This document shows, one piece after another, positions 1 through 64,000 of a DNA stretch of 64,000 nucleotides. A model generated the notes under the pieces. That model made no database searches. It worked only from the letters and a program-made list of their open reading frames with translations, and was not told where the DNA came from. The DNA comes from a virus (Duplodnaviria > Caudoviricetes): positions 3,162 to 67,161 of the IMG/VR virus record IMGVR_UViG_3300014205_000224, one strand, 5' to 3'. How positions within the stretch are numbered: position 1 is the first letter of the stretch; the number at the start of each line of letters is the position of its first letter. The translations under genes were made by a program, and so were the position numbers.

Positions 1-131
1 GCAATAGTACGGCACGGGAATCCGCTCTCGAACAACATCTGCTGGGCGAAATACCAATCCCCCTGCTTGACACGTTCTTCCTGGGCTAGCTTCTTCAACA
101 TCTCTATCTCTTTCTTTTCCCAATTCTTCAT
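1..131 (-). CDS. Partial hypothetical protein running off the window edge
   Basis: Manual translation MKNWEKKEIEMLKKLAQEERVKQGDW...; the ATG overlaps the stop of the upstream ORF. Confidence 0.4.
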   Translation of the reverse strand, partial: MKNWEKKEIEMLKKLAQEERVKQGDWYFAQQMLFESGFPCRTI

Positions 132-385
132 CTTGGCTGCCATAACTTACCCTCCCTTCCACAGTTTCCATGTTCCCGTTCGATGCTACAGTATGGCCCA
201 TGGTTTCGTGATATCAGTTTGTCCTCCTTGCGGTTGCTGTTGGGATGCAGGCACCTTGAGAATGTCTTATCAAAGGTATGCCACTTCAGCTTGTACCACC
301 GGCAGTCCTCGCAGAATAACACCTCTGGCAATACTGGATCTGTTGCTGTTCCGCTACTCTTCCCTGTACAATACGGTATACTCAT
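128..385 (-). CDS. Hypothetical protein with a CxxC motif (start refined to MSIPYC...)
   Basis: ORF track 128..484; ATG at 385 overlaps the TGA of 382..606 (ATGA coupling). Confidence 0.55.
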   Translation of the reverse strand: MSIPYCTGKSSGTATDPVLPEVLFCEDCRWYKLKWHTFDKTFSRCLHPNSNRKEDKLISRNHGPYCSIEREHGNCGREGKLWQPR

Positions 386-606
386 AGTTCTTTTCCTTTC
401 TCCTTCTCCATTCGTTTCCGCAGTTCCTTGGTTGATTTGCTGTCTCTCCTGGCGCGGAATATTACCTTCCTCCCACGCCCCCACTTAATATGCCTGAAGT
501 CAATGCGGTGCACCAGCCCACAGTCGCAACATGCGAAACCAAAGTTGTTCTTCACCGGACGCACCCATTCCCCGTCTTCCATAAGGGGGAAATCGCTGGA
601 ATTCAT
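382..606 (-). CDS. Small phage hypothetical protein with a CCDCGLVH motif
   Basis: Translationally coupled with its neighbours; recurrent phage motif. Confidence 0.65.
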   Translation of the reverse strand: MNSSDFPLMEDGEWVRPVKNNFGFACCDCGLVHRIDFRHIKWGRGRKVIFRARRDSKSTKELRKRMEKEKGKEL

Positions 607-974
607 TTACAATCCTCCTCGGTAATATCATACACTGTTCGCTCTTTCCATTCCGACTGCTTCCCGGCGTTCCATTGCCTGGTCGGGCGAAGGTATCCAC
701 AGACTCGGGAATACACCTCTGTCTTCACATAATCCCTCAGCATGTTGTCCGCCACGAAACACTTCTCGCATTTGAAGAACGGGTCCTTGGTGTGTTTGAA
801 ATGCCAGAACGCGCCGCCATCTATCTCCACCTTCCCGTCCTTCGCCATCTTGCAGACTATGTTTACTTTTTCCTTGCAGTCATGACACCGGCCCTGTAAC
901 TCCAACTCCGGCACCTGCGCATCGTTGTATAACTTCTGCAAGAACTCCCAACTGTCATTCTGTCTGTCTTCCAT
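603..974 (-). CDS. Zn-ribbon protein fused to an anaerobic ribonucleotide reductase (NrdD) C-terminal-like peptide
   Basis: CxxC...CxxC followed by EVYSRVCGYLRPTRQWNAGKQSEWKER, matching the class III RNR glycyl-radical loop. Confidence 0.75.
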   Translation of the reverse strand: MEDRQNDSWEFLQKLYNDAQVPELELQGRCHDCKEKVNIVCKMAKDGKVEIDGGAFWHFKHTKDPFFKCEKCFVADNMLRDYVKTEVYSRVCGYLRPTRQWNAGKQSEWKERTVYDITEEDCK

Positions 975-1221
975 GGGTCCTTTCTACCTCCATTTTGATT
1001 AACATACGCACCAACTCTGCGTAATGCTTGATTTTATTGGCATCGCTAGTAGCTTCGTCTGGGGTGCGCCTGCCGGAAGCAATCCTCGCCGCGTATTTAA
1101 TTATGCTTCCAAGCGCGAATTCCGGTCCTATGCCAAGTTCTACAATCAGGTCTATGGGCTCAACGGTTTCTTGCTTGTAATGCGTAGATCCTTCCTTCTT
1201 CCATTCATCGAGTGTGTTCAA
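955..1221 (-). CDS. DUF3310/SaV-like phage protein
   Basis: STHYKQ..VEPID...GSIIKYAAR...KIKHY motif; TTG start at 1221 with AGGAG RBS. Confidence 0.7.
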   Translation of the reverse strand: MNTLDEWKKEGSTHYKQETVEPIDLIVELGIGPEFALGSIIKYAARIASGRRTPDEATSDANKIKHYAELVRMLIKMEVERTHGRQTE

Positions 1222-1825
1222 GGTTCTCCTCCTCACGATTGGCCAAGATCTGATCGAGGTTATTTGCCGTTCCCACATTCCAGTTCATCGTAACCCCTCT
1301 ATCGTTATGTGTTACAGTGCCGTTAGACTGTTCCTCAACCCTGTCCCATCCCTCCGCCATCACAACCGAACCTTCTTCGTGCGATGGTGTGACAGTAACC
1401 TCGTTTTCCTCAAACCACCTCGGGTCAATCGGCTCCCGCTTCTTCCCTATGGCATCCCGCAACTCCGCCCTACGCTTTTTGTCCATGCTTTTGGCTTCCT
1501 CGACTTCGTACCGATCCCAGGAGTGAAATTGCAAATACCCCCGGTCTTCATCCTTGGCTCTCTTCACGTACTCCAGGTAATCCATGTACCTCCGGCAGAC
1601 TGTAACCCTGAGCATGTTGCACCGGCCATCCAAGAACTCTCTCCAGTCTGAGATACCCCAGCCGATATCCTCCTCGCAGTTGTCCAGGAATCGCTCCTTT
1701 GCCTGGGCTTCGTACGCTCCAATGCGCATCAATATCCTCCCCACCGGGGCAAACACCAACTCCACCTCATTCCCGGTTTCGTCCTCAAACATATCCAACT
1801 CTGTCCAATTTCCTGCCAATCCCAT
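1205..1825 (-). CDS. Hypothetical protein
   Basis: 206-aa ORF tiling with its neighbours. Confidence 0.6.
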   Translation of the reverse strand: MGLAGNWTELDMFEDETGNEVELVFAPVGRILMRIGAYEAQAKERFLDNCEEDIGWGISDWREFLDGRCNMLRVTVCRRYMDYLEYVKRAKDEDRGYLQFHSWDRYEVEEAKSMDKKRRAELRDAIGKKREPIDPRWFEENEVTVTPSHEEGSVVMAEGWDRVEEQSNGTVTHNDRGVTMNWNVGTANNLDQILANREEENLEHTR

Positions 1826-1826
1826 A

Positions 1827-2048
1827 TTACACTCTCCCTTTCTCTGTGATGCGGTTAAATATTCTCCTCAGACTGTAGCTCCGGCAAAGTGAAGCAACCG
1901 TATATATACACGTGATCTCCAGATTCTGCCGCAGGTTGATCTCCCAGGAATACAGCGGGAAAATCAGCCAGTTGAGGACTCCGTTCAGTGTGCAGCCAAC
2001 CACGATATTCGTGATGGACTCGATGAAGCTGCCGCGCTTAGTTTGCAT
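1827..2048 (-). CDS. Small phage membrane protein (MQTKRGSFIES...RSY..RR.FN family)
   Basis: Two hydrophobic segments; recurrent phage family pattern. Confidence 0.7.
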   Translation of the reverse strand: MQTKRGSFIESITNIVVGCTLNGVLNWLIFPLYSWEINLRQNLEITCIYTVASLCRSYSLRRIFNRITEKGRV

Positions 2049-2208
2049 GTGATTCGTTCTCCCTGCTCTCCCTCTTCCTAATAATCCTCAGTAATTCCTT
2101 AATGTTCAACACCGCGATTGTCAGCGATATATCTCCGGGGATAACACGCCAATCGTTCTCCCACGCTGCTTCAATCTCCCTTATCCGCCTTGCCTCTTCG
2201 TTCTCCAT
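2038..2208 (-). CDS. Hypothetical 56-aa protein (below ORF-track cut-off)
   Basis: Manual translation MENEEARRIREIEAAWENDW...; stop overlaps the next start. Confidence 0.45.
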   Translation of the reverse strand: MENEEARRIREIEAAWENDWRVIPGDISLTIAVLNIKELLRIIRKRESRENESHAN

Positions 2209-2303
2209 GTGCTTTCCTTTCGTTCTCGTTCTTGTTCTTCATGTACCATTTGTCCCCGTCCATCATGGACCAGCTGTTCAGACATATGTCTAGAGGGTCC
2301 CGT

Positions 2304-3890
2304 CTACCACAGTGCCTCCCTGAACCATCCCGGTACCATCCTCGGGCTCTCCCCTATGGCCATACCTATCTGTTCATCCAGCAGGTAACTCTTGCACCTG
2401 TCCTCCGCGTTCCTCATCCCCCTGCCACAGCCCTGTACCACTGCCAGCAACATGCTCGCCCTGTACCACAGCTGTCCCATCCTCCCCGAACCATACAACC
2501 TGGCAGCGACCCTCTTGTCATTCAGGCTGAGGAACGGAGCCTTGAGCCAGATGATGAAGCGACATAAGTCATCATCCAGGCTGATCCCCCGCTCAAATGA
2601 AGGACTGACCAGTACTAGAGGTTCCCTGCTTGCCTTGAACCTGTCCAGCACCTCCTGCCTGTCCTGTCCGTTCTGATGCGTGATCAGCCTCCTGTCCCCC
2701 ATGCGCATGACCTCTCTGGCAAAGGCATAGGAAACCGTGTGTATCAGTCCCTTCTCGTTCAAGTGTTCAGGCTTACTCATTATTTCCTCTACCTTATCCA
2801 GTCCCTTCTTCAGCTCCACGTCCTTCGTCTTGTAAGATATGTTGCAAACGCCCATATTTTCGATTTGACGGCTTTTGGCCGGGAAAATGGATGGATATGC
2901 CTTATAGGCTATTTGGCCCTCTTCCAGGGCAACCTCGCGAGCCAGAACCGGTAAGAATGGAAACGTCCCAGACATCAAAACGAACCTATCGGCATGCCGC
3001 CAGAAAAATTCATCAGCCATTTTCTTCGGAAGCCAAGTCGGGCTGAAGGATACAGTCAATCTTCCCTTGTCCTCGTCCTCAAACCGCTCATATACCCAAC
3101 TATCATCCACGTACTCAACGAACATTTTCAGCTTCATCAGCAAGCCACCGACCCTCTTCTGCAACTTCACCTGTCCCGCCTGCAACTCGCTGTTGATGAA
3201 TTCCAGGTGCTCCACCTCGCTACTGACCTCCCTGTAAATCTTGTCCAGCTTCATTATCGCTCTGTCCGCCCAGTCCTTCCAACCTTCAACCGCCTCCTTA
3301 GCCTTGGCATTCTTGAACTTCGGTATATGGATCTTGAACTGCCTCAACTGATGTTCCGCCAGCGTAATCCCGACAAACCCATCCAGCACGCTCTCCAGGG
3401 AATCCGCCTCGTCCACAATGATCAACTCTCTCCCGCTGAACCGTCCCACATAGTTTGCCTCTGTCATGAAGTAGTGGTAGTTCAGCACAGCCACCGGAGC
3501 AGCCAGTGCAATTTCTTTCGCCTTGTGATACGGGCAGGTCTTGTTTATCTTATTCTCGCACGGGTGCATCTTGCTGTGCATGCACATGTCAGCGGTCAGT
3601 TCAGGGTTCGCCAGGCAGGTGTAATTGTCCCGTCCCCACATGATCGGTATCTCGGGGAAGTCATGGGCAAGCTGAAGCTGCAAACTCTTACTATGAACCA
3701 AATACACCGCCTTGCCACTCATGGCCCCCAGGCACGCACCAACCAGGCTCTTACCTATTCCCGGAGGAGCCTCAACCACCGTATACTTCTTATGCGTCCC
3801 GTTCGCAAACTCCACCATGTCCTCCTGGTGCTCCCTGAAGTCCCTCTCCACAAAGTTCCTATATCTTCCCTTGGCTTCATTCGGTGTCAT
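2304..3890 (-). CDS. DinG/XPD-like SF2 ATP-dependent DNA helicase
   Basis: Walker A APPGIGKS, DEAD motif, MSGT, FERGISL and QGCGRGMR motifs; Cys-rich segment; start refined to MTPNE. Confidence 0.9.
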   Translation of the reverse strand: MTPNEAKGRYRNFVERDFREHQEDMVEFANGTHKKYTVVEAPPGIGKSLVGACLGAMSGKAVYLVHSKSLQLQLAHDFPEIPIMWGRDNYTCLANPELTADMCMHSKMHPCENKINKTCPYHKAKEIALAAPVAVLNYHYFMTEANYVGRFSGRELIIVDEADSLESVLDGFVGITLAEHQLRQFKIHIPKFKNAKAKEAVEGWKDWADRAIMKLDKIYREVSSEVEHLEFINSELQAGQVKLQKRVGGLLMKLKMFVEYVDDSWVYERFEDEDKGRLTVSFSPTWLPKKMADEFFWRHADRFVLMSGTFPFLPVLAREVALEEGQIAYKAYPSIFPAKSRQIENMGVCNISYKTKDVELKKGLDKVEEIMSKPEHLNEKGLIHTVSYAFAREVMRMGDRRLITHQNGQDRQEVLDRFKASREPLVLVSPSFERGISLDDDLCRFIIWLKAPFLSLNDKRVAARLYGSGRMGQLWYRASMLLAVVQGCGRGMRNAEDRCKSYLLDEQIGMAIGESPRMVPGWFREALW

Positions 3891-4057
3891 TATTTGTCCC
3901 TCATAACCACAAACCACTGTATGTCCAGAATTGGAATCTCCACATGCCTTTTCCCAGTAAGGTTCACAATCAGGAAATAGGGTTTGTAGAAATAATTATA
4001 CGCGTCCAATTCCAGCATCTCCTTTTCCTTGTCCTTGAATCTAATTAATACCTTCAT
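3890..4057 (-). CDS. Hypothetical 55-aa protein
   Basis: Manual translation MKVLIRFKDKEKEMLELD...; TAATG overlap with the helicase start. Confidence 0.5.
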   Translation of the reverse strand: MKVLIRFKDKEKEMLELDAYNYFYKPYFLIVNLTGKRHVEIPILDIQWFVVMRDK

Positions 4058-4077
4058 ACCATCCTCCGTGACATGAG

Positions 4078-4263
4078 ATCCTCACATCCTGATATCCTTG
4101 CATCCTGTACTCCTCTCTTTTTTCCATTTTCCGCGTTCTCCTTAAAACCAACTATACTAATACTTAGTAAACTAGGCATCTGTCCCACGGGACACCTACT
4201 CTACTATTCCGCGAATCCTCACATCCTATAAGGGGACAAATACTCCTCATATCCTCGCATCCT
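4078..4263. repeat. Four copies of a 13-bp direct repeat ATCCT(C/T)(A/G)CATCCT around an AT-rich tract and a TGTCCC-AC-GGGACA inverted repeat
   Basis: Copies at 4078-4090, 4094-4106, 4215-4227 and 4251-4263 in non-coding DNA. Confidence 0.7.
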
Positions 4264-4902
4264 TTACTCCGATTCCTTCGCAACTAGCGATAATGTCCGG
4301 TATTTTCGCTTTCTGATCCTGTCCTTTATACGCTGAAGATCGGTTTCTCCTATCTCCTTATCTATCATTTCGGCCATTTTCTTCCTGTCGGCCTCAATGG
4401 GAATACAATTTATCAATGCCTTAAGTCGGACCTTGCACTCATCCTCCAGGATGATGCCATCAATAAATTGTTCCAGGACATAGTCACAACTTTCCCTGAC
4501 CAACTTCATTTCATCGAACCTCATGAAGTCCTTTTCCCAGGTTTCGATCAACTGACTTATCCTGGACTTCTTGAATCCACGTCGTACAACAAAGACCTCC
4601 TGGAGTATCCTCATGCCAATATAATGAGCCATGACATCAATCTGGGTAAGGTAGGAGAATTCGCCCTTTGTCTTATCGAATATTTCCTGTCGATCTATCC
4701 TCAGTGTGTCAAATGTCCATAGCTGCACCTTGCACTTGGCCCCCCTGGCCTTCTTGAGCCTTGGCATGAGCGGCACCATATTGTCGAAGTCTATATAGTC
4801 AACCCATCTCTTGCCAGTGGGACTCTCCTTCTCTGTGATTTTCTTGTCTCCTGACTGGGGAACTTCCCTCCAGTCTGAACTTTCATTGCCTTTTTTTCGC
4901 AT
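4264..4902 (-). CDS. Hypothetical protein (basic C-terminus)
   Basis: 212-aa ORF with RBS. Confidence 0.65.
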   Translation of the reverse strand: MRKKGNESSDWREVPQSGDKKITEKESPTGKRWVDYIDFDNMVPLMPRLKKARGAKCKVQLWTFDTLRIDRQEIFDKTKGEFSYLTQIDVMAHYIGMRILQEVFVVRRGFKKSRISQLIETWEKDFMRFDEMKLVRESCDYVLEQFIDGIILEDECKVRLKALINCIPIEADRKKMAEMIDKEIGETDLQRIKDRIRKRKYRTLSLVAKESE

Positions 4903-5065
4903 TCCTCGTTCCTCCCTTGCAGTGTGAGCACTTTTCTCGCTTCAATTCCTTGATTCTTGCGTTCAATTCTTCCTTGGCACAATAGATACAGTTCAGTTCC
5001 GTGCATCCACACCGATGTTTAAGTATCACGTGATGCATATTGCTGTACAAACTCGGTTTAATCAT
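4883..5065 (-). CDS. Small Cys-rich hypothetical protein
   Basis: 60-aa ORF tiling between its neighbours; CxxC motifs. Confidence 0.45.
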   Translation of the reverse strand: MIKPSLYSNMHHVILKHRCGCTELNCIYCAKEELNARIKELKREKCSHCKGGTRNAKKRQ

Positions 5066-5582
5066 GGGCAGACCTCTTGAGGTTATAGAAATATATCAGC
5101 CAGTCCAGTACTTTCCGCTCCAAATCAGCCCTTGTTCCATAATATACATGCAATCCGAACTTGACTTCGAAGGAAACCAGTGACTGGCGGATGACTTCGG
5201 GGGAAATGTTGGAGTAAAATTTGGGAAGCCACAGCTCGGACTCGTAAACTTCTATAACAAGTGCCCGAAAATCCAGTTTTTTGAGTTCGTACAGCTTCTC
5301 GCGGGTCCTGTCTCTCTCGGAAGTGAGGTATGACAGCAGGTCCGTCACCTTTTTCCGCTCAATTCCGATCATATTCTCCATTCCTCTTATCGTATAGTCG
5401 CCAACCTTGACCGTATCTCTCACTATTGTCAGTCCTTTTGGTGTTTTGGGGCACCAGAGTGGCTCCTGTTCTCTCGTATCGACCACCACTACCATGTCTT
5501 CAGGTACAATATGCGGTTTCAGACCAGAATAGTTGACTGCGCGGATCTTTCTGGTCACTTTTGCCCTAGGCTTTACTCTCAT
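5058..5582 (-). CDS. ERCC4/XPF-like structure-specific nuclease
   Basis: VVVDTREQ, GDY and IERK motifs; GGAGG RBS before ATG at 5582. Confidence 0.9.
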   Translation of the reverse strand: MRVKPRAKVTRKIRAVNYSGLKPHIVPEDMVVVVDTREQEPLWCPKTPKGLTIVRDTVKVGDYTIRGMENMIGIERKKVTDLLSYLTSERDRTREKLYELKKLDFRALVIEVYESELWLPKFYSNISPEVIRQSLVSFEVKFGLHVYYGTRADLERKVLDWLIYFYNLKRSAHD

Positions 5583-5598
5583 CGTGCCTCCATAAGTG

Positions 5599-5628
5599 AA
5601 AAGGGAGGGGCGGTTGCCCGCCTCCCCC
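5599..5628 (-). terminator. Rho-independent terminator
   Basis: GC-rich stem, GCAA tetraloop and U-run on the minus strand, downstream of 5640..6119. Confidence 0.7.
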
Positions 5629-5639
5629 CGTTCGGTCAA

Positions 5640-6119
5640 TTACCAAGCCTTCGCTGTGTTGGATTTCGCTGCACCCTTGGCCGGTCCAGCTGCCGCCTTG
5701 CCCTCGTACTTCACATTGTGGGTCTCGAGGACGTTGTTGTACTTCCCATCCTTGGAAATCTCAACCAGAACCTTGAGGAACTGGCCGGGAAGCTTTGCCT
5801 TGAGGGCTTCGAAGGGTCCCTTGTCGAAGAAGCTGACATCGCCAGGGAATTTCTCTTCAAAAGCCGCGAACAGGCCCACCGCTGCCAGGATATCGGCAAC
5901 TTTCTGCTCGCCAAAGTCGTGATTGGCCGGCGCGAATATAGCAATCTTGACACCGTCATCATCCGAACCCTCGTTAACACTTACCGGGATAAGCAGGGAC
6001 TTACGTGCGCCCTGTTCGTCCAGCGTAAACTCCACGCCATCCTGAATCTCAACAATGTGGTACCCAGCGCTTGCGATCCGATATCCCCAATTTGCATCTT
6101 CTCTACCTTTTACTTTCAT
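5640..6119 (-). CDS. Probable single-stranded DNA-binding protein (DUF669-like)
   Basis: Beta-rich core, low-complexity tail ending in W, positioned next to the Sak4-like ATPase and exonuclease. Confidence 0.5.
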   Translation of the reverse strand: MKVKGREDANWGYRIASAGYHIVEIQDGVEFTLDEQGARKSLLIPVSVNEGSDDDGVKIAIFAPANHDFGEQKVADILAAVGLFAAFEEKFPGDVSFFDKGPFEALKAKLPGQFLKVLVEISKDGKYNNVLETHNVKYEGKAAAGPAKGAAKSNTAKAW

Positions 6120-6363
6120 AGTCTGTCTCCTTTTGATTTCTTAAGTTAAATATTGAACTCCGTACATTCTTAAGGCATTTAATATAGTCGTTGATACGGA
6201 CGGTGTCATCAGAGTAGAACTTCTCGATATCCTTCTCTATGTTCCCTTCCTCTCCCTCTATCTTAAATACCACCTTCCCTGACTTCTTCTTTGTCGGTGC
6301 AAACTGGTACCCGATGTAGTTGAGATAGGCCACCAGGTTTGCGTCTTCCAATGTAATGCCCAT
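6103..6363 (-). CDS. DUF5659-like protein
   Basis: DANLVAYL..GY.F...KVVF...Y...LKNVRS.IF pattern; start refined to MGITLED. Confidence 0.6.
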   Translation of the reverse strand: MGITLEDANLVAYLNYIGYQFAPTKKKSGKVVFKIEGEEGNIEKDIEKFYSDDTVRINDYIKCLKNVRSSIFNLRNQKETDYESKR

Positions 6364-6422
6364 GTTTTTCTCCTTTCCATTACATTTGCTGTTGTCCTCC
6401 TTTCTTCCCATAGTTCTTTCCT

Positions 6423-7190
6423 TTACTTTCCCTGCGATACTTCAATGATTCTCTGGATGTTGAACGGTTTGCCGCTCAGTCCGCCTTCCGGTCTCAATCC
6501 ATTCCATTTGCACCAGTATGAGCCATCGGATTCGAAGGAAACAAGCGGAGGAAATACCGTGTTCCCGTTCTCGTCAGACCTGTCGTACACGTACCCGATG
6601 AAATCGAAGAACCCCTGCATGTGCTTGCTGTATTCCTGGCCTTTGAGAGCCGGAGCCCCCTGAAGTGCCCTGTTAAACTTGGGATTCTGTTCCTCCCTGG
6701 CCAGGCATACCACCGTCTTGCCGACCTGGCTGAGTCTGGATATCGCATCCGTGAACCTCAGCATCTGTCCAGCCAGCGCACCGTAACCCTCCTGGCTCAT
6801 CTTGGTCCGAATCGCCAGCGGCTTGTCAATGCCCTTCTTCTTGTCCAGGCTGTCAAAGGCTTCGTCCTCTATTTCGTTTGAGAGGCTGATCGAGATAAGA
6901 TGCGAGATACTGTCGAGCACAACCGAATTAAAATTCTCGAAATTGGCAAGATCATTAACAAAAGCGATAGTATCGTCCCACCCTTCCGGGAATGCGAACT
7001 GAATCTGTACGTCTCCTCTACCCGAGGCAGTAAGGAACTTCTTAACATCTCTTGGCTCCACCATTATGTACAGTATAGGATCTGGTGCTGATTGTATAGT
7101 TGATACCGACTTGCCCACACCCGCACGTCCGTAGTACAGATGCATACTCCCCGCTGTTTCTGGTAATTGATCCGGTGTAAATAGTTTCAT
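6423..7190 (-). CDS. AAA_24 / Sak4-like phage NTP-binding recombination protein
   Basis: YGRAGVGKS Walker A, VVLDSIS Walker B, FFDFIGY motif. Confidence 0.85.
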   Translation of the reverse strand: MKLFTPDQLPETAGSMHLYYGRAGVGKSVSTIQSAPDPILYIMVEPRDVKKFLTASGRGDVQIQFAFPEGWDDTIAFVNDLANFENFNSVVLDSISHLISISLSNEIEDEAFDSLDKKKGIDKPLAIRTKMSQEGYGALAGQMLRFTDAISRLSQVGKTVVCLAREEQNPKFNRALQGAPALKGQEYSKHMQGFFDFIGYVYDRSDENGNTVFPPLVSFESDGSYWCKWNGLRPEGGLSGKPFNIQRIIEVSQGK

Positions 7191-7236
7191 AGTTCTATCC
7201 TTTCCCTTGTTAGTTCGTTAATCATCCTCTTCCTCA

Positions 7237-8286
7237 CTATATTCCTCCCTTCTTATAGGTATTGAATTCATACCTGGTTTCATCAAACTTTCCGTACTTG
7301 CATATGTCAAGCATATCGCATTTAATGCCGGGCAGTATATTATTACATACACGGTCATTCTTATAGAAGCCCTCCTCAAACTGCGTGTGATGTATATCCA
7401 TAGCGATGTGCTTGTATCTGTCCCTGATGTCGGTGAGCTGGAATTCGTTGCGGTAGAATGTCTTTCCATACGTTCCCGTCTCCTTGTCGTACCCAATGAA
7501 GTAGAAGGTTGGCCTGTGCAATATATCCATCAAACACCTGTCACAGTACTCCTCATCGGTCTCATCAGCGAACTTTCCGGTGCTCCTCAAATCGGGAATT
7601 CGCGTAACCTCCATTATGCACTTTTTTAAGGATTCGTCAACAAGAAAATACGTGCCAACCTGGCTTTGTAAGAACCAGATATCAAAATAGTTTTCCGGTC
7701 TGCCCGTCAATTTGTTCTCCACGAAGTAGTCTTCGTACTTGCGATCATAGAAACCCTTGACTGTCAGAACACCCCTGGCCGCCTTGTTCTTGTCGTACCC
7801 ATCCAGCTCGGATTCCTCGATCAGCTTATTATCATACAGGTTGAGGTGGTGCTTGAACCGTCCCTGCATGGTATATCCCTCCTGAGACTTGATGCCTAAT
7901 TCCTTATACGCCAGATGCAGCGCACGGACTTTGGCCACCAATCTCGGCTGGATCTCGTACCTTGTGACAATCTCCTCCAGGTCTACCTTTTCCCCATGGA
8001 GGTACCTTTGACAATAATCCCACAGCGCACCAGCCTTAATGGGATCGCTCGCCATCCGGTCCTTAGTTCTTATACCCAGGATTTCTTTGAGATAGAACAG
8101 GTGCTTGCATGTCAGAAAGTTCTGAATAGAAGAGTGAGAAAGCGGGATCGGCTTCATCTGAATCTCTTCCAGACACCTGTTTTGCTTTGGGCGCTTACAG
8201 AACCCGCACTGTCCTTCGACAGGAATCAAGTACTTACAAACCACGCCGCCACCTTGAAAATCAATCTGCTTAACCTTACATTCCAT
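7237..8286 (-). CDS. PD-(D/E)XK (RecB/Cas4-like) exonuclease
   Basis: LSHSSIQNFLTCKHLFY, GFYD..YEDYFVENK, terminal C...C...C. Confidence 0.8.
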   Translation of the reverse strand: MECKVKQIDFQGGGVVCKYLIPVEGQCGFCKRPKQNRCLEEIQMKPIPLSHSSIQNFLTCKHLFYLKEILGIRTKDRMASDPIKAGALWDYCQRYLHGEKVDLEEIVTRYEIQPRLVAKVRALHLAYKELGIKSQEGYTMQGRFKHHLNLYDNKLIEESELDGYDKNKAARGVLTVKGFYDRKYEDYFVENKLTGRPENYFDIWFLQSQVGTYFLVDESLKKCIMEVTRIPDLRSTGKFADETDEEYCDRCLMDILHRPTFYFIGYDKETGTYGKTFYRNEFQLTDIRDRYKHIAMDIHHTQFEEGFYKNDRVCNNILPGIKCDMLDICKYGKFDETRYEFNTYKKGGI

Positions 8287-8308
8287 ACTCTTACCCTTTC
8301 CTTTCCTA

Positions 8309-8500
8309 TTAGATCAACAAATTCTTTTCCCTTACCTTTAACGCCACCGCGATCTTCGCAATCGTTTGGAGCTTTGTACTCTTCTTCCTTAGTATATACC
8401 TTACGCTCTCATAGGTCATGCCAATCTTCTTAGCCAGGGTATACGGCGTCAGCCCAAGTTTCTTCATCCTCTTATTTATCAATTCTATGTTCAGTTCCAT
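8309..8500 (-). CDS. XRE/Cro-like helix-turn-helix regulator
   Basis: RMKKLGLTPYTLAKKIGMTYESVRYIL...LQTIAKIAVAL. Confidence 0.85.
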   Translation of the reverse strand: MELNIELINKRMKKLGLTPYTLAKKIGMTYESVRYILRKKSTKLQTIAKIAVALKVREKNLLI

Positions 8501-8525
8501 GCCCAATCTCCTAGCTTTTGGCCGC

Positions 8526-8554
8526 ACCCTAGCACAGAATTTCCTACTTGTCAA
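8526..8554 (-). promoter_or_regulatory. Leftward sigma70 promoter
   Basis: TTGACA-17 nt-TAGGGT with a TGn extension on the minus strand. Confidence 0.55.
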
Positions 8555-8577
8555 GAAAAATTTTCCCAAAAAAATAC

Positions 8578-8606
8578 TTGACATTTGGGCCGGGGTGTGG
8601 TAGAAG
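8578..8606 (+). promoter_or_regulatory. Rightward sigma70 promoter
   Basis: TTGACA-17 nt-TAGAAG with a TGn extension. Confidence 0.6.
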
Positions 8607-8650
8607 GTACCCAAAATCAAAAGGAACGCGCCCGCGCGCGGGAAGGGGAG

Positions 8651-9001
8651 ATGGAAATGGCTCGAAAACTAGTGGACGTTGTTGGGAAAAAGCGGTGCCC
8701 GAAGTTCGGTGGCGGGGACAAACATGGGATGTGCGAAGGGGACCTTTGCATGGCCTGGTTCGAGATCCCTCTGCGGGACATGGTGACGATTAACCACAAA
8801 CCGGACTGCAAAAGCAAGGGGAAGGTTCTTATGCCTGGGCAGGACCAGTGCCTGGAATGCCTGGCCTTTGCCAAGATCGAGAAGGCCGAAGACATGGACA
8901 AGGTTGGCGCATGTGTATATATGGAAGCACCCATGTGGCTGACCAGGGCGATCCAGTCCCTTGGCGGAATGAGAGGAGGGAATCCTGGTGGAACTGTTTA
9001 G
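8651..9001 (+). CDS. Cys-containing hypothetical protein
   Basis: ORF 8585..9001 with start refined after the GGGGAG RBS. Confidence 0.6.
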   Translation: MEMARKLVDVVGKKRCPKFGGGDKHGMCEGDLCMAWFEIPLRDMVTINHKPDCKSKGKVLMPGQDQCLECLAFAKIEKAEDMDKVGACVYMEAPMWLTRAIQSLGGMRGGNPGGTV

Positions 9002-9296
9002 AATGTCAGAGAGAATGGGGAAGGACGAGTTCGAGATAGCATTGTCGTGGTACCTGTTTCTGATGTCCAAGGGCATACCGACGATGATAATTGAACGCAA
9101 GACATGCTTGGAGGTGTGGCGTGAAGGGACGTGTATGTTTGGCCATAGGGAATTGCCGAAGGGCGCTGTATCACACGCTTTTAGAATTCCTGAAGAAGTT
9201 GTTAGAACCACTGAAGCAAGAGCCCACATTGACAATAGCAATAAAGTTGCTGGTGGCGGCAGTACTAATAAGGTTGTTATATCTTTTAGGGAATAG
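8988..9296 (+). CDS. Hypothetical protein
   Basis: Tiling ORF. Confidence 0.5.
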   Translation: MELFRMSERMGKDEFEIALSWYLFLMSKGIPTMIIERKTCLEVWREGTCMFGHRELPKGAVSHAFRIPEEVVRTTEARAHIDNSNKVAGGGSTNKVVISFRE

Positions 9297-9299
9297 CCG

Positions 9300-9980
9300 A
9301 TGATAAACGGGACAGAGCAAAAGATAATAGAGGAAATGACGAGCATTGAGTGGGAATTTCACAAGAAACTGAGGGACTGCTGGGAGGCGTACCTGCTGGC
9401 GTCCACAGGCAATAAGGAAATGAAGGGCAGATACAGGCACGCACTGGGGAATGAAGTCAGCCAGGACTGGGTAGATCACCCGGCGCTGACTGTCTGGGGA
9501 TGGTCGGAAGGGAAGCGCAAGTGCATACATCTATGGATAGCGGAGAAGTTTGATGTTACGGAGTTGATCAGAACCGTGGCCCATGAGATGGCGCACCAGA
9601 TGGGCAAGCGCTGCAAGACCAAGAGGCAGGAAGAGATCAAGGCTACCAATATAGAGATGATCGCGCTGATGGCGTATTTGCTGGCCATGGGGTACGAGAA
9701 GAAGCAGCGGGTGACAAAGAGGGACAATAAGTCCAAGCTAAGATACAAGCACACGAATATTAATCAGGGCAAGTGCCGGGATTGTTCCAAGCCGGCAGTC
9801 AGGAACAAGCACCATTGTGAAGAACATATCAAGAAGGCGGCGGAAAGAAACAAACGCTTGCGGGCAAAGCGAAAGGCGGCAGGGCAGTGTATTAGGTGTG
9901 GGAATAATTTGCTTGTCGATGCTGACGGAGCCAATGTATCCTGCATCAACTGCACAATGGTCAGGAAACTATACTTTTGA
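9300..9980 (+). CDS. Protein with an HExxH motif and C-terminal zinc fingers
   Basis: VAHEMAHQMG; CRDC...CEEH; CIRC...CINC. Confidence 0.6.
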   Translation: MINGTEQKIIEEMTSIEWEFHKKLRDCWEAYLLASTGNKEMKGRYRHALGNEVSQDWVDHPALTVWGWSEGKRKCIHLWIAEKFDVTELIRTVAHEMAHQMGKRCKTKRQEEIKATNIEMIALMAYLLAMGYEKKQRVTKRDNKSKLRYKHTNINQGKCRDCSKPAVRNKHHCEEHIKKAAERNKRLRAKRKAAGQCIRCGNNLLVDADGANVSCINCTMVRKLYF

Positions 9981-9990
9981 GAGGTGAGAA

Positions 9991-10836
9991 ATGGAGATAA
10001 TCAAATCTAAGGTTGCCAAGGACTATAATCTGTTGCTTTTCAGCGACATACATTATGGGACGAAGCTGTACTCGGCTGCTGCGCTGGGAGAGTTGATAGA
10101 AACCCTAAGCAAGCCAGGTACATACGGAATCTGCGGTGGAGACTGGATTGACGCGATAACAACGGACGACAAGCGGTATGATGATGTGAGTATGGGGCTG
10201 AAGCCGTCTGAGCAACGGGACCATGTGATTAAGTTCTTCACGCCGGTACGGAACAAATTGCTGGGCGGACTGATGGGTAACCATGAGCTGAAGCTGCACA
10301 GGGTCGGGGACATGGCCAAGGAGATCTGCCACGGCCTGGACATCCCATATGGAACCTACTCCTCAATCTTCGAGATGTATGACAAGAACGGGTTGCAGTT
10401 CAAACTCTTCTACACCCATGGCCGGCATCTGTTCACGTCCAATGCCAAGGACCCGGAGCAGAAGGAAGCCAACATGAAGGCAGCCTTGAAGATGACCCTG
10501 AAGATGAAGTTTGCGGATTGCCTGGTAATGGCCCACGCGCATTGCCATAAGCTGCTGGTGGTCCCCCCGTCCCGCGAACTGTACCTTACCGCAGAAACCG
10601 TTGAAGGCCGGAAGAAGATAGTACAGCATTATATGGAGACAGGAGACGTGAACCCCACATACATACCCCCTGATAACCGCTATTACTGTGCGACGGGGTC
10701 GTTCCTTCGCTTGTTCAGAATGGGAGCGTCAGGATATGGCGAGGTATTCGGCTACGATCCGATCCCCCTCGGCTGGGTTGAAATGCGTGTTCGTGATGGA
10801 AAGGTATTCGACGTAACCAAGAGAGAGGTGAATTAA
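9991..10836 (+). CDS. Calcineurin-like metallophosphoesterase
   Basis: SDIHYG, GGDWID, MGNHE, THG and AHAH motifs. Confidence 0.85.
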   Translation: MEIIKSKVAKDYNLLLFSDIHYGTKLYSAAALGELIETLSKPGTYGICGGDWIDAITTDDKRYDDVSMGLKPSEQRDHVIKFFTPVRNKLLGGLMGNHELKLHRVGDMAKEICHGLDIPYGTYSSIFEMYDKNGLQFKLFYTHGRHLFTSNAKDPEQKEANMKAALKMTLKMKFADCLVMAHAHCHKLLVVPPSRELYLTAETVEGRKKIVQHYMETGDVNPTYIPPDNRYYCATGSFLRLFRMGASGYGEVFGYDPIPLGWVEMRVRDGKVFDVTKREVN

Positions 10837-11189
10837 TGAAGGAAAAGGCGAAAGTAACAGAGAAGGACTTTGAGCTATTCAAGAGTGAGTGTGAGAGATG
10901 GATAAAGAAGCTGGGCTGCACGAACTATGAATTCAGGTACCACTTTGAGGATATTAAGGATGATGATGGCAAGGCCCGTGTTGATGCCACGTCCCGTACC
11001 ATAGACATCCACCTGGACAACAAGAAGCTCAACAGTCCCGTGGAACTCATAGCCAAGCATGAGGTAATTGAGGCGGTTCTATTCGCCAATGTTGAGTGTA
11101 TGATTATAGGATGGACGAATGATCTTCTCAAGGCACTAGAGCCCGAGATCCATAACTCAGTGCGCATCCTAGAGAAAGCGCTGGAATAA
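10836..11189 (+). CDS. Hypothetical protein (HE motif, possible zincin-like)
   Basis: IAKHEVIE; coupled to the upstream gene. Confidence 0.6.
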   Translation: MKEKAKVTEKDFELFKSECERWIKKLGCTNYEFRYHFEDIKDDDGKARVDATSRTIDIHLDNKKLNSPVELIAKHEVIEAVLFANVECMIIGWTNDLLKALEPEIHNSVRILEKALE

Positions 11190-11193
11190 GGGC

Positions 11194-11223
11194 TTGACTT
11201 TCTGGGGAAGTTGAGCTTATAAT
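11194..11223 (+). promoter_or_regulatory. Sigma70 promoter for the packaging/morphogenesis operon
   Basis: TTGACT-18 nt-TATAAT. Confidence 0.65.
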
Positions 11224-11242
11224 GTTCTGGCAGGAGGAACAG

Positions 11243-11413
11243 ATGTTAGGCAGACATGTGAACCCGAAGACGGGCAAGGTGGAATGGGCATTATTGTCTA
11301 CCTCGAAGCCGGGAAAGGTGCTGCAATACTTTGGCAGCAAGAAGCCGTCCCCTGCAACGGTGGCGAAAGCTGAGTCACGAGTTGAGATGTTCAAGCACAT
11401 GAAGAAGAGGTAG
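11243..11413 (+). CDS. Small basic hypothetical protein
   Basis: GGAGG RBS then MLGRHVNPKTGK... Confidence 0.6.
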   Translation: MLGRHVNPKTGKVEWALLSTSKPGKVLQYFGSKKPSPATVAKAESRVEMFKHMKKR

Positions 11414-11414
11414 T

Positions 11415-11933
11415 ATGCCTGTATTGAGAAAGAAAGCACGCCGGGGATGGAAAGATCCCAAGGCGGAGGACAGCGTCCTAGTCCCAGTCAAGAAACTCGA
11501 GACCATCGAGCAACGCATGGCCTTCGAGGAGTTCTGGAACATGGGGGACGCCCGCACCCAGGAGAAGATAGCGGACAAGATTGACCGCAATATCAATACG
11601 ATTAAGAAATGGTACCGGGAATTTGGCTGGGCCGAACGAGTACGAGAGCGTCAGGAACGGCTCCTTGATCGTCTCCTTCTGGAAACAGAAGAGGAGACCG
11701 TGAAGACAAAGAAGTTGTTCCTGAGCATCATCAAGAAAGCAGCGGAGAACTCATGCGAGACAGACCCGGATGGGAACATCACCGCTACGAAGATAACTCC
11801 CAAGAATGTTATTGAACTGAAGATCCTGCATGAATTCTACAATGAAGTCCTCGGTGTGAGCAGTGGCAATGGGAGAGTCACTCAGCAGGGCAACACCAAC
11901 ATAGCAAAAGCAACGTTTATCATCAAGAAGTAA
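11415..11933 (+). CDS. terS: Terminase small subunit
   Basis: HTH-like segment (IADKIDRNINTIKKWYREFGWAER) directly upstream of the large subunit. Confidence 0.7.
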   Translation: MPVLRKKARRGWKDPKAEDSVLVPVKKLETIEQRMAFEEFWNMGDARTQEKIADKIDRNINTIKKWYREFGWAERVRERQERLLDRLLLETEEETVKTKKLFLSIIKKAAENSCETDPDGNITATKITPKNVIELKILHEFYNEVLGVSSGNGRVTQQGNTNIAKATFIIKK

Positions 11934-11955
11934 ATCCAACTAGGTACGGTGAATA

Positions 11956-13431
11956 ATGGAAGGCACACCCGCATTCAACAGGGTATTCGACTATTCCGAA
12001 GCCCCCACTATCAAGCGCTTCAACAAGTCCGATAAGTTCTTTCGGATGCTGATGGGTCCGTTTGGGTCCGGGAAGACGTCAGGGTGTGTGGCAGAGATAG
12101 TGGATAAGGGAATTACTCAGAAGCCGAACCAGCAGGGGCTGAGGCGAACAAGGTGGGCAGTAGTCCGTAATACCTATGTCCAGTTGAAGGACACGACCAT
12201 CAAAACCTTCTTTGAATGGCTACCTCCTGACTACTTTGGCACCTATAATGTCACCGACCACAAGTATCTCATCAACAAGATCGGCCAGTTGGAAGATGGC
12301 AGTACCCCCGAAATAGAAATCATCTTCAGGGCACTCGACAAGCCCGAACACATACGAAACCTGCTGTCCCTTGAACTCACGGGGGCATATTTTAATGAAG
12401 CAAGAGAAATACCTTGGGTAATCATAGAGGCGATGGAAGGCCGTGTTCGACGTTATCCTTCCATGATGGACGGCGGGTTCACCTGGTCAGGCATTATTGC
12501 TGATACCAACCCTCCTCCGACAGATCACTGGATCTATAAACTATTTGAGGAGAAGGTGTATGCGGACCCGCAAATTGCGACTAGATACGAACTATTCCGC
12601 CAGCCGTCAGGAAGATCGAAGAAAGCAGAGAACATCAGAAATCTTGCGCCGGGGTATTATACAGAACTCGCAATCGGAAAAGACCCGGATTATATTAAAG
12701 TCTATATCGACGGAGACTATGGATACCTCAAAGACGGCAAACCTGTGTTTGGTAATTATAATGATACCTTGCATTGCAGTGAGACAACTATTGAGGCTGT
12801 TAAGGCATACCCTCTGCTCCTTGGCTTCGACTTTGGACTTACGCCGGCCTGTGTAGTGGCGCAGTATGATCATAAGGGCCGGTTCAATATACTGAAGGAG
12901 TTCTATGACGACGACATGGGGTTGACCAACTTCATGAAGAACATTGTCAAGCCGTACATGTTCAGCAAGTACCAGGGGTTTCAAATCATGGTAACAGGGG
13001 ACCCGGCTGGCGCAACCCGCTCTGATACCGATGAGAGGACCTGTTTCCAGATACTCAAGGCAAACGGCTTCCCGCCTGTGCCCGCGCCGTCCAATGCGCT
13101 GATGGCCAGGTACAATTCCGTGGATATGCTGCTAACGAAACTGATCGAAGGCAAGCCGGCGTTTCAACTCTCCGGTCCCGATTGTCCAATACTCCGCAAG
13201 GGCTTCCAGGGCGAATACAAGTTGAAGAAGAAAGCCAGGTTTGGCGATGATATATACGCCGACATTCCGTTCAAGAACGAATACTCGCATCTTCAGGATG
13301 CATTGCAATATGTGTGCTTATTGATAGACTCGGGGATGAAGCCGACCAGGTATACCCTTGGCTCGGAAAGTGTGATGAGAAGGTCGGTTGTAACTTCCGG
13401 CCCCAGAAGGTCGCTTGAAGCCTGGGTGTAA
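11956..13431 (+). CDS. terL: Terminase large subunit
   Basis: GPFGSGKT Walker A, YFNEARE Walker B, GFDFGLTPA nuclease motif, SHLQDALQY. Confidence 0.95.
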   Translation: MEGTPAFNRVFDYSEAPTIKRFNKSDKFFRMLMGPFGSGKTSGCVAEIVDKGITQKPNQQGLRRTRWAVVRNTYVQLKDTTIKTFFEWLPPDYFGTYNVTDHKYLINKIGQLEDGSTPEIEIIFRALDKPEHIRNLLSLELTGAYFNEAREIPWVIIEAMEGRVRRYPSMMDGGFTWSGIIADTNPPPTDHWIYKLFEEKVYADPQIATRYELFRQPSGRSKKAENIRNLAPGYYTELAIGKDPDYIKVYIDGDYGYLKDGKPVFGNYNDTLHCSETTIEAVKAYPLLLGFDFGLTPACVVAQYDHKGRFNILKEFYDDDMGLTNFMKNIVKPYMFSKYQGFQIMVTGDPAGATRSDTDERTCFQILKANGFPPVPAPSNALMARYNSVDMLLTKLIEGKPAFQLSGPDCPILRKGFQGEYKLKKKARFGDDIYADIPFKNEYSHLQDALQYVCLLIDSGMKPTRYTLGSESVMRRSVVTSGPRRSLEAWV

Positions 13432-13442
13432 AGGAGTGTCCT

Positions 13443-15515
13443 ATGCCTATTGAAGTATTATCGAACAAGCAAATAGACGAACGTGAGAAGCAGGAGAACG
13501 CCACTTTCGAAGAGACCATGAAAATCGGAAGTGAGGAAGACAAAGAAACTACACTCTCCGAACTTGCCATGCACGTGAAGGCTTGCTGGGATGAGGCCAA
13601 GACACACAAAGAACAAGGTGCCGAGAAACAGATCCTGGCCAACATGCGACAGATTGAAGGCATGTATCCTACAGAGAAACTCGCAGCCATCAAGCGCATA
13701 GGCGGGTCCGAGGTATTCATGATGATCACGGATGCCAAGTGCAAGAACGCTGAAGCATGGGTCCACGATCTCCTCTTCCAGCCCGCCCAGAGACCCTGGT
13801 CCATATCCCCTACGCCACTGCCCGACCTTCCCGATTACATCAAAGAAGAAGTCTATGCCGAGATCATGTCAGAAACCATGATGGGCATTCAGGAAGTCAT
13901 GCAGACCATGGGGCCGGTAATTGATCCTGCTCCGATAATCCAGGCTGTCCAATCTAAAATGCCCGAGATTGAAGACTCTGTCCGTGACGCCATGGCAGAC
14001 AAAGCCAGACAGATGGGCGACAAGATAGAGCTAGTGGTTCATGATAAACTGACTGAGGGCAAATGGTATGATGCGCTGAATGACTGTATACCGAATATAA
14101 TCATGCATACAGGGTTCCTGAAGGGACCGATCCTTCGCAAGTGTCCGGTCCTCAAAGTCAAGACAGACAAGGCAACAGGGAAATTGAGCAAAGTATCAGA
14201 TACACGGCTGGTCATGGAGTTCGAATCACGCCACCCCCGGTTCATATACCCTGCTCCTGGGGCCACGGACCTCAACGATGGGTACCTGATTGACCGCATA
14301 CAGATGACGCCCTTGGACCTGCAATCCCTGCTCAATGTCCCCGGCTATCGCAAGGATGAAATAGAAAAGGTCCTTAGTGAGTACGAGGAGAAGAAACTGG
14401 GCGAGTGGCTGAATGTGGACAGGGAACTGTCCGAGATGAACAAGGAACGGGATACTTTCATCGCTGATTCTGACCGGATAGACTGCCTGGAATTCTGGGG
14501 TGCTATCAAAGGCAAATGGTTGCAGGACTATGGGGTCAAGAAGAAGCAGGTGCCCAAGGAAGATCACTGGTACCCGGCGATAATATACTACATCAATGGA
14601 CATATCATCAAGGCGTCGTTCAACAAGGACCCCCTTGGCCGCAACATATTCTACAAGTCATCGTTCGAGAATAAGGATGGAGTTTTCTGGGGACGTGGGC
14701 TGCCCGAGGTAATCGCTGATGTTCAATCAGTCTGTAACGCAGCAGCCCGTGCTATAGTCAACAACGTTGGAATTGCGTCAGGGCCCCAGGTCGAGCGCAA
14801 CATAGACAGAATCCCTCCAGAGATCATGGCAGACAAAGACATGGTCCCGTGGAAAGTATGGGATGTCAATGAGTCCACCATGTCCTCGGCCCCGGCCCTG
14901 ACCTTCTATCAGCCGCCTATGGTGGTTGAGAAACTGTTGCAGGTATACACATCCTTCTCCAAGATCGCTGATGAGCATTCGGGCGTGCCCGCATATGCGC
15001 ATGGAGATCCTCAGGTCGGGGGTGCAGGCAACACTGCATCCGGCCTCTCCATGCTTATGGGTTCCGCCGCCAAGGGCATCCGTAGTCTGGTGTCCAAGAT
15101 AGACCACAATATCATTGCTGAGTCAGTCAAGCGCGAGTACGAGTTCCTTGTTGAGAAAGAGGAGTTCTATGGCTTGATTGTGGACTATGAGATAGTGGCA
15201 TCGGGTTCAACAGCGGCCCTCATGCGTGAACAGCAGTCAGTTCGACGCAATGAGTTCCTCAACCTTACCAGCAATCCTCTCGATATACAAATCGTTGGAC
15301 TGGAGTTCCGCAGACAGTTGCTTGAGGAGCAGGCCAAGTACCTGGGATTCGATACCAGCAAGTTCCCCAAGTCTGTACCCCAGCCGCAAATGGCACCACA
15401 AGAAGGACAACCCGGAGCGTTACCTGGACAGGAACCGCCCCCGGAAGCGCCGGCACCTGTAGACGCAGCAGGAAACCCTGGTTCCGGCCAAGATACAAGA
15501 ACGTTTAATCAATAG
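13443..15515 (+). CDS. Portal protein
   Basis: 690 aa directly after TerL; FWGRGLPE, IASGPQ and GNTASGLSMLM motifs typical of podoviral portals. Confidence 0.9.
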   Translation: MPIEVLSNKQIDEREKQENATFEETMKIGSEEDKETTLSELAMHVKACWDEAKTHKEQGAEKQILANMRQIEGMYPTEKLAAIKRIGGSEVFMMITDAKCKNAEAWVHDLLFQPAQRPWSISPTPLPDLPDYIKEEVYAEIMSETMMGIQEVMQTMGPVIDPAPIIQAVQSKMPEIEDSVRDAMADKARQMGDKIELVVHDKLTEGKWYDALNDCIPNIIMHTGFLKGPILRKCPVLKVKTDKATGKLSKVSDTRLVMEFESRHPRFIYPAPGATDLNDGYLIDRIQMTPLDLQSLLNVPGYRKDEIEKVLSEYEEKKLGEWLNVDRELSEMNKERDTFIADSDRIDCLEFWGAIKGKWLQDYGVKKKQVPKEDHWYPAIIYYINGHIIKASFNKDPLGRNIFYKSSFENKDGVFWGRGLPEVIADVQSVCNAAARAIVNNVGIASGPQVERNIDRIPPEIMADKDMVPWKVWDVNESTMSSAPALTFYQPPMVVEKLLQVYTSFSKIADEHSGVPAYAHGDPQVGGAGNTASGLSMLMGSAAKGIRSLVSKIDHNIIAESVKREYEFLVEKEEFYGLIVDYEIVASGSTAALMREQQSVRRNEFLNLTSNPLDIQIVGLEFRRQLLEEQAKYLGFDTSKFPKSVPQPQMAPQEGQPGALPGQEPPPEAPAPVDAAGNPGSGQDTRTFNQ

Positions 15516-15524
15516 GAGGTTACG

Positions 15525-15878
15525 ATGGCAAACGCATTAACTTCAAGTACGGGGGTTGTAACAGGAACGTCTGTGGTAGCTTTTGATGTTTCCCGGATTC
15601 CAGGCAAGGCAGCGCTTCTGGCCACCTATGCGCTTGGAACGCTTGGCACATCGGCACTGATCGCAATGTCAGCCAAGTCCGACTTTGGCACGAACAAGTA
15701 TTCCTATGCCAATGCGGAGTATGGGACATTCGCCCAGAAGTCCATGCTGCTGAATGCTTCCGGCAGTTACATCATTCCGATCACAGTGACACAGACAATT
15801 AAGTCGCTGATCATTGATGTGACCTATACTGGTGGCTCCAATGCCCAGACGCTGGCTCTTGATATTCTTTCAGAATAG
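15525..15878 (+). CDS. Putative virion structural protein
   Basis: GGAGG RBS; beta-rich; lies after the portal. Confidence 0.6.
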   Translation: MANALTSSTGVVTGTSVVAFDVSRIPGKAALLATYALGTLGTSALIAMSAKSDFGTNKYSYANAEYGTFAQKSMLLNASGSYIIPITVTQTIKSLIIDVTYTGGSNAQTLALDILSE

Positions 15879-15886
15879 GGGGTTAC

Positions 15887-16261
15887 ATGTCCCTGACTAT
15901 TTCATCTGCCGGCGGGGGAAACCTCGACTGGGTTGATAACGTGGCTACCTACCACGCGTCCGCGCACGGGTTTGGCGGGCTGATCTTCATTGACTATACC
16001 AAGGGTGATGAGGATGGCATGGAGGTGGCGATTGAATGCCGGTCCAAGGGCATGGGACTGACTACGTACTATCAGTATGTGTCGGTCAATTCATCGACGC
16101 GGATACTGTCGGCCTTGGCGTACATCATCCAAGCAACTGGCAAGTACCGCATCCCTGTAACATGGACGACGGAAGAGGATGAGCTGCGCTTCACAATCAC
16201 ACAGTATGGCAATATCACAGCAACAGGAACAGTAACACTTGACTTCAGAGAGGCGAACTAA
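15887..16261 (+). CDS. Putative virion structural protein
   Basis: Beta-rich 124-aa ORF in the structural operon. Confidence 0.6.
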   Translation: MSLTISSAGGGNLDWVDNVATYHASAHGFGGLIFIDYTKGDEDGMEVAIECRSKGMGLTTYYQYVSVNSSTRILSALAYIIQATGKYRIPVTWTTEEDELRFTITQYGNITATGTVTLDFREAN

Positions 16262-16566
16262 TGTTTACTCCAGTAGAGAAATTTGGGATTCCGGTCATCG
16301 CAGGGGATCAGATCATACTGCCGAGAGTTGGCAAGAAACTCGAGGACCAGCTGATTAACATGGGCGTGCAGTTTGCCAAGATCGACATCAAGGGACTGAA
16401 TATCGGGATGATACAGAAGAAGTTCATTGTGAAGTTCATATATACTGTACCGTTCTGGGTGTTCCTCATTCCATTCCCCGAACGGCGCAAGTCAAGAATA
16501 GCAAAGGAAATCAAACGGGTATTCAGTGAAGTATACAAGGAACTGCTTGAAGAATTCATGGGGTAG
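16261..16566 (+). CDS. Hypothetical protein
   Basis: Coupled ORF. Confidence 0.6.
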   Translation: MFTPVEKFGIPVIAGDQIILPRVGKKLEDQLINMGVQFAKIDIKGLNIGMIQKKFIVKFIYTVPFWVFLIPFPERRKSRIAKEIKRVFSEVYKELLEEFMG

Positions 16567-16569
16567 ACT

Positions 16570-16725
16570 ATGACTTATCCTGGGGATGGACAATATGACA
16601 TATATGAAGTACCTGGCGAAGAAAGTGGAACTGGCTCTGGTTCCGGGAATTCTCCTAATCTTGATGGAGGGATGCCTGATACTGAATACGGCGGCGTAAC
16701 TGCCATTGACGCTGGAGGTGTGTAG
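16570..16725 (+). CDS. 51-aa acidic Gly-rich peptide (NLDGG...YGG...IDAGGV)
   Basis: Manual translation; TAG overlaps the GTG start of the tail fibre. Confidence 0.6.
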   Translation: MTYPGDGQYDIYEVPGEESGTGSGSGNSPNLDGGMPDTEYGGVTAIDAGGV

Positions 16726-18770
16726 TGGCTGTTCAAATACAATTACGCAGGGGTACTGAGACGCAATGGACGACTGCTGATCCCACGCTGGCATCAGGTG
16801 AGGTTGGCATTACTATTGATGGAGGTACCAACAGCGGGAAGTTCAAGATAGGGACCGGGACACAGGCTTGGTCTGCACTGGGATATGTCGGCGGATTCGG
16901 GAGTTCTGGAACTAGTGGAAGCAGCGGAACAAGTGGCAACTCAGGATCTTCCGGGTCTAGCGGAGTATCTGGAACCGATGGTTCGTCTGGGACTAGCGGA
17001 AGCTCAGGTAATACTGGGACATCCGGTAGCTCTGGAACATCTGGGAATTCAGGATCGTCTGGCACATCAGGCGCGGATGGAACTTCGGGGACTAGTGGGA
17101 ACAGTGGTACATCAGGTTCCTCCGGCACAAGTGGGAACAGTGGATCAAGCGGATCAAGTGGAACATCAGGTACAGATGGATCAAGTGGAACCTCTGGTAA
17201 CACAGGTACTTCAGGGTCCAGCGGAACATCCGGGATTGATGGTACATCTGGATCGTCAGGAACCAGCGGCGCTAATGGCGCAGCAGGAACCAGTGGTACC
17301 AGCGGGATAGATGGCTCTAGTGGGTCCAGTGGGACAAGCGGATCGGACGGATCTTCAGGGTCTTCAGGTAATACAGGTAGCTCTGGATCATCAGGCACAA
17401 GCGGAACAGGCGTAACATCAGGTACTTCAGGTGCTGATGGATCGTCTGGCACATCTGGTGCAGCAGGGTCATCTGGAAGTAGTGGCTCATCAGGATCTGA
17501 TGGATCGTCAGGAAGTAGTGGGACAACGGGTGCGGCTGGTTCGTCTGGTTCAAGTGGTACTTCAGGTACTGGCGGAGCAAGTGGCGGTGGAGCAACCAAA
17601 GACATCACCCAGGCATCGCATGGGTTCAGTGTTGGAACAGTTCTTCGTACCACGGGAACATCATACACGGGCGCTCAGGCAGATAGTGCAGAGAACGCAG
17701 AATCGGTTGGCATGGTCAGTTCGTCCTCTGGGGCAAATGACTTTACGCTGCTGAACGTTGGGTACGTCAGCGGAATGACCAGCCTTACAGCTGGGTCCGT
17801 CTACTTCCTGTCGCCTTCAACAGCCGGAGCAATTACAGCAACCGAGCCTACCACAGAGGGCCAGATCTCCAAGCCGGTGTTCGTGGCGGATAGTACAACC
17901 TCCGGGTACTTCTTCAACTTCCGTGGGTCCGAGGTTGGCGCAGGGTCCCTGTCCTATATCAAGACGTTTGTGAACGGAGATCTCTCAACTGGTGTTCTGA
18001 CTGTAACGCATAACTTCGGGAATCAGTATTGTTCTGTCACAGTCATCGACAACAACGGAAATGTTGTTATCCCCGATGAGATTACATATTCGTCCTCAAC
18101 AGCACTGACTGTTACACTGACAACTTTCGGGGCTATATCTGGGACCTGGCGTGTTGTTGTGCTGGACTCTGGTGCTGGTACGTCCGTTGATACTGTATCT
18201 GACACTGCATATGGAACCGGGTGGAATGGGGTTGTGACTACAGCACCTAGCAACAACGCGGTGTACGATGCACTGCCCCAGACGTTGGTTACTGCTGCTG
18301 GGGATATACTGTATGGAACCGCTGCGAATGCATTGACAAAACTGGCTGCTGGGACGGCCAATGTAAACAAAAAGTTGTTCGTAGGGACATCGGGCGGTAC
18401 AATAGAATGGTCGTCTGGGGTTAAATTTATTGCTACTACGAAGGATATTTCCCTGGACGCAGATTGGGCTATTACCGGAGTAGGGTTTAAACCTAGTTGG
18501 GTTATGGCCATAGTTGGAGCCGACCCTATTGGATACGCATCTATAGGTTTCTCTTCAGTAGATGGAGATGGTTCATGGGCTAATGATTATATGCAAAGTG
18601 ACGCAAACTCCAATATAGTTGGGGCGTATCTATATCTACTTAAAACAGACACAGGTGTGTACAACCTTGCAGTAGTGAAATCATGGGATGCGGATGGAAT
18701 AACCCTAGACCTTACAAAGGGCGGCTCTCCTACAGGAACTGTTGCTGTTAAACTTTTATTTGGACGATAA
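16725..18770 (+). CDS. Tail fibre: Mtd_N-like N-terminus, Gly-Ser/Thr-Ser collagen-like stalk, C-terminal tip domain
   Basis: MAVQIQLRRGT..QWT.ADPTLA.GE.G...KFKIG.G...W..L.Y; about 75 G-X-Y triplets. Confidence 0.85.
   Translation: MAVQIQLRRGTETQWTTADPTLASGEVGITIDGGTNSGKFKIGTGTQAWSALGYVGGFGSSGTSGSSGTSGNSGSSGSSGVSGTDGSSGTSGSSGNTGTSGSSGTSGNSGSSGTSGADGTSGTSGNSGTSGSSGTSGNSGSSGSSGTSGTDGSSGTSGNTGTSGSSGTSGIDGTSGSSGTSGANGAAGTSGTSGIDGSSGSSGTSGSDGSSGSSGNTGSSGSSGTSGTGVTSGTSGADGSSGTSGAAGSSGSSGSSGSDGSSGSSGTTGAAGSSGSSGTSGTGGASGGGATKDITQASHGFSVGTVLRTTGTSYTGAQADSAENAESVGMVSSSSGANDFTLLNVGYVSGMTSLTAGSVYFLSPSTAGAITATEPTTEGQISKPVFVADSTTSGYFFNFRGSEVGAGSLSYIKTFVNGDLSTGVLTVTHNFGNQYCSVTVIDNNGNVVIPDEITYSSSTALTVTLTTFGAISGTWRVVVLDSGAGTSVDTVSDTAYGTGWNGVVTTAPSNNAVYDALPQTLVTAAGDILYGTAANALTKLAAGTANVNKKLFVGTSGGTIEWSSGVKFIATTKDISLDADWAITGVGFKPSWVMAIVGADPIGYASIGFSSVDGDGSWANDYMQSDANSNIVGAYLYLLKTDTGVYNLAVVKSWDADGITLDLTKGGSPTGTVAVKLLFGR
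16899..17591 (+). repeat. Coding Gly-X-Y repeat (GSS/GTS/GNS), about 230 aa
   Basis: Near-perfect period-3 Gly with one clear interruption (VTS). Confidence 0.95.
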
Positions 18771-18779
18771 GGAGCAACC

Positions 18780-19295
18780 ATGAAAATAGGCAAACCAAAC
18801 TTACTCGTAGGATCGGATGCGGACGGGGACATATATCAGCGGGCTAGTTCGTTGCTGGCGAGGCTGGCAAAGGGTGCAGCGGATTTGAAGTTGTTCATGA
18901 ATGCTGGTGCTACGGCAGGGGAATGGGCGGTAGGCCATATGACTGGAACGTTTACAAGAGATATGACTGCCTCTTCAGGTGATGTTTCATATACGGGGGT
19001 CGGTTTCAAGCCTTCAGCACTTATCTTTTTTGGCGGCATCAACGCTACAACAATAATATCTATGATCGGTTGTAGTATGGCAACACGAAGATATGTTATG
19101 AGTGATTATCATGGGGGAATAGCTGATACATTTGCAGTACAATCTGCCTTATCAATAATGTTAGCCGAAGGTTCTTCTCAATTACAAACAGCTTTAATAA
19201 AAACCTATGATTCGGATGGATTTACATTAACGTGGACAAAAACAGGAACACCCTCTGCGGGAACAGCGACAATGTTTTATGTTGCTTTTAGGTAG
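18780..19295 (+). CDS. Stand-alone paralogue of the tail-fibre C-terminal domain
   Basis: Shares GDI.Y, TGVGFKPS and D.DG.TL..TK.G.P with the C-terminus of 16725..18770. Confidence 0.75.
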   Translation: MKIGKPNLLVGSDADGDIYQRASSLLARLAKGAADLKLFMNAGATAGEWAVGHMTGTFTRDMTASSGDVSYTGVGFKPSALIFFGGINATTIISMIGCSMATRRYVMSDYHGGIADTFAVQSALSIMLAEGSSQLQTALIKTYDSDGFTLTWTKTGTPSAGTATMFYVAFR

Positions 19296-19308
19296 AAAGG
19301 AGATACAA

Positions 19309-19653
19309 ATGAACAGAGTATGTATATTAAAATCAACAGGCAAGCTTATTGAGATGCAATCTGGCGGGGATGACCGAGAGGACCTTAAGGACATGCGGCT
19401 CAACACCCTCAAACAGAACGCTCTCAATGCCGGACTCAAGGAAGCCGATATCGAGGTCAAGTGGGTTGATGATGCAGACCTTGCCGATCTCATGGAAGCC
19501 TCGAAGCCGCCCCTTACCTATGCCGATAACCGCCGGGCAGCGTACAGGTCCCTTCCCGACCAACTCGACATGATATACTGGGACAAGGTGAATGGTACCT
19601 CGGACTGGCAGAAGCATATCAAGGAAGTCAAGGACAAATATCTCAAGGAGTAG
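19309..19653 (+). CDS. Tail fibre assembly/chaperone-like protein
   Basis: YADNRRAAY..LPDQLDMIYWD......W..HIKEVKDKY pattern; start refined. Confidence 0.7.
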   Translation: MNRVCILKSTGKLIEMQSGGDDREDLKDMRLNTLKQNALNAGLKEADIEVKWVDDADLADLMEASKPPLTYADNRRAAYRSLPDQLDMIYWDKVNGTSDWQKHIKEVKDKYLKE

Positions 19654-19656
19654 GCT

Positions 19657-19989
19657 ATGTCAAACAGCACAATATTATCTGGGGTCATAGGGTTTGGAAC
19701 AGCTGGAAGTTCCGGGACCAGCGGTACATCTACAGTTGCTGGGTCAGATGGTACATCAGGAACAAGTGGTGGAACATCAGGCACTTCTGGGTCTTCCGGT
19801 ACCTCCTCCACGTCCTATACTCTCCAGAATGTTCTTGAAGACCGCACGTCTGACTATGCCGCCTCAGCAGCCAATAGCGGCAAGCTCTGGATGCGTTCAG
19901 ACCTCACAACCGCAACAGTCAAGGGGGTGATTAAATATACGAACTCCGGGACAGCTGCATACATAGTCAAGACCTTCACGATATCATAG
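19657..19989 (+). CDS. Virion protein with a GTS/GSS repeat
   Basis: GTAGSSGTSGTS...GTSGSSGTS followed by LEDRTSDY...WMR. Confidence 0.75.
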   Translation: MSNSTILSGVIGFGTAGSSGTSGTSTVAGSDGTSGTSGGTSGTSGSSGTSSTSYTLQNVLEDRTSDYAASAANSGKLWMRSDLTTATVKGVIKYTNSGTAAYIVKTFTIS

Positions 19990-19996
19990 GTGTGTC

Positions 19997-20797
19997 ATGG
20001 GCAGTGCAATATCAAGGAGAACAACCAGCGGATCATCCGGGCTCTCTGGGAATCAGGGAAACGAGGGCTCATCCGGGACCAGTGGCACATCTGGATCTTC
20101 CGGTTCCTCGGGGTCCTCCGGCGCTGATGTCCTGGACTCCATGAACCTTGAAGACAAGACTGCTGATTATAGTCCTGCTGCTGGGAACTCTGGCTACATG
20201 TGGATGAGGAATGATAATAGTTCTGCGCTGGTGAAGGCAACGGTCAAGTCCGCAACGCCAACAGGTACACTGAATTCCTATTCCGAAGCCTACCAGGACT
20301 CATACTATCCCGTAGCGGCTGAAGGTTCCACCACTGTGCTGTACTCCGGGCAATGCATCAGCCGTTCTGAATGTTACATCTCCAGTGTCAAGTTCTATAT
20401 CCGTGACGGTGTATCAGGCACAGCAACTGCCTATCTATTTGCAACCACAGGGACAGTTGGGTCTAACGCGGTTCCTACGGGCAGTGCCTTAGCAACCAGC
20501 AACGGCGTATCAATGTCAGGAGGTGGCAGCACAGCACTATATGAGTTCACATTTGCATCAGAGTACCACCACACAGGCAGTACCATTGCGTTCATTGTTG
20601 GGATAAATGCCGGGGACAATTCCAACTATTTGCGAGTCTATCACGATGCCAATTCCCCTGGTGAAGCCGGGAACATCTGCTACTATGTCAACGGGGAATC
20701 CCCCGGTTGGTATTCAGCGGCAAGAGACAACTGTTACTATTTGATGGGCCGCACCTCGCTCGTCACCTACGCAGTCAAGACGTTCACCCTATCATAA
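19997..20797 (+). CDS. Virion protein with a GSS repeat and an inserted beta-rich domain; paralogue of 19657..19989
   Basis: 11 G-X-Y triplets; LEDKTADY...WMRND; ends VKTFTLS. Confidence 0.75.
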   Translation: MGSAISRRTTSGSSGLSGNQGNEGSSGTSGTSGSSGSSGSSGADVLDSMNLEDKTADYSPAAGNSGYMWMRNDNSSALVKATVKSATPTGTLNSYSEAYQDSYYPVAAEGSTTVLYSGQCISRSECYISSVKFYIRDGVSGTATAYLFATTGTVGSNAVPTGSALATSNGVSMSGGGSTALYEFTFASEYHHTGSTIAFIVGINAGDNSNYLRVYHDANSPGEAGNICYYVNGESPGWYSAARDNCYYLMGRTSLVTYAVKTFTLS

Positions 20798-20812
20798 TAC
20801 GGAGGTACCACT

Positions 20813-21289
20813 ATGAGCCCAGAAGATGTTGTATTGAAACTCGGTCAGCACGATTCCGCTATTGAGACTCTCCAGGACAAGCAGGACACACTGTTCGGCA
20901 AGACAGATGAACTTCTCCGTATTGCGATTACGAACCAGGGGAGCATAAACCTCTTGCATGCGAAATTGGACAATGGTATTAAGGCAAGACTTGAAGAAAT
21001 GTGCGGGATGTTCAAGAGTAAAGGCAAGGAAATAGACGAAGGATATGATGATGTTGTAGCAAGGCTTGTGAAACTGGAGAGGACATCATGGGTCTCAGAC
21101 CTGTTTGATGCCGGATGGAAGAAACTGCTGCTGCTTGTCATCGGCTTCATGATCGTTTCCGCCATGTCCAATGCAGCCTTCTGGGGATACATCAAAGCCA
21201 CAGTGTTTAAGGAAAAGCCAGGGGCTATGCAGAGTCTGACACTTGAACAGAAACTTGAACAGCACTTACAGGAAGTAGACAAGAAATAG
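20813..21289 (+). CDS. Coiled-coil membrane protein at the start of the lysis cassette
   Basis: One transmembrane segment; directly upstream of the endolysin. Confidence 0.6.
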   Translation: MSPEDVVLKLGQHDSAIETLQDKQDTLFGKTDELLRIAITNQGSINLLHAKLDNGIKARLEEMCGMFKSKGKEIDEGYDDVVARLVKLERTSWVSDLFDAGWKKLLLLVIGFMIVSAMSNAAFWGYIKATVFKEKPGAMQSLTLEQKLEQHLQEVDKK

Positions 21290-21299
21290 GAGGTGAGAT

Positions 21300-21716
21300 A
21301 TGCCTAGCCGAAAACTGGAGGACTTATGTCCCGAGATGTTGCAGTTATACATGGCATTCAAGAGGAAGGTCCAGGAAACCCCTGGTGCTCCAGCCTATAT
21401 TGTAACGTGTACATACCGAAGCATGGCTGAACAGGCCGAGTGTGTGAAACAGGGCACCAGCAAGATATTCAAAGGTAATCACAATTGGGTAGATAAGAAC
21501 GGCAAGCCGGCGTCCAGGGCATTCGATGTGGCTGTAATGATTGATGGAAAGCCGCTGTGGAATCCTACCCTTGATGCCGACAAAGACGGTGTTCCTGAAT
21601 ACACAGAACTAGGCCGAATCGGTGAATCCGTGGGCCTCGTATGGGGCGGGTGTCGTACCGGCAAGTGGAAGAACTTCGTCGACGCACCTCACTTTGAACT
21701 CCCCAACCAGAAATAG
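21300..21716 (+). CDS. Endolysin, M15-family peptidase
   Basis: TCTYRS..EQ, HNW, SRAFDVA, GLVWGG, DAPHFEL. Confidence 0.9.
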   Translation: MPSRKLEDLCPEMLQLYMAFKRKVQETPGAPAYIVTCTYRSMAEQAECVKQGTSKIFKGNHNWVDKNGKPASRAFDVAVMIDGKPLWNPTLDADKDGVPEYTELGRIGESVGLVWGGCRTGKWKNFVDAPHFELPNQK

Positions 21717-21725
21717 GAGGACGAT

Positions 21726-22160
21726 ATGTTTGGAATTGACGCAATAGTGGCAGTGGGAGGCATGATCCTTCCGCCTATATTTGACTTTATCAAGAAGAAG
21801 TTCTTGGGACCGTCTAGTGATACGCCCGAGGCAACGGCGGCATCCCTGGCTGTGACTAAACCCGAGGCAGTTGAAGGGTACGTTGGCGGCATGGCTGCAC
21901 TTTGGAAGGCCCAGGCAGAGTTCTTCAACCGTGATGTTTCGGGGACCCCCTCTCAGTGGGTCGTTGACCTCCGTGCGGTGATCCGTCCGGGTGCCACAGT
22001 TGTTGCGTTCCTCATTCTCGTTGGCATGACTGTTGCAGCAGTGAGTGGAGTAAGCATCGAACCGACCATGCAGACGACTCTCGATGGCGTCCGTTACAAC
22101 TGCGAGTTGATTGTCTCCTCCTGGTTTGGTTCCCGTATCTCCCTGACGGCATCCAAATAA
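21726..22160 (+). CDS. Holin (3TM/GTA-holin-like)
   Basis: IRP motif, hydrophobic helices, SWFGSR C-terminal motif. Confidence 0.7.
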   Translation: MFGIDAIVAVGGMILPPIFDFIKKKFLGPSSDTPEATAASLAVTKPEAVEGYVGGMAALWKAQAEFFNRDVSGTPSQWVVDLRAVIRPGATVVAFLILVGMTVAAVSGVSIEPTMQTTLDGVRYNCELIVSSWFGSRISLTASK

Positions 22161-22177
22161 ACTTGATAATAAAAAAC

Positions 22178-22206
22178 TTGACAGTCCATATGCAATATGC
22201 TATAGC
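22178..22206 (+). promoter_or_regulatory. Sigma70 promoter of the glycosylation operon
   Basis: TTGACA-17 nt-TATAGC with a TGn extension; GGAGAGG RBS before 22233. Confidence 0.7.
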
Positions 22207-22232
22207 CTTCTCAACCACGAAAGGAGAGGGCT

Positions 22233-25061
22233 ATGGAAATTATTGCAGCATTCAACGACAGGACAGGTTATGGTATACACGCATCAAACTTCTTCCCGAG
22301 ATTACAGGCACTTAGACCTAACAGCCCCGCATCAATCGTATTATCCACTACGGACAGCCAGGCGTTCTATAATCCCCACAAGAGGCCCGTGGTGGCGTAC
22401 AATGTATGGGAGACAACCCGGTATCCCGATAAGTTCTTTAAGCGTCTCTTGGATTTCGATCAGCTCTGGGTCGCCTCCAACTGGCAGCGGAACTGTGTAA
22501 TAGAGCAAGGGTATCCCGCCGAGAAAGTCAAGGTTGTTCCTGAAGGTATAGACCCGGAGATGTACAAACCCTGGCCAATCAATGGCACATCAGGTACATC
22601 CGGGGCGTTTACCTTTGCCATTTTCGGCAAATGGGAAGATCGCAAGTACACAAAAGAACTCATCCACGCTTGGATAGAGTGCGCGAAGCCCTGGGGTGGT
22701 AATGTACGACTCCTACTCTCTGCCGACAATCCATTTCCAGTGGACAAATTCACCACGACAGAACAACGGCTTGAAGCATATGGGCTCAATGATCCGCGCA
22801 TACAGATCCTGCACTTCCCGCCCAAGGAAGAGTATGTGTCACGGCTGAAGAGTATCCAGGTGTTCCTGTCTTGCTCACGCGCCGAAGGATGGAATCTCCC
22901 TCTCATCGAAGCCATCGCCTGTGGTGTTCCGTCTGTATATTCCAAGTGTTCAGGACAGCTAGAGTTCACGCGTAAGGACGATGGCAGTTACATTGGCATT
23001 CCCGTCAAGACCACTGGCGAGATCAAGCCTTTCAACGTCTACCAGATGCCGGATTGTCCTGGGTTCTGGTACGAACCCGACTACGAGGACCTCAAGCGAG
23101 CAATCCGCCAAGCCTATACCGATTACTCCACGGAAAAGATTCGTGCACATGAGGACAGCAAGTACATCCATTCCAACTTCACCTGGGACAAAGCCGCCGA
23201 GAAAGCCGCCACATACCTTGATGAACTGGATAGCAAAGACATCATCTTCGTGGACCCTAAGATATGCGAGAAGCCCAAGGACGACGTTGTTGTAATTGGC
23301 TGCTGGCCCGATACAGAAGAAAAATTAACTCAGCTACAGACTCAAATAGATACAGTCAAAGCTGCCGGATTCGATGTCGCAATCTCTACCCACTTCCCCC
23401 TCCCCCTTTCCATGTACAACCAGGCCGATTATTATGTGTATGATATGCATAATGAACTTGCTCCCGCAGGCAAGGGCCTGGTGTACTGGAAGCGGAATGG
23501 AGACAAGGAAGAGATGAGGCCGGCCAAGAACAGGTACCACGCCGTAGCGGTCCTCACAACTATCCGTAATGCAATACGAATCCTCTATGGACGCTACAAA
23601 CGACTGCACTTTATTGAGTTTGACATAGAGACAGATATCAGCAAATACGTCCAGGCCGCGAATGATCAGATGGCCAAGGGTGCGGAATACGTAGCGTTCA
23701 GCTACGAGACCACAGGCATGTCCACGTGTATCATGTCCGTCCTCATGGACCGCTGGCCGGTGTTCCCCGAGGTAGACAGCTGGGACAAATACGCCGAGAT
23801 GCATAAGGGTGAGATCATCCTGGAGAACTGGCTGTTACAATACATCGCCAAGATGAGTCTTCCGGTTGCGCTGCTTGACCCACTCGAATTCCCATTCACC
23901 AATAAGTTCGACCAGATAGAGCGCGATATATGGGATGGTCCGACAGAGAAGGCACTGCCCCAGGCCAATCTCAAGGTGTCCTATAACTTTGTGGATGGCT
24001 GTTTCTTTGAAGTTCTGAACAATGGCGGGGCCCCTGATGATCTACAGCTTACCATTGAACTGGGTAACAAGGACACAAAGGAAATTATTGACACGGTTCG
24101 TCAGACGCCCAACAACTGGTTCAAGACGAATGTTAAGTATTATGTGCCATGGACGTTACGCTTCAAGATGGGTACCAACGATCTGCTCTATGATGAGTAC
24201 AGCGCCGAGAACCAGAATGTCATGATCTGCCTGGAGTCCAAGGCACTGGGTGATAACCTTGCCTGGATGCCGTATCTGGATGAATTCTCCAAACAGCACA
24301 AGTGTAATGTCAAGGCGGTTACGTTCTTCAATCATCTATTCAAGGACAACTATCCGAACATCCAGTTCTTCGAGCCGGGTGCGACTGTTGAGAATCTCTA
24401 TGCTGCTTACCGGATCGGATGCTATGACTATGATGTGGACCGCAACCCTATGAACTGGCGAGTGATTCCTATGCAACAGATAGCCACGGATATACTTGGA
24501 CTGGAGTACAAGGAAGTCAAACCGCTGATTACGGTTCCGCAGTTCGCTACGGGACTGGGCAACAAGTACGTCTGCATCTCCGAGCACGCGACTCTCTTCA
24601 CCAAGTACTGGCAGTACGATAACGGCTGGCAGGAAATCGTGGATTATCTCAAGAGTTTGGGTTATGACGTTGTGGCAATTAGCAGCGAGATGTCCCAGTT
24701 GAATGGTATCATCGACAGAACAAACAAGCCGCTCGAACAGACCATGACAACCCTCCGCGATGCTGATTTCTACATTGGAGTAGGGTCCGGTCCTGCCTGG
24801 CTTGCCTGGGCACTTGATGTCCCCGTCGTCATGATCTCCGGGTTCTCCAAGCCCTATACCGAATTTCAGGAAGGTAATTTCCGAGTGTTCAACGACAAGG
24901 TCTGCAACGGCTGCTTCAATGACCCGACATACCCCTACGAACGTGGCCGCTGGGATTGGTGCCCGCGCAAGAAGAAGTTCGAATGCTCACGGTCCATCAC
25001 ACCTGCCATGGTCAAGGCCCAGATAGATAAGATCAGGGAGGTCCAATGCGCCCAGTCATAG
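22233..25061 (+). CDS. Multidomain glycosyltransferase: GT4-type GT-B domain, unknown middle domain, Aah/TibC-like protein O-heptosyltransferase
   Basis: GT4 motif EGWNLPLIE; C-terminal ALGDNLAWMPY, FYIGVGSGPAWLAWAL, ISGFSKPYTEF and CNGC..WCP..FEC iron-finger pattern. Confidence 0.85.
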   Translation: MEIIAAFNDRTGYGIHASNFFPRLQALRPNSPASIVLSTTDSQAFYNPHKRPVVAYNVWETTRYPDKFFKRLLDFDQLWVASNWQRNCVIEQGYPAEKVKVVPEGIDPEMYKPWPINGTSGTSGAFTFAIFGKWEDRKYTKELIHAWIECAKPWGGNVRLLLSADNPFPVDKFTTTEQRLEAYGLNDPRIQILHFPPKEEYVSRLKSIQVFLSCSRAEGWNLPLIEAIACGVPSVYSKCSGQLEFTRKDDGSYIGIPVKTTGEIKPFNVYQMPDCPGFWYEPDYEDLKRAIRQAYTDYSTEKIRAHEDSKYIHSNFTWDKAAEKAATYLDELDSKDIIFVDPKICEKPKDDVVVIGCWPDTEEKLTQLQTQIDTVKAAGFDVAISTHFPLPLSMYNQADYYVYDMHNELAPAGKGLVYWKRNGDKEEMRPAKNRYHAVAVLTTIRNAIRILYGRYKRLHFIEFDIETDISKYVQAANDQMAKGAEYVAFSYETTGMSTCIMSVLMDRWPVFPEVDSWDKYAEMHKGEIILENWLLQYIAKMSLPVALLDPLEFPFTNKFDQIERDIWDGPTEKALPQANLKVSYNFVDGCFFEVLNNGGAPDDLQLTIELGNKDTKEIIDTVRQTPNNWFKTNVKYYVPWTLRFKMGTNDLLYDEYSAENQNVMICLESKALGDNLAWMPYLDEFSKQHKCNVKAVTFFNHLFKDNYPNIQFFEPGATVENLYAAYRIGCYDYDVDRNPMNWRVIPMQQIATDILGLEYKEVKPLITVPQFATGLGNKYVCISEHATLFTKYWQYDNGWQEIVDYLKSLGYDVVAISSEMSQLNGIIDRTNKPLEQTMTTLRDADFYIGVGSGPAWLAWALDVPVVMISGFSKPYTEFQEGNFRVFNDKVCNGCFNDPTYPYERGRWDWCPRKKKFECSRSITPAMVKAQIDKIREVQCAQS

Positions 25062-25897
25062 AGAAATGGATCTGCAATATCGACATTGTAGCGTTCTGTA
25101 ACCAGTCATGTAACTACTGCGCCAGACATATGAATCACATCCGCTCTGACCAAAAGGGACACATGACCCTTGCTCAGATTGATGGGGCTCTCCTCTCTCT
25201 CAAATCGTGGCCAAATGCTGTGGGAATCTCAGGGGGAGAGCCTCTCCTTCATCCAGAATTTCCGGCGGTCTGTGAGGTAATCCGTTCACACTTCGGCAAG
25301 CACAGGATGTTTTTGTTTACGTCGCATAGGAAGAACTTGGCTAAGTACGAACAGATCATCGCCAATACCTTTGGAGTTGTTCACATCCACGAGCACACAG
25401 TTGCAGAGAAGCTGACGAACAAGCACCAGGTGCTTACCATGGCCAGTGGCGATGTGGTAGAAGACAAGGAATTCCTTGAAGAACTGATTGATGACTGCTG
25501 GGCGCACAAGTACTGGGCACCATCAATCAACGAGAAAGGAGCTACCTTTTGCGAAATTGCAGCTGGGATATCCCGGATATTCGATCTAGGCATAGAATGG
25601 AAGGTTGAACCCGGCTGGTACAATAATGACTTCACCGCCCAACGCAATGCCTGTTGCTACCTCTGCGGCATGCCGGTTCCTATGTACACACAGCTGATGA
25701 TCAATCCAACAGAGCGGTTCAGCAGGGGGTTGTACGACAAGATGAGAGAACATGGCCTGAACGTTGGTCCAAATAACCTGGATATATTCGAAGGCAAATT
25801 ATCCCGTGAAGCCATAGAGTCAGTGCGTTCATCCTGGACTCCGTGGCATTACCGCATCTCAGACGGGGCTACCAAGAACCCATGCACGGAGAAGTAA
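25046..25897 (+). CDS. Radical SAM protein
   Basis: CNQSCNYC (CxxxCxxC), SGGEPLLHP, extra C-terminal Cys residues. Confidence 0.85.
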   Translation: MRPVIEKWICNIDIVAFCNQSCNYCARHMNHIRSDQKGHMTLAQIDGALLSLKSWPNAVGISGGEPLLHPEFPAVCEVIRSHFGKHRMFLFTSHRKNLAKYEQIIANTFGVVHIHEHTVAEKLTNKHQVLTMASGDVVEDKEFLEELIDDCWAHKYWAPSINEKGATFCEIAAGISRIFDLGIEWKVEPGWYNNDFTAQRNACCYLCGMPVPMYTQLMINPTERFSRGLYDKMREHGLNVGPNNLDIFEGKLSREAIESVRSSWTPWHYRISDGATKNPCTEK

Positions 25898-25898
25898 T

Positions 25899-26441
25899 AT
25901 GCCAGTACACCAAGGCGTTCACAGTCACATTGGTCCAAACTGGAACATGCCATGGGACTTTGACGTTTACATCGGGTCGTATTGCTCAATCTCCCAGAAC
26001 GTGACGGCAATTGGGGCGGACCACAACATGGCGTTTCCGTCTACAAGGCACTTTGACGACTGCGGAGGAATCATAGGGGCGGCCTTTGAACCGTACCCTA
26101 TCCATAATCATGGCCCCCTCATCATCATGAACGATGTCTGGGTAGGATACAACGCGATATTGATGTCTGGTTCCCTGCTTGGTAATGGCTGTGTAATTGG
26201 AGCTGGGTCTACAGTGGCCGGCAAGATTCCACCTTATGCTGTTGCAGTTGGGAATCCAGCTCGTGTCATCAAATACCGCTTCACCCCAGACCAGATCGCC
26301 TCCCTAGAACGCATCCGCTGGTGGGCATGGCCTGAAGAGAAAATAGTATATAACAAGCACCGCTTTCTTTCAACTGACATAGACGACTTTCTGGAGGTAC
26401 ATGATGCCGAGTATAAGCGTAGTAACAGCGTGGTACAATGA
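25899..26441 (+). CDS. Hexapeptide (left-handed beta-helix) O-acetyltransferase, CatB/Vat-like
   Basis: IGSYCSIS, NDVWVG, GCVIGAGSTV, IPPYAVAVGNPARVIKYRF. Confidence 0.9.
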   Translation: MPVHQGVHSHIGPNWNMPWDFDVYIGSYCSISQNVTAIGADHNMAFPSTRHFDDCGGIIGAAFEPYPIHNHGPLIIMNDVWVGYNAILMSGSLLGNGCVIGAGSTVAGKIPPYAVAVGNPARVIKYRFTPDQIASLERIRWWAWPEEKIVYNKHRFLSTDIDDFLEVHDAEYKRSNSVVQ

Positions 26442-27177
26442 GGAAATCCTGGCACCCCTGTTCCTGGACCATTACCAATTCGCTGACGAGATCAATATAA
26501 TCCTGGACAAGGCAACCACAGACCGTACCGAAGAGATCATCCGCGCCTGGGACAAGACCAAGACTGTCATCTTCCACGTTGATTACCATGATAGCCTGGA
26601 TTGGATAGTCAAATCAACCCTTGTCAATCAAGTTGGAATCACTAGGAAAACAGACTGGGTCATGGCTGTGGACGCCGATGAGTTCATTTTCCCGCCGTTA
26701 CATTTGAGCATGCAGCCCCAGGAATACCTGTCGTTCTGCACTGGCAATCTCCTCCGCATCAACATGTATCACGTGTACCGGAATGTGCTTGAATCCGACA
26801 TAGACCCATCCAAGCCGGCAGTCCATCAGCGACAGTATGGGAATGTCCTCCCCGGTGTTGCTCACGACGTGGCCGAATACAACAAGTCCTGTATATTCAA
26901 GCCAGAATCACGCGTGCGTCTGACCTGTGGATGCCATTCCTTTTATGATGCCCCAACCATCCGCGAAGACTTAACCTACCGATTTGATGCTGTTCATTGG
27001 AACATGGCAGATCCATCCATAGCCGTTACCCGCAGACTTGCACAGAAGGCCCGCATTGGAGAACGGGACAAGCTCGCTGGCCGTGGATTCCAGAATTTTG
27101 AAGTTACCGAACAAGAAATACTTTCTGAATGCGAGGCGCATCTTCACGATCCGATGCTGCCCATTTTCACCTCATAA
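26401..27177 (+). CDS. GT2-like (GT-A) glycosyltransferase
   Basis: YNEE, TTDRT, DWVMAVDADEF (DxD motif). Confidence 0.85.
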   Translation: MMPSISVVTAWYNEEILAPLFLDHYQFADEINIILDKATTDRTEEIIRAWDKTKTVIFHVDYHDSLDWIVKSTLVNQVGITRKTDWVMAVDADEFIFPPLHLSMQPQEYLSFCTGNLLRINMYHVYRNVLESDIDPSKPAVHQRQYGNVLPGVAHDVAEYNKSCIFKPESRVRLTCGCHSFYDAPTIREDLTYRFDAVHWNMADPSIAVTRRLAQKARIGERDKLAGRGFQNFEVTEQEILSECEAHLHDPMLPIFTS

Positions 27178-27185
27178 CAAAGCAC

Positions 27186-27214
27186 TTGATTTTTATCCAC
27201 ATTAGTGATATCGT
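27186..27214 (+). promoter_or_regulatory. Sigma70 promoter upstream of the scaffold/capsid genes
   Basis: TTGATT-17 nt-TATCGT with a TGn extension. Confidence 0.5.
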
Positions 27215-27329
27215 GCGATTAAAGTATATCTGACGACACGCCTAGCCTTACTTAATCCAGGAATACCCGAGGGCTCCTGTGTTAAAATAATCAGGGAAGA
27301 CGACTACCGCTCCCAGGAAGGAACCAAAT

Positions 27330-28304
27330 ATGGCGAAGAAGAAAGCACCCAAGGCCAATGCCTATGGAATGGAGGCATACGCGGAAGAACAGGAGAGAAT
27401 AGCAGAGGAATTGCACAAGGAGATGTACACGGGGACAAACGATGACGGGGCTAACCCTCCGCTCGAACCCTCCGAAGATACCCCTCCTGTAGACGATCCC
27501 GAAGATACTCCGCCTGAACCTACCGAACCCAAACCGGAACCGCCCGTTGATGATTTCAAGCACAAGTACGAGGTTCTGCAAGGGAAATACAATACTGAAG
27601 TTGCTCGAATGGGCATGGAGTTGAGTGAGGTCCTTGAAAGGGAAGCGGCGTTACAGGGAGAGCTGGACAAGTACAAGAAAACCACGAAGCCTGACGAACC
27701 CTTGACCCGTGACGATACATTTGATGGAGATGAGGATGTTCAGCTTGTTAAGGAAGACTACCCCTCTCTCTACAGTGCGTTCACCAAGATAGCCAAGAAG
27801 ACAGCCGCTGATGTAGTTGGAGAGGTTGTCAAAAAGGTTGACACAGTTGAAACCCACGTCGTAGCCATGAACCGCAATGATTATTGGCAAGCGCTTGATA
27901 CGGCCATGGCAGACTGGAGGGAGATAAACCACAACCCGGAATTCTCATTGTGGCTGAAGGAAAAGGAGAAATACACAGGGGTACCGAAGGAAGTCCTCCT
28001 TGGCAATGCATTCAATACCTTCGACGTAGCCAAGACCCTGGAGTTCTTCAAAGACTTCAAGGCAACAAAGGGACCGGCTCCCGCACCGGCGGCAAGTGAA
28101 GAAGAGGAAGAAGAGGACATCGCTCCTCCCACTTCAAAAGGTGGCGTTCCTCCCCCGGCCAGTAGACAGACGAATCTCATCAAGCGCAGCGAGATAGCGG
28201 AGTTCTATAAAAAACGACAACGGGGCGCGTTCTCAGATGAAGACGCTGCGAAGATAGAAGCCAAATTCATCAGAGCAATACAAGAAGGGCGCGTCGTGAA
28301 TTAA
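27330..28304 (+). CDS. Capsid scaffolding/assembly protein
   Basis: Acidic Pro-rich N-terminus, FKHKYEVLQGKYNTE coiled coil, position directly upstream of the capsid gene. Confidence 0.75.
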   Translation: MAKKKAPKANAYGMEAYAEEQERIAEELHKEMYTGTNDDGANPPLEPSEDTPPVDDPEDTPPEPTEPKPEPPVDDFKHKYEVLQGKYNTEVARMGMELSEVLEREAALQGELDKYKKTTKPDEPLTRDDTFDGDEDVQLVKEDYPSLYSAFTKIAKKTAADVVGEVVKKVDTVETHVVAMNRNDYWQALDTAMADWREINHNPEFSLWLKEKEKYTGVPKEVLLGNAFNTFDVAKTLEFFKDFKATKGPAPAPAASEEEEEEDIAPPTSKGGVPPPASRQTNLIKRSEIAEFYKKRQRGAFSDEDAAKIEAKFIRAIQEGRVVN

Positions 28305-28316
28305 AAGGAGGTTACT

Positions 28317-28392
28317 ATGAGTGTAAACAGAATCACTGGACATCCTGATTATACAGCTGCTGGGACAAGTAAGTTCATCCCGGAAATATGGT
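28317..28392 (+). CDS. Major capsid protein, exon 1 (MSVNRITGHPDYTAAGTSKFIPEIW + t)
   Basis: AAGGAGG RBS; FIPEIW capsid N-terminal motif; in-frame stop follows unless spliced. Confidence 0.85.
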
Positions 28393-28978
28393 GGTAGTAG
28401 ACTGGCCATATTAAAACCCGCTCTGAATAACTGGAATCGGACGTAAGGTGCCGAAATCAGAGGGAACACACAGTACAACATCGCAGTTCGGAGGAATCCA
28501 TGAAGCGACCAAGTTGGAAATACATGGCAGGATTAGTTGACGGAGAAGGATGCATAGACATGCAAGGAAATGTAGACAAAAGGGATGGAAAGTATTATTG
28601 TAGGCCAAGGCTGAGAATAACCCTTTCTGGAATCCCTGGAGAAATGATGGTTCCTGTGTTTATAGCAAACTTCGGAGGCAGTAAGGAAATGAAACAGGGA
28701 ACGGCAGTCTGGAAAGATGCTTATACATGGACCCTGACAGGCAAGCAGCACCTCCGCAACTTCCTACAGAACATCGTCAACCATTTGGTTATCAAGAAAG
28801 AACAGGCACGATTAGCGATATGGTGGTTGGATAACCTTTTGGGCAAGCACGTCACTGAAGAAGTAAGACGCTTGGGAACAGACGAACTGAAGGCCATGAA
28901 GTGTGACCCGCACAGACTAAGTGAGAGGGCAGTCGAGAGACTGAAACGATAGTCGGGTTCTCTAATACAGGGAAATTG
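28393..28978 (+). mobile_element. Group I self-splicing intron in the major capsid gene
   Basis: 5' exon ends in U; P1 AATATGGT/GCCATATT with U.G wobble; P7 halves GACTA/TAGTC; terminal G; splicing restores IWSGKL in frame. Confidence 0.9.
28500..28952 (+). CDS. LAGLIDADG homing endonuclease (intron-encoded)
   Basis: YMAGLVDGEGCI single motif. Confidence 0.9.
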   Translation: MKRPSWKYMAGLVDGEGCIDMQGNVDKRDGKYYCRPRLRITLSGIPGEMMVPVFIANFGGSKEMKQGTAVWKDAYTWTLTGKQHLRNFLQNIVNHLVIKKEQARLAIWWLDNLLGKHVTEEVRRLGTDELKAMKCDPHRLSERAVERLKR

Positions 28979-29829
28979 CAGGCAAACTCCAGGTTAAATA
29001 CTACAAGACTACTGTCTGGACGGCAATCAGCAATACGGACTATCAGGGTGAGATCGGAAACGTAGGCGACAAGGTCTATATCCGCACTATCCCGACAGTC
29101 ACGATTAACGATTACGCCAAAGGACAGAAACTTAATTATGAACGCTTGGAGCAGGCGGATGTCGAGCTAACCATAGACAATGCTAAGTATTTTGCATGTG
29201 CAGTTGATGACATCGACGCCTACCAGGCCGACATTAAACTCATGAACATGTTCGCGGATGATGCAGCCGAGCAGATGAAGATCACGATTGATTCGGCTAT
29301 CCTCGAGGGTGTTATTACTGACGTTGACTCAGCCAATAAGGGCACTGCTGCGGGAGAAATCTCCGGTGGATTCAACCTTGGCGGATCGGCAGCGGCTGTT
29401 CAGATCACAAAGGGTAACGTCCTGGATTACATCGTGGACTGCGGTACGGTTCTCGATGAGCAGAATGTTCCCGAGAGCGGCAGGTGGATGGTTATCCCGT
29501 CCTGGATCGCCGGTATGATCAAGAAGTCCGACCTGAAGGACGCCAGTCTGACTGGTGACGGTTCCAGCGTTCTCCGTAATGGCCGAATCGGAATGATCGA
29601 CAGGTTCACCCTTTATCTCTCAAACAACATTCATACCGATACGGATACCTGGACCTGCTACAACGTCCTGTTCGGTACGAAAGCGGCAATCACTTATGCC
29701 TCCCAGATCACCAAGGTATCGTCCCTCGAATCAGAGACGACCTTCGGCCAGCTGATCAGGGGTCTTAACGTGTACGGCTACAAGGTCATTAAGCCGGAAG
29801 CCCTTGGCTTGCTGTATTGCCACAAATAA
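28979..29829 (+). CDS. Major capsid protein, exon 2 (spliced product about 308 aa)
   Basis: GKLQVKYY...NTDYQGEI...GDKVYI, VDDID, LDEQNVPESGRW, GRIGMIDRF, VYGYKVIKPEA. Confidence 0.9.
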
Positions 29830-29847
29830 CGAAAGGAGGTACAACAT

Positions 29848-30279
29848 ATGGCTACTCAGGATCTTACAGGAGGGACCCACGTTGCTGGTGGGATCGCCTA
29901 TGATGGAATAACCAAGTTTTGGGTCGCGGAAAGTACGGTGGACCTGGCTGGAGAGACTATTGCAGACAATGATGCAGTACAGTGTCTCGATATTCTCGCC
30001 GGAACCCATGTTCTTAATGTGTTCGTGGAGGTTGTTACCGCTGTTGGTGCAACTTGTACGGCAACTGTAGGTGATGGTAATGGCACGGCTTCTTGGGATG
30101 CTTCAGCGGATCTCAACGCCGCTGCTGGCACAATTACCCAGGGAAGAGGCGGAACCGACGCCTATGTTACGCAGGGCGGAGTAACTTACTCGTCAGCTGA
30201 CACCATTGATCTTTCATTCCAGGATGCCGCAACATCCGGGAAGTTTACGGTATCGGCACTGTGTGTTAAGGTTAGCTAG
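29848..30279 (+). CDS. Probable capsid decoration / minor head protein
   Basis: Beta-sandwich-like composition; directly after the capsid gene. Confidence 0.6.
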   Translation: MATQDLTGGTHVAGGIAYDGITKFWVAESTVDLAGETIADNDAVQCLDILAGTHVLNVFVEVVTAVGATCTATVGDGNGTASWDASADLNAAAGTITQGRGGTDAYVTQGGVTYSSADTIDLSFQDAATSGKFTVSALCVKVS

Positions 30280-30296
30280 CCGGAAGGAGGCAAACT

Positions 30297-30671
30297 ATGA
30301 GCAGATTTGAAGACAGACAGTTTGGCCAGTTGGAGATACAGGGTATCGCTGACTATGTTGGTGGCCAGGATGTCACTGTGCTTATGAAAGACTCCGCCGG
30401 AAACGTCCTTATGTGCACCGGGACCAGTACTCCTACTGGGTCAGGATACGCTAAGGGGTGCTTGCTGATTGTATCTGCTATTGGAACAGGCACTAGTGGT
30501 CTGTACCATAATACTGGAGACACCTCAACAGCATCATTCACGGTTGTTGCCAGCACGTCTGGCAGCTCTGGCAGCTCGGGAAGCTCGGGCTCCTCCGGTT
30601 CTTCTGGAACCACTGGCGCGGCTGGGTCGTCCGGTTCGTCCGGTACATCCGGTTCTTCTGGAACCTCATAA
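30297..30671 (+). CDS. Probable head-associated protein with a C-terminal (GSS/GTS)12 tail
   Basis: 12 G-X-Y triplets at 30561-30668 ending at the stop codon. Confidence 0.75.
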   Translation: MSRFEDRQFGQLEIQGIADYVGGQDVTVLMKDSAGNVLMCTGTSTPTGSGYAKGCLLIVSAIGTGTSGLYHNTGDTSTASFTVVASTSGSSGSSGSSGSSGSSGTTGAAGSSGSSGTSGSSGTS

Positions 30672-30698
30672 CAACACAGCGACATTACGCAGCAAACG

Positions 30699-30734
30699 GG
30701 GGAAGGTTACTACACCAGTGCCTTCCCCTTTTTT
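30699..30734 (+). terminator. Rho-independent terminator after the capsid operon
   Basis: GGGGAAGG/CCTTCCCC stem followed by T6. Confidence 0.8.
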
Positions 30735-30747
30735 CTAAGGAGGGACT

Positions 30748-31680
30748 ATGACTGGTACAGAGGTTATTACGGCTGCCAGGAGATGGCTCTTTGATGAAAC
30801 TACTCCCTATAAATGGTCCGAGGCAGAACTGACCGACTATCTCAACTGGACGCTGAATGAAATCGCCAAGGTAACGGACTATATCATAGACCCTTCAACT
30901 GTAGCCATCACTGAAATTGCAACGACAAAAGGGTATCAGGACTACGAGTTTGATACTAGAATCTTACAGATACAGAATGCACGTTTGGCATCTGAGACAA
31001 CTCCTCTTACAAAGACAACGCTGAAAGAGCTGAATGAGGCCATTCCATCCTGGAGATATGACTACAGGGTGACGGGTACAGATATTGGGTTTGAGGTAAA
31101 TTCAGGCGCTGATATTATACGATCAGTCACCACGGACCTCTCCGGCTTCGAAGTAGGCGATCTAATTGTGATATCAGGCGCGGGTTCATCCGGGAACAAC
31201 AGCATGTTCGAGGTGGCTTCGGCTACCACGGCTGCGATTACGCTTGTTACTACAGACACGCTGATATCGGAAACATCCGGCAGTTCAATCACCATTACAA
31301 ACCCCGATGCAGATGACCCTGAGAAGTATTTGCTGGACTACCGCCAGGGATACATCACACTTTACCCCTGTCCTACCTCTGCTGATCGAGTCATCTTTGA
31401 GACCGTGACGCTTCCTGGCACCGCCTATTCCTATGGGACGGGCGGCACTTCAAGCAATCTTGGAACACTGGCCCTCCCCGTTCGCTATGACTATCACTTG
31501 GACCTGATTGATGGCATCCTGTGCAAAGCCTACCGCAAGTCCACACCGTCCTGTTACAACATCGAGAAAGCACGAGAGCACGAAGCCCAGTTCAAGAAAC
31601 TGCTCCAGAAAATAATCAAGGACGGTATCAAGTTAAAACGTAAACAAGGCAACCTTACACCCCATCTAGGAGCAATATAA
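30748..31680 (+). CDS. Head-tail adaptor / tail tubular protein A-like
   Basis: VITAARRWLFDE...WSEAELTDYLN; position in the module. Confidence 0.7.
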   Translation: MTGTEVITAARRWLFDETTPYKWSEAELTDYLNWTLNEIAKVTDYIIDPSTVAITEIATTKGYQDYEFDTRILQIQNARLASETTPLTKTTLKELNEAIPSWRYDYRVTGTDIGFEVNSGADIIRSVTTDLSGFEVGDLIVISGAGSSGNNSMFEVASATTAAITLVTTDTLISETSGSSITITNPDADDPEKYLLDYRQGYITLYPCPTSADRVIFETVTLPGTAYSYGTGGTSSNLGTLALPVRYDYHLDLIDGILCKAYRKSTPSCYNIEKAREHEAQFKKLLQKIIKDGIKLKRKQGNLTPHLGAI

Positions 31681-34211
31681 TGGCAACTGTCATCAATCCA
31701 TTCCAGGAAGTATCATCCCAGAAGGTAGAAGGTGCTCTACAGATACCTGCCGCATTGTCCATTCCGTTTGTTGATGGCATGGATATAGTGCGCGATCCCT
31801 CGATGCTGAACGTCGGGAGGTACTCTGACATACAGAATATGAGGCCACTGAGACCTGGATTCACCAAACGCAAAGGCCAGGCTGTGCTACATAGTACAGC
31901 AGGAGGCGGGACGGCTGGTACCGACACAGTTGTCAATCTCGGTATGTTCAGCAAGGGACGTAAGTCCGAGGTCAAGTTCTACAGCCAGTTCTCCGGCGGT
32001 ACAGTCCAGCAAGCCACCAGCAATCCCCCTACAGTAACAGGCGGTGCATTCGGTGCCACTGTATATACCTGTTCTGATCCGGCCAACATGATCCCTGCAT
32101 GCTTTGAGAACCTGAAGGACAGACTGATATACTGTGATGGAACAGAAGTCCCCCGTATATACTCAGGTGACGCGGAGAGGGTCTCAAGAGCAATCGTATA
32201 TAAATCAACTGGTACAGCAGGAACAGCAGGCACAATTCCGATTATCCCCTTACTTGGCCAGGACTATACCCCCCAGCTCTGGGACTCCGGCACATCGTCC
32301 GTTATAGTCATGGACAACTTTGATATACTCACCAATCCCGATGCACTCTTCATCATGACAGACATACCATGTGACAAGTTTACCTTTACCATAGACAAGG
32401 CGAACACTGGAACCTCAGCCGGACAGATGCACTATTGGAATGGTACCTGGACTACAGCAGGGAGCTTTTCGGATGGTACGGTGGTTTCAAACTGTTCAAT
32501 GGGAACCTCTGGCACAATGTCCTGGACCATGCCTACTGATGTCATACCCCACTATATGTTCGGGTATCCCGGATTCTGGTGGAGGTACTCGTTGGCTTCA
32601 GGAGTATTCGACAGCGAGGTTGAAGTATCCGACATATCCTTTGAATCAGACTGGGTAAACATCCAGAACATGTGGGATGGTACACCACTGATCTGTTCCG
32701 AAGCCTATGAATATATCGCTGCTGACACGGTATACTACTTCTATTCTGGAGTAGCTGTCACAGTTGGTGGTATGACTACTTCGGACAAGTTGTATATCTG
32801 TTCTCCTTTGCCTGTTGTTGCGATATACGCTGATGTGGGCGCTACTGCTAATGAAGTGGATGCAACGCTTACGGTCAAGTACTACCAGAACGGAAACACA
32901 TGGACCACTGTCAGTAACATGTCAGATGGGACCAGTGAGGGTGGGCAGACATTTGGGAAGAACGGATGGATTACGTTCTCTCATCCTGCTGATGAATTTC
33001 CGACACTATTCCAGTCATCCACACTGTACTACTACTGGTATGAACTGACGTTCTCTGCGACATTGACTGCTACCACTGTTGCATCATTCTCATTCATGCC
33101 TTATCTCAGCCTCATTGAATATGGCAACTGTGTCAACGCCTGTGCATGGAAGGGCCGCATGTCTTATGCGTTCGAGCTAGTACCCGGCTATGTCTGGATA
33201 TCAGCATATGAACAGCCCATGGTTCTATCCGGTGATGATTCAACAGTCCAGGAAATAGGTGATGGAAGACTCAATCCAGTCACCGCCCAATGTAATTTCC
33301 ATGGCGAGTTAATGGTATTTCAGGAGGAACGAGGCGAGGAAGGCGGCTGCATCTCTCTCATCCAGGGTTACAACCCCGCTACTTTTGGCAAGTACCTCAT
33401 CTCCATAAAGCACGGGACATTCAGCCAGAAGTCCATAGTTGTAGTTGAGGGTCTGCCATTCAACAAGAACATGTCTAGTCCCGATGACGTCCAGAACTCC
33501 AGTGAAGTTACCTTTGTATTCTTCCTGTCCCATGATGGACTTGGCGTTACCGATGGCCGGCGTGCAGCGTTCGTCTCAGAGAAAGTCCACAAGTACTTCG
33601 ACGCCAGGGAAGCCAGCTGCATCAGACGAGGCTACGAAAAGGAAATGTGGGTTGGCTGGGATTCCGCGCATAGGCTGGTTCGTGTTGGCCTAGTAACTGG
33701 ATCTACTGCCACAAAATGCAATACCTTCCTAGCCTATGACCCGTTCACTGGCAGTTGGTATCATGATGTGCTTGGGCAAGAGTTGTCCTGCTGCACCGAA
33801 GTCGAGGCTTCATCTGGCACAGCCCCTGTTGTCCAAGTCGGAGGAGGAACCAATGACGGAACCGTTTACCTTCTTAATAGTACTACTAATGATGTCAGCA
33901 CTGCTATTGACGGATACGCGATGATGGAGTTCAATTACATGCTGGGAATCCTTCATATGCGCGAGATGATGTTGAAGACAACTGCAACTGCCGGCACCTG
34001 CACCGTCACTCCATACATAAATGGTGTGGCTGGCTCGTCCCGTACATACGACATGACAGCAGAGCGTACCAACGAAACCATCCGACGCAGTAGACAGAGT
34101 ATGAATCTGGAGGGCAGCCGGTTGTCACTAAAGTTCCAGAACAACACAGGAACCCAAGGCATGGACCTCCTCGCAACAGGGTGCGAGCTGTTCGTTTATG
34201 AAGATAAATAG
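31680..34211 (+). CDS. Tail nozzle / DNA stabilisation protein (tubular protein B or P22 gp10-like)
   Basis: 843 aa, beta-propeller-like composition, follows the adaptor. Confidence 0.7.
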   Translation: MATVINPFQEVSSQKVEGALQIPAALSIPFVDGMDIVRDPSMLNVGRYSDIQNMRPLRPGFTKRKGQAVLHSTAGGGTAGTDTVVNLGMFSKGRKSEVKFYSQFSGGTVQQATSNPPTVTGGAFGATVYTCSDPANMIPACFENLKDRLIYCDGTEVPRIYSGDAERVSRAIVYKSTGTAGTAGTIPIIPLLGQDYTPQLWDSGTSSVIVMDNFDILTNPDALFIMTDIPCDKFTFTIDKANTGTSAGQMHYWNGTWTTAGSFSDGTVVSNCSMGTSGTMSWTMPTDVIPHYMFGYPGFWWRYSLASGVFDSEVEVSDISFESDWVNIQNMWDGTPLICSEAYEYIAADTVYYFYSGVAVTVGGMTTSDKLYICSPLPVVAIYADVGATANEVDATLTVKYYQNGNTWTTVSNMSDGTSEGGQTFGKNGWITFSHPADEFPTLFQSSTLYYYWYELTFSATLTATTVASFSFMPYLSLIEYGNCVNACAWKGRMSYAFELVPGYVWISAYEQPMVLSGDDSTVQEIGDGRLNPVTAQCNFHGELMVFQEERGEEGGCISLIQGYNPATFGKYLISIKHGTFSQKSIVVVEGLPFNKNMSSPDDVQNSSEVTFVFFLSHDGLGVTDGRRAAFVSEKVHKYFDAREASCIRRGYEKEMWVGWDSAHRLVRVGLVTGSTATKCNTFLAYDPFTGSWYHDVLGQELSCCTEVEASSGTAPVVQVGGGTNDGTVYLLNSTTNDVSTAIDGYAMMEFNYMLGILHMREMMLKTTATAGTCTVTPYINGVAGSSRTYDMTAERTNETIRRSRQSMNLEGSRLSLKFQNNTGTQGMDLLATGCELFVYEDK

Positions 34212-35370
34212 ATATCTCACAGCAAAAGGAAAGGCTTACAATCCGACGTATGCCACGGCTCGTCAAAGGGGACAGGACTATGCCAAACTCCCAATGAGTT
34301 CTGGCGACTACTATGACTTTGCCACGGCTACGTCCGACCAGGAAATGCTGTTCAACAGCCAATACAAGCACTCGGAGTTCAAGGCCCCACAAGGAACAGA
34401 CGACTACTTTGACATGGATTCCCAGTACAATTACCAGTTTGATTATCCTGGCTTGTGGGGAGATATTCCAGGTGGAAGTTTGCCATGGAGCCCCAAAGGC
34501 AAAGAGCCTGAACCTGATCCTGGAATCATAGTGTGTAATTGCTCGGATGGCTCATACTGCCCTGGAGCGGTAAGTTGCTTTGAGATTACCTGTACATACG
34601 ATATGGCGGGAGTCAGTTGTTCCTCCTATGACCCACGGTTCAAACTATTGTCCTTCAAGTCCGTCGTCGGCCAGAAGTATGACGTGTCCCACAAAGGCGA
34701 ACTCTGCCTCTGGACTCCAGCAGGCTACAATGCCATCATATATTGTTACTTCACACTGACTTCAAGAACCCAGGCTCCCTGCATCGGCATGTCCCGCATT
34801 GATGGATTCGGATGCAAATGTAACAAGGAGGTCATTGTAGCAACCAGTGGACAGATGAATGTGAACACCAGTCAGTCACTTGGCATACAGAATACTCAAC
34901 CTGGCCAGGAATATACCTGGATGATTATCTCTGGAGGAGGATCGTTAAGTCCTTTAACAGGAGCAAGCACAACATATACCGCGCCTGCTTCCAACCCCAG
35001 TTGCAATGCCAATACCACAATCGGAGTCTTCGTAGGTGGCCAATTATGTTCAAGCGTATACATCACAATCAATGGATGGTCTGGCAATGGATGCGCCTAT
35101 GTCCAGTGTGCTGCTAATACAACTCAGTGGTATCTTACTTATCCATCGTGTTCCCGCGCATGGAGATGTGATGGTGTAGGGGATGTTTTCGGAGCATGTT
35201 CGGGAGGGGAAAGTTATACGTCTTCTTCTGTTTTCTGTAACTGGTGGCCGGTCCAAAATAACTACAAATGGAACAATGTTCTATGCAATGGAGCATATTC
35301 TTACGGGATCAACGATTCTAGGACAGCCGAAATGATAGCTGGAGGATGTTGTCCCAGTGCATTATTCTAA
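34198..35370 (+). CDS. Cys-rich putative virion protein with an Ig-like segment
   Basis: More than 20 Cys; YTW.I.SGGGSL...TYTAP segment. Confidence 0.6.
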   Translation: MKINRYLTAKGKAYNPTYATARQRGQDYAKLPMSSGDYYDFATATSDQEMLFNSQYKHSEFKAPQGTDDYFDMDSQYNYQFDYPGLWGDIPGGSLPWSPKGKEPEPDPGIIVCNCSDGSYCPGAVSCFEITCTYDMAGVSCSSYDPRFKLLSFKSVVGQKYDVSHKGELCLWTPAGYNAIIYCYFTLTSRTQAPCIGMSRIDGFGCKCNKEVIVATSGQMNVNTSQSLGIQNTQPGQEYTWMIISGGGSLSPLTGASTTYTAPASNPSCNANTTIGVFVGGQLCSSVYITINGWSGNGCAYVQCAANTTQWYLTYPSCSRAWRCDGVGDVFGACSGGESYTSSSVFCNWWPVQNNYKWNNVLCNGAYSYGINDSRTAEMIAGGCCPSALF

Positions 35371-35379
35371 GGAGAACAT

Positions 35380-35754
35380 ATGAAAAAACTAACGCCAGAG
35401 GAATTCCAGGATAGAGTCGAAGCTATTGCGAGGGCCGAGAAGATATTCGTAGGCAGTGGCATAACGAATAATATCACCGAAGCCTTTAAGATATACCAGA
35501 CCGTCTTTGCAGAGAGGGAGCGACAGATTCTCCTGATGTCCGAGCATCTTCGTAACCCTTCAATATTCGACAAGTTTCATCGCCCCCTCTGTCCAGATTG
35601 TTCCAACGAGATGTTGTTCCGTCTGGTTCCTGAGAATGATGAAGGAGTAAAGACACAGCTTGTATGTTCCAATCCTCTTTGTGATGTGGTGCTAAACAGT
35701 GACAAGTCTGTGGATGACTGGATTGAAGTACTGACCAAGAAATCAGGAGAGTAA
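35380..35754 (+). CDS. Zn-ribbon hypothetical protein
   Basis: CPDC...CSNPLC. Confidence 0.65.
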   Translation: MKKLTPEEFQDRVEAIARAEKIFVGSGITNNITEAFKIYQTVFAERERQILLMSEHLRNPSIFDKFHRPLCPDCSNEMLFRLVPENDEGVKTQLVCSNPLCDVVLNSDKSVDDWIEVLTKKSGE

Positions 35755-35755
35755 T

Positions 35756-35950
35756 ATGGATGTAGCCGAATTGTTAAAAGGACTCAAGAGGTCCAGCAAA
35801 AGTGACGATCCCCCTGGTACAGTCATCGGGTTCATAGACGAGGTCTGCCCCAACTGTGGGAAGCGAATGAAGAAATACAAACCGTGCTGTGGCGCACCCA
35901 ATGGATTCAAAGGATGCTCATGTGGATATCGGATAGAGTTACAGTATTAG
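35756..35950 (+). CDS. Small Zn-ribbon protein
   Basis: CPNC...CCG...CSCG. Confidence 0.6.
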   Translation: MDVAELLKGLKRSSKSDDPPGTVIGFIDEVCPNCGKRMKKYKPCCGAPNGFKGCSCGYRIELQY

Positions 35951-36270
35951 TATTATTGGTGATTACTTGTGAGGCGATGGTCCAGCTATGGTTCTGGGCT
36001 GCCCCGTTGCAGTACATCCGCCAAAAGCTGATTAAATTCACACCGTTCCTGTACTCAACGGATCAAGATACCCATCTCCTCGACTGCAAATACTGTGTCT
36101 CTGTCTACTGCGGACTCATCTGCGCATTTTTATACTTGATTTTTGACAATATTATGGTACAGTTATTTGTAATAGCTATGACTGTGCATAGGGTCAGTAA
36201 CTGGTTGCATCTTGTGTTCAGTTTCATCCGGGACAAACAGTTTGATATCCGGGTCAACAGAAGGAGGTAG
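35884..36270 (+). CDS. DUF1360-like membrane protein (true start probably later)
   Basis: LLDCKYCVSVY motif with transmembrane helices. Confidence 0.6.
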   Translation: MLWRTQWIQRMLMWISDRVTVLVLLVITCEAMVQLWFWAAPLQYIRQKLIKFTPFLYSTDQDTHLLDCKYCVSVYCGLICAFLYLIFDNIMVQLFVIAMTVHRVSNWLHLVFSFIRDKQFDIRVNRRR

Positions 36271-36272
36271 TT

Positions 36273-37208
36273 ATGGCAGAGAACAACTATTACACATCAA
36301 CTGGAAATCCCATGGAAAGCTATTCGAATGACTTCCGACAGGGGTACAACCCCATAGCCGGGGGGAACTTCCAGGAAGAAAACAGTCTCGGGAGAAGTTC
36401 GCAGGGGGGCAATTATACCGCACCGCCTGAATCCGCCCCGTACTATCAGAAAAGTCTCGATCTCTGGTCCAACGCCAATGCGCTGAATGACGCCAATCGT
36501 AACAATGCGTTGCTCCAGGCAAAGCAGATGTATGACATGGCATTGCAGAACGAATGGAATAAGTACGGAACAGGAACCAGTCAGGAGTCCATTATCGAAT
36601 GGAACAAGCGGCTTACCGGACAGCGAGGAAGCAATATCCAGAGTTCCAACAGTGGTGTATCCTATCAGAATCAGGCAGACCGCAAAGCAGCCGCCAAGAC
36701 AGGCGGGGCAATAGCAGCCGGCCCTTCTAATGCAACAGGGTACAATTCATCCATCATGAGCAACGTTGCTATCCCAGATGCTCCGGTAATCACCATGCCG
36801 GCACTAGATGAAGCCACGATCCGCAAGTACACGACACTGTTCTCAAATCCTGGCGTTGCTGAAGCCAGGCGAACTGGAAGTCAAATGATGGCTTCATATT
36901 CTGGTTCCCCCAACGCAATCCGCAAGTACCTGGCTGCTCCTGCTGTTGCCAATGCTATATCTGGCACCATCTCCAATGCAGTCAAGCAGGCTATGGCCGC
37001 AGCGTTGAACGTGGCCCAGGGTCAGCAACAGCTCAACTACAACACCCAGCTTGCCAACGCCAACCTCATTGCCCAGCGGAACAAGACCATTGCCGATCTC
37101 GTCGCCAAGGGTTACAGTGTGAATGGCTATGGCCAGGAAGGAATTCCCTCTGGAGTCAACACAGCAGAAGCAACCGTCTCTCCGTACTACAGCACCATGT
37201 ACGGTTAA
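36273..37208 (+). CDS. Putative internal virion / DNA ejection protein
   Basis: Asn/Gln/Ala/Gly-rich helical protein upstream of the giant virion protein. Confidence 0.55.
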   Translation: MAENNYYTSTGNPMESYSNDFRQGYNPIAGGNFQEENSLGRSSQGGNYTAPPESAPYYQKSLDLWSNANALNDANRNNALLQAKQMYDMALQNEWNKYGTGTSQESIIEWNKRLTGQRGSNIQSSNSGVSYQNQADRKAAAKTGGAIAAGPSNATGYNSSIMSNVAIPDAPVITMPALDEATIRKYTTLFSNPGVAEARRTGSQMMASYSGSPNAIRKYLAAPAVANAISGTISNAVKQAMAAALNVAQGQQQLNYNTQLANANLIAQRNKTIADLVAKGYSVNGYGQEGIPSGVNTAEATVSPYYSTMYG

Positions 37209-37217
37209 GGAGGAGTT

Positions 37218-38609
37218 ATGGCAAATGAAGTAGCCAAAGCAGCCCGAAATATCTCGGAATCCCAAAGAGCAATCAGTAAGGTTCCATATAGCACACCTTT
37301 GCCCAAGATATCAACACCCCTGCGCGAGGCAATGTACCAGCTCCGTGCTCACAAGTTGAAGAACAGTGAGATCACTAGGGATTTTTTATACGGCATCAAG
37401 TCACGCTATGGCAATGTCCTAGATAACCCGAACTATGTGGCTGACGAGATAAATAACTTTATCGAACAATATCGTGATAGATTGTCTGCACTTACCCCTG
37501 CCCAGGTAGCTGCATATATCGACAATGTCCGCAAGCAAGCCATCAACCATGTGGCTTCCATCAAAGGCATGGCAGACAACGAGATCAAGCAGTTTGAACT
37601 TCAGATGAAACAACGTGAGGACCAGGCAAAAGGATTAGAGGCCAAGGCTGTGAAATACCGCGATGAGTGGGAAAAGGCGCAGAATGAAGCCCAAAAGGAA
37701 ATGGAGAAGGCGTACCAACGGCTTCCCAAGGATACAGCCCTGATGGATGCCAGTGAGAGTTCCCCTCGCAAGGACCCTGTATCAGGCAAGACGATCTCAT
37801 ACGAAGACTACATGTCACAGAACAAGGACAAGTTCCTTCGCTATGCCAGGGATTACTTGCTCCGTGCTGGTGTTCCTGATGCTGAACCTGGTTACAAGGA
37901 ACGCATCGAGAATGAAGAATTCCTACGCGATGTGGATAATGCCAAGAAATGGATGTACGCCAATCCCACAGCTTCCATCTCTCAGTTCTATCGTGACATG
38001 ATAGCAGCTGGAAAAGAAAAGGGATATGGCAATCCCCGTGCATATGCGGACAACATCATCAGCGAGATCGGGAAGACAACTCCCAAGATTGCAGCTGAGG
38101 GTACAGGCAAGTCCATGGATATTGATACGCCACTCTTCCGGTTCTTTGAACCCGAGGATCTCAAGAACGTATCCACCATGGACCGTGATGCAATCGAACA
38201 GGGACGAACCCCTTGGCATGATGCAGCGAGAATAGCTGGACAGGTCGCCCGTCTCAAGGGTGAGATGCCTACCAGGGAACCCGGATTTCCCATTGGAACC
38301 ACTGAGAATCAAGCCCTTGCTACCGGTGCGCCTGAACAGGAAAGTCCTACCATGTTCTCCAGGCTTGCTGATTCATTCGATTGGGCACGCCAGAACTTAA
38401 CAATCAGACCTCCAGGAGGTACAGAAGAAATATACAGTCCGTCGGCCATACCGGCCAATCCCATTGGGAACACGGCTCCCCCGATTGAGTCAGTACCGAT
38501 GCAGAACGCAGCCAGCCAGGCATATCAAGGCATGGGCGATGCATCCATACCGGCCATACCGGAAACGCCGAATTATAATACGTCCGACCTTTCACAATAC
38601 TTGCAGTAA
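37218..38609 (+). CDS. Putative internal virion / DNA ejection protein
   Basis: Coiled-coil protein in the ejection-module position. Confidence 0.55.
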   Translation: MANEVAKAARNISESQRAISKVPYSTPLPKISTPLREAMYQLRAHKLKNSEITRDFLYGIKSRYGNVLDNPNYVADEINNFIEQYRDRLSALTPAQVAAYIDNVRKQAINHVASIKGMADNEIKQFELQMKQREDQAKGLEAKAVKYRDEWEKAQNEAQKEMEKAYQRLPKDTALMDASESSPRKDPVSGKTISYEDYMSQNKDKFLRYARDYLLRAGVPDAEPGYKERIENEEFLRDVDNAKKWMYANPTASISQFYRDMIAAGKEKGYGNPRAYADNIISEIGKTTPKIAAEGTGKSMDIDTPLFRFFEPEDLKNVSTMDRDAIEQGRTPWHDAARIAGQVARLKGEMPTREPGFPIGTTENQALATGAPEQESPTMFSRLADSFDWARQNLTIRPPGGTEEIYSPSAIPANPIGNTAPPIESVPMQNAASQAYQGMGDASIPAIPETPNYNTSDLSQYLQ

Positions 38610-38620
38610 AGGAGATTCAA

Positions 38621-41600
38621 ATGGACCCTTTTGAAACACCCGCTCAGGCAATACCTGAACAAGATCAGACAGCTGCACCCGACAACCTCGATAATCTCCG
38701 CAATATCTGGGAGAACATCACCCCTGAATCATCCTACAATACAATGATGGAATCCGATGCTCCCGTGTACCGAGAGGATCAGGAACTCATTGATACGCTT
38801 ACCGGGAAGATAGCGACACCGCCTTCTTGGACCAGGGACCAGGCCGCTGAACAGGAGGGCAAGATTCCCCTGATGCCCCGTCAAAAGCACGATTATGAAA
38901 CCGAGAATGTGTTACGTGCACTTCGCAAAGAACATCCTGATGTACCGTTCCAGGAGATGCAAAAGGCTGACCCTGGGTTCCTTGAGAAAGCGGCCAATAC
39001 AGCACGACTCGCAGGGCAGGCACTTACTGAAATCCCTGGTGCTGCATGGGAACAGACCAAGGAAGTCTGGGGCGGGAAACCGAATGTTGTTGAACCGTCT
39101 CCCCGTGAACAGCAAATGCTGAAGGATCGTGTTGCCAAACAGCGGTACCTCGAGTCCATCAAGGACAATGCCGTGCTGTTCGGCCTGGACGCCAAAGACA
39201 TTGCCGAGATGCCCGATCAGATCGCCAGTACAGTTGTTGCCGGTGGCCATGCTCTTGCAGCCGGTGCCGCTGCTCTGTTACTGTCGCCTGACAAGATCGT
39301 CTCTACTCCTATTGCTATTGCATCATCCTTCACCGCTATGTACAAAATGGACAAGAACCAAATCATGCGGGAATACCTGATGCAGAGGAATTATGAACAA
39401 CTGGCCAAGACTGGGAAACCCCTGACTCTGGACCAGCAGGAATACTGGCGCAAACAGTTCGACATTGCGGCGACTCATCATGGTGTATGGGAGGCTCTTG
39501 GTGAAACCCCCGGCGCTGTGTTCGGCGCAATGAAGCTGCTCCCCAAGTTCCAGAAAGTCATTGGAGGTACAGCCAGCAAGATATCAGCTAAAGAACTGGC
39601 CAAGGATGTGTTGCAGTTCCATGCGTTTGAGGCTGGTGGCGAGGCAATGACCCAGATGGGTCAACAGCAGATTGAATATGCACATGGGCTGACTGAACCC
39701 GGTGAAAAGTACCGTGAATGGTCTGACCCAGCAGCATGGCAAAAGTCCTTTGCTGAGATATACCCTGCCACCGTGATGACTTCCCTGTTCTTTGCTGGAC
39801 TGTCTGCATTGGGCGGAGGAGCTGGAATGTTACTTGCCCCTGTTGCAGGTGGTGGAAAAAGACAGCGTACCAAGGCTGGAATCGACAAGTATTATACTGG
39901 CCGTGAGTATGGTGGCGTATATTCCCCCGAGGAAACAGCCGCTGCCCAGGACCTTGAAGAACGTATGACTGCCCTGCGTGAAGGTGGCGTATCCCCTGAA
40001 GCCAAGAAGTCCGAGGCCGATGCGGAGTATGCTGCTGCGTTGAAGTCTTTATACGGAGACCTCTCCACAACCTATACTGCTGCCGGCGACCCGAACTTCC
40101 TTGACCGCCAGATTACGTTCATGGCTGATCACGGAATGCTCAAGAAGTCTGAAGCCAAGAAGATGATTGCTGATTTCCGTAAGGAGAACACACCCGACCA
40201 GCAGCAGAAGATGGACATGTACACTGAACCCGACGCGGAAATCCTTGACTTGCTCCGTGGAAAGACACCTCCTCAGCAGGTTGCAGCGCTGGAACAGTTC
40301 ATTGCGCAGACATTGCCGGACAGACTGAAGGGATTGACTGGCAAAGAACTAGAAGCCGCACAGAAGCAAGCCACAATTGAACATGCCAAGGCTCAGAAGG
40401 CCCTGTCCAAGTTACGATCAGCTGGTGAACCTGCCGGTATTATGTCCTACTCCCCGACCATTGATGCTGTAACCGGCCAGCAAATCCGCACAGAGAATCC
40501 TGTTGTTGAAGCCTATGACTCTGCACCCCAGGCCAAATTCCCCGGATTTGGTGGAAATTACCCTGGCGAGAAAGAGATCAAGCCTACAGGTCCACCTACT
40601 ACCAAGGAAACCGAGACCCTGCCTGGACTTACTGGCATGGAGCCGGAAATTCCTGGCCGCCCCTCCCGCATCAGTTCCCAGGACCAAATAGCTCGTGCGA
40701 AGTTCATGGCAGAACTGTACCGTGCCAGGGCATCCCGCAAAGACCGCAAGGCCAAACAGGCCACGACTACAGTAACACCTGAGGACCTGACACGTTGGCA
40801 ACAGTTATCTGCCCGTGGAGAGGAACAGGCACAGAACATCATTGCCAAGCGGGAATACCCTGAACGCACTGTCAACCGTCCTACTATTGAAACGCTCGAG
40901 TCTGGCGATATCCTTGTCAAGGACGGCAAGGAATACATCGTAGAATACGTCAGCAGGGAAGGCGAGTTCGTAATTCTTCGTGACCGAAGTGCCAACGAAC
41001 AGGTTAACAAGTTCTCGGACGATTTCTATGAAGCCAAGAACAAGTTGAAGCCTGCGTCCGAAGCCACGATAGACCACCTGATGGATTTACTCTTACGCAG
41101 ACTGCCTGATGGTACATTCGTTCAGCCGAAGGCAGATACCTCTGCCAAGATAGCGGAACTCATCAATCTGTACATCACCAACAAAAAGAACAAGATTCCC
41201 AAGAAATCCATTGGCAAGGATGTCGTTAAAGTTACAGCTGATTTCATCAACGAGGAACGCCATAACAAACTCTCGGACAAGAAGTCCATGGGTATGGTGG
41301 AGAACCTCAAGCCCTTCCCCGATGAGGTCCAAGCCTCAGCACTAGATTACTACGAGTTCAAGCAGGGCGAGAAAACCCTTGCCCCGTCCATGCCAAAGGG
41401 TGTTCAGACTGGCCCCAAGTGGGAAATCTTTAATATGGAAAAGCTGCTTATGGGCAAGAAGAAAGCCTATGAATCCCCCAAGGAAGTCCTTGATGCCATT
41501 GAGGCAGCTCTGGATCGTGGTGCTGACATCTCCCCTATTATCAATTACTTAGGTGTGGATTTCCAGGGTCGGCTCACCGACATGCTGCATCAGCAGTTCT

Positions 41601-44600
41601 ATCCTGGCACTACCTATACCGAACAATCCCGTGAGGAAAAGCAGCACAGCATCTGGGACAAGATAGACACAGCTACCATTGTCCCGACTACTCCTGGCGT
41701 GTCATCAGGTATCATTCGGTACCTCGCTGGCAAGATCGCGCGCATGCGTGTCGGCATTACCAAGGGCATGTATTCTGGGAACTATGAGACAACTGAATTC
41801 AAAGGCGATGAAATCAAGGACGCCATGGCGGATATGGGAGAGGACTTCAAGAGCAAGAACTTGAATCCCAAGGCCATTGCCGAGATCGTCAACAAGTACA
41901 ACAAGCGAACAAACAAAGTCGCTGGCACCTTCTATACCATGGAGTCCGAACAGATTGATCCTGAGTCCCTGCCTAAGTCCCTGGAAGAATTCATGACTGG
42001 ACTGGGATTCGAGGACCCGAAGTGGATTGCTGAAGTCAAGGCATATATCAACAAAGAACCGGCAGCTGAAACAGGCAAAGCAGCAGGGAAACGTCTGGCT
42101 GCGAAACTAGGTGATGTGTCCGGCATGACTGTGGAAGAACTAGGCCAGGCTATTGAACGTTCACCCCAGAAGACCGAACTGGATGCACAAGACATCTACG
42201 ACCTATGGCATGACTACATGGATGAGAGACGGAATCTTCGCTACTACTACGTTGCCAAGCATGTACCTATAGTCCAGGAAGACACTGTTGAGCCTATGGA
42301 CAGCGATGAGATAAGGAAGGTTCTTGCTGCTGATGAGCAGGTCAAGGCACTGACGGATGCACAGTTCAGTTCTGCCTATAAGGAAGCAGAGAAGATTGCC
42401 AATACTATTACTGAACCGTTCGAGGACAAAGGTATATACGAGGGACACAGGGGCAAGGAGCTGATTGAATTAGCTTTCCGCCATGATGAGAAGGCAACCC
42501 GCCAGCTTATCCAGGACTTCGTGAACTACCTCTTCCAACCTGGTGTATATGAGAAGGACTTCCCGAAGTATATCCTCAAGAATGAAGGCTTCATGGATGT
42601 CGTGGATAGCCTGAGGACCAAAGCAACTGACCCGAATGAATTTACTGCCAAGGGACTGGCTGGTGCGAAGCAAGGCAACTCCCAGAAGGTTATGATCGGG
42701 TACAGGGGACAGAAGGGCATCTGGAGGTTGCTGGTTGACAACCCCGAGTTCAAATTACGCCTTGATAATATCGTATCCGAAGTTACCAAGCAATCCGCTG
42801 AACGAGCCGAGAAGCAGGCCCAGGTTGCCCAGGAAGTTGAAGCAGCCAAAGCCAAGGTCTCCGTCCAGGCACAGCAAGAGAAGGTTGTTGCCAAGGAAAA
42901 GAAGCGCAAGGTTGTTGAATCCAAGCGCGTTGAGACAGTAGCGGCCAAAAAGGAAGTCAGGGCCAAGGCACAGGCGAAGGAAGTTTCCAAGGCGAAACTC
43001 CATGGTTCCATCGTTAAGTTCCTTCAGACTGTAGATACCAAGAACCTCCGTGAGCACTCTGAAACCATTGGCGGCTTCCGTGTTGCCATAGAGAAGAATG
43101 TGGCTGGGGAGCTGTCCACACTTACTGTTGAGGATAGTTCTGGGAATATAGTCTACAAGAACAAGAAGGCCAATCCTCTTGCAATGGAGAAACTGGCTAA
43201 GGAAATGGCAGCGGTTATGAGCTTGCAGGAAGCACCTGCCAAGGTTGCGTCTAAGGAAACCAAACCTGTTGTCCCTGCCAAGTCTTCCAAACCCGGCCTG
43301 ACCATCGAACAGTGGAAAGCCATGTCAGAGAAGGAACGTGAGGCGTATGGCAAGGCTGAGAAGAAGGTAGAACCCGTTACCGAAGAACCCAAAAAGGAGG
43401 TGAAGTCCCATGGCAAAGTGCAAGGGCGGAAAGAAGAAGGGGAAGGGAAAGTAGTTCCCCCAGTTACCAAGGCAGCACCGAACAAGGTAGCCGCACTGAA
43501 TAGGGTCATTGAGTCCCTGTCCAAGCAGATTGATACCCTCAAACAGAAACTGTCTGCCACCAAATCCCAGAAGGAAAAGGACACTATAATCAAACAGATC
43601 GACAATCTGACCAAGGCGAAAGCCCTCAGTCAAGATGAGTTGGAGGACCTTACTGCAACCAAACCTCCTCCTCCTCCTGCGCCCAAGGTTGTGAAGCCGG
43701 CTGCGCCTGCTGCCAAGGTTGCTCCCGAATTCGTCCCTAATGCCTTTGCTCGGAATGCTGCTCCCAACGCTCCATGGAAAGTGGCAAAGTCTGGACTCCA
43801 GGCATCTGGTGCATCTGACTATATGGCAGTTATGACACAGAAGGGAATCCCCGCTAGATTGTCCCGCCAGGGTGATACCTTTACGGTTGAAACGCTGGAC
43901 AAGGAAACCCTCGCCAAACGCTGGACCAACCTCAAGCTAGACAACATCAGCATCCCCGTCCGGCGTGTAGACAAGGCCCTTGAAGCCATCTTTATGAAAC
44001 CCAACGCAGAGTACCGTATTGTTGGAGGGCTGGACCTAGGCAATGGCAAGACTGCCACGCTCTACAAGTCCCAGCGCAACAAAGACATCACCCTCATTCG
44101 CCTCGGCAACCAGTTCTACTGGATGTACGATACCTCGCGAAAGTCCGAACTAGACACCATCCACAAGAAACAGGTCGTCGATCTCAGTTTCCTGCGTTCC
44201 CGCGTGCATCCCTCTGCCAAGGTAGAGACCATCAGCGCCAATGAGTTCCGTGTAACATATCCGAATTACTCGTTCATGGTCAGACTTAACGAAGGCATGC
44301 CCCAGGTCAAAGTGTCCACACCAGAGGGCGATTACATGGCCAGTGAGTTCGGTCATTATGAATACAGAACTGTTACAGGTGCATCTCTCATCAGGCTTGC
44401 CAAACTGGGCCGTGGTGCTGCTGAATCTACCCTGGACCATGAACTCTTCCACATGTTCTCCTATATCTTCCTCACTAGATCCGAGCAGCAGATGCTGTAC
44501 AATTACTACAATGCCCAAGGTATGACATTCGAAGAGACCTGGGAATCTATCTGCGAAGCCTATGCCGATTGGAAGATAGGTCAGTCTGTCATCAATGACA

Positions 44601-47600
44601 ACTTCTTCCTCAAGATGATGCGTGGAATCCGTGACTTCCTGTACAAGAATTTCGGCCTGTTCTCAGATCAATACAACTCCCGCATGACTCCTGAAGGATT
44701 GTTCCGGGCCATTGAATCCGGCAAGATAACAACCCGCGTACCTTTGTTCAATCATCCCAAGAACATGCTAACAGATGAACAACAGAAGCGACTCTGGGGA
44801 CGCGTGCAGCCGATTACCGTAAATGGCAACGTCGTCAATCCTCACGAATACGCACAGTTCTCATTCCGAAACGAGATTCCTGAGACCAGTGCTCGTTCCA
44901 TCTTCACTGCTATCAACGAACCCGGCATGGAGAAGAACTTCCCGTTCACTGCGAAGATCTTCAACAACATCTTCAGTAAAGTACGGCCTGATGCAGCAGC
45001 AGCGGCAGAACTTGACATAACTGACCAGGACGCAAAGTTCCTTGAATACACCGGCAGCCTCCTCCATTGGATGGCCCAGCGTGGTAAGGAATGGGGTATA
45101 GTTAAAGCAATCGAAAAAGCCAGAGAGCAACTGAACAACAAGGTCCAGCATGAGTACTGGCGTGACGCACAGGCTTACAAGGGACTCAAGAAAGAAGTCA
45201 AGGCCAACATCAATGCGGTCCTTATCCAGGGTGACTTCGAGAACAAACGGTTCACTGAAGATGAGCTTCGCAAGGGTATTGCCATTACGCGGCCCTTCCA
45301 TCCCATGCAGGGCCAGCGCATAGTCTTAGATGAAGCCCAGATCAAAGGCTACAACAGCATGCGTGACTACCTCAGCAACATCCTGGAGCGCATGTTCGAC
45401 TTCCAGGAACGGTCTCTCTTCCGGCCTGATCTGTATGAAGCCATCGTTACCCCTTCCGAATTCTCCATGCTGAAGGATTACCACCGTGAGTTGATCACTG
45501 GCGGACACAAGTACGTCATCACTGATACCCACAAGTACGCCAATGAAAAGGAAGGCAACAAGTACAGGCACCTCAAGTTCCGTGCCGCTGTTCGCAAGAT
45601 TGACGAACGCTTCAACGAGGTCCGTGCCAAGCGTGCCGAATTCCTGGGTATGAAGAACAATGAAGGTAAGTATATAAACGCTGGGTATGTCCCTCACTCG
45701 TTCCAACGTGGCAAGTACTTCCTGGCCATCAAGCGAAAGTTCAAAGACGCCAATGGCAAGGACCAAGAAGAATACGTATACAGCTACAACGCTGACAATG
45801 CCAATGAGATACTGGCTGAGAGAAACCGCCTTCAGGCACTCCCCGAGTTCCAGGATACAGCAGAAAGCACATTCGTATTCAAGGCTGATCGTTCCAGTAC
45901 CCCCGAGGAATCGTCCCTGTCCCTCATAGGTGACCTGAACGTCCAGAACATCATCACCATGGCGGTCAAGGACATAGCCTCGGACAATAAACTCCCCGAG
46001 AACATTGCCGATAAGATGATCGACGCCATTGCCGGTGCCACTATTAACATACTCAGAGCCCGTGGAGCTGGCCGGCACCAGATCAAACGTAAGCAAACCG
46101 CCTGGGATGTGTCCCCTCAGATCTCCGGCTTTGAGATGGACAACCTCGAGGATGTCCTGGATTCCTACGTCACCGGCTTCAATGGCATGATGACAAAGTT
46201 CGACGCCAGCATCAAGTACGTGAAATTGCTCAAGGATCTTCCTGACAATAAGCCCAAGCTCAAGGCCCAGATCAGCGAGTTTATGTCCTACCGCATGCGA
46301 AATGCCGACAAATGGGATAAGCATATAGGAAAGGCCCGTGGGTTAGCCTTCCATTACTTCCTGGCTGGGAAAATCTCTTCCGCTGTCATGCAAATGACGC
46401 AGAACTTTGTAACTGGTATCCCCTGGCTCGGAGCGGAAATGCGGAAGTTTGACAAGGACCGCGTATCCCGTGGCCTGCCTCCTGTCTTCAATATGTTCAG
46501 TGCAGAGAAGTACTACACCAAGGCTATGCTCGATATTGCAGCAAACGGACGTTCCGCCATGGCTTCTGATGCCCTGGCCTTCAACCGGAACACCAAGATT
46601 ACCGAAGACGAACGTGCCATGCTGATCCGTAAGATGGAAGACGGTGAATTACTGGCCCAGTTCTCCAAGACAGTCGAGATCCAAGCCAAGGGCGCATGGG
46701 GCAAGACCTTTGCCAAGATCGCGCAGTACACCACCTTCCCCTTCCAGGGTATGGAAACCTTCAACCGCCGGGCCGCAGCGCTAGCCTATTACCGCATGTG
46801 CAAGGATGCCGGCATTACTGACCAGGATCGAGTGGACAAGTTGATTGACAATTACATAGACAGTACACATTACTGGATGGGCAAGGCTAACGAATCCTCC
46901 TTCGCACAGGCACCGACAACTCTAGGCAGGCTCTCAAGACTGGCCCTGACCTTCCGCCGGTTCATGCATAATTACGTCCTGGGTCTCATCCATGCCTATT
47001 CCATGTACGGTACAGCAGGGGGATTGCTATTGACCATGCGTTCCTTCGCATACCTCGCACTCTTCGGCGGATTGTTCGCATTACCGTTCTTAGATGATCT
47101 TACCGCTGGCTTAGAGCAAGTAACTGGCTATCCTGCCCGCATGATGATGCGTAAACGTATCCGCACAGTATTAGGTAACAAGTCAGAACAGTTGGCATTC
47201 GGTGGCCTACCTGCCATATTCGGTGAGTCAGGTCTTCCATTCGCCCAGAACATTAACATCCGTGGAGCAATAACAACTGGCCTGCCGCTTGTCGGAACCG
47301 ACGCAACCCAAGCATTCCTCGGAGTCTACGCTGGCCTGGGCAAGAAAGCAATCGACGCCACGCACTACATCAGCATTGGCGACTACGAGAAGGCAGCTAT
47401 GTCAGCATTACCGACTTCACTTGAAAACGCAATCAAGGCCCATATCCTCAATACGCGGGGGGAAACCACATCCAATGAGATGATAGTGACAGATCCACGG
47501 ACAGGCAAGCCGCTGAAACTCAGTAACATGGAAGCGTTCTATCAGGGATTTGGCTTCAGATCATACGACCATGACAGAATCAAAGCCGATATACGCAGTG

Positions 47601-47833
47601 CTGATGTAACAACTCAATGGGATAGGGCGAAGCGCAACAAACTTGCCAATGAGATTAGATACGCCTCGGAACAGAAGGATACAGAAAAGTTAATTCGGTT
47701 GAGCAAGAAGATGACTGAGTACTACCAGGCGTCAACGGATAGGGGATTGCCTGCAAGACCGATCACAAACATACGTACAGAACAGCAGAGAACCAAAGCA
47801 GAACAGTTGCTCTTAGACCGTTTCTCCCGTTAG
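38621..47833 (+). CDS. Giant (3070 aa) internal virion / large polyvalent-type protein with a zincin HExxH domain
   Basis: Uninterrupted ORF; TLDHELFHMF near aa 1940; hydrophobic segments near both ends. Confidence 0.75.
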   Translation: MDPFETPAQAIPEQDQTAAPDNLDNLRNIWENITPESSYNTMMESDAPVYREDQELIDTLTGKIATPPSWTRDQAAEQEGKIPLMPRQKHDYETENVLRALRKEHPDVPFQEMQKADPGFLEKAANTARLAGQALTEIPGAAWEQTKEVWGGKPNVVEPSPREQQMLKDRVAKQRYLESIKDNAVLFGLDAKDIAEMPDQIASTVVAGGHALAAGAAALLLSPDKIVSTPIAIASSFTAMYKMDKNQIMREYLMQRNYEQLAKTGKPLTLDQQEYWRKQFDIAATHHGVWEALGETPGAVFGAMKLLPKFQKVIGGTASKISAKELAKDVLQFHAFEAGGEAMTQMGQQQIEYAHGLTEPGEKYREWSDPAAWQKSFAEIYPATVMTSLFFAGLSALGGGAGMLLAPVAGGGKRQRTKAGIDKYYTGREYGGVYSPEETAAAQDLEERMTALREGGVSPEAKKSEADAEYAAALKSLYGDLSTTYTAAGDPNFLDRQITFMADHGMLKKSEAKKMIADFRKENTPDQQQKMDMYTEPDAEILDLLRGKTPPQQVAALEQFIAQTLPDRLKGLTGKELEAAQKQATIEHAKAQKALSKLRSAGEPAGIMSYSPTIDAVTGQQIRTENPVVEAYDSAPQAKFPGFGGNYPGEKEIKPTGPPTTKETETLPGLTGMEPEIPGRPSRISSQDQIARAKFMAELYRARASRKDRKAKQATTTVTPEDLTRWQQLSARGEEQAQNIIAKREYPERTVNRPTIETLESGDILVKDGKEYIVEYVSREGEFVILRDRSANEQVNKFSDDFYEAKNKLKPASEATIDHLMDLLLRRLPDGTFVQPKADTSAKIAELINLYITNKKNKIPKKSIGKDVVKVTADFINEERHNKLSDKKSMGMVENLKPFPDEVQASALDYYEFKQGEKTLAPSMPKGVQTGPKWEIFNMEKLLMGKKKAYESPKEVLDAIEAALDRGADISPIINYLGVDFQGRLTDMLHQQFYPGTTYTEQSREEKQHSIWDKIDTATIVPTTPGVSSGIIRYLAGKIARMRVGITKGMYSGNYETTEFKGDEIKDAMADMGEDFKSKNLNPKAIAEIVNKYNKRTNKVAGTFYTMESEQIDPESLPKSLEEFMTGLGFEDPKWIAEVKAYINKEPAAETGKAAGKRLAAKLGDVSGMTVEELGQAIERSPQKTELDAQDIYDLWHDYMDERRNLRYYYVAKHVPIVQEDTVEPMDSDEIRKVLAADEQVKALTDAQFSSAYKEAEKIANTITEPFEDKGIYEGHRGKELIELAFRHDEKATRQLIQDFVNYLFQPGVYEKDFPKYILKNEGFMDVVDSLRTKATDPNEFTAKGLAGAKQGNSQKVMIGYRGQKGIWRLLVDNPEFKLRLDNIVSEVTKQSAERAEKQAQVAQEVEAAKAKVSVQAQQEKVVAKEKKRKVVESKRVETVAAKKEVRAKAQAKEVSKAKLHGSIVKFLQTVDTKNLREHSETIGGFRVAIEKNVAGELSTLTVEDSSGNIVYKNKKANPLAMEKLAKEMAAVMSLQEAPAKVASKETKPVVPAKSSKPGLTIEQWKAMSEKEREAYGKAEKKVEPVTEEPKKEVKSHGKVQGRKEEGEGKVVPPVTKAAPNKVAALNRVIESLSKQIDTLKQKLSATKSQKEKDTIIKQIDNLTKAKALSQDELEDLTATKPPPPPAPKVVKPAAPAAKVAPEFVPNAFARNAAPNAPWKVAKSGLQASGASDYMAVMTQKGIPARLSRQGDTFTVETLDKETLAKRWTNLKLDNISIPVRRVDKALEAIFMKPNAEYRIVGGLDLGNGKTATLYKSQRNKDITLIRLGNQFYWMYDTSRKSELDTIHKKQVVDLSFLRSRVHPSAKVETISANEFRVTYPNYSFMVRLNEGMPQVKVSTPEGDYMASEFGHYEYRTVTGASLIRLAKLGRGAAESTLDHELFHMFSYIFLTRSEQQMLYNYYNAQGMTFEETWESICEAYADWKIGQSVINDNFFLKMMRGIRDFLYKNFGLFSDQYNSRMTPEGLFRAIESGKITTRVPLFNHPKNMLTDEQQKRLWGRVQPITVNGNVVNPHEYAQFSFRNEIPETSARSIFTAINEPGMEKNFPFTAKIFNNIFSKVRPDAAAAAELDITDQDAKFLEYTGSLLHWMAQRGKEWGIVKAIEKAREQLNNKVQHEYWRDAQAYKGLKKEVKANINAVLIQGDFENKRFTEDELRKGIAITRPFHPMQGQRIVLDEAQIKGYNSMRDYLSNILERMFDFQERSLFRPDLYEAIVTPSEFSMLKDYHRELITGGHKYVITDTHKYANEKEGNKYRHLKFRAAVRKIDERFNEVRAKRAEFLGMKNNEGKYINAGYVPHSFQRGKYFLAIKRKFKDANGKDQEEYVYSYNADNANEILAERNRLQALPEFQDTAESTFVFKADRSSTPEESSLSLIGDLNVQNIITMAVKDIASDNKLPENIADKMIDAIAGATINILRARGAGRHQIKRKQTAWDVSPQISGFEMDNLEDVLDSYVTGFNGMMTKFDASIKYVKLLKDLPDNKPKLKAQISEFMSYRMRNADKWDKHIGKARGLAFHYFLAGKISSAVMQMTQNFVTGIPWLGAEMRKFDKDRVSRGLPPVFNMFSAEKYYTKAMLDIAANGRSAMASDALAFNRNTKITEDERAMLIRKMEDGELLAQFSKTVEIQAKGAWGKTFAKIAQYTTFPFQGMETFNRRAAALAYYRMCKDAGITDQDRVDKLIDNYIDSTHYWMGKANESSFAQAPTTLGRLSRLALTFRRFMHNYVLGLIHAYSMYGTAGGLLLTMRSFAYLALFGGLFALPFLDDLTAGLEQVTGYPARMMMRKRIRTVLGNKSEQLAFGGLPAIFGESGLPFAQNINIRGAITTGLPLVGTDATQAFLGVYAGLGKKAIDATHYISIGDYEKAAMSALPTSLENAIKAHILNTRGETTSNEMIVTDPRTGKPLKLSNMEAFYQGFGFRSYDHDRIKADIRSADVTTQWDRAKRNKLANEIRYASEQKDTEKLIRLSKKMTEYYQASTDRGLPARPITNIRTEQQRTKAEQLLLDRFSR

Positions 47834-48306
47834 TTCACAGTCTTACAAGCATACAGAACTGCGTGGGTATGGATGATGTTCTTCACGCCCCGCAGATCAT
47901 GTATCAGCACGTTCTTGAACTTCGCCTTGATACCATATAGTCCTCTCAGTTCATCCTCAATGTAATAATCCCATGAGTTTGCGTTCCAGAAACTGACGTG
48001 AGTCGGATCTTGAAATGCTCCCCTGCCATCGGTGCTGGGAGTTAGTGTGTCAAACTTGCCACCAGGAACAAGTACTCGATACACCTCTTCGATCAGCGGG
48101 ATAACACAAGATGGTTTGATGTGCTCAAGAAAGTCATAGGCTCGTACCTCTATCACGCTGTCGTTCTCATAAGGCAAGCCCTCTGTCACATCAAGAACTA
48201 CATCCGGCAGCACATTCAACTTCTCATCCCTCCGCATATCAATATTAACATACCCTGCAATCTTCCTCTGCCCACATCCTAGGTTCAATCTTATCTCTTC
48301 TGGCAT
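47830..48306 (-). CDS. Class I SAM-dependent methyltransferase (Methyltransf_11-like)
   Basis: RLNLGCG, GYVNID, DFLEHI, EVYRVLVPGG, QDPTH. Confidence 0.85.
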   Translation of the reverse strand: MPEEIRLNLGCGQRKIAGYVNIDMRRDEKLNVLPDVVLDVTEGLPYENDSVIEVRAYDFLEHIKPSCVIPLIEEVYRVLVPGGKFDTLTPSTDGRGAFQDPTHVSFWNANSWDYYIEDELRGLYGIKAKFKNVLIHDLRGVKNIIHTHAVLYACKTVN

Positions 48307-48536
48307 TAGTCTTGTCCTTTCTGGAAATGTGTAATGTTGACTGTCGGTTCAAGTGCTTTGCACACAACCTTCGATTCAAGCACTACAAATGTATGCCCTA
48401 GTTCAAGTTTGGCTAACCGTGTCGCTTCGTCCACGGCATCCTGTTTAGAGTAATGCATCTTGCTTACCAGATTACCATCACCCCCTACCACAGGTATTTT
48501 CCATATAACCCAAAATCTATTGCATCCCATCTTCAC
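48306..48536 (-). CDS. Hypothetical protein
   Basis: FWVIW...H.S...A..EA.RLA pattern; coupled ORF. Confidence 0.6.
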   Translation of the reverse strand: MKMGCNRFWVIWKIPVVGGDGNLVSKMHYSKQDAVDEATRLAKLELGHTFVVLESKVVCKALEPTVNITHFQKGQD

Positions 48537-48718
48537 TTCCTCCTTGCCGGTCTAGAAAAATGTATCGTCACGCACACCCCGATCACGCATATCAACATCA
48601 CGTACATCATTATGACTGGTTTAAGCAAGTCGCTCGCCTTGTCATATACCTCCGGTGCAGCAGTCGTGACGATGAGTATTAGCGCCATCCCGAATATTGC
48701 TCCGATGTCCGACTTCAT
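48533..48718 (-). CDS. Small membrane protein
   Basis: Two hydrophobic helices. Confidence 0.55.
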   Translation of the reverse strand: MKSDIGAIFGMALILIVTTAAPEVYDKASDLLKPVIMMYVMLICVIGVCVTIHFSRPARRK

Positions 48719-48722
48719 TGTA

Positions 48723-49037
48723 CTATCCTCCTTTCTGGATTATCTCATGTATCTGTTTCACGATATGAACCATCCTTGGAGAAAGGTCTGTCCTGGTATC
48801 CAATTCGGCACCAAGAACCTTCACTGTTTCTTTCATGTATTCGCCTGTATAAAACGAGCCAAATAAATACTCACGAAAGGGCCGCAATTTCATCTTTTCT
48901 GGAACAGAATGATTCCATACCATGAGCAAGACATAGAATAAATGGTGTGTACTCATAGTCCCTGGATCATGGAACGTGCCTTTCTGATCCCGCCATTTAA
49001 ACTTCACTATACTATCCCCCTTTCTCTTCAGCAACAT
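48723..49037 (-). CDS. Hypothetical protein
   Basis: Tiling ORF; MSTHHLFY..LMVWNH. Confidence 0.55.
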   Translation of the reverse strand: MLLKRKGDSIVKFKWRDQKGTFHDPGTMSTHHLFYVLLMVWNHSVPEKMKLRPFREYLFGSFYTGEYMKETVKVLGAELDTRTDLSPRMVHIVKQIHEIIQKGG

Positions 49038-49236
49038 CTCTCCAATAATCCCTTGCCTCTTCCGCTCTCTTAACTAACTGCAATGACGCTATGTATGTTT
49101 CACGCAAGTTCCTAAGTTTCTCTCTGGCTTCATCCCGTTCTTGCGTTAGCTCTTTAATAGCAGCATCCACTTCATCTGCCAAGTACATCTGATTACAACT
49201 TCCCATACTACCGATCAATAGTTTGTTGAGTTTCAC
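49012..49236 (-). CDS. Coiled-coil hypothetical protein
   Basis: Tiling ORF. Confidence 0.55.
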   Translation of the reverse strand: MKLNKLLIGSMGSCNQMYLADEVDAAIKELTQERDEAREKLRNLRETYIASLQLVKRAEEARDYWRDVAEEKGG

Positions 49237-49481
49237 TTCTCTTCTCCTCTCCTATAAACAAAGTCTGTTAACCATCGCACTCCCTTTCTCCGTTCTACTC
49301 TCGTAATATCAGCCTTATGCAGAACGGCGAAGTTCCATGCTTTTCTGAAAGTTTTGATTATTACATCACTTGAATACCCATGCCCTTGCGATAGGTCTTT
49401 CGTGAAGTACTTCTCTTGATCGTCCCACCACATATGAGGAACATGCACTAGATAGAATATCTTTCTGCGTGATCTACTCAC
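49233..49481 (-). CDS. Hypothetical protein
   Basis: Tiling ORF. Confidence 0.55.
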   Translation of the reverse strand: MSRSRRKIFYLVHVPHMWWDDQEKYFTKDLSQGHGYSSDVIIKTFRKAWNFAVLHKADITRVERRKGVRWLTDFVYRRGEEK

Positions 49482-49890
49482 CCTTCCCTCCTTTCAGCCA
49501 AATCAGGAGCAGGGCAGCGGCATCTGCGGGGTTGGGGTTAGTCGCTGCGCATAATTCATCCTTGATATAATTTTGATACCCTACCCACGCTTCATTGTTC
49601 CCCTTTTCATAACGAAGACAGAATGTAGAGTAATCATTATTACTATCTTCTATTCTAACTGGCAGCACATCCAGTAGCTCCGTGAAGGTATAGGCGGGGT
49701 AATACGCACCATGAATATCCTTCATAGGCAATAGTGTGTTGACTATTCCCGTTGACGTCCTGTCACTTATCCATCCACATTCTGATTCCATTCTTATCCC
49801 TGCCTCTGACAACTTCTTAGCTATGGGAAAGGTTATGTAATTGCGTTCATCCATCTTCTTTCTCCTTTCAGGCGGAGGCGTTCTCGCCAC
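49474..49890 (-). CDS. Hypothetical phage protein
   Basis: IAKKLSEAGI...PAYTFTELLDVLP recurrent pattern. Confidence 0.65.
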   Translation of the reverse strand: MARTPPPERRKKMDERNYITFPIAKKLSEAGIRMESECGWISDRTSTGIVNTLLPMKDIHGAYYPAYTFTELLDVLPVRIEDSNNDYSTFCLRYEKGNNEAWVGYQNYIKDELCAATNPNPADAAALLLIWLKGGKGE

Positions 49891-49912
49891 ACCCCCGCCA
49901 AGTCATCATCCC

Positions 49913-50236
49913 TTACTGCATTGTTTTTGGTGCGTCAAAGAATGTCGCCGCATTTTCCGCATACTTCTTACCTGCCTCGCCTCTGGCACTCTTTACACTT
50001 GACACCGTGGCGATTACATTGTCTATTACTGTTTCAAATTTCTTCTGGCTGTCGCATAACATGGATAAAGCCCCGATCAGAGCAGGCACAATGAACGTCC
50101 TCTCCTGCTCATTCAAACTCTTGCTGATTGCATCCACCGATATGAACAGCCTTGTCGCATACTTCTGAATCTTCCTGAGCTTATACGCCCAGTACAAATC
50201 CTTCACCCACTCTACCACATTTCTAATCATACTCAC
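49913..50236 (-). CDS. Hypothetical protein
   Basis: ORF with RBS. Confidence 0.55.
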   Translation of the reverse strand: MSMIRNVVEWVKDLYWAYKLRKIQKYATRLFISVDAISKSLNEQERTFIVPALIGALSMLCDSQKKFETVIDNVIATVSSVKSARGEAGKKYAENAATFFDAPKTMQ

Positions 50237-50424
50237 GCTCCTTCCACTTATCTCGGCAGATACTTCCGACCATTATCCCAAACCACAGCCAAAAGTATAT
50301 CATCCCAACAAATGCAAGCAGAACATTTCCCGTGCAGAACAACAGAAACATTCCGATGCACATATGCGTCCTCGGCTTGAACGCCAACTTATCACCCCCC
50401 TTCCAATCGGTAGGGTGAGCTATT

Positions 50425-50919
50425 TCAGTCCTTCGAAATATCCCCTAGCTTTGGTTCGGTACTCCCGAACTGTTCGATATGCCTGCCGTCCGTGCTCTCG
50501 ATGCTAGTGTTATCGCTTCCGTTCTCCTCGTCATCCTTCACCACTTTCCTGAACACAGGAATAAACACTACCTCCTTCACCAAGTGCTTGCTCTTTCCTC
50601 TATCCATCAGATGCTTTTCTTCTTCCTCGTCCCAAATGCAATAACACTTTGAACGCTCGCTCGTGAACAGATCAAAGCACACATAGACCTTCACAATGCG
50701 AGTATCCAGAACTCGTACCAGCATGTATATCACGTTATTAGGTACACCCTTGTAGCCAGCGACTTTCTGAAGTATATAATTCATCTCCTCTGCATCATAC
50801 CACTTCACAAGTATATACACATCGGACTCGCTGTTCATCACCTCGCCTACCAGACGCTGTTTCAGTTTCATCACCTCCTTTACGATTTCTTCTTGGTTCC
50901 GCAAACTGTGCATGTCCAT
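50425..50919 (-). CDS. Hypothetical protein
   Basis: 164-aa ORF. Confidence 0.55.
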   Translation of the reverse strand: MDMHSLRNQEEIVKEVMKLKQRLVGEVMNSESDVYILVKWYDAEEMNYILQKVAGYKGVPNNVIYMLVRVLDTRIVKVYVCFDLFTSERSKCYCIWDEEEEKHLMDRGKSKHLVKEVVFIPVFRKVVKDDEENGSDNTSIESTDGRHIEQFGSTEPKLGDISKD

Positions 50920-51046
50920 GCCTGTTGTTTGTTGTCAATTGACTCGTTATGAACTCTCTGCTGCTTTCCGTAGTGTTCATCCTGGTGCTCGTGTTTACAC
51001 CCGCAGAACATTATCTTTGTCTGTGCCATGATATCCCTCTCCTTTC

Positions 51047-51310
51047 TTATGGTTCAATTCCATCTTCAATAGCCGCATGAAGCACCCTTGCCATTTCCAT
51101 GATAAGTTTCGGAACATCGGGAAGTCCTTCCTTTGGAACCGTAGCGCTATTTAGCGTGATTGACATGTTGCAAACTGTGAAGGAAAACGCAAAGCCTCCG
51201 TCAGTATCTTTCTGCACCACGCATTTGATTGCCAATGGCAGTTTGTTGCTTACCGGATCACTCTGGTATATCTTTCTTACCATCCTGTACTCTTTCTCTC
51301 CGACCATCAC
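51047..51310 (-). CDS. Hypothetical protein
   Basis: AGGAGG RBS. Confidence 0.6.
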   Translation of the reverse strand: MMVGEKEYRMVRKIYQSDPVSNKLPLAIKCVVQKDTDGGFAFSFTVCNMSITLNSATVPKEGLPDVPKLIMEMARVLHAAIEDGIEP

Positions 51311-51320
51311 CTTCCTCCTT

Positions 51321-51536
51321 TCATGATCCCTTCGGCCTGTGCGGCCAGTTCTTTGTCTTTCCGTGACATCTTCGGCAGAGTATCTCGATGTTTCCGGGAC
51401 TCACATTCCTCTTATTCCCATCCTTGTGATGCCGCATGAGATCCTCCGTGCTCCCACACTTGGCACACTTTCGCCCTGCCAGACTCACGCTTCTCTGTGT
51501 TCGTTTCTCTCCCGTGTAATCTTCCTTCTTTGCCAT
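51321..51536 (-). CDS. Minimal HNH endonuclease-like protein
   Basis: CAKCG...HHKDGNKRN...N...LCRRCH. Confidence 0.8.
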   Translation of the reverse strand: MAKKEDYTGEKRTQRSVSLAGRKCAKCGSTEDLMRHHKDGNKRNVSPGNIEILCRRCHGKTKNWPHRPKGS

Positions 51537-53113
51537 TAACCCTCCGTTTCTGGGGTGGTTGTCCCTACCGCTGCACCATCCTCCGGCACATCACCAACCC
51601 TGATCCTGTTGAAATACTCGTTGATTTCCCTTGTTACTTCCTGCGATAATTCCGATGGCATCCTTGCTGCTCGCCTTACTGGTTGTCCTGCTTCCAGTAC
51701 TGGCCTGCGTGTTCGGACTAATGTTTCCCTTGATGCATCAACTGGCTCCTCTCTTGTTGGTGGCGGCGGTATTGGGTTTGCCAACCTTACTGCTGTTGTA
51801 CTGAGCGTAGTGGCATCAGCCGTGCAATACGTCACGTAATCATTATACGCCATCTTCGCCTTCGAATACTTCGGCGTTATCGTCTTCTCAGCCTTCTTCT
51901 CAAAGAACAGCCCTCTCTTATCAACCCTCCTCACCGACTTACTTTCCTTGTCATAGTAATGCATATACCGATTACCAGTATAGCACATGGTTGATGCCAC
52001 CGTTGCATCTGCACAGAACTTCGACATAAACCGCCCGTCCTTTTCCATGAACTCTATCACAGCCTTGGTAACTGCATCAAGTGTTTCCTTTTCCATGGGC
52101 GGAGGAGTTGTGTGGTAGTTTGACATCAGTATCATCGCTGCCGTCATATCGCAAAGTATTGTTTCGTAATTGATTTCACCCATGTTCATCCCGTAACTTT
52201 CCCGCTTGACAATATGCCCAGAGAAGTGAACTAACTCACGGAAATAGTTGAACAATAACTCGTCGCCAGATTCTATAGTGGCATAGACAGGAACCTCCAT
52301 GTAGAATGTGCCATCTTTCCTCGGCATAACCTTGAACCGATTTCCTATCGTTGTAACGATTGCATATGACGACAACTGCTGCCGGATATTTGAAACCGCA
52401 GATTCATGGGTCAACCGATAAAGATCGTTCTCCGCAAAAGGTTCCCTATAACAGCTCATTACATTGTCATTGTTAAAGAACGGATAGTTCCACAGCCGCA
52501 TCCGCCTGGACAGTTCCGAATCAGGATCAACTTCATTTTCAAACGGATGTATTTTGATATCATCAATATTCATGAATATCGAGGGGTTACAATATGCAAT
52601 CCATCTTGATGTATCAGCGCTCATCGAACTGTCAATATAATACGCCATCGCCTGATAACCCAGTCCATACTCAGCGAAATCAATAGCCCTTCCCTTGGCT
52701 ATGTCACTTGCGTGTTCCTTCGGCCTGGTATGATACGAGCACACCGGAACCCCTATCTTCCTGAACTCTGATGGCTTTGGAATTATAATCGTGCCATCCA
52801 ATCTTGTAGGCGCTGGTTCCAGCTCCCTTGTAAAATTACCCCTTTCTTCCCTGATTCTGTTCCGTATCGGATCATACCCTCGTGCTACTTCTCTCAATCC
52901 CGACGGTGACATCCATCCCTGACAGTTCCTACCTGTTGACATCAGCGCCATTGCCACAAGGAATGACATATCCATACCACCAGCCATGTCCCTTGGGAAT
53001 CTATGTATCTTCTCGTTGAACCATGGAACAACGCCCTCCCGCTTGATATTCTCATATATAAACTTGCAAATCACATCAACAGGATTTGCCTTTACCTTAG
53101 AACTTTTCGCCAT
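51536..53113 (-). CDS. ArdC-like antirestriction/ssDNA-binding protein with a degenerate zincin motif
   Basis: N-terminal I..GVVPW...GW pattern; FRELVHFSGH in place of FHELxHxTGH; start refined. Confidence 0.5.
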   Translation of the reverse strand: MAKSSKVKANPVDVICKFIYENIKREGVVPWFNEKIHRFPRDMAGGMDMSFLVAMALMSTGRNCQGWMSPSGLREVARGYDPIRNRIREERGNFTRELEPAPTRLDGTIIIPKPSEFRKIGVPVCSYHTRPKEHASDIAKGRAIDFAEYGLGYQAMAYYIDSSMSADTSRWIAYCNPSIFMNIDDIKIHPFENEVDPDSELSRRMRLWNYPFFNNDNVMSCYREPFAENDLYRLTHESAVSNIRQQLSSYAIVTTIGNRFKVMPRKDGTFYMEVPVYATIESGDELLFNYFRELVHFSGHIVKRESYGMNMGEINYETILCDMTAAMILMSNYHTTPPPMEKETLDAVTKAVIEFMEKDGRFMSKFCADATVASTMCYTGNRYMHYYDKESKSVRRVDKRGLFFEKKAEKTITPKYSKAKMAYNDYVTYCTADATTLSTTAVRLANPIPPPPTREEPVDASRETLVRTRRPVLEAGQPVRRAARMPSELSQEVTREINEYFNRIRVGDVPEDGAAVGTTTPETEG

Positions 53114-53363
53114 TGTCACTCTCCTTTCCAATATCCAGCCTGAGCTGCCGTTCTTTTACCGTTCTCTTGCACTCACTTCTGAACTCTCTTTCCACGCTCT
53201 CCCTCTCTTCCTTTGTCATGCCACCTTTCCGTTTATCCAGAACTATATACCACCTACTACCACGAGGACTACATCTCCTCGGAATAATATCAGCATATTT
53301 TCTCCTTAGTGATAGCATGACATCGACCAGCTCGTTAGCCTTGACGTACTTGACTACCACCAT
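53097..53363 (-). CDS. Hypothetical protein
   Basis: Tiling ORF. Confidence 0.5.
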   Translation of the reverse strand: MVVVKYVKANELVDVMLSLRRKYADIIPRRCSPRGSRWYIVLDKRKGGMTKEERESVEREFRSECKRTVKERQLRLDIGKESDNGEKF

Positions 53364-53374
53364 ATCATCACCCC

Positions 53375-54817
53375 CTATCCTGCCACGAATCTGTTAGGAT
53401 CGACGTCATGGTTGGTATGTTTGGGAAACGAATCTCCGCAGATGATGTCAAAGCACGCACTACATACATAGACACCATCGGAACCCTGAACTGTATCCTT
53501 GTCATTCGGGTCGATGTATTCGTAACAGTTATAGCATTGAGCCATGCCGTTTACTATTCCCTCGACCCACACAGGTTTGTCGTCCACGCTGTTTATCGCT
53601 TCTCCTGTTGATTTCTGCTTCGCTGTTTCCTTGACGACCGTATCTATGACCTGTTGTAATGCTGCTTGGGAAGCACCCATTGATCTCGCTACTACGCCAG
53701 CTTCAACAATTTCCTTGGTAACTGCTTCGTTCGCCTTGTTCACATCGCTCGTTGTAATATCAATGACGTCTTTGTTGTCCTTATCTGCCTTGGCTTTTTC
53801 TGCCAGCCTCGCCGCTTCCTTGGCATCCTGTATCGCCTTCTGCTGTTCCTCATTAATTCGCTTGCCAAGATCACCCTTCCTTACAATCTCGTATACCCTG
53901 CTCTTTCTGTTGTAATCGCTAACCTTTACCGGATTGCACGGCGGTATGCAGCCTTCTCTCAACGCGTCCTGATAATCATTCTGGTTCTTGAATCCATACG
54001 TATCACCGTTTCTGAATATCCTGATGGCATATGTGTCTTCGAACTCCGCCGGTCTTTCCCAAAGCAGGAACTTGTTGTTGGCTCCGATCTGTCTAATGAC
54101 CACCTTGTTCTTGCTAATATCCGCAACATTGTCCTTCTTGTTCTTCGGGTCGTACTTGCTAGCCCTGCTGTTGTACCCGCCGTACCCAAACATCGAGTAA
54201 TCGTAGTACCCACCGTTGTCACTAGTGTATTTCCAGTTCTCCCAGGATGGATAGTTCGAATACAAACACTTGTCTTTGCCCTCATGAAACTTCCCGAACG
54301 TCAGTATCTTCTCGCCGCTCATCACGACCATCCGATCACCAATCAACAACCGATCCATAATATTCGTGTACCTTTCGAAACTTGCCACGTCCCAATCCCA
54401 CACATAATCTTTGATGAACATGGCGGTGTCCGACAAATCGCTATTCCTGAAACTTTTCGTATATGAAAACACTCCGTTGTGTGCAACAGCTGTATCGCAC
54501 AATAGCCTTGTCTTTCCCAGCTGCACCGGATCATTTGTCACAGGAAATGGATGACAATTCTCATCTCCCACCTTGCCATGCGTGGCGAACCTGAAATGAA
54601 AGGCGACGTTGAACTTGACCACATTGTCCTTGCCATTGCAGATATGATACAACAACTTCATCATACCCTTGACAGTCTTGAACCCCTTGCATATCGCAAC
54701 CTTCTTCTCAAGCTGCAACATGAATCCCATGCCGTCCTTATTCCTCTCGCTGATATCCTGCAACGTTTTCTTCTCTGGGAGTTCGATCCCCTTCTTCTTG
54801 ATTATGATCATACACAT
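53375..54817 (-). CDS. Class II (Ntn) glutamine amidotransferase with a long C-terminal extension and Zn finger
   Basis: MC N-terminus, N.DG.G, HFRFATHG, NCHPF, AHNG, SDT; C-terminal CYNC...CSAC. Confidence 0.85.
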   Translation of the reverse strand: MCMIIIKKKGIELPEKKTLQDISERNKDGMGFMLQLEKKVAICKGFKTVKGMMKLLYHICNGKDNVVKFNVAFHFRFATHGKVGDENCHPFPVTNDPVQLGKTRLLCDTAVAHNGVFSYTKSFRNSDLSDTAMFIKDYVWDWDVASFERYTNIMDRLLIGDRMVVMSGEKILTFGKFHEGKDKCLYSNYPSWENWKYTSDNGGYYDYSMFGYGGYNSRASKYDPKNKKDNVADISKNKVVIRQIGANNKFLLWERPAEFEDTYAIRIFRNGDTYGFKNQNDYQDALREGCIPPCNPVKVSDYNRKSRVYEIVRKGDLGKRINEEQQKAIQDAKEAARLAEKAKADKDNKDVIDITTSDVNKANEAVTKEIVEAGVVARSMGASQAALQQVIDTVVKETAKQKSTGEAINSVDDKPVWVEGIVNGMAQCYNCYEYIDPNDKDTVQGSDGVYVCSACFDIICGDSFPKHTNHDVDPNRFVAG

Positions 54818-55178
54818 CGTCGTGCTCTCCTTTCTTTTTTATGGCATTAATTCTGGAGATGATCTTCTCCTCAAGTAAGTTCATCTTATTCGTTATCTGA
54901 TCCCTCAACCTTTCCCATGTCCTTCCATGTTCATTTGAATTATCCAACACATGGGCAAGCTCGTGGCATAACGCTTCCCGTATCATTTCAATGTCCTTAC
55001 ATCTCTCGGCATTGAATATTATATCCACGGCGGAACTGGCATCCTGCTGAAACCTTACTGCGCTGATTATATCATTAGGCAACTCCGTAGACATAGACAG
55101 CACAACCTTGACCGGCTTCTCGTAATGGTCACGCAGTATGACTTCCGCCATAGTTTTAAGCCTCTTCCATTTTATCAT
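54738..55178 (-). CDS. SprT-like zincin metallopeptidase
   Basis: ALCHELAHV.....HGRTW. Confidence 0.7.
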   Translation of the reverse strand: MIKWKRLKTMAEVILRDHYEKPVKVVLSMSTELPNDIISAVRFQQDASSAVDIIFNAERCKDIEMIREALCHELAHVLDNSNEHGRTWERLRDQITNKMNLLEEKIISRINAIKKKGEHDDVYDHNQEEGDRTPREENVAGYQREE

Positions 55179-55200
55179 AATGGACTCCTTTCTGCTTGCG

Positions 55201-57171
55201 TTATCTCCTTCTTAATCTCGCAAGGTCGTATTTTGATCTGACATACCTGTTGGCTATTGAAAACTTGACAACAGCATTGATAATAGAATCGAGTGCGTTT
55301 TCCTGCGCTGCTGTGATATCCTCCGCAGTTTTGATGCCCTTCCATATCCTCGGAATGACAATAGATTCCCTGCACCCGATCTCTGTTCCGTCCTTTGCCT
55401 TGTGCGGAACCAACGGCAGGTACTCAGCATAAGCATGTGTAAGCGCCTCTGGATTCTTGAATCCTGCCTTGATCAACGTGTTCATGTAATCATTGTAATA
55501 ACTTCTTGTTGTAGACGCATTGAACATCATCAGGCTGTCGATCTTGGTATAGGTATCTGGAACTGACTTTCTCACATCCTTGTGGTCAGGGTCAAGCAAG
55601 CCAATTGTCACATCCGAGTCCAATCCCCAATCATCGTTGTTGCAGCGTGCATCCAGTCTGGTGCTCAGCCATTCCGCAATACACGCTGGAACCGCATGCC
55701 CTTTCCCAATCACAAACAAACTCTCATACTTATTCTTGGGTTCCTTCATTCCCTTCTTGTCATTCAAATCACACCACAGGGCAACGATATCCCGTTTTGG
55801 AATCTTGTTGTTGGTGTAATCCTGAATGAAGTCGATGAAATACCGATATTCCTCTCTCTCCAGCTTGCACACATCATAGTAACTCTGTTCGGTAGCGGCA
55901 AATATCGCTCCATGATGAGGGTCATTACAGCTCTCAATATCATACTTCACATCATTACCCTCTGCCATGTGCATCATGATTGCCTGACCGATCTTCAGCA
56001 CCAGCTTAAAGAACTTCGGCTCAGCACATACAGCACTTGGCAGCGTTCTGTATTCAAATCCATGCGGCTCAGTTCGATACGCTGACATGGCACCGTATCC
56101 CCTACCCTGATCTCCCTTGCCTCGCTTTCTTCCATTCATTACCGAACATGGATACCCCAGGAAATGATCGAACATCTTGAGGTTCTCAGGCGTAGGCATG
56201 ATTGTTCCCAACTCATTCACGCTGAAGTGTATATGGCAGCCGATTGGATACACATTGCCCTCGACGCTCAGCCTTACATCCTTGATCGTTTCAATCAGGG
56301 ACTTCATGTTCTCAATGACTTGATCTGGATCATCCGACGGTGCAGGTCTTAATTCCAAACTCTCCCCTGTACCATCTGCTCCCACAGGAACGCCGGTTCC
56401 AGTTATGCCGATCTCTGCCGGAACAAACACCTTCCCATTGCCATCCACAACCTCGAACTCAGGATCGCACCCCAGCTTTATCACGTGCTTTTTCTTTTCC
56501 TTCTTGTTCGGTTGGCTTATCTCACTCAGCACGTTCATCTCAATCAACCTGGCTATCAGCCGCCCCAGTATATCAGCGCCATATTCCGTATGAGTTATGT
56601 CCGACAGCAACAATGAACTTGTAGCCACAAGATACACACCAATGACCGATTTCCTTGTAACTGGTTTGCCTGCCTTGTTCGTCCTCGTGTAACTCATCCG
56701 AATCACAATCGTTTCGTTTGCTGAAGCAGAGTTCCGTTTCCCTGACTTGATGAACTCATCCGCCGCCCTGAGAATCTGCTGCAACTGCGTGCACTTGTCG
56801 AATATAGTATCACTCATAACAATATCCCAGTCCAAATCCGGCAACTCTCTCCCTGTAACTTTGGATATCTTCTTTGTTCCGCTGCCGTATATTGCGCTGA
56901 CATCCAAGTCCAGCATAGTTATCAGATCCACGCTACTGTCCAGTATATACCTCTTTGCCAGTTCTGTAAAATTGTTCCTCAAATTATCATACACCGACAG
57001 GAACCTCACCAGCGTATTGACATTCTGACAACCCGACGTATGATTCGATATTGTGTTGAAATACTTGTGCAATTCCAGCTTATCAATTGCCTGTGGCATA
57101 TACTCAGAGTACCTCGATCCGCTTGCCGATGCCTTGTTTATCTTACCTTTCAACTTGATTACTTCCGCCAT
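55201..57171 (-). CDS. phiEco32-type COOH-NH2 ligase (type 2 amidoligase) with N- and C-terminal extensions
   Basis: LGCDPEF, GADG...ELRPAP, PIGCHIHF, GFEYRTLPS. Confidence 0.8.
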   Translation of the reverse strand: MAEVIKLKGKINKASASGSRYSEYMPQAIDKLELHKYFNTISNHTSGCQNVNTLVRFLSVYDNLRNNFTELAKRYILDSSVDLITMLDLDVSAIYGSGTKKISKVTGRELPDLDWDIVMSDTIFDKCTQLQQILRAADEFIKSGKRNSASANETIVIRMSYTRTNKAGKPVTRKSVIGVYLVATSSLLLSDITHTEYGADILGRLIARLIEMNVLSEISQPNKKEKKKHVIKLGCDPEFEVVDGNGKVFVPAEIGITGTGVPVGADGTGESLELRPAPSDDPDQVIENMKSLIETIKDVRLSVEGNVYPIGCHIHFSVNELGTIMPTPENLKMFDHFLGYPCSVMNGRKRGKGDQGRGYGAMSAYRTEPHGFEYRTLPSAVCAEPKFFKLVLKIGQAIMMHMAEGNDVKYDIESCNDPHHGAIFAATEQSYYDVCKLEREEYRYFIDFIQDYTNNKIPKRDIVALWCDLNDKKGMKEPKNKYESLFVIGKGHAVPACIAEWLSTRLDARCNNDDWGLDSDVTIGLLDPDHKDVRKSVPDTYTKIDSLMMFNASTTRSYYNDYMNTLIKAGFKNPEALTHAYAEYLPLVPHKAKDGTEIGCRESIVIPRIWKGIKTAEDITAAQENALDSIINAVVKFSIANRYVRSKYDLARLRRR

Positions 57172-57364
57172 TATTGTTGTTCTCCTTTCTCTTTTCTATC
57201 AGCATTACAGCACCGTTCTTGGCTATCACCCGCTTGCACGCCTCAACTCTGCTCTCCTTCTGGTGCTGTGGGAAAAAACGAGTGGACATTTCGGAAAGCA
57301 TGATTTCGTGTAGCCTCTGTTCTGCGTTCGCAAACCTACTTACTTCATTCGCCTTGCTATCCAT
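57143..57364 (-). CDS. Hypothetical protein
   Basis: Tiling ORF with RBS. Confidence 0.5.
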   Translation of the reverse strand: MDSKANEVSRFANAEQRLHEIMLSEMSTRFFPQHQKESRVEACKRVIAKNGAVMLIEKRKENNNNGGSNQVER

Positions 57365-57385
57365 AGCTGTTCTCCGTAGTAATAG

Positions 57386-57413
57386 AAAAAGGCGGGAGAT
57401 TTCTCCCCCGCCC
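57386..57413 (-). terminator. Rho-independent terminator
   Basis: GGCGGG..AGA/TCTCCCGCC stem plus U5 on the minus strand. Confidence 0.7.
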
Positions 57414-57450
57414 TTCGTGCTAATAACAGAGCTGCATCGCAGCCTTTACA

Positions 57451-57996
57451 CTAGACTCTGGCAACCAGCTTGATGGAATCTGCAAGCACCGTGTTCTTGG
57501 GTGCACCGGACAGCGGCCAGGTTTTCTTGGTGCCGTTGTCGCGTTTGAACCACAGCATATCATTGCCCTTGTCGGTGGGAACGTATTCCGCTGCGTAAAT
57601 CTGGGCGTTCTTATCTTTTCCGAATTTCTTCGCAAAGAACTCAGCGGTTTTGCGTGAGGTGAACAGGGACAGCGGTCCCATGACGGCGGAATCCCTTGTA
57701 ACGAACTCACCAACAGGATACACAACCCTCTTGCTGAAATCCGTAATGCTGACCTTGTTGCCGTTCCACAGCTGCTGAACAACCTTGTAACCGATCTGTA
57801 CTGCCTGTTTCTTCTCGGCAGCCGCAACGAAATCGTCGATCTGCTTGGTCAGGCGGCTCATCACGAACGATGTGGCGCTGTCATACTCCACGCCGATCTT
57901 GGTGCAGATAGCAATAATATCTGAAGCCTTCGTTCCGTACTTGGTGATTGCCGCTTTTGCTTCCTTCGCTTCTTTAATCGTAATCGTATTCGACAT
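57451..57996 (-). CDS. Hypothetical Ala/Lys-rich protein
   Basis: AGGAGAG RBS; followed by its own terminator; start refined to MSNTITIK. Confidence 0.7.
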   Translation of the reverse strand: MSNTITIKEAKEAKAAITKYGTKASDIIAICTKIGVEYDSATSFVMSRLTKQIDDFVAAAEKKQAVQIGYKVVQQLWNGNKVSITDFSKRVVYPVGEFVTRDSAVMGPLSLFTSRKTAEFFAKKFGKDKNAQIYAAEYVPTDKGNDMLWFKRDNGTKKTWPLSGAPKNTVLADSIKLVARV

Positions 57997-58110
57997 TGTT
58001 ACTCTCCTTATAAGTTTAAGTTTGTTATGGTTAATCGTCATTAACTATACCCTCCGCCTACGCTGCTTAGATGTGTCCTGCCTTGATGCCTCCTTTCCCA
58101 TCACGATTCG

Positions 58111-58707
58111 CTAAACGTTTATTTCCACTTCAATCCGCTTCCTTCTTGGCTTGATCCATTCCGCGTAGTTCATCATCACCGGCGGAATCCCAAGCCTGTT
58201 ATGTTCAACAATAATCCTAAGCACTTCCTGCAATTCCACAGGATAATACCTATGCTTATCTACCCCAACATTCACGAACAGATTATTCCTATTCGTATCT
58301 GTCCATCTTACTTCAAGTACCATCCACGCTTGGTGCACATGGCCCACGAGATTTACATACACATCCCTATTCACATGGCGTGGGTCGTGAACACAAAACA
58401 TTCTTATATCCCCATTCCTAAGCGTGAGGTTTTGTATCTTTGCCATCAATCCATTGTTCCGATCATGGTTACCTCGGATCATGACTTTGTTGCCGGACAG
58501 CTTCTCCATATGCTGCCTGATACTACCCTTTTGCCTAAACGCAAAATCCCCAACAAATATCACAGTATCTGCTGGCCTGACTCTTGCATTCCATCTGGCA
58601 ATCAAGTCGCTGTTCATATGTTCCACGTTCTTGTGTGGTCTATTGCAGAACCCAATCACAGCATCATGTCCGAAGTGTGTATCTGCTGTAAGGAATGTCT
58701 TTGGCAT
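58111..58707 (-). CDS. Calcineurin-like metallophosphoesterase
   Basis: ADTHFGH, VGDF, GNHD, VHDP, GHVH, NVGVD. Confidence 0.9.
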   Translation of the reverse strand: MPKTFLTADTHFGHDAVIGFCNRPHKNVEHMNSDLIARWNARVRPADTVIFVGDFAFRQKGSIRQHMEKLSGNKVMIRGNHDRNNGLMAKIQNLTLRNGDIRMFCVHDPRHVNRDVYVNLVGHVHQAWMVLEVRWTDTNRNNLFVNVGVDKHRYYPVELQEVLRIIVEHNRLGIPPVMMNYAEWIKPRRKRIEVEINV

Positions 58708-58904
58708 GACTAGCCCTCTAATCCTTATGTGATTATCATAAGTATATCAATGAAGGTAAACACAATCGTGAGCGCAACGACAACAATCTGTCCCATTGCG
58801 GTAAGTAGGTGCATCCAGCTTGACATGATCCACCATCCTGAAGTTGCAAGGGTAGTAAGTATTGCTACAGTCCATAATTCTTTCATATCTTCTTACCCCC
58901 CCTC

Positions 58905-59348
58905 TTACTTCTTCTGTTCTTCAGGTTTCTTGCCGGTTGCCTCCTCTGTCCATTTCTCCATTTTGGCGTTCAGGAATTTCATGAGGTTATCGGGAAGTTT
59001 CTGTACTTGCTCATTCTTGGTGACGGCTGGCACAACATAGATCAGAGCAATATCCTTCGTTGTGGGAATGAACGTAAGCAATATCGCTGCTGCTATTGTT
59101 ACAATCCCAGATATTTTGAACAGCCTTTTGATGTAGTCATACGATCTCTTTTCTCTTTCCCGTTCTTCCTCGTAGGAATCCCCTTTGTCAATGTAGTGAC
59201 TGTATTCATGGAATGAAATCGCTGTCATCGCAAAGAGTATGGCAGAAGCCGCACCAGCCAGCAACAATACCGCCAATGCCATTCCGCATATCGCATCCAT
59301 CCTTGTAATCAAATACATTTCCCATCCGCTAATTACCATCGTCCTCAC
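58905..59348 (-). CDS. Membrane protein
   Basis: Two transmembrane helices; FIPTTKD..LIY pattern. Confidence 0.65.
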   Translation of the reverse strand: MRTMVISGWEMYLITRMDAICGMALAVLLLAGAASAILFAMTAISFHEYSHYIDKGDSYEEEREREKRSYDYIKRLFKISGIVTIAAAILLTFIPTTKDIALIYVVPAVTKNEQVQKLPDNLMKFLNAKMEKWTEEATGKKPEEQKK

Positions 59349-59511
59349 CTTTCCTTTCTTCTATCATTAGTGTTGTTGTCCTATTCACTCTCCTTATCCC
59401 CATCATCGCCTCCCATGCCAGCACGCTCACAGTAATCATAGGATACCAGATTCTAAACACGGCATCGAAGTAACTCTGATATGTGGGCAGGCATGGATAC
59501 ATCTTACTCAC
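59329..59511 (-). CDS. Small hypothetical protein
   Basis: Tiling ORF. Confidence 0.4.
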   Translation of the reverse strand: MSKMYPCLPTYQSYFDAVFRIWYPMITVSVLAWEAMMGIRRVNRTTTLMIEERKGEDDGN

Positions 59512-59528
59512 CTCCTCCCGACCTCGTT

Positions 59529-59798
59529 TTATTTTGGGAATGATGTCCCTGCTCTTACATCCCGCTCCTTTATAACCCCTGTCGCCAGTTTCAATTCGTA
59601 CTCCACCTCATATATCTCAATATTTAACAGGTTTGATGCACCGGCGTCAATAAGTTTCTGCGCCAAGTCTTTCGTTATCCTCTGCCATTCAACATCCGCA
59701 CCTTCGCCCTGCTTCGTAGAGAGTTCAATCAGTATTGAGTTCAACACCGCAATGGCTTTAAGGTTTTCCTCGCTCATACCCTTGAATACACTACTCAT
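59529..59798 (-). CDS. Hypothetical protein
   Basis: GGAGG RBS; start refined to MSSVFKG. Confidence 0.55.
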   Translation of the reverse strand: MSSVFKGMSEENLKAIAVLNSILIELSTKQGEGADVEWQRITKDLAQKLIDAGASNLLNIEIYEVEYELKLATGVIKERDVRAGTSFPK

Positions 59799-59799
59799 T

Positions 59800-60003
59800 T
59801 CACACCTCCACCTGGACAATGTATTTGTTTTCCCTGACCGTGCATGGTAAATTGCCAAACATATCAATCAATCCCGTGAGTTTGATGACCTTGATCTTGT
59901 GCTTGAGTATTTCTGCGTGCTTATGGGGCGGTGCATATATCTCACCGGCTTTGTCCACTCGTTTTTGTTCTTGTCTTATCAATTCGCTCAACATGACTAC
60001 CAT
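59800..60003 (-). CDS. Hypothetical protein
   Basis: Tiling ORF. Confidence 0.5.
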   Translation of the reverse strand: MVVMLSELIRQEQKRVDKAGEIYAPPHKHAEILKHKIKVIKLTGLIDMFGNLPCTVRENKYIVQVEV

Positions 60004-60406
60004 TAGCTTTCTCCTTTCTTTTGCGTTTACGCATTGCTCTGTATTTGATTAATCGGAACGTATCCTCATCGTACATATCATCTCTCATGCTATGGGTTAT
60101 ACTTCTTTTTAACTCCAGTTCCTCAGCAAAATATTGCAATTCCATTTCTATTGCATCAAGACCAACAAATCGCAATACCTCATCCTCACTCGATTTCAGT
60201 ATTACGTTGTTAATTTCAATAATGCACCCCTTGTTCGCATCTTCTTCGTCGTATTCATATGAGCGATCTCCGCCAATAATGTTTTCATCTGGGTACGATT
60301 TGCCAATAGCTGGGTCTATCTTCACATCATACCCATGCTTCGACAGCAAGTTTATCCACTTCAGCAACCCTTGTATTATCTTTTGCTTTACTTTTTTCTG
60401 CCTCAT
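59942..60406 (-). CDS. Paralogue-array member 7 (GY...IN family)
   Basis: LLSKHGYDVKI; EINNVILKSSEDE; MYDE. Confidence 0.6.
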   Translation of the reverse strand: MRQKKVKQKIIQGLLKWINLLSKHGYDVKIDPAIGKSYPDENIIGGDRSYEYDEEDANKGCIIEINNVILKSSEDEVLRFVGLDAIEMELQYFAEELELKRSITHSMRDDMYDEDTFRLIKYRAMRKRKRKEKANGSHVERIDKTRTKTSGQSR

Positions 60407-60779
60407 GGTTCCGCCCCTTTGCTTTCTTAGTAGTGCTTGCCCGTTTGGCTAGTATCTCTTTTCTCTTAAACTCGATCCTGCCCAACATTTCTTCATCATA
60501 CAGCCTTGTGTTGCTCCTTCTTCCTGTCATGATCCCAAGAAATATATCCAACTCCTCCACCACTCCGAGAACTCCGCTGATAAAGATAGCCTCGTCCTCG
60601 CCATTGGTCAGTATAATATCATTAATCTTCACAACTTGGTAGACCTGACTGCCTGGGAAGGTATGGGGATTCCTTACTTTCTTTTGCCCCAACTTGAAAA
60701 CGTACCCCATGTTATATAGCTCGGCAATATATGTCAGCAAATTATTCACTATCCATGGATCTAGCTTCTTGGCTCCCAT
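60327..60779 (-). CDS. Paralogue-array member 6
   Basis: ELYNMGYVFKL; KINDIILTNGEDE; LYDE; IEFKRKEILAKR. Confidence 0.65.
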   Translation of the reverse strand: MGAKKLDPWIVNNLLTYIAELYNMGYVFKLGQKKVRNPHTFPGSQVYQVVKINDIILTNGEDEAIFISGVLGVVEELDIFLGIMTGRRSNTRLYDEEMLGRIEFKRKEILAKRASTTKKAKGRNHEAEKSKAKDNTRVAEVDKLAVEAWV

Positions 60780-60999
60780 GACTCCACCTCTCCAGATCGC
60801 CCTTATACACTATACTCCTTGCCTTTGCCTGCCTCTCTCCCATTACCTGAACCTGTATTTTCTTGTACTCATCATAGTTCACAATCACCACGCATATGAA
60901 CACAATAAGCAGCGCCCATACAACAACAGCCGCATCGAATATAGGCTGGAGAATATCTCTTGGCTCATGTTCTTCGAGTTGTTTTAGCGTTCTTCGCAT
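60742..60999 (-). CDS. Small membrane protein
   Basis: One transmembrane helix. Confidence 0.45.
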   Translation of the reverse strand: MRRTLKQLEEHEPRDILQPIFDAAVVVWALLIVFICVVIVNYDEYKKIQVQVMGERQAKARSIVYKGDLERWSHGSQEARSMDSE

Positions 61000-61378
61000 T
61001 GGGTTTCTCCTTTCTCTTGGCTAGGATTGCGGTATGTTTCTTGTTGATTTCATCAAAGTTATCGTAGTAGCTATGCAAACTATTGATTGTGAAGTGTTTT
61101 AAGAAATCCTGGAACAAAGGCAGGGTTCTAAACACTATTGGTTCGCTGCCGTAGTATTTTCTTAGCCTAATCCCATTCAAATACACGCTGCGCAGAGGAT
61201 GGAACATACGATAGCCACTGCTGATTCTTATGTCAGCTGGAGTAACATCCTCGCCAATGCCAAACCTCCTCCGATCACGCATCTGGACATAAATACTTCT
61301 TGGCTTCAAAGTGAACACATACCCCCTGCTCTCCAGATAATGCAATCTTTTCGCTAGAGCTATCAAATCCCCGTGCAT
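60965..61378 (-). CDS. Paralogue-array member 5
   Basis: YLESRGYVFTL; VYLNG; EINKKHTAILAKR. Confidence 0.65.
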   Translation of the reverse strand: MHGDLIALAKRLHYLESRGYVFTLKPRSIYVQMRDRRRFGIGEDVTPADIRISSGYRMFHPLRSVYLNGIRLRKYYGSEPIVFRTLPLFQDFLKHFTINSLHSYYDNFDEINKKHTAILAKRKEKPNAKNAKTTRRT

Positions 61379-61764
61379 ATCCTCACCTCCGCTCTGTTTC
61401 TTGTTGCAATAATCTTGCTCCTGTTCTTAATCATTGCTATCTTGAACTTTCTGTCCATCCTTGGCACATCGCCATCGCCTATTAACCTGTCAATCCAACG
61501 ATGAACGCTTGAAAAACCCGTAAGCCTCCATGGTCTATATCTTAGTGGCTTGACCAGACTCCAGTAATCTCCCTCCGACATATCCGCCCAATGTAATGCA
61601 CCGTTGACTGTGATCTTAAAAGGAATCTGTCTATCTTCTCGTTCTAGCCTTGCCCGCACTATAAGTTCCATATCCTCAAGACTCAACTTCTTAATCCTGA
61701 TGTAATACCCTTCCTTTCTTGCCCGCTCCCTTGCTTCCATCAACGCATATAACACTTCATGCAT
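61363..61764 (-). CDS. Paralogue-array member 4
   Basis: RARKEGYYIRI; ITVNG; IKNRSKIIATR. Confidence 0.6.
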   Translation of the reverse strand: MHEVLYALMEARERARKEGYYIRIKKLSLEDMELIVRARLEREDRQIPFKITVNGALHWADMSEGDYWSLVKPLRYRPWRLTGFSSVHRWIDRLIGDGDVPRMDRKFKIAMIKNRSKIIATRNRAEVRICTGI

Positions 61765-61768
61765 GGGT

Positions 61769-62131
61769 TCACCTACTTTCTTTTGACTTTGCTTTCTCTT
61801 CTGCGTTCTTCTTGGCGCAGTATCTCATGGCATCATCATAATGTTTGAACAAACACTCAGGAAATGCGCTGTGGGCTATATTTCTATGTCCTTTATCGCA
61901 GTACTGGATGACGTATGATTCGCTTGCTATCCTCGCCTTGCCATTAATCTGGAAATATTTCCTGGCATACATCTGGACTATCTTCCCTGGTTTCTTCATG
62001 CATATCCACTCTACCTGAAAGATCGGCGCTGGTTCACCGCAGCACTTGCATTGTTTGCCCTTCATAATCTTGATGGTTCGGTAATCAACCATCCACACCA
62101 TATCGCCCAGTTCAAACTTAGTTTCGATCAT
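61769..62131 (-). CDS. Hypothetical phage protein
   Basis: MIETKFELGDMVW; CKCCG. Confidence 0.6.
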   Translation of the reverse strand: MIETKFELGDMVWMVDYRTIKIMKGKQCKCCGEPAPIFQVEWICMKKPGKIVQMYARKYFQINGKARIASESYVIQYCDKGHRNIAHSAFPECLFKHYDDAMRYCAKKNAEEKAKSKESR

Positions 62132-62179
62132 ATCCCTTCTCCCTTCCCTTGGATTTTGTCCACTCGTTCTTGCCTCGTG

Positions 62180-62665
62180 CTATGTATACTGTATGTATCG
62201 CCTCGGTGCCATATGGTATGGATATATATGCTGATTGCTAACCCTTGCGTGTTGTGACCATTGCTGCCTTTGGGCGAAGTAATCATGATATTGCTGTTCC
62301 TTGCGTTTCTTTTCTTCGCGGCTGTATTTATCCATCGCTCTTGCCTGCTTATCCTTCCTTCGCCTCAATATTACAGCCCTGATATTCTCTATATCTGAAC
62401 TATGTCGCCCAGCAGCAGAACACCCATTCTTCACGTCAAGAATAAATCCCCATAGATATGAGAGCGCATCCCTAGGACTGGCAAACTTAAGAGAGAATGT
62501 ATCACCCGCCCATCTCAGCGCACAACCATTGACTGTCAACATCACAGCATTGTTGCTTTCCCCGCCACGCCACACCCTTCTTACCTTAACATAATATCCC
62601 AACTCTGCACCATCGCTGAGTATCCTTTCTTGCAGTTCTCTTACATATTCTATGTCCATGACCAT
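62180..62665 (-). CDS. Paralogue-array member 3
   Basis: GAELGYYVKVRR; LTVNG; DIENIRAVILRRR. Confidence 0.6.
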   Translation of the reverse strand: MVMDIEYVRELQERILSDGAELGYYVKVRRVWRGGESNNAVMLTVNGCALRWAGDTFSLKFASPRDALSYLWGFILDVKNGCSAAGRHSSDIENIRAVILRRRKDKQARAMDKYSREEKKRKEQQYHDYFAQRQQWSQHARVSNQHIYPYHMAPRRYIQYT

Positions 62666-63069
62666 CCCCCTTCCACCTTGCCTTTGCGTTCCCTCGCTGC
62701 ATCATGGGATCTGATCAACCTTCGCCTGCGTTCTACCTCAGCAAATGTGTAATGTTCCCTGTTCCTATCAATGCCGTTCGCCCAATTCAGTATCCAGGCT
62801 GGAATATCAGGCGCACAATAGAACAGCACGGGAATTGTTTTCCCTGATCGGCAACCATTGACATATTCTACCTGCCTGATATGCACACCATTGACCAACA
62901 CGGTTCTTAATGGCTGGCGCTGATCTTCTATGACTGCTATGTTTCCTGTTACATCAATGTAATCACGCACTTCAGACTCCAACGCCCGCCTTACCTTTAT
63001 CACATATCCCATCTCTCTCAGCTCTTCCCGGCACTTGGCTATGTTGACATAATCCTCGAACTCACTCAT
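62650..63069 (-). CDS. Paralogue-array member 2
   Basis: ELREMGYVIKVRRA; VLVNG; EVERRRRLI. Confidence 0.65.
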   Translation of the reverse strand: MSEFEDYVNIAKCREELREMGYVIKVRRALESEVRDYIDVTGNIAVIEDQRQPLRTVLVNGVHIRQVEYVNGCRSGKTIPVLFYCAPDIPAWILNWANGIDRNREHYTFAEVERRRRLIRSHDAARERKGKVEGGWSWT

Positions 63070-63446
63070 CCCGTTGCCCTCCTGTGCTGTCTGACTCTCC
63101 TTAAATGCAGAATCATTTTCTTCCTGCGTTCTATCTCATCAACCTGTAACCATCCTCTCAGGTTAATAGGATTGATGTTGTTCAGGAAATTCTCCTTAAG
63201 CCATATTATAGCATAGTCCATTCTTGTGAACATCACTACCTCTCCGCCCAGCTGGTCAGTCCTATGCTTTACAGCCAAGCCATTGATAACAGGGAGGTGT
63301 AATTCCTGCGGCCATTCCTCCACTTCCCTGCGAAGCCTTCTTGCCAAGCTTGCTTTCTCCTCAGGTGTAGCCCGCCTGAATCTAACAACATACCCCAACT
63401 CATTCAAGTCTTGGAGAACCTTTTGTATTATACTGAAGTCTGCCAT
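63066..63446 (-). CDS. Paralogue-array member 1
   Basis: DLNELGYVVRFRRA; PVING; EIERRKKMILHLR. Confidence 0.65.
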   Translation of the reverse strand: MADFSIIQKVLQDLNELGYVVRFRRATPEEKASLARRLRREVEEWPQELHLPVINGLAVKHRTDQLGGEVVMFTRMDYAIIWLKENFLNNINPINLRGWLQVDEIERRKKMILHLRRVRQHRRATG

Positions 63447-63464
63447 GACATCACCGCCGATCTG

Positions 63465-63935
63465 TTAGAAGAATCTGAATAGATAGAACTGTATTATATC
63501 AACACACTCGCTAATCCTTTTGTCCAACTTATCGGCTTCCCGACCACTCATCGTGCCATATAAAGCTCTGCATGTATGCCTTAGGCAAGTCCTGCTCCTT
63601 AGCCACCTGGGCAGTTTGCATCCAGCATCTCCCAAAAAACCCTTGTCCCATGTGAAGTTACATTCCTTCATTAACCTTATTATCATTGTGGGAAAATGTC
63701 GTGATCCACTTCCCCTGTCAAACAAGTACCCCACTCTATCGGCACATCCTTTGCAGCAGCAAGACTTGCAATTGGGGCAAGAAGTGGTATTTAGCGAGGC
63801 GAATATCTCCGACAGTTCTACCTCTGCCTCTGCTATGGCTTTGATCTCTTTCTTGTCCATATACATATGCAGCACTGTATCTGCCTCTTTCATTATCTGC
63901 CTCCTTCTCTCCTGTATCGCTGTTCCCATTACCAT
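63465..63935 (-). CDS. Cys-rich putative Zn/Fe-S cluster protein (YkgJ/CxxCxxCC-like)
   Basis: CPNCKSCCCKGC...GCKL...RS.TC..H.C. Confidence 0.6.
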   Translation of the reverse strand: MVMGTAIQERRRQIMKEADTVLHMYMDKKEIKAIAEAEVELSEIFASLNTTSCPNCKSCCCKGCADRVGYLFDRGSGSRHFPTMIIRLMKECNFTWDKGFLGDAGCKLPRWLRSRTCLRHTCRALYGTMSGREADKLDKRISECVDIIQFYLFRFF

Positions 63936-64000
63936 TCTCCTTTCTATGCATCCCTGTCCTCACAATGCATCTCACCTAGCCGCCGTCCACAAATGTCCAC

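Follow-up and report, generated by a model that had tools for sequence, protein, structure and literature searches.

A phage operon encoding an Aah/TibC-family enzyme, and candidate acceptor tracts in fibre and head genes

Does a phage that encodes a homologue of bacterial protein heptosyltransferases use it on its own virion? The question is raised by a 64,000-nucleotide stretch of phage DNA (the window; positions 3,162–67,161 of IMG/VR record IMGVR_UViG_3300014205_000224), in which an Aah/TibC-like gene lies among late structural genes that encode collagen-like, Ser/Thr-dense G-X-Y tracts. To our knowledge, phage protein glycosylation has been shown so far for just a few actinobacteriophages, and BAHT enzymes are known solely as partners of virulence autotransporters. 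In agreement with the initial annotation, which knew of no characterised phage heptosylation system, our literature search found no paper on a phage BAHT enzyme, or on a BAHT enzyme with collagen-like repeats. We favour, with moderate confidence, the reading that a four-gene operon at 22233–27177 provides phage-encoded cytoplasmic O-glycosylation of the phage's own G-[S/T]-S tracts in fibre and head-module proteins.

The three-domain enzyme

The first gene of the operon, 22233–25061, encodes a 942-aa protein comprising three domains, GT4, GT-A-like, and BAHT:

22233–23234, + strand: domain 1, GT4 (GT-B) glycosyltransferase (PF20706, 1.6e-10; PF00534, 3.5e-9; PF13692, 1.1e-8)
23235–23972, + strand: domain 2 (aa 335–580), GT-A-like nucleotide-diphospho-sugar transferase fold (AF2, Foldseek, VIA)
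23964–25061, + strand: domain 3 (aa 578–942), BAHT (Aah/TibC-family) protein O-glycosyltransferase (TIGR04414, TibC 4rap, residue mapping)

Full-length three-domain orthologues are present in five other contigs. Domain 2 had no match in a Pfam scan and belongs to a family that has no Pfam model, is mostly viral, and occurs both stand-alone and fused (276 cluster representatives at E ≤ 0.001). Its AF2 model (pLDDT 90.5) matches GT-A and nucleotidyltransferase chains in Foldseek with a probability of 1.0 and gives VIA Z-scores of 13.9 to 2bo4 and 11.8–13.6 to CHSY3, WrtF, GlmU, and HddC. With this predicted fold, domain 2 would be a third glycosyltransferase or, alternatively, a sugar-phosphate nucleotidyltransferase.

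Domain 3 is, by sequence, a true member of the Aah/TibC (BAHT) family, as the initial annotation had proposed from four motifs in the C-terminal part of the protein (ALGDNLAWMPY, GVGSGPAWLAW, ISGFSKPYTEF, and CNGC...WCP...FEC), all of which are present. Specifically, domain 3 matches TIGR04414 (Aah/TibC; curated equivalog cut-off, 200 bits) at 275.8 bits, with aa 578–934 spanning model positions 8–374 of 374. A six-frame search of the record with the same model gave 278.8 bits, and a PDB search matched domain 3 to TibC (4rap; E 4.4e-55). GT9/LPS models score far lower on the same domain (PF01075, 25.8 bits; RfaQ, 28.0 bits; heptosyltransferase III, 20.4 bits; heptosyltransferase I, 15.4 bits), and an ordinary GT9 LPS heptosyltransferase is thereby ruled out.

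Catalytic residues of TibC are conserved in domain 3. In particular, TibC Asp-110 (the catalytic base) and Thr-226 and Lys-230 (the β-phosphate ligands) correspond to D, T, and K; across 160 viral and cellular domains, the Asp-110 equivalent is invariant, the Lys-230 equivalent is nearly so, and the Thr-226 equivalent is Thr or Ser in nearly all. The heptose-contacting Trp-305 is present in domain 3 and invariant in all 159 aligned homologues. Iron-finger residues Cys-339, Cys-342, Cys-358, and Cys-370 all have aligned counterparts (CNGC, WCP, FEC), which are invariant in the viral set and at least nearly invariant over the 160 viral and cellular domains, and domain 3 is predicted to carry a four-Cys 1Fe-0S iron finger.

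Other positions depart from TibC. TibC Arg-286 touches adenine N1 and gives ADP specificity, and the R286A substitution abolished or largely diminished activity (PMC4358343). At the equivalent position domain 3 has Thr, its six nearest three-domain orthologues have either Thr or Ser, and 45 of 80 viral domains and 70 of 79 cellular domains have Arg; the donor of the enzyme, and even its activity, is therefore uncertain. Gly occupies the stereoselectivity position (Pro-300/Ser-294). The thumb region comprises 21 residues in domain 3, as compared with 31 in 61 of 64 autotransporter-type members, and TibC residues 267–275 have no counterpart; in TibC, a β-hairpin thumb mediates the dodecamer ring (PMC4358343), and this hairpin is missing here. 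A dodecamer ring is therefore unlikely for domain 3; judging from its sequence, the enzyme probably works in another oligomeric form, possibly as one station of a three-domain assembly line of its own.

The proposal that host ADP-heptose serves as donor found no support: in addition to the Thr at the Arg-286 position, the ADP-heptose pathway markers CTP_transf_like and SIS_2 have no match in the record. Among 48 other BAHT phage records, two contain a GmhA-like gene, and the enzymes of both have Arg at the position of TibC Arg-286. Heptose is the default donor of the family, but it is no more than a candidate donor for this enzyme, in which the adenine-contacting Arg is replaced.

Collagen-like tracts and candidate acceptors

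The candidate acceptors, and a related fibre gene, are encoded on both sides of the operon:

16725–18770, + strand: tail fibre, with an Mtd_N-type N-terminus, a G-[S/T]-S tract, and a globular C-terminal part
18780–19295, + strand: repeat-free 171-aa paralogue of the tail fibre C-terminal domain (BLASTP)
19657–19989, + strand: 110-aa protein in which the G-[S/T]-S runs are short and interrupted (translation)
19997–20797, + strand: 266-aa protein with an N-terminal G-X-Y tract followed by a globular domain (triplet count, Pfam, PHROG)
30297–30671, + strand: 124-aa protein in the head gene block (translation, triplet count, gene position)

The tail fibre is the main candidate acceptor. It carries 78 proline-free G-X-Y triplets in two runs at about 16881–17592, close to the 75 or so first estimated, and matches Pfam Collagen (7.8e-30) and Mtd_N (1.3e-8) and PHROG tail-fibre families (best, 2.2e-27). 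Its G-X-Y periodicity is long and uninterrupted, and its Collagen (PF01391) score of 102.9 bits passes the threshold of 27.2 bits. The adjacent paralogue is 32% identical to fibre aa 518–669 (E 6e-11) and is probably a second fibre tip or adaptor.

The 266-aa protein, with 11 consecutive Ser/Thr-rich G-X-Y triplets at its N-terminal end, a Collagen score of 22.4 bits (under the cut-off), and weak PHROG tail-fibre matches, is a candidate acceptor and probably a small fibre. The 110-aa protein has interrupted runs of just 3–4 triplets, and the domain that comes after them also occurs in the 266-aa protein (39% identity over 76 aa, E 1e-9); a Pfam scan gave no Collagen match, and it is a weak candidate acceptor. 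The 124-aa protein, encoded by the second gene past the major capsid gene (29146–29829; phrog_267, 1.1e-43), terminates directly after a run of 12 G-[S/T]-S triplets, and scores 24.2 bits on Collagen, also under threshold. A homologue search with this protein found none, and AF2 run without an alignment gave a pLDDT of 42.5; it is a candidate acceptor for which gene position suggests a capsid location. Of the "at least four virion proteins" with repeats listed in the initial annotation, three thus have clear tracts and the fourth has only short, interrupted ones; homology places only the tail fibre in the virion, and the head role of the 124-aa protein is suggested by its gene position.

The tracts of at least six triplets comprise 101 triplets in all; Ser or Thr occupies X in 76 of them, Ser occupies Y in 75, and none contains Pro. 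Tandem-repeat analysis (TRF) of the tract DNA found short arrays only (2–3 copies, 68–85% matches) and no simple tandem arrays, and the periodicity is therefore at the protein level. The G-[S/T]-S tracts are far beyond chance: Ser/Thr-rich tracts of at least six triplets are present in 0 of 80 random viral loci (693 kb).

Operon and proposed pathway

The four genes at 22233–27177 form one tight operon with overlapping starts, encoding, in order, the three-domain enzyme, a radical SAM enzyme, an acetyltransferase, and a GT2-like enzyme:

22178–22206, + strand: promoter-like site, TTGACA, 17 nt, TATAGC (read from the sequence)
25046–25897, + strand: radical SAM enzyme (CX3CX2C; PF04055, 4e-10)
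25899–26441, + strand: left-handed β-helix (hexapeptide) acetyltransferase (PF00132, 4.6e-9)
26401–27177, + strand: GT2-like (GT-A) glycosyltransferase (PF13704, 5.6e-8)

An AGGAG ribosome-binding site lies about 7 nt upstream of the ATG at 22233. The promoter-like site is absent from the consensus-scan list, such sites overall are no commoner than in shuffles, and we do not take it as evidence of function. The radical SAM gene start overlaps the enzyme gene by 16 nt, and the GT2 gene start overlaps the acetyltransferase gene by 41 nt. The radical SAM protein has weak N-terminal matches only in NCBIfam; its nearest Atlas clusters are viral radical SAM proteins, one cluster of which, by structure, carries GT47, and it presumably performs a glycan-tailoring step. 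The acetyltransferase, which matches a Vat/CatB-like model at 99 bits, far under its cut-off, and also WbbJ, WcaF, and NeuD/PglB-type sugar acetyltransferases, presumably O- or N-acetylates the sugar. A PDB sequence search with the GT2-like protein returned no match. Across 80 related viral loci, conservation next to the enzyme gene does not extend to the other three genes of the operon.

In the pathway that we propose, all steps would take place inside the infected cell, ahead of virion assembly. First, the BAHT domain (aa 578–942) would place the first sugar, taking it from a nucleotide-sugar donor and linking it to the hydroxyl groups of Ser residues in the tracts, with the conserved Asp as general base and Thr and Lys holding the β-phosphate, as in TibC acting on TibA. 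In the 75 triplets with Ser at Y, that Ser directly precedes a Gly; TibC modifies Ser, not Thr, for example in N-S-G-G (PMC4358343). Second, the glycan would be lengthened by the other two domains of the enzyme (GT4 and GT-A-like) together with the GT2 encoded by its own gene, or, alternatively, the GT-A-like domain would make a donor. Third, the acetyltransferase and radical SAM enzyme would tailor the glycan. The roles suggested in the initial annotation (a glycan shield, receptor mimicry, or a rigid stalk) are speculative.

The composition of the operon also bears on two other readings. GT4 and GT2 enzymes and hexapeptide acetyltransferases are all typical members of polysaccharide clusters, and the operon lies directly downstream of the lysis genes; it could accordingly build or alter a polysaccharide or host envelope glycan (LPS, capsule, EPS), for example in superinfection exclusion or as an aid to release, with the collagen-like tracts being sugar-free structural stalks. 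We consider this improbable, since the characterised BAHT family modifies proteins, domain 3 clears the equivalog cut-off against 15–28 bits on LPS models, and no flippase, polymerase, or lipid-carrier priming enzyme was found among the window ORFs scanned. GT-B and radical SAM enzymes also occur in some phage DNA-hypermodification clusters, and the operon might act on phage DNA, for example by adding sugars to hydroxymethyl pyrimidines. This is very improbable: a hydroxymethylase of the thymidylate-synthase type is absent from the record, Pfam scans extended to ten ORFs beyond the late region (seven in the replication and early regions) found no usual modification enzymes, the cluster lies among late structural genes, and the BAHT family acts on protein Ser.

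Co-occurrence, clade, and known systems

The check across phages for co-occurrence of enzyme and repeats was strongly positive. Among the 80 viral enzyme loci closest to this window, many of them mutually related, 40 have a Ser/Thr-rich G-X-Y protein within 10 kb, as compared with 0 of 80 random viral loci (Fisher 2.5e-15); in viral enzyme loci of at least 14 kb the count is 30 of 41, with up to 764 triplets. Where the flank contains no Ser/Thr-rich G-X-Y protein, 5 of 27 records checked match the repeat DNA pattern elsewhere; the strict repeat pattern finds nothing in one BAHT phage record that is 92% complete. In the reverse direction, records were searched for the enzyme: 6 of the 33 that have a Ser/Thr-rich tract encode it, as compared with none of 37 that have other kinds of G-X-Y tract (p = 0.008) and none of 50 random ones. 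The tracts therefore do not need a BAHT enzyme, 27 of the 33 tract-bearing records having none, a point in favour of sugar-free stalks and an envelope-directed operon. Both genes travelling in fibre modules could partly account for the co-occurrence.

The repeat link is confined to one BAHT clade, which contains all viral enzymes and 17 cellular ones. Repeat neighbours are present in 39 of 54 loci of at least 14 kb in this viral-containing clade versus 1 of 42 in the autotransporter-type clade (p = 2.7e-13), which includes an AIDA-I-linked Aah; plasmid loci L403 and L404 are autotransporter-adjacent contrast cases. In a gammaproteobacterial MAG, a stand-alone 373-aa BAHT enzyme that has no GT4 domain is bordered by two lipoproteins whose C-terminal ends are (GTS)n/(GSS)n, and comparable neighbours are found in 10 other close cellular loci. 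This clade-specific link, which includes bacterial enzyme–lipoprotein pairs without another glycosyltransferase, is left unexplained by an envelope-glycan role.

It also bears on a further reading, that the BAHT domain targets another protein (a host adhesin or autotransporter, or the 843-aa or 3070-aa phage structural protein) and that the G-X-Y link reflects shared, exchangeable fibre modules. All characterised BAHT acceptors are folded β-helical autotransporter passengers, not G-X-Y tracts (PMC4358343), and the enzyme gene occupies differing slots in related genomes (the terminase/portal interval in L005 and L006; past the endolysin here and in L021 and L015), which fits a mobile cassette. 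However, ORF translations and Pfam and PHROG scans found no autotransporter encoded in the window, and the association is seen in settings as unlike as 15-kb fragments, contigs of more than 200 kb, and bacterial chromosomes. Moreover, in the cellular members of the clade, where the setting is not that of a phage, the only conserved neighbours are small lipoproteins with G-[S/T]-S repeats, and phage-module hitch-hiking therefore fails as an explanation. We judge another target to be unlikely.

Beyond the window, we tentatively suggest, as a doubtful but possible generalization, that this one TibC/Aah clade and proline-free G-[S/T]-S tracts constitute a widespread, undescribed cytoplasmic O-glycosylation system that acts both on bacterial lipoproteins and on the fibres and head proteins of uncultured phages, of which there would be hundreds. 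Dense Ser-linked glycans might there replace proline/hydroxyproline in helix stiffening or form a mucin-like virion brush. Loss of the adenine-binding Arg and gain of two further transferase domains mark the subclade of the window, where the donor might be a sugar nucleotide other than ADP-heptose.

Glycosylation of the phage's own tracts, the reading that we favour, has partial precedents. The phage domain resembles TibC–TibA/Aah–AIDA-I of E. coli (PDB 4RAP/4RB4) in sequence, catalytic Asp, Thr/Lys, Trp, iron finger, and an N-terminal extension covered by the model, and it would likewise work in the cytoplasm, using a nucleotide sugar directly to modify numerous Ser residues in a repetitive protein whose gene is close by. 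It differs in being fused behind GT4 and GT-A-like domains with no autotransporter nearby, in its candidate acceptor (a collagen-like G-[S/T]-S tract in place of a β-helix), in the Arg-286, Pro-300/Ser-294, and thumb positions, and in belonging to a separate clade. In Clostridioides difficile, the collagen-like GPT repeats of BclA3 are glycosylated in the cytoplasm by SgtA; as there, and with Bacillus BclA (exosporium), a soluble glycosyltransferase encoded beside its substrate would place an O-sugar on a G-X-Y hydroxy-amino acid of a surface fibre, and further enzymes are thought to extend the BclA3 glycan (PMC7157674). Unlike the phage enzyme, SgtA is an unrelated, O-GlcNAc-transferase-type enzyme that uses UDP-GlcNAc on proline-containing Gly-Pro-Thr repeats at the spore surface (PMC7157674). 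Mycobacteriophages Che8, Corndog, and Myrna glycosylate their virions (Freeman et al. 2023, as cited in PMC12363180); glycosyltransferases encoded near structural genes act in the cytoplasm on the phage's own capsid and tail proteins, as proposed here, but they belong to other GT families with no BAHT, the acceptors are not collagen-like, the hosts are actinobacterial, and the system was demonstrated by experiment, whereas the present one is known from sequence.

If correct, our reading would add a second, much larger BAHT branch with a different acceptor class, and sugar-coated phage fibres and heads in many environments, with a bearing on host recognition, virion stability, mucus/particle stickiness, and phage antigenicity. 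It would also offer a compact enzyme-plus-tag pair (BAHT domain and GSS repeat) with which bacteria could be made to produce glycoproteins in their cytoplasm. The reading is directly testable, given the minimal bacterial pair and a cultured carrier, Microcystis phage Mel-JY01, which encodes the same enzyme (317 bits) adjoining GSSGTS-type fibres.

The three-domain enzyme and its relatives

Our analysis of the operon at 22233-27177 reveals that its first gene (22233-25061) encodes a 942-aa enzyme comprising a GT4 glycosyltransferase (residues ~50-330), a middle domain (residues 335-580), and a C-terminal domain (residues 578-934) of the Aah/TibC family of protein O-glycosyltransferases (BAHT). 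The initial annotation had quoted short motifs from this ORF, all of which are present, and had proposed an Aah/TibC-type C-terminal domain, a reading that a better match to ordinary GT9 would have refuted. The proposal passes this check: the domain scores 275.8 bits against TIGR04414 (cut-off 200), with the whole model covered, and matches TibC (PDB) with an E-value of 4.4e-55, whereas models of LPS heptosyltransferases score 15-28 bits only. No Pfam family matches residues 335-580, which belong to a mostly viral family (276 cluster representatives) whose members occur as stand-alone proteins or fused to GT4, GT2, methyltransferase, or BAHT modules. An AF2 model from an alignment of 37 members (pLDDT 90.5) predicts a GT-A/nucleotide-diphospho-sugar transferase fold (Foldseek probability 1.0). 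In VIA, the middle domain matches mannosylglycerate synthase with Z 13.9, and other GT-A enzymes and nucleotidyltransferases (GlmU, HddC) have similar Z, tied within about 2. The structure matches of the model would thus fit a GT-A glycosyltransferase and a nucleotidyltransferase alike.

Comparison with the reference residues of TibC (Yao et al. 2014, PMC4358343), mapped through a HMMER alignment, reveals both retained and changed positions. The catalytic base Asp-110, the β-phosphate ligands Thr-226 and Lys-230, the sugar-contacting Trp-305 (TibC numbering), and 4 of 4 iron-finger cysteines are retained, and 160 homologous domains show virtually no variation at the Asp, Lys, Trp, and Cys positions. 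TibC Arg-286, which makes a hydrogen bond to adenine N1 and accounts for ADP specificity, and mutation of which abolishes or largely diminishes activity (PMC4358343), is replaced by Thr in the window enzyme. The position associated with stereoselectivity is Pro-300 in TibC, Ser-294 in Aah, and Gly in the window enzyme. The thumb region has 21 residues in place of 31, indicating that the hairpin that joins TibC dimers into a dodecamer ring (PMC4358343) is absent. At the position equivalent to Arg-286, 45 of the 80 viral domains and 70 of the 79 cellular ones have Arg, and the six contigs that encode an enzyme of the same three-domain type all have Thr or Ser. The subclade of the window enzyme has lost both the adenine-binding Arg and the thumb.

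Heptose is the default donor sugar of the family. The 67-kb IMG/VR record, of which the window covers 64 kb and which CheckV rates as 82% complete, contains no match to CTP_transf_like or SIS_2, the two marker families of the ADP-heptose pathway that were searched. Among 48 other phage records with a BAHT domain, one jumbo-phage lineage (2 records), which keeps the Arg, has a GmhA-like gene (202 bits); generic cytidylyltransferase-like genes occur in 2 records. These numbers are too small to establish the donor.

Public data contain more than 1,100 multi-domain homologues (518-1649 aa), most of them GT4-BAHT fusions, which may also include methyltransferase or GT2 modules. Contigs encoding the BAHT domain number at least 588 in IMG/VR and at least 565 among bacteria; the viral loci were retrieved by an alignment query, a single-sequence query of viral contigs having given none. 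GenBank phage records with the domain number 4 of 50,697, comprising three huge phages from metagenomes and one cultured phage, Mel-JY01 of Microcystis (PP395634). In Mel-JY01, a 1226-aa CDS at 4750-8430, annotated as "methyltransferase FkbM", contains GT4 and BAHT domains (317 bits on TIGR04414), and a 1016-aa frame at 2-3049 (+), open from stop to stop, is full of GSSGTS-type triplets. A CDS at 739-2298 on the opposite strand overlaps this frame and may have been called in error on the repeat's mirror frame. Close to the enzyme gene of Mel-JY01 lies a gene annotated "cytidylyltransferase like", for which no NCBIfam model gave a match.

Repeat tracts and their association with the enzyme

The late genes of the window lie on the + strand, from ~9 to 48 kb.

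Landmark genes of the late region
11956-13431, +, large terminase
13443-15515, +, portal
16725-18770, +, tail fibre
21300-21716, +, endolysin
immediately 5′ of the capsid gene, +, conserved 324-aa protein, putative scaffold by position alone
29146-29829, +, major capsid ORF (phrog_267), with more large structural genes beyond

Four proteins of this region had been proposed to carry collagen-like G-X-Y tracts, and three of them do: the tail fibre (78 triplets; Pfam Collagen score 102.9 bits), ORF 19997-20797 (11 triplets), and ORF 30297-30671 (12 triplets at the C-terminal end). The fourth, ORF 19657-19989, has interrupted runs of 3-4 triplets only and is the weakest of the set. Across the 101 triplets of the long runs, position X is occupied by Ser or Thr 76 times and position Y by Ser 75 times, and proline is absent. 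TRF detects only short, imperfect arrays at the DNA level, indicating that the repeat is maintained at the protein level.

A homologue search with the N-terminal 88 aa of the 30297-30671 product found none, the protein shows no similarity to a neighbouring 143-aa protein, and AF2 without an alignment yielded an unusable model (pLDDT 42.5); with gene position as the only basis, it may be a capsid-located candidate acceptor. The products of ORFs 19657-19989 and 19997-20797 resemble each other immediately C-terminal to the repeats, in a conserved segment with 39% identity over 76 aa (E 1e-9), suggesting a duplicated small-fibre gene. A 171-aa gene at 18780-19295 is a paralogue of the last ~150 residues of the fibre (32% identity, E 6e-11) without the collagen-like stalk, and may encode an alternative tip or adaptor.

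The initial annotation had suggested looking for co-occurrence of enzyme and repeats across phages, and such co-occurrence is observed in both directions. In the forward direction, we scored the 80 best of the at least 588 viral loci, with flanks of up to 10 kb per side, for ORFs having at least 6 consecutive G-X-Y triplets in which Ser/Thr fills at least 50% of the X and Y positions. A repeat ORF is present in 40 of 80 enzyme loci, as compared with 0 of 80 random IMG/VR loci drawn by an arbitrary 14-mer (693 kb in total; Fisher 2.5e-15). By length, the repeat ORF is present in 30 of 41 enzyme loci of at least 14 kb and in 0 of 13 loci shorter than 8 kb, and the longest repeat proteins beside the enzyme reach 764 triplets. 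Of 27 checked enzyme records without a flanking repeat, 5 match a repeat DNA pattern elsewhere; the remainder are mostly small fragments, and one 92%-complete record has no match to the pattern. In the reverse direction, we searched 70 viral records that match a DNA pattern encoding seven G-x-[S/T] triplets. The enzyme is present in 6 of them, all belonging to the subset of 33 whose tract is truly Ser/Thr-rich (6/33 vs 0/37, p=0.008), as compared with 0 of 50 random records. The relation is lopsided: phages with the enzyme mostly have repeats, whereas most phages with repeats lack the enzyme, as would be expected were the repeats its substrate.

In a midpoint-rooted maximum-likelihood tree (FastTree) of 163 domains, all viral sequences group with 17 cellular sequences in one clade (support 0.84). 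Among loci at least 14 kb long, 39 of 54 in this clade have Ser/Thr-rich G-X-Y neighbours, as compared with 1 of 42 in the other clade (p=2.7e-13), which contains Burkholderia-, Caballeronia-, and Bradyrhizobium-type enzymes, Aah beside AIDA-I, and an E. coli plasmid BAHT beside an autotransporter. An action of the operon on polysaccharide or the host envelope would fit its GT4, GT2, and acetyltransferase genes and its position adjoining the lysis genes, but leaves unexplained both the protein-specific enzyme family and this clade-specific link to repeats.

The cellular sequences of the first clade are the most informative. In a gammaproteobacterial MAG (JAHEGU010000001.1), a stand-alone 373-aa BAHT protein, with no GT4, lies between two small lipoprotein genes, in surroundings of ordinary regulators and no phage genes.

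Lipoprotein genes flanking the stand-alone BAHT gene
8506-8886, signal peptide and lipobox, C-terminal (GTS)n or (GSS)n followed by Asp residues
11249-11875, signal peptide and lipobox, C-terminal (GTS)n or (GSS)n followed by Asp residues

This locus is a candidate minimal enzyme-substrate pair, and in 10 further close cellular loci the enzyme likewise has small repeat proteins beside it. The cellular pairs indicate that the link is separable from phage fibre modules and from GT4, and suggest that the BAHT domain is the partner of the repeats. The BAHT acceptor may be a protein other than one with repeat tracts, a reading hard to reconcile with these enzyme-lipoprotein pairs.

Proposed glycosylation of the tracts

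TibC and Aah are cytoplasmic and transfer sugar directly from a nucleotide donor onto numerous serines of a repetitive, adjacently encoded protein; TibC modifies Ser, not Thr, e.g. Ser-313 in N-S-G-G (PMC4358343). Synthesis and assembly of phage structural proteins take place in the cytoplasm, where a TibC-like enzyme can reach them, and the tracts present a Y-position Ser followed by Gly at every third residue. From this precedent and the recurring Ser-Gly we propose glycosylation in three steps. The BAHT domain would add a first sugar to the Y-position Ser of the tracts; the GT4, GT-A-like, and GT2 modules would lengthen the glycan, or the GT-A-like module would make the donor; and the acetyltransferase and radical SAM enzyme would tailor the glycan. 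The closest functional precedents are BclA3, whose Gly-Pro-Thr collagen-like repeats are glycosylated by the adjacently encoded SgtA (PMC7157674), and mycobacteriophages, whose capsids and tail tubes are glycosylated by phage enzymes according to Freeman 2023 as cited in PMC12363180.

Our literature search found no paper that describes a phage link of BAHT enzymes or connects this family with collagen-like proteins; we rate the enzyme family and the concept of virion glycosylation as already known, and the acceptor class and setting as new. In particular, the window adds a compact phage example in which several small proteins are candidate acceptors, one of them encoded in the head block and ending in a bare (GSS)12 tail. 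Its three-domain enzyme, whose GT-A-like middle part is newly modelled here, represents a subclade that has lost the adenine-binding Arg and the thumb, and the radical SAM, acetyltransferase, and GT2 genes form a putative tailoring set specific to the lineage.

A role in DNA glycosylation or modification was considered and rejected: the record contains no thymidylate-synthase-type gene, and a scan of ten more ORFs, all lying outside the late region, gave no modification enzymes.

The operon and its phage

The operon genes are tightly packed: the radical SAM gene (25046-25897) starts 16 nt inside the enzyme gene, one base separates it from the acetyltransferase gene (25899-26441), and the GT2 gene (26401-27177) overlaps the latter by 41 nt. 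A promoter-like site (TTGACA-17-TATAGC, 22178-22206) and a good ribosome-binding site precede the operon. A similar site (TTGATT-17-TATCGT, 27186-27214) follows it, 5′ of the putative scaffold gene. The bracketing promoter-like sites would fit a self-contained late transcription unit; promoter and terminator scans of 15000-32000 performed no better than on shuffles. No counterparts of the radical SAM, acetyltransferase, and GT2 genes lie beside the enzyme in 80 related viral loci, indicating that these genes are a local addition outside the conserved core. The radical SAM protein is a member of a viral group, and one structurally similar cluster has a GT47 glycosyltransferase family. In two viral loci (L005, 6547-12959; L006, 3593-10712), the same three-domain enzyme is encoded between terminase and portal genes, with terminases 45-47% identical to that of the window, whereas in the window the enzyme follows the lysis genes; the different slots indicate that the gene has relocated within the phage group.

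Megablast against GenBank phages found no DNA-level match, and tRNAs are absent. The portal is ~29% identical to portals of Rhizobium phage RHph_TM3_14A and 24-25% identical to those of Roseobacter phages, with further matches to Pelagibacter and Puniceispirillum phages, indicating a distant relative of phages infecting Alphaproteobacteria. The capsid ORF aligns to positions 101-323 only of the 410-position phrog_267 profile, and an endonuclease ORF (28500-28952; PHROG family annotated "HNH endonuclease", 6.7e-22) lies just 5′ of it, so that, within 28304-29829, the capsid gene looks split by an intervening element; Rfam detected no group I intron in 27900-29400. On the − strand, ORF 55201-57171 encodes a 656-aa protein with a phiEco32-like COOH-NH2 ligase domain (PF14395, 1.8e-17) and adjoins large ORFs without a Pfam match.

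Follow-up and report, generated by a model that had tools for sequence, protein, structure and literature searches.

A very probable mobile group I intron with a LAGLIDADG endonuclease ORF in the major capsid gene of an environmental phage

An interrupted major capsid gene

The window analysed here is a stretch of 64,000 nt from a 67-kb IMG/VR virus record (IMGVR_UViG_3300014205_000224), which is a metagenome contig estimated to be 82% complete. On its plus strand lie the two parts of a major capsid gene, separated by a 586-nt insert.

28305..28311, plus strand: Shine-Dalgarno sequence AAGGAGG of the capsid gene, 5 nt ahead of the ATG at 28317
28317..28392, plus strand: capsid exon 1, translated as MSVNRITGHPDYTAAGTSKFIPEIW followed by T, base 1 of a Ser codon
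28393..28978, plus strand: predicted group I intron, 586 nt, with the junction from homology and the core from covariation
28395..28400, plus strand: stop codons TAG TAG in the frame of exon 1, within the P1 loop, from reading the frame
28979..29829, plus strand: capsid exon 2, in which CA finishes the Ser codon, followed by GKLQVKYY..., 282 aa and a stop

Exon 1 ends with ...ATA TGG T at 28392, and exon 2 opens with CA GGC AAA CTC at 28979. Reading from the ATG at 28317 gives MSVNRITGHPDYTAAGTSKFIPEIWW and then runs into the two TAG codons at 28395-28400, and the frame of exon 2 is open from 28966 (...AGKLQVKYYKTTVWTAISNTDYQGE...) up to the stop at 29827-29829. When the exons are joined (76 + 851 nt), they make 308 codons and a stop, with FIPEIW-S-GKLQVKYY in frame; the predicted ligated exons read ...GAAATATGGT-CAGGCAAAC.... 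Since no other junction restores W-S-G (TGG T/CA GGC, the slash marking the insertion point here and below), the junction is fixed at T28392/C28979. The exon and intron coordinates of the original prediction thus proved exact base for base, both by rechecking the sequence and by protein homology, and its joined product of about 308 aa is indeed 308 aa long.

Exon 2 matches Pfam Phage_capsid_4. Its product shares 47% identity with the protein annotated as major capsid protein in Rhizobium phage RHph_TM3_14A; the N-terminus of that protein runs ...AAGFIPEIWSGKLIEKFYAATVLAAISNTDYEGE. The N-terminus encoded by exon 1 matches that of an intronless relative, L005 (...DYTASGTSKFIPELWSGQLQVKWY), which is close to the joined pieces of the window. 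By these homologies, the interrupted gene is identified as a major capsid gene of the P22-coat-like / Phage_capsid_4 type. Among the 80 closest IMG/VR loci, more than 70 are intronless and have FIPE[IV]WSGKL as an unbroken motif, as does the capsid protein of the Rhizobium phage. At the DNA level, the consensus of the intronless alleles at the target is TTcATcCCn GAaaTnTGGT/CnGGcAAgcT, and up to 41 of 48 bases in such alleles are identical to the spliced junction of the window (...GGAAATATGGT/CAGGCAAACTCC...). No second capsid copy is found among the ORFs surrounding the gene. As had been noted, the ORF list calls just a 227-aa capsid piece at 29146-29829, which begins with a TTG at 29146; exon 2 has no start codon ahead of this position.

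The endonuclease ORF

An intact, full-length ORF with its own ribosome-binding site lies inside the insert.

28490..28494, plus strand: Shine-Dalgarno sequence GGAGG of the endonuclease ORF, 5 nt upstream of the ATG at 28500
28500..28952, plus strand: ORF of a 150-aa single-motif LAGLIDADG homing endonuclease (Pfam PF00961)

The motif MAGLVDGEG starts at residue 9. The match to Pfam LAGLIDADG_1 (PF00961) is marginal (E 1.2e-4; 23.3 bits against a cut-off of 23.1), and residues 7-107 align with I-MsoI in the structural database (E 7e-5), where I-CreI and I-CvuI also give weak matches. The LAGLIDADG homing endonuclease claimed for this insert was recovered through these two lines of similarity. 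Seven homologues with 53-72% identity were found in viral contigs, each of which is located inside a homologous capsid-gene intron. Among 50,697 phage records, the best tblastn match of the endonuclease has 35% identity over about 70% of its length. The stretch before the start codon is conserved in the relatives, with the consensus CGCAGTTC followed by a purine-rich part. At the other end, the last ~17 codons (..KCDPHRLSERAVERLKR and stop) double as P6', J6/7, P7, P3', P8 and J8/7 of the ribozyme described below, and the stop codon TAG is in P7'. The residues DPHRLSE are highly conserved among the homologues because of this dual coding with the ribozyme core.

An endonuclease ORF between two parts of a gene might also be a free-standing gene that splits the capsid into two translated pieces, or part of an intein. 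The ORF itself is all that speaks for this, and the likelihood of such an arrangement is negligible, as exon 2 lacks a start codon before 29146 and the flanks of the ORF form a covarying group I core. The split gene was rejected for this missing start codon and for the stops in the exon frames. The intein is ruled out by stop codons that, in the exon frames, lie between the ORF and each exon. A group II intron was likewise rejected, since the size of the insert and its covarying helices fit group I.

Secondary structure of the intron

The elements of the proposed group I structure are as follows.

28385..28392, plus strand: P1 5' strand AATATGGT, pairing with 28405-28412; 5' splice site after U28392
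28402..28404, plus strand: P10 guide CTG, which can pair with CAG at 28979-81, bases 1-3 of exon 2
28405..28412, plus strand: internal guide sequence, P1 3' strand GCCATATT, giving a P1 of 8 bp with a U28392.G28405 wobble
28417..28423, plus strand: P3 5' strand CCCGCTC, pairing with 28923-28929, with one G.A mismatch (28420/28926)
28424..28430, plus strand: J3/4 TGAATAA, 7 nt, nearly invariant in alignment A1 (see below)
28431..28460, plus strand: P4 (28431-34 with 28457-60) and P5 (28437-40 with 28451-54), both recovered by the minimum free energy (MFE) fold
28462..28471, plus strand: P6 5' strand GGG AA CACAC, pairing with 28901-28909; the endonuclease ORF is in the P6 loop
28901..28909, plus strand: P6 3' strand GTGTG A CCC, from covariation
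28913..28919, plus strand: P7 5' strand with C28913, bulged A28914 and GACTA at 28915-19, from covariation
28923..28929, plus strand: P3 3' strand GAGAGGG; the crossing of P3 and P7 makes a pseudoknot
28930..28943, plus strand: P8 hairpin CAGTC, GAGA loop, GACTG, from the sequence and the MFE fold
28944..28949, plus strand: J8/7 AAACGA, which is ATGCGA or ATGCTA in relatives and resembles the Rfam consensus AAGAUAUAGUC
28950..28955, plus strand: P7 3' strand TAGTCG, with TAGTC at 28950-54, from covariation
28958..28974, plus strand: P9 hairpin TTCTC, loop TAATACA, GGGAA, an MFE hairpin that is different in every relative
28978, plus strand: terminal guanosine (omega-G), after which the 3' splice site lies; the junction was set independently by protein homology

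The core is compact: P2 is absent, four A's stand between P1 and P3, P4 has 4 bp, P5 is short, and there are no peripheral domains. P5 is capped by GUAA, and J4/5 and J5/4 together make up an internal loop, AA/AA. In the window, A28914 is a bulge, and the corresponding column is A in the consensus of the alignment. The pair G28915-C28954 of P7 is presumed to be the guanosine-binding pair from its place in the sequence. An R-like stretch GCACAGACUAAGUG and an S-like stretch AAACGAUAGUCGG resemble the Rfam consensus UUCAaAGACUA / AAGAUAUAGUC. Between P3' and P7' there is just P8, and therefore the intron of the window is not of the IA type.

When the ORF was deleted from the construct, an unconstrained MFE fold recovered P1, P4, P5, P6, P7, P8 and P9. 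In folding energy, this construct does not fall below shuffled sequence (z = -0.8); thus, thermodynamics alone neither supports nor refutes the structure.

Relatives in other genomes

Homologous introns were searched for with a DNA pattern for P4-P5-P4'-P6 (AACTGGRA, 4-34 bases, CAGAGGGAAC), which matches at least 120 stretches of viral contigs. Among the matches listed, 72 (59 distinct sequences) have a fitting 3' half, that is, GACCCGCA..GACTR and then the complement of P3. Both splice sites could be set from the restored protein motif in 47 introns. Their hosts are two capsid subfamilies, one with ...WSGKL..KFY..NTDYEGE, which is the type of the window, and the other with ...WSDE[IV]IAAYKKNLV..GKKGD. 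In bacterial and archaeal genomes, the matches listed are mostly due to chance, and three of them are clear members of the family: L226 in a Smithella MAG, L255 in a Pyrinomonadaceae MAG, and L296.

A blastn search of 27300-30300 against 50,697 phage records returned nothing for the intron, and for the capsid gene it gave weak matches to four Rhizobium phages only. The intron family was not found in any cultured phage of this collection. Likewise, no description of an intron family at a FIPEIWS hotspot was found in the searchable literature, which is absence of evidence only. The intron belongs to a large environmental family that is apparently undescribed; its members so far come from environmental phages only, and all of them lie at one conserved capsid motif.

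Covariation of the helices

The check proposed with the original prediction, a covariance-model search for group I introns, gave no match. Rfam RF00028 did not reach its gathering score (50 bits) anywhere in the window, nor did it match 28200-29200, or the 5' or 3' half separately, at E up to 10; the Rfam searches returned chance matches alone, to a snoRNA and a CRISPR repeat, both with E > 4. The same model also misses the homologous ORF-bearing introns of L085, L088, L132 and L154, and it scores 81 bits on an ORF-less IA-like intron further down the capsid gene of L185. This miss looks like a limit of sensitivity, brought about by the ~430 nt in the P6 loop and by the absence of P2, and not like evidence against group I; RF00028 is a detection tool, and its score is not a defining property of group I introns. 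With this negative result, the proof of a group I intron had to rest on comparative covariation.

For this purpose, 31 non-redundant homologous introns from viral contigs were aligned (alignment A1), with the structure taken from the window. In counting pairs, P7 and P10 were given their own bracket types, for P7 because it crosses P3. P5 and P9 were left out of the column count and inspected sequence by sequence, because the lengths of these hairpins vary among members. The controls were 500 shuffles and alignments in which the 3' partners were slid by 1-3 columns. Standard pairs occupy 94.7% of 1296 cells, against 80.3% after shuffling and 37-45% after sliding. Changes on both sides occur in 25 of 42 pairs and in 156 cells, where 33 cells would be expected. 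On any of these measures, none of the 500 shuffles matched the observed value.

Helix by helix, the figures are as follows. In P1, 86% of cells are paired, six of eight pairs change on both sides, and the U.G at the splice site is present in 31/31 introns. P1 also tracks the exon to which it is attached: ATCCCT/GGGGAT, TTGCCT/GGGCAA and CACGCCT/GGGCGTG are found in relatives, and AATATGGT/GCCATATT in the window. P10 is paired in 100% of cells with both-side changes in 3/3 pairs, and its two strands are swapped in L112 and L191 (CAG/CTG) compared with the window and L169 (CTG/CAG). P3 is paired in 99.5% of cells, and six of its seven pairs are compensatory. P4 is paired in 100% of cells. In P6 (87.9% paired), GGG/CCC at the proximal end never varies, and compensatory changes are found in the distal pairs, as in CACAC/GTGTG, CGGC/GCCG, CTCG/CGAG and CTTT/AAAG. 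P7 is again paired in 100% of cells, with its G-C pair invariant in 31/31 and GACTA/TAGTC replaced by GACTG/CAGTC in four sequences. P8 is paired in 97.8% of cells, and five of its six pairs are compensatory. The P5 hairpins differ in both sequence and length between members. Thus, the P1 with its U.G wobble, the P10 between CTG and CAG, and the P7 halves GACTA/TAGTC near the 3' end (28915-19 and 28950-54), all of which had been named in advance, covary in the homologous introns, and the classification of the insert as a group I intron is supported.

The copy in the window keeps all counted pairs except the G.A in P3 (28420/28926). This mismatch, together with the origin from a metagenome contig estimated to be 82% complete, might be taken to mean that the intron is decaying and dead for splicing, so that the capsid gene would be a pseudogene, derived from a defective phage or from a chimeric assembly. 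However, both exons and the endonuclease ORF are open at full length, the core has no other broken pair, and the fit of P1 and P10 to the local exons is exact; moreover, a capsid gene is essential, and the surrounding ORFs offer no second copy. A dead copy is accordingly very unlikely. Instead, with high confidence, the major capsid gene is interrupted at 28393-28978 by a mobile group I intron.

Insertion sites and their changes

The members of the family are inserted in at least three registers within ~11 nt: A (FIP/EIW), C (EI, T/GG) and B (W, T/CA). Site A, FIP/E (CCT/...G/GAR), is used by 41 of the 47 introns with both splice sites set. Site B, W-(T/CN), is 10 nt downstream of A and is used in this set by the window and by L112, L169, L170, L191 and L202. 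Beyond these six, the pattern matches L122, L147 and L211 share the 5' end of site B. The junctions can be described by simple rules, CCT/...G/GAR for site A and TGGT/...G/CNG for site B.

In a tree of the endonucleases built with IQ-TREE, the enzyme of the window falls together with those of site-A introns from the same capsid subfamily (L085, L088, L086 and L089), with 72% as the best identity. The remaining site-B introns are inside the WSDE clade, which has 100/97 support, and stand beside the site-A introns L105, L121 and L173. As these branches are strongly supported, at least two changes of site must have occurred. The grouping of the window's copy with introns of the upstream site suggests a shift of insertion site. 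A tentative reading, which we would put slightly short of an even chance, is that one lineage of intron and endonuclease uses several registers and that the window represents a second, independent move from A to B. The 5' guide module of the window, GGTAGTAGACTGGCCATATT, finds its closest likeness in the remaining site-B introns (TGTCGTAACTGGCCAAAG). Convergence and exchange of modules would look the same in this comparison, because the likeness is mostly dictated by pairing with the shared exon. A move by 10 nt could be achieved by reverse splicing, by imprecise repair, or by intron recombination across the highly conserved core blocks.

If the lineage has moved in this way, a single endonuclease target could serve ribozymes in different registers, with P1 and P10, the guide modules, adjusted to the new register or exchanged through recombination. 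In that case, the FIPEIWS codons would form a hotspot for introns similar to those known from rRNA genes.

Proposed mechanism

What is observed directly is the junction, the set of covarying helices, and the protein family to which the ORF belongs. From these we infer catalysis, dimer formation, cleavage and homing along the following course. The end of exon 1 in the late transcript would pair with the internal guide sequence to form P1, which places U28392.G28405 at the cleavage site. The compact P3-P9 core, with its P3/P7 pseudoknot, would bind free guanosine at G28915-C28954 of P7, and the bound guanosine would attack after U28392. The terminal G28978 would then move into the guanosine site, while P10 (CUG with CAG) aligns exon 2. 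Ligation of the exons would give the mRNA for the 308-aa capsid protein, ...FIPEIW-S-GKLQ.... The 150-aa endonuclease, provided with its own ribosome-binding site, would be translated from the P6 loop. Its length, its single motif and its relatives point to dimer formation. If it behaves like I-CreI and I-MsoI, it would work as a homodimer and cleave the intronless capsid alleles of related phages in the same infected cell, and repair of the cut allele would copy the intron in (homing).

The two in-frame stops directly past the 5' splice site would halt ribosomes before they reach the ribozyme. Indeed, a stop in the frame of exon 1 is present within one to three codons of the 5' splice site in 47/47 introns, and it is the third codon in 43/47; such an early stop is common to the introns of all insertion sites. 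The introns of T4, too, are known to have in-frame stops a short way past the 5' splice site. These early stops seem to fit the accepted idea that ribosomes are stopped before they unfold the core.

It is also conceivable that the intron cannot fold without help, either from the LAGLIDADG protein acting as a maturase or from a host factor; in the former case, capsid output would be tied to translation of the ORF. The minimal core, which lacks P2 and peripheral domains and has a P4 of 4 bp and a short P5, is in favor of such help, and so is the way in which the ORF is interlaced with its 3' half. Maturases of the LAGLIDADG type are well established in fungal mitochondria. Against this, the GNRA loops on P5 (GUAA) and P8 (GAGA) could provide tertiary contacts, and those phage group I introns that have been studied are, as far as is known, self-splicing in vitro. 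Dependence on a maturase or host factor is considered unlikely, and an intron that splices by its own core is the preferred reading. On this reading, the phage can make its most abundant virion protein only if a ribozyme folds.

Significance and comparison with known systems

Dozens of related viral contigs likewise yield capsid fragments from gene callers, and capsid-based classification and protein clustering of such phages are therefore corrupted. The junction rules for sites A and B allow the capsid gene to be repaired in annotation. An endonuclease aimed at nearly invariant capsid codons could, in addition, act in competition between co-infecting phages; a role of an intron endonuclease in phage competition has been demonstrated for PhiPA3 (PMC11620839). 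With its many members, at least three adjacent registers and covarying helices, the family is also a natural data set on insertion-site change.

The location in the major capsid gene had been regarded as unusual in the original prediction. This was overstated, since introns in capsid genes have been published for LittleE and Tuc2009 (PMC3706429) and for crAss-like phages (PMC7886860), so that the kind is known. In LittleE, a mycobacteriophage of Cluster J, splicing of the capsid intron was established by RT-PCR together with N-terminal protein sequencing over the junction, and its authors considered the type 'most likely group I' (PMC3706429). As in the window, the intron is in the major capsid gene, exon 1 ends with U, the intron ends with G, and there is an I-CreI-like LAGLIDADG ORF. 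Unlike in the window, ~820 bases are removed, the endonuclease is read from the opposite strand, and over its C-terminal ~50 residues it resembles HNH proteins; the capsid gene and the position of the intron are also different, and the two are likened here by their described features. Lactococcal phage Tuc2009 is cited in the same report as having a spliced group I intron in its major capsid gene (PMC3706429). In the crAss-like Delta/Zeta phages, capsid genes have up to three intron-type inserts, some with LAGLIDADG, and these introns were deduced from protein domains only (PMC7886860). As far as these sources describe them, Tuc2009 and the crAss-like phages share with the window a group I intron in the major capsid gene, whereas the capsid families and hosts differ.

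The td, nrdB and nrdD (sunY) introns of T4 are, like that of the window, phage group I introns in which the endonuclease ORF is looped out of the core. They differ in being located in genes for nucleotide metabolism, in encoding GIY-YIG or HNH endonucleases, and in belonging to the IA type with P7.1/P7.2. On the protein side, I-CreI from the chloroplast 23S rRNA gene of Chlamydomonas, I-MsoI and I-CvuI are, like the ORF of the window, single-motif LAGLIDADG proteins of ~150-170 aa, and those three are homodimeric; no other entries of the structural database match the ORF better. However, their introns reside in organelle rRNA genes, and the protein similarity is weak (E 7e-5 at best). Set beside these systems, the intron of the window adds no new mechanism, and its main value is in the repair of annotation and in the data set on insertion sites.

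Multiple intron insertion sites in the capsid gene

The conserved N-terminal block of the capsid gene is a hotspot with several insertion sites, since capsid genes of relatives (contigs L132, L090 and L013) have additional introns at the ..EKF/Y position, ~20-25 nt downstream (the slash marks the insertion point):

L132, 8881-9800: second intron, with the same P4-P6 pattern as the family of capsid-gene introns to which the window's intron belongs
L090, after the EKF codons: additional intron
L013, 1912-3001: insert of ~1.07 kb

The L013 insert has a 338-aa open frame with the LAGLIDADG motif YVAGFLDSDG.

In another related contig, L154, a micro-exon of only 3 nt (GGT) appears to lie between two introns (L154:3300-4900):

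L154, 3365: end of exon 1, ...GAA ATC T
L154, ~4877: start of the last exon, CA GAT GAA

Intron 1 is a member of the same family, with a LAGLIDADG ORF of the 150-aa class, and GGT follows it directly. The 5' end of intron 2 (TGTCGTAATAACGAAAGGCCAA) resembles that at site B, where the window's own intron is inserted, and its LAGLIDADG ORF of ~250 aa is probably of the two-motif type. When the pieces are joined, they read TGG TCA GAT GAA, that is, WSDE.

In L185, another kind of group I intron, IA-like and lacking an ORF, sits further along the capsid gene, at TDYEG/ (L185:6480-6750). It scores 81 bits with the Rfam group I intron model RF00028, and its GACUA is followed by an insert at the place expected for P7.1/P7.2. 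The capsid gene of L128 shows a break resembling this one, also at TDYEG/, for which no Rfam match was found.

Endonuclease ORFs and early stop codons

The endonuclease ORF is ~40 residues longer in L092, L117, L120, L130, L176, L205 and L091, and the extension is encoded within an enlarged P8 of the intron. It includes Cys-x2-Cys...His stretches, which look zinc-finger-like. The capsid genes hosting these introns read ..GTY[IT]P/EIW.

Regardless of insertion site, all 47 family introns with both splice sites fixed have a stop codon in the frame of exon 1 within three codons (1-3) of the 5' splice site:

Window, 28395-28400: exon-1-frame stop codons

Neighboring genes

In L132, four tandem tRNA genes identified with Rfam (L132:2647-2954) precede the capsid gene by ~5 kb. 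In the window, the capsid gene is directly preceded by one ORF:

Window, 27330-28304: 324-aa ORF

This ORF has no Pfam match and its N-terminus is acidic and Pro/Glu-rich; judged by its position, it probably encodes the scaffolding protein.
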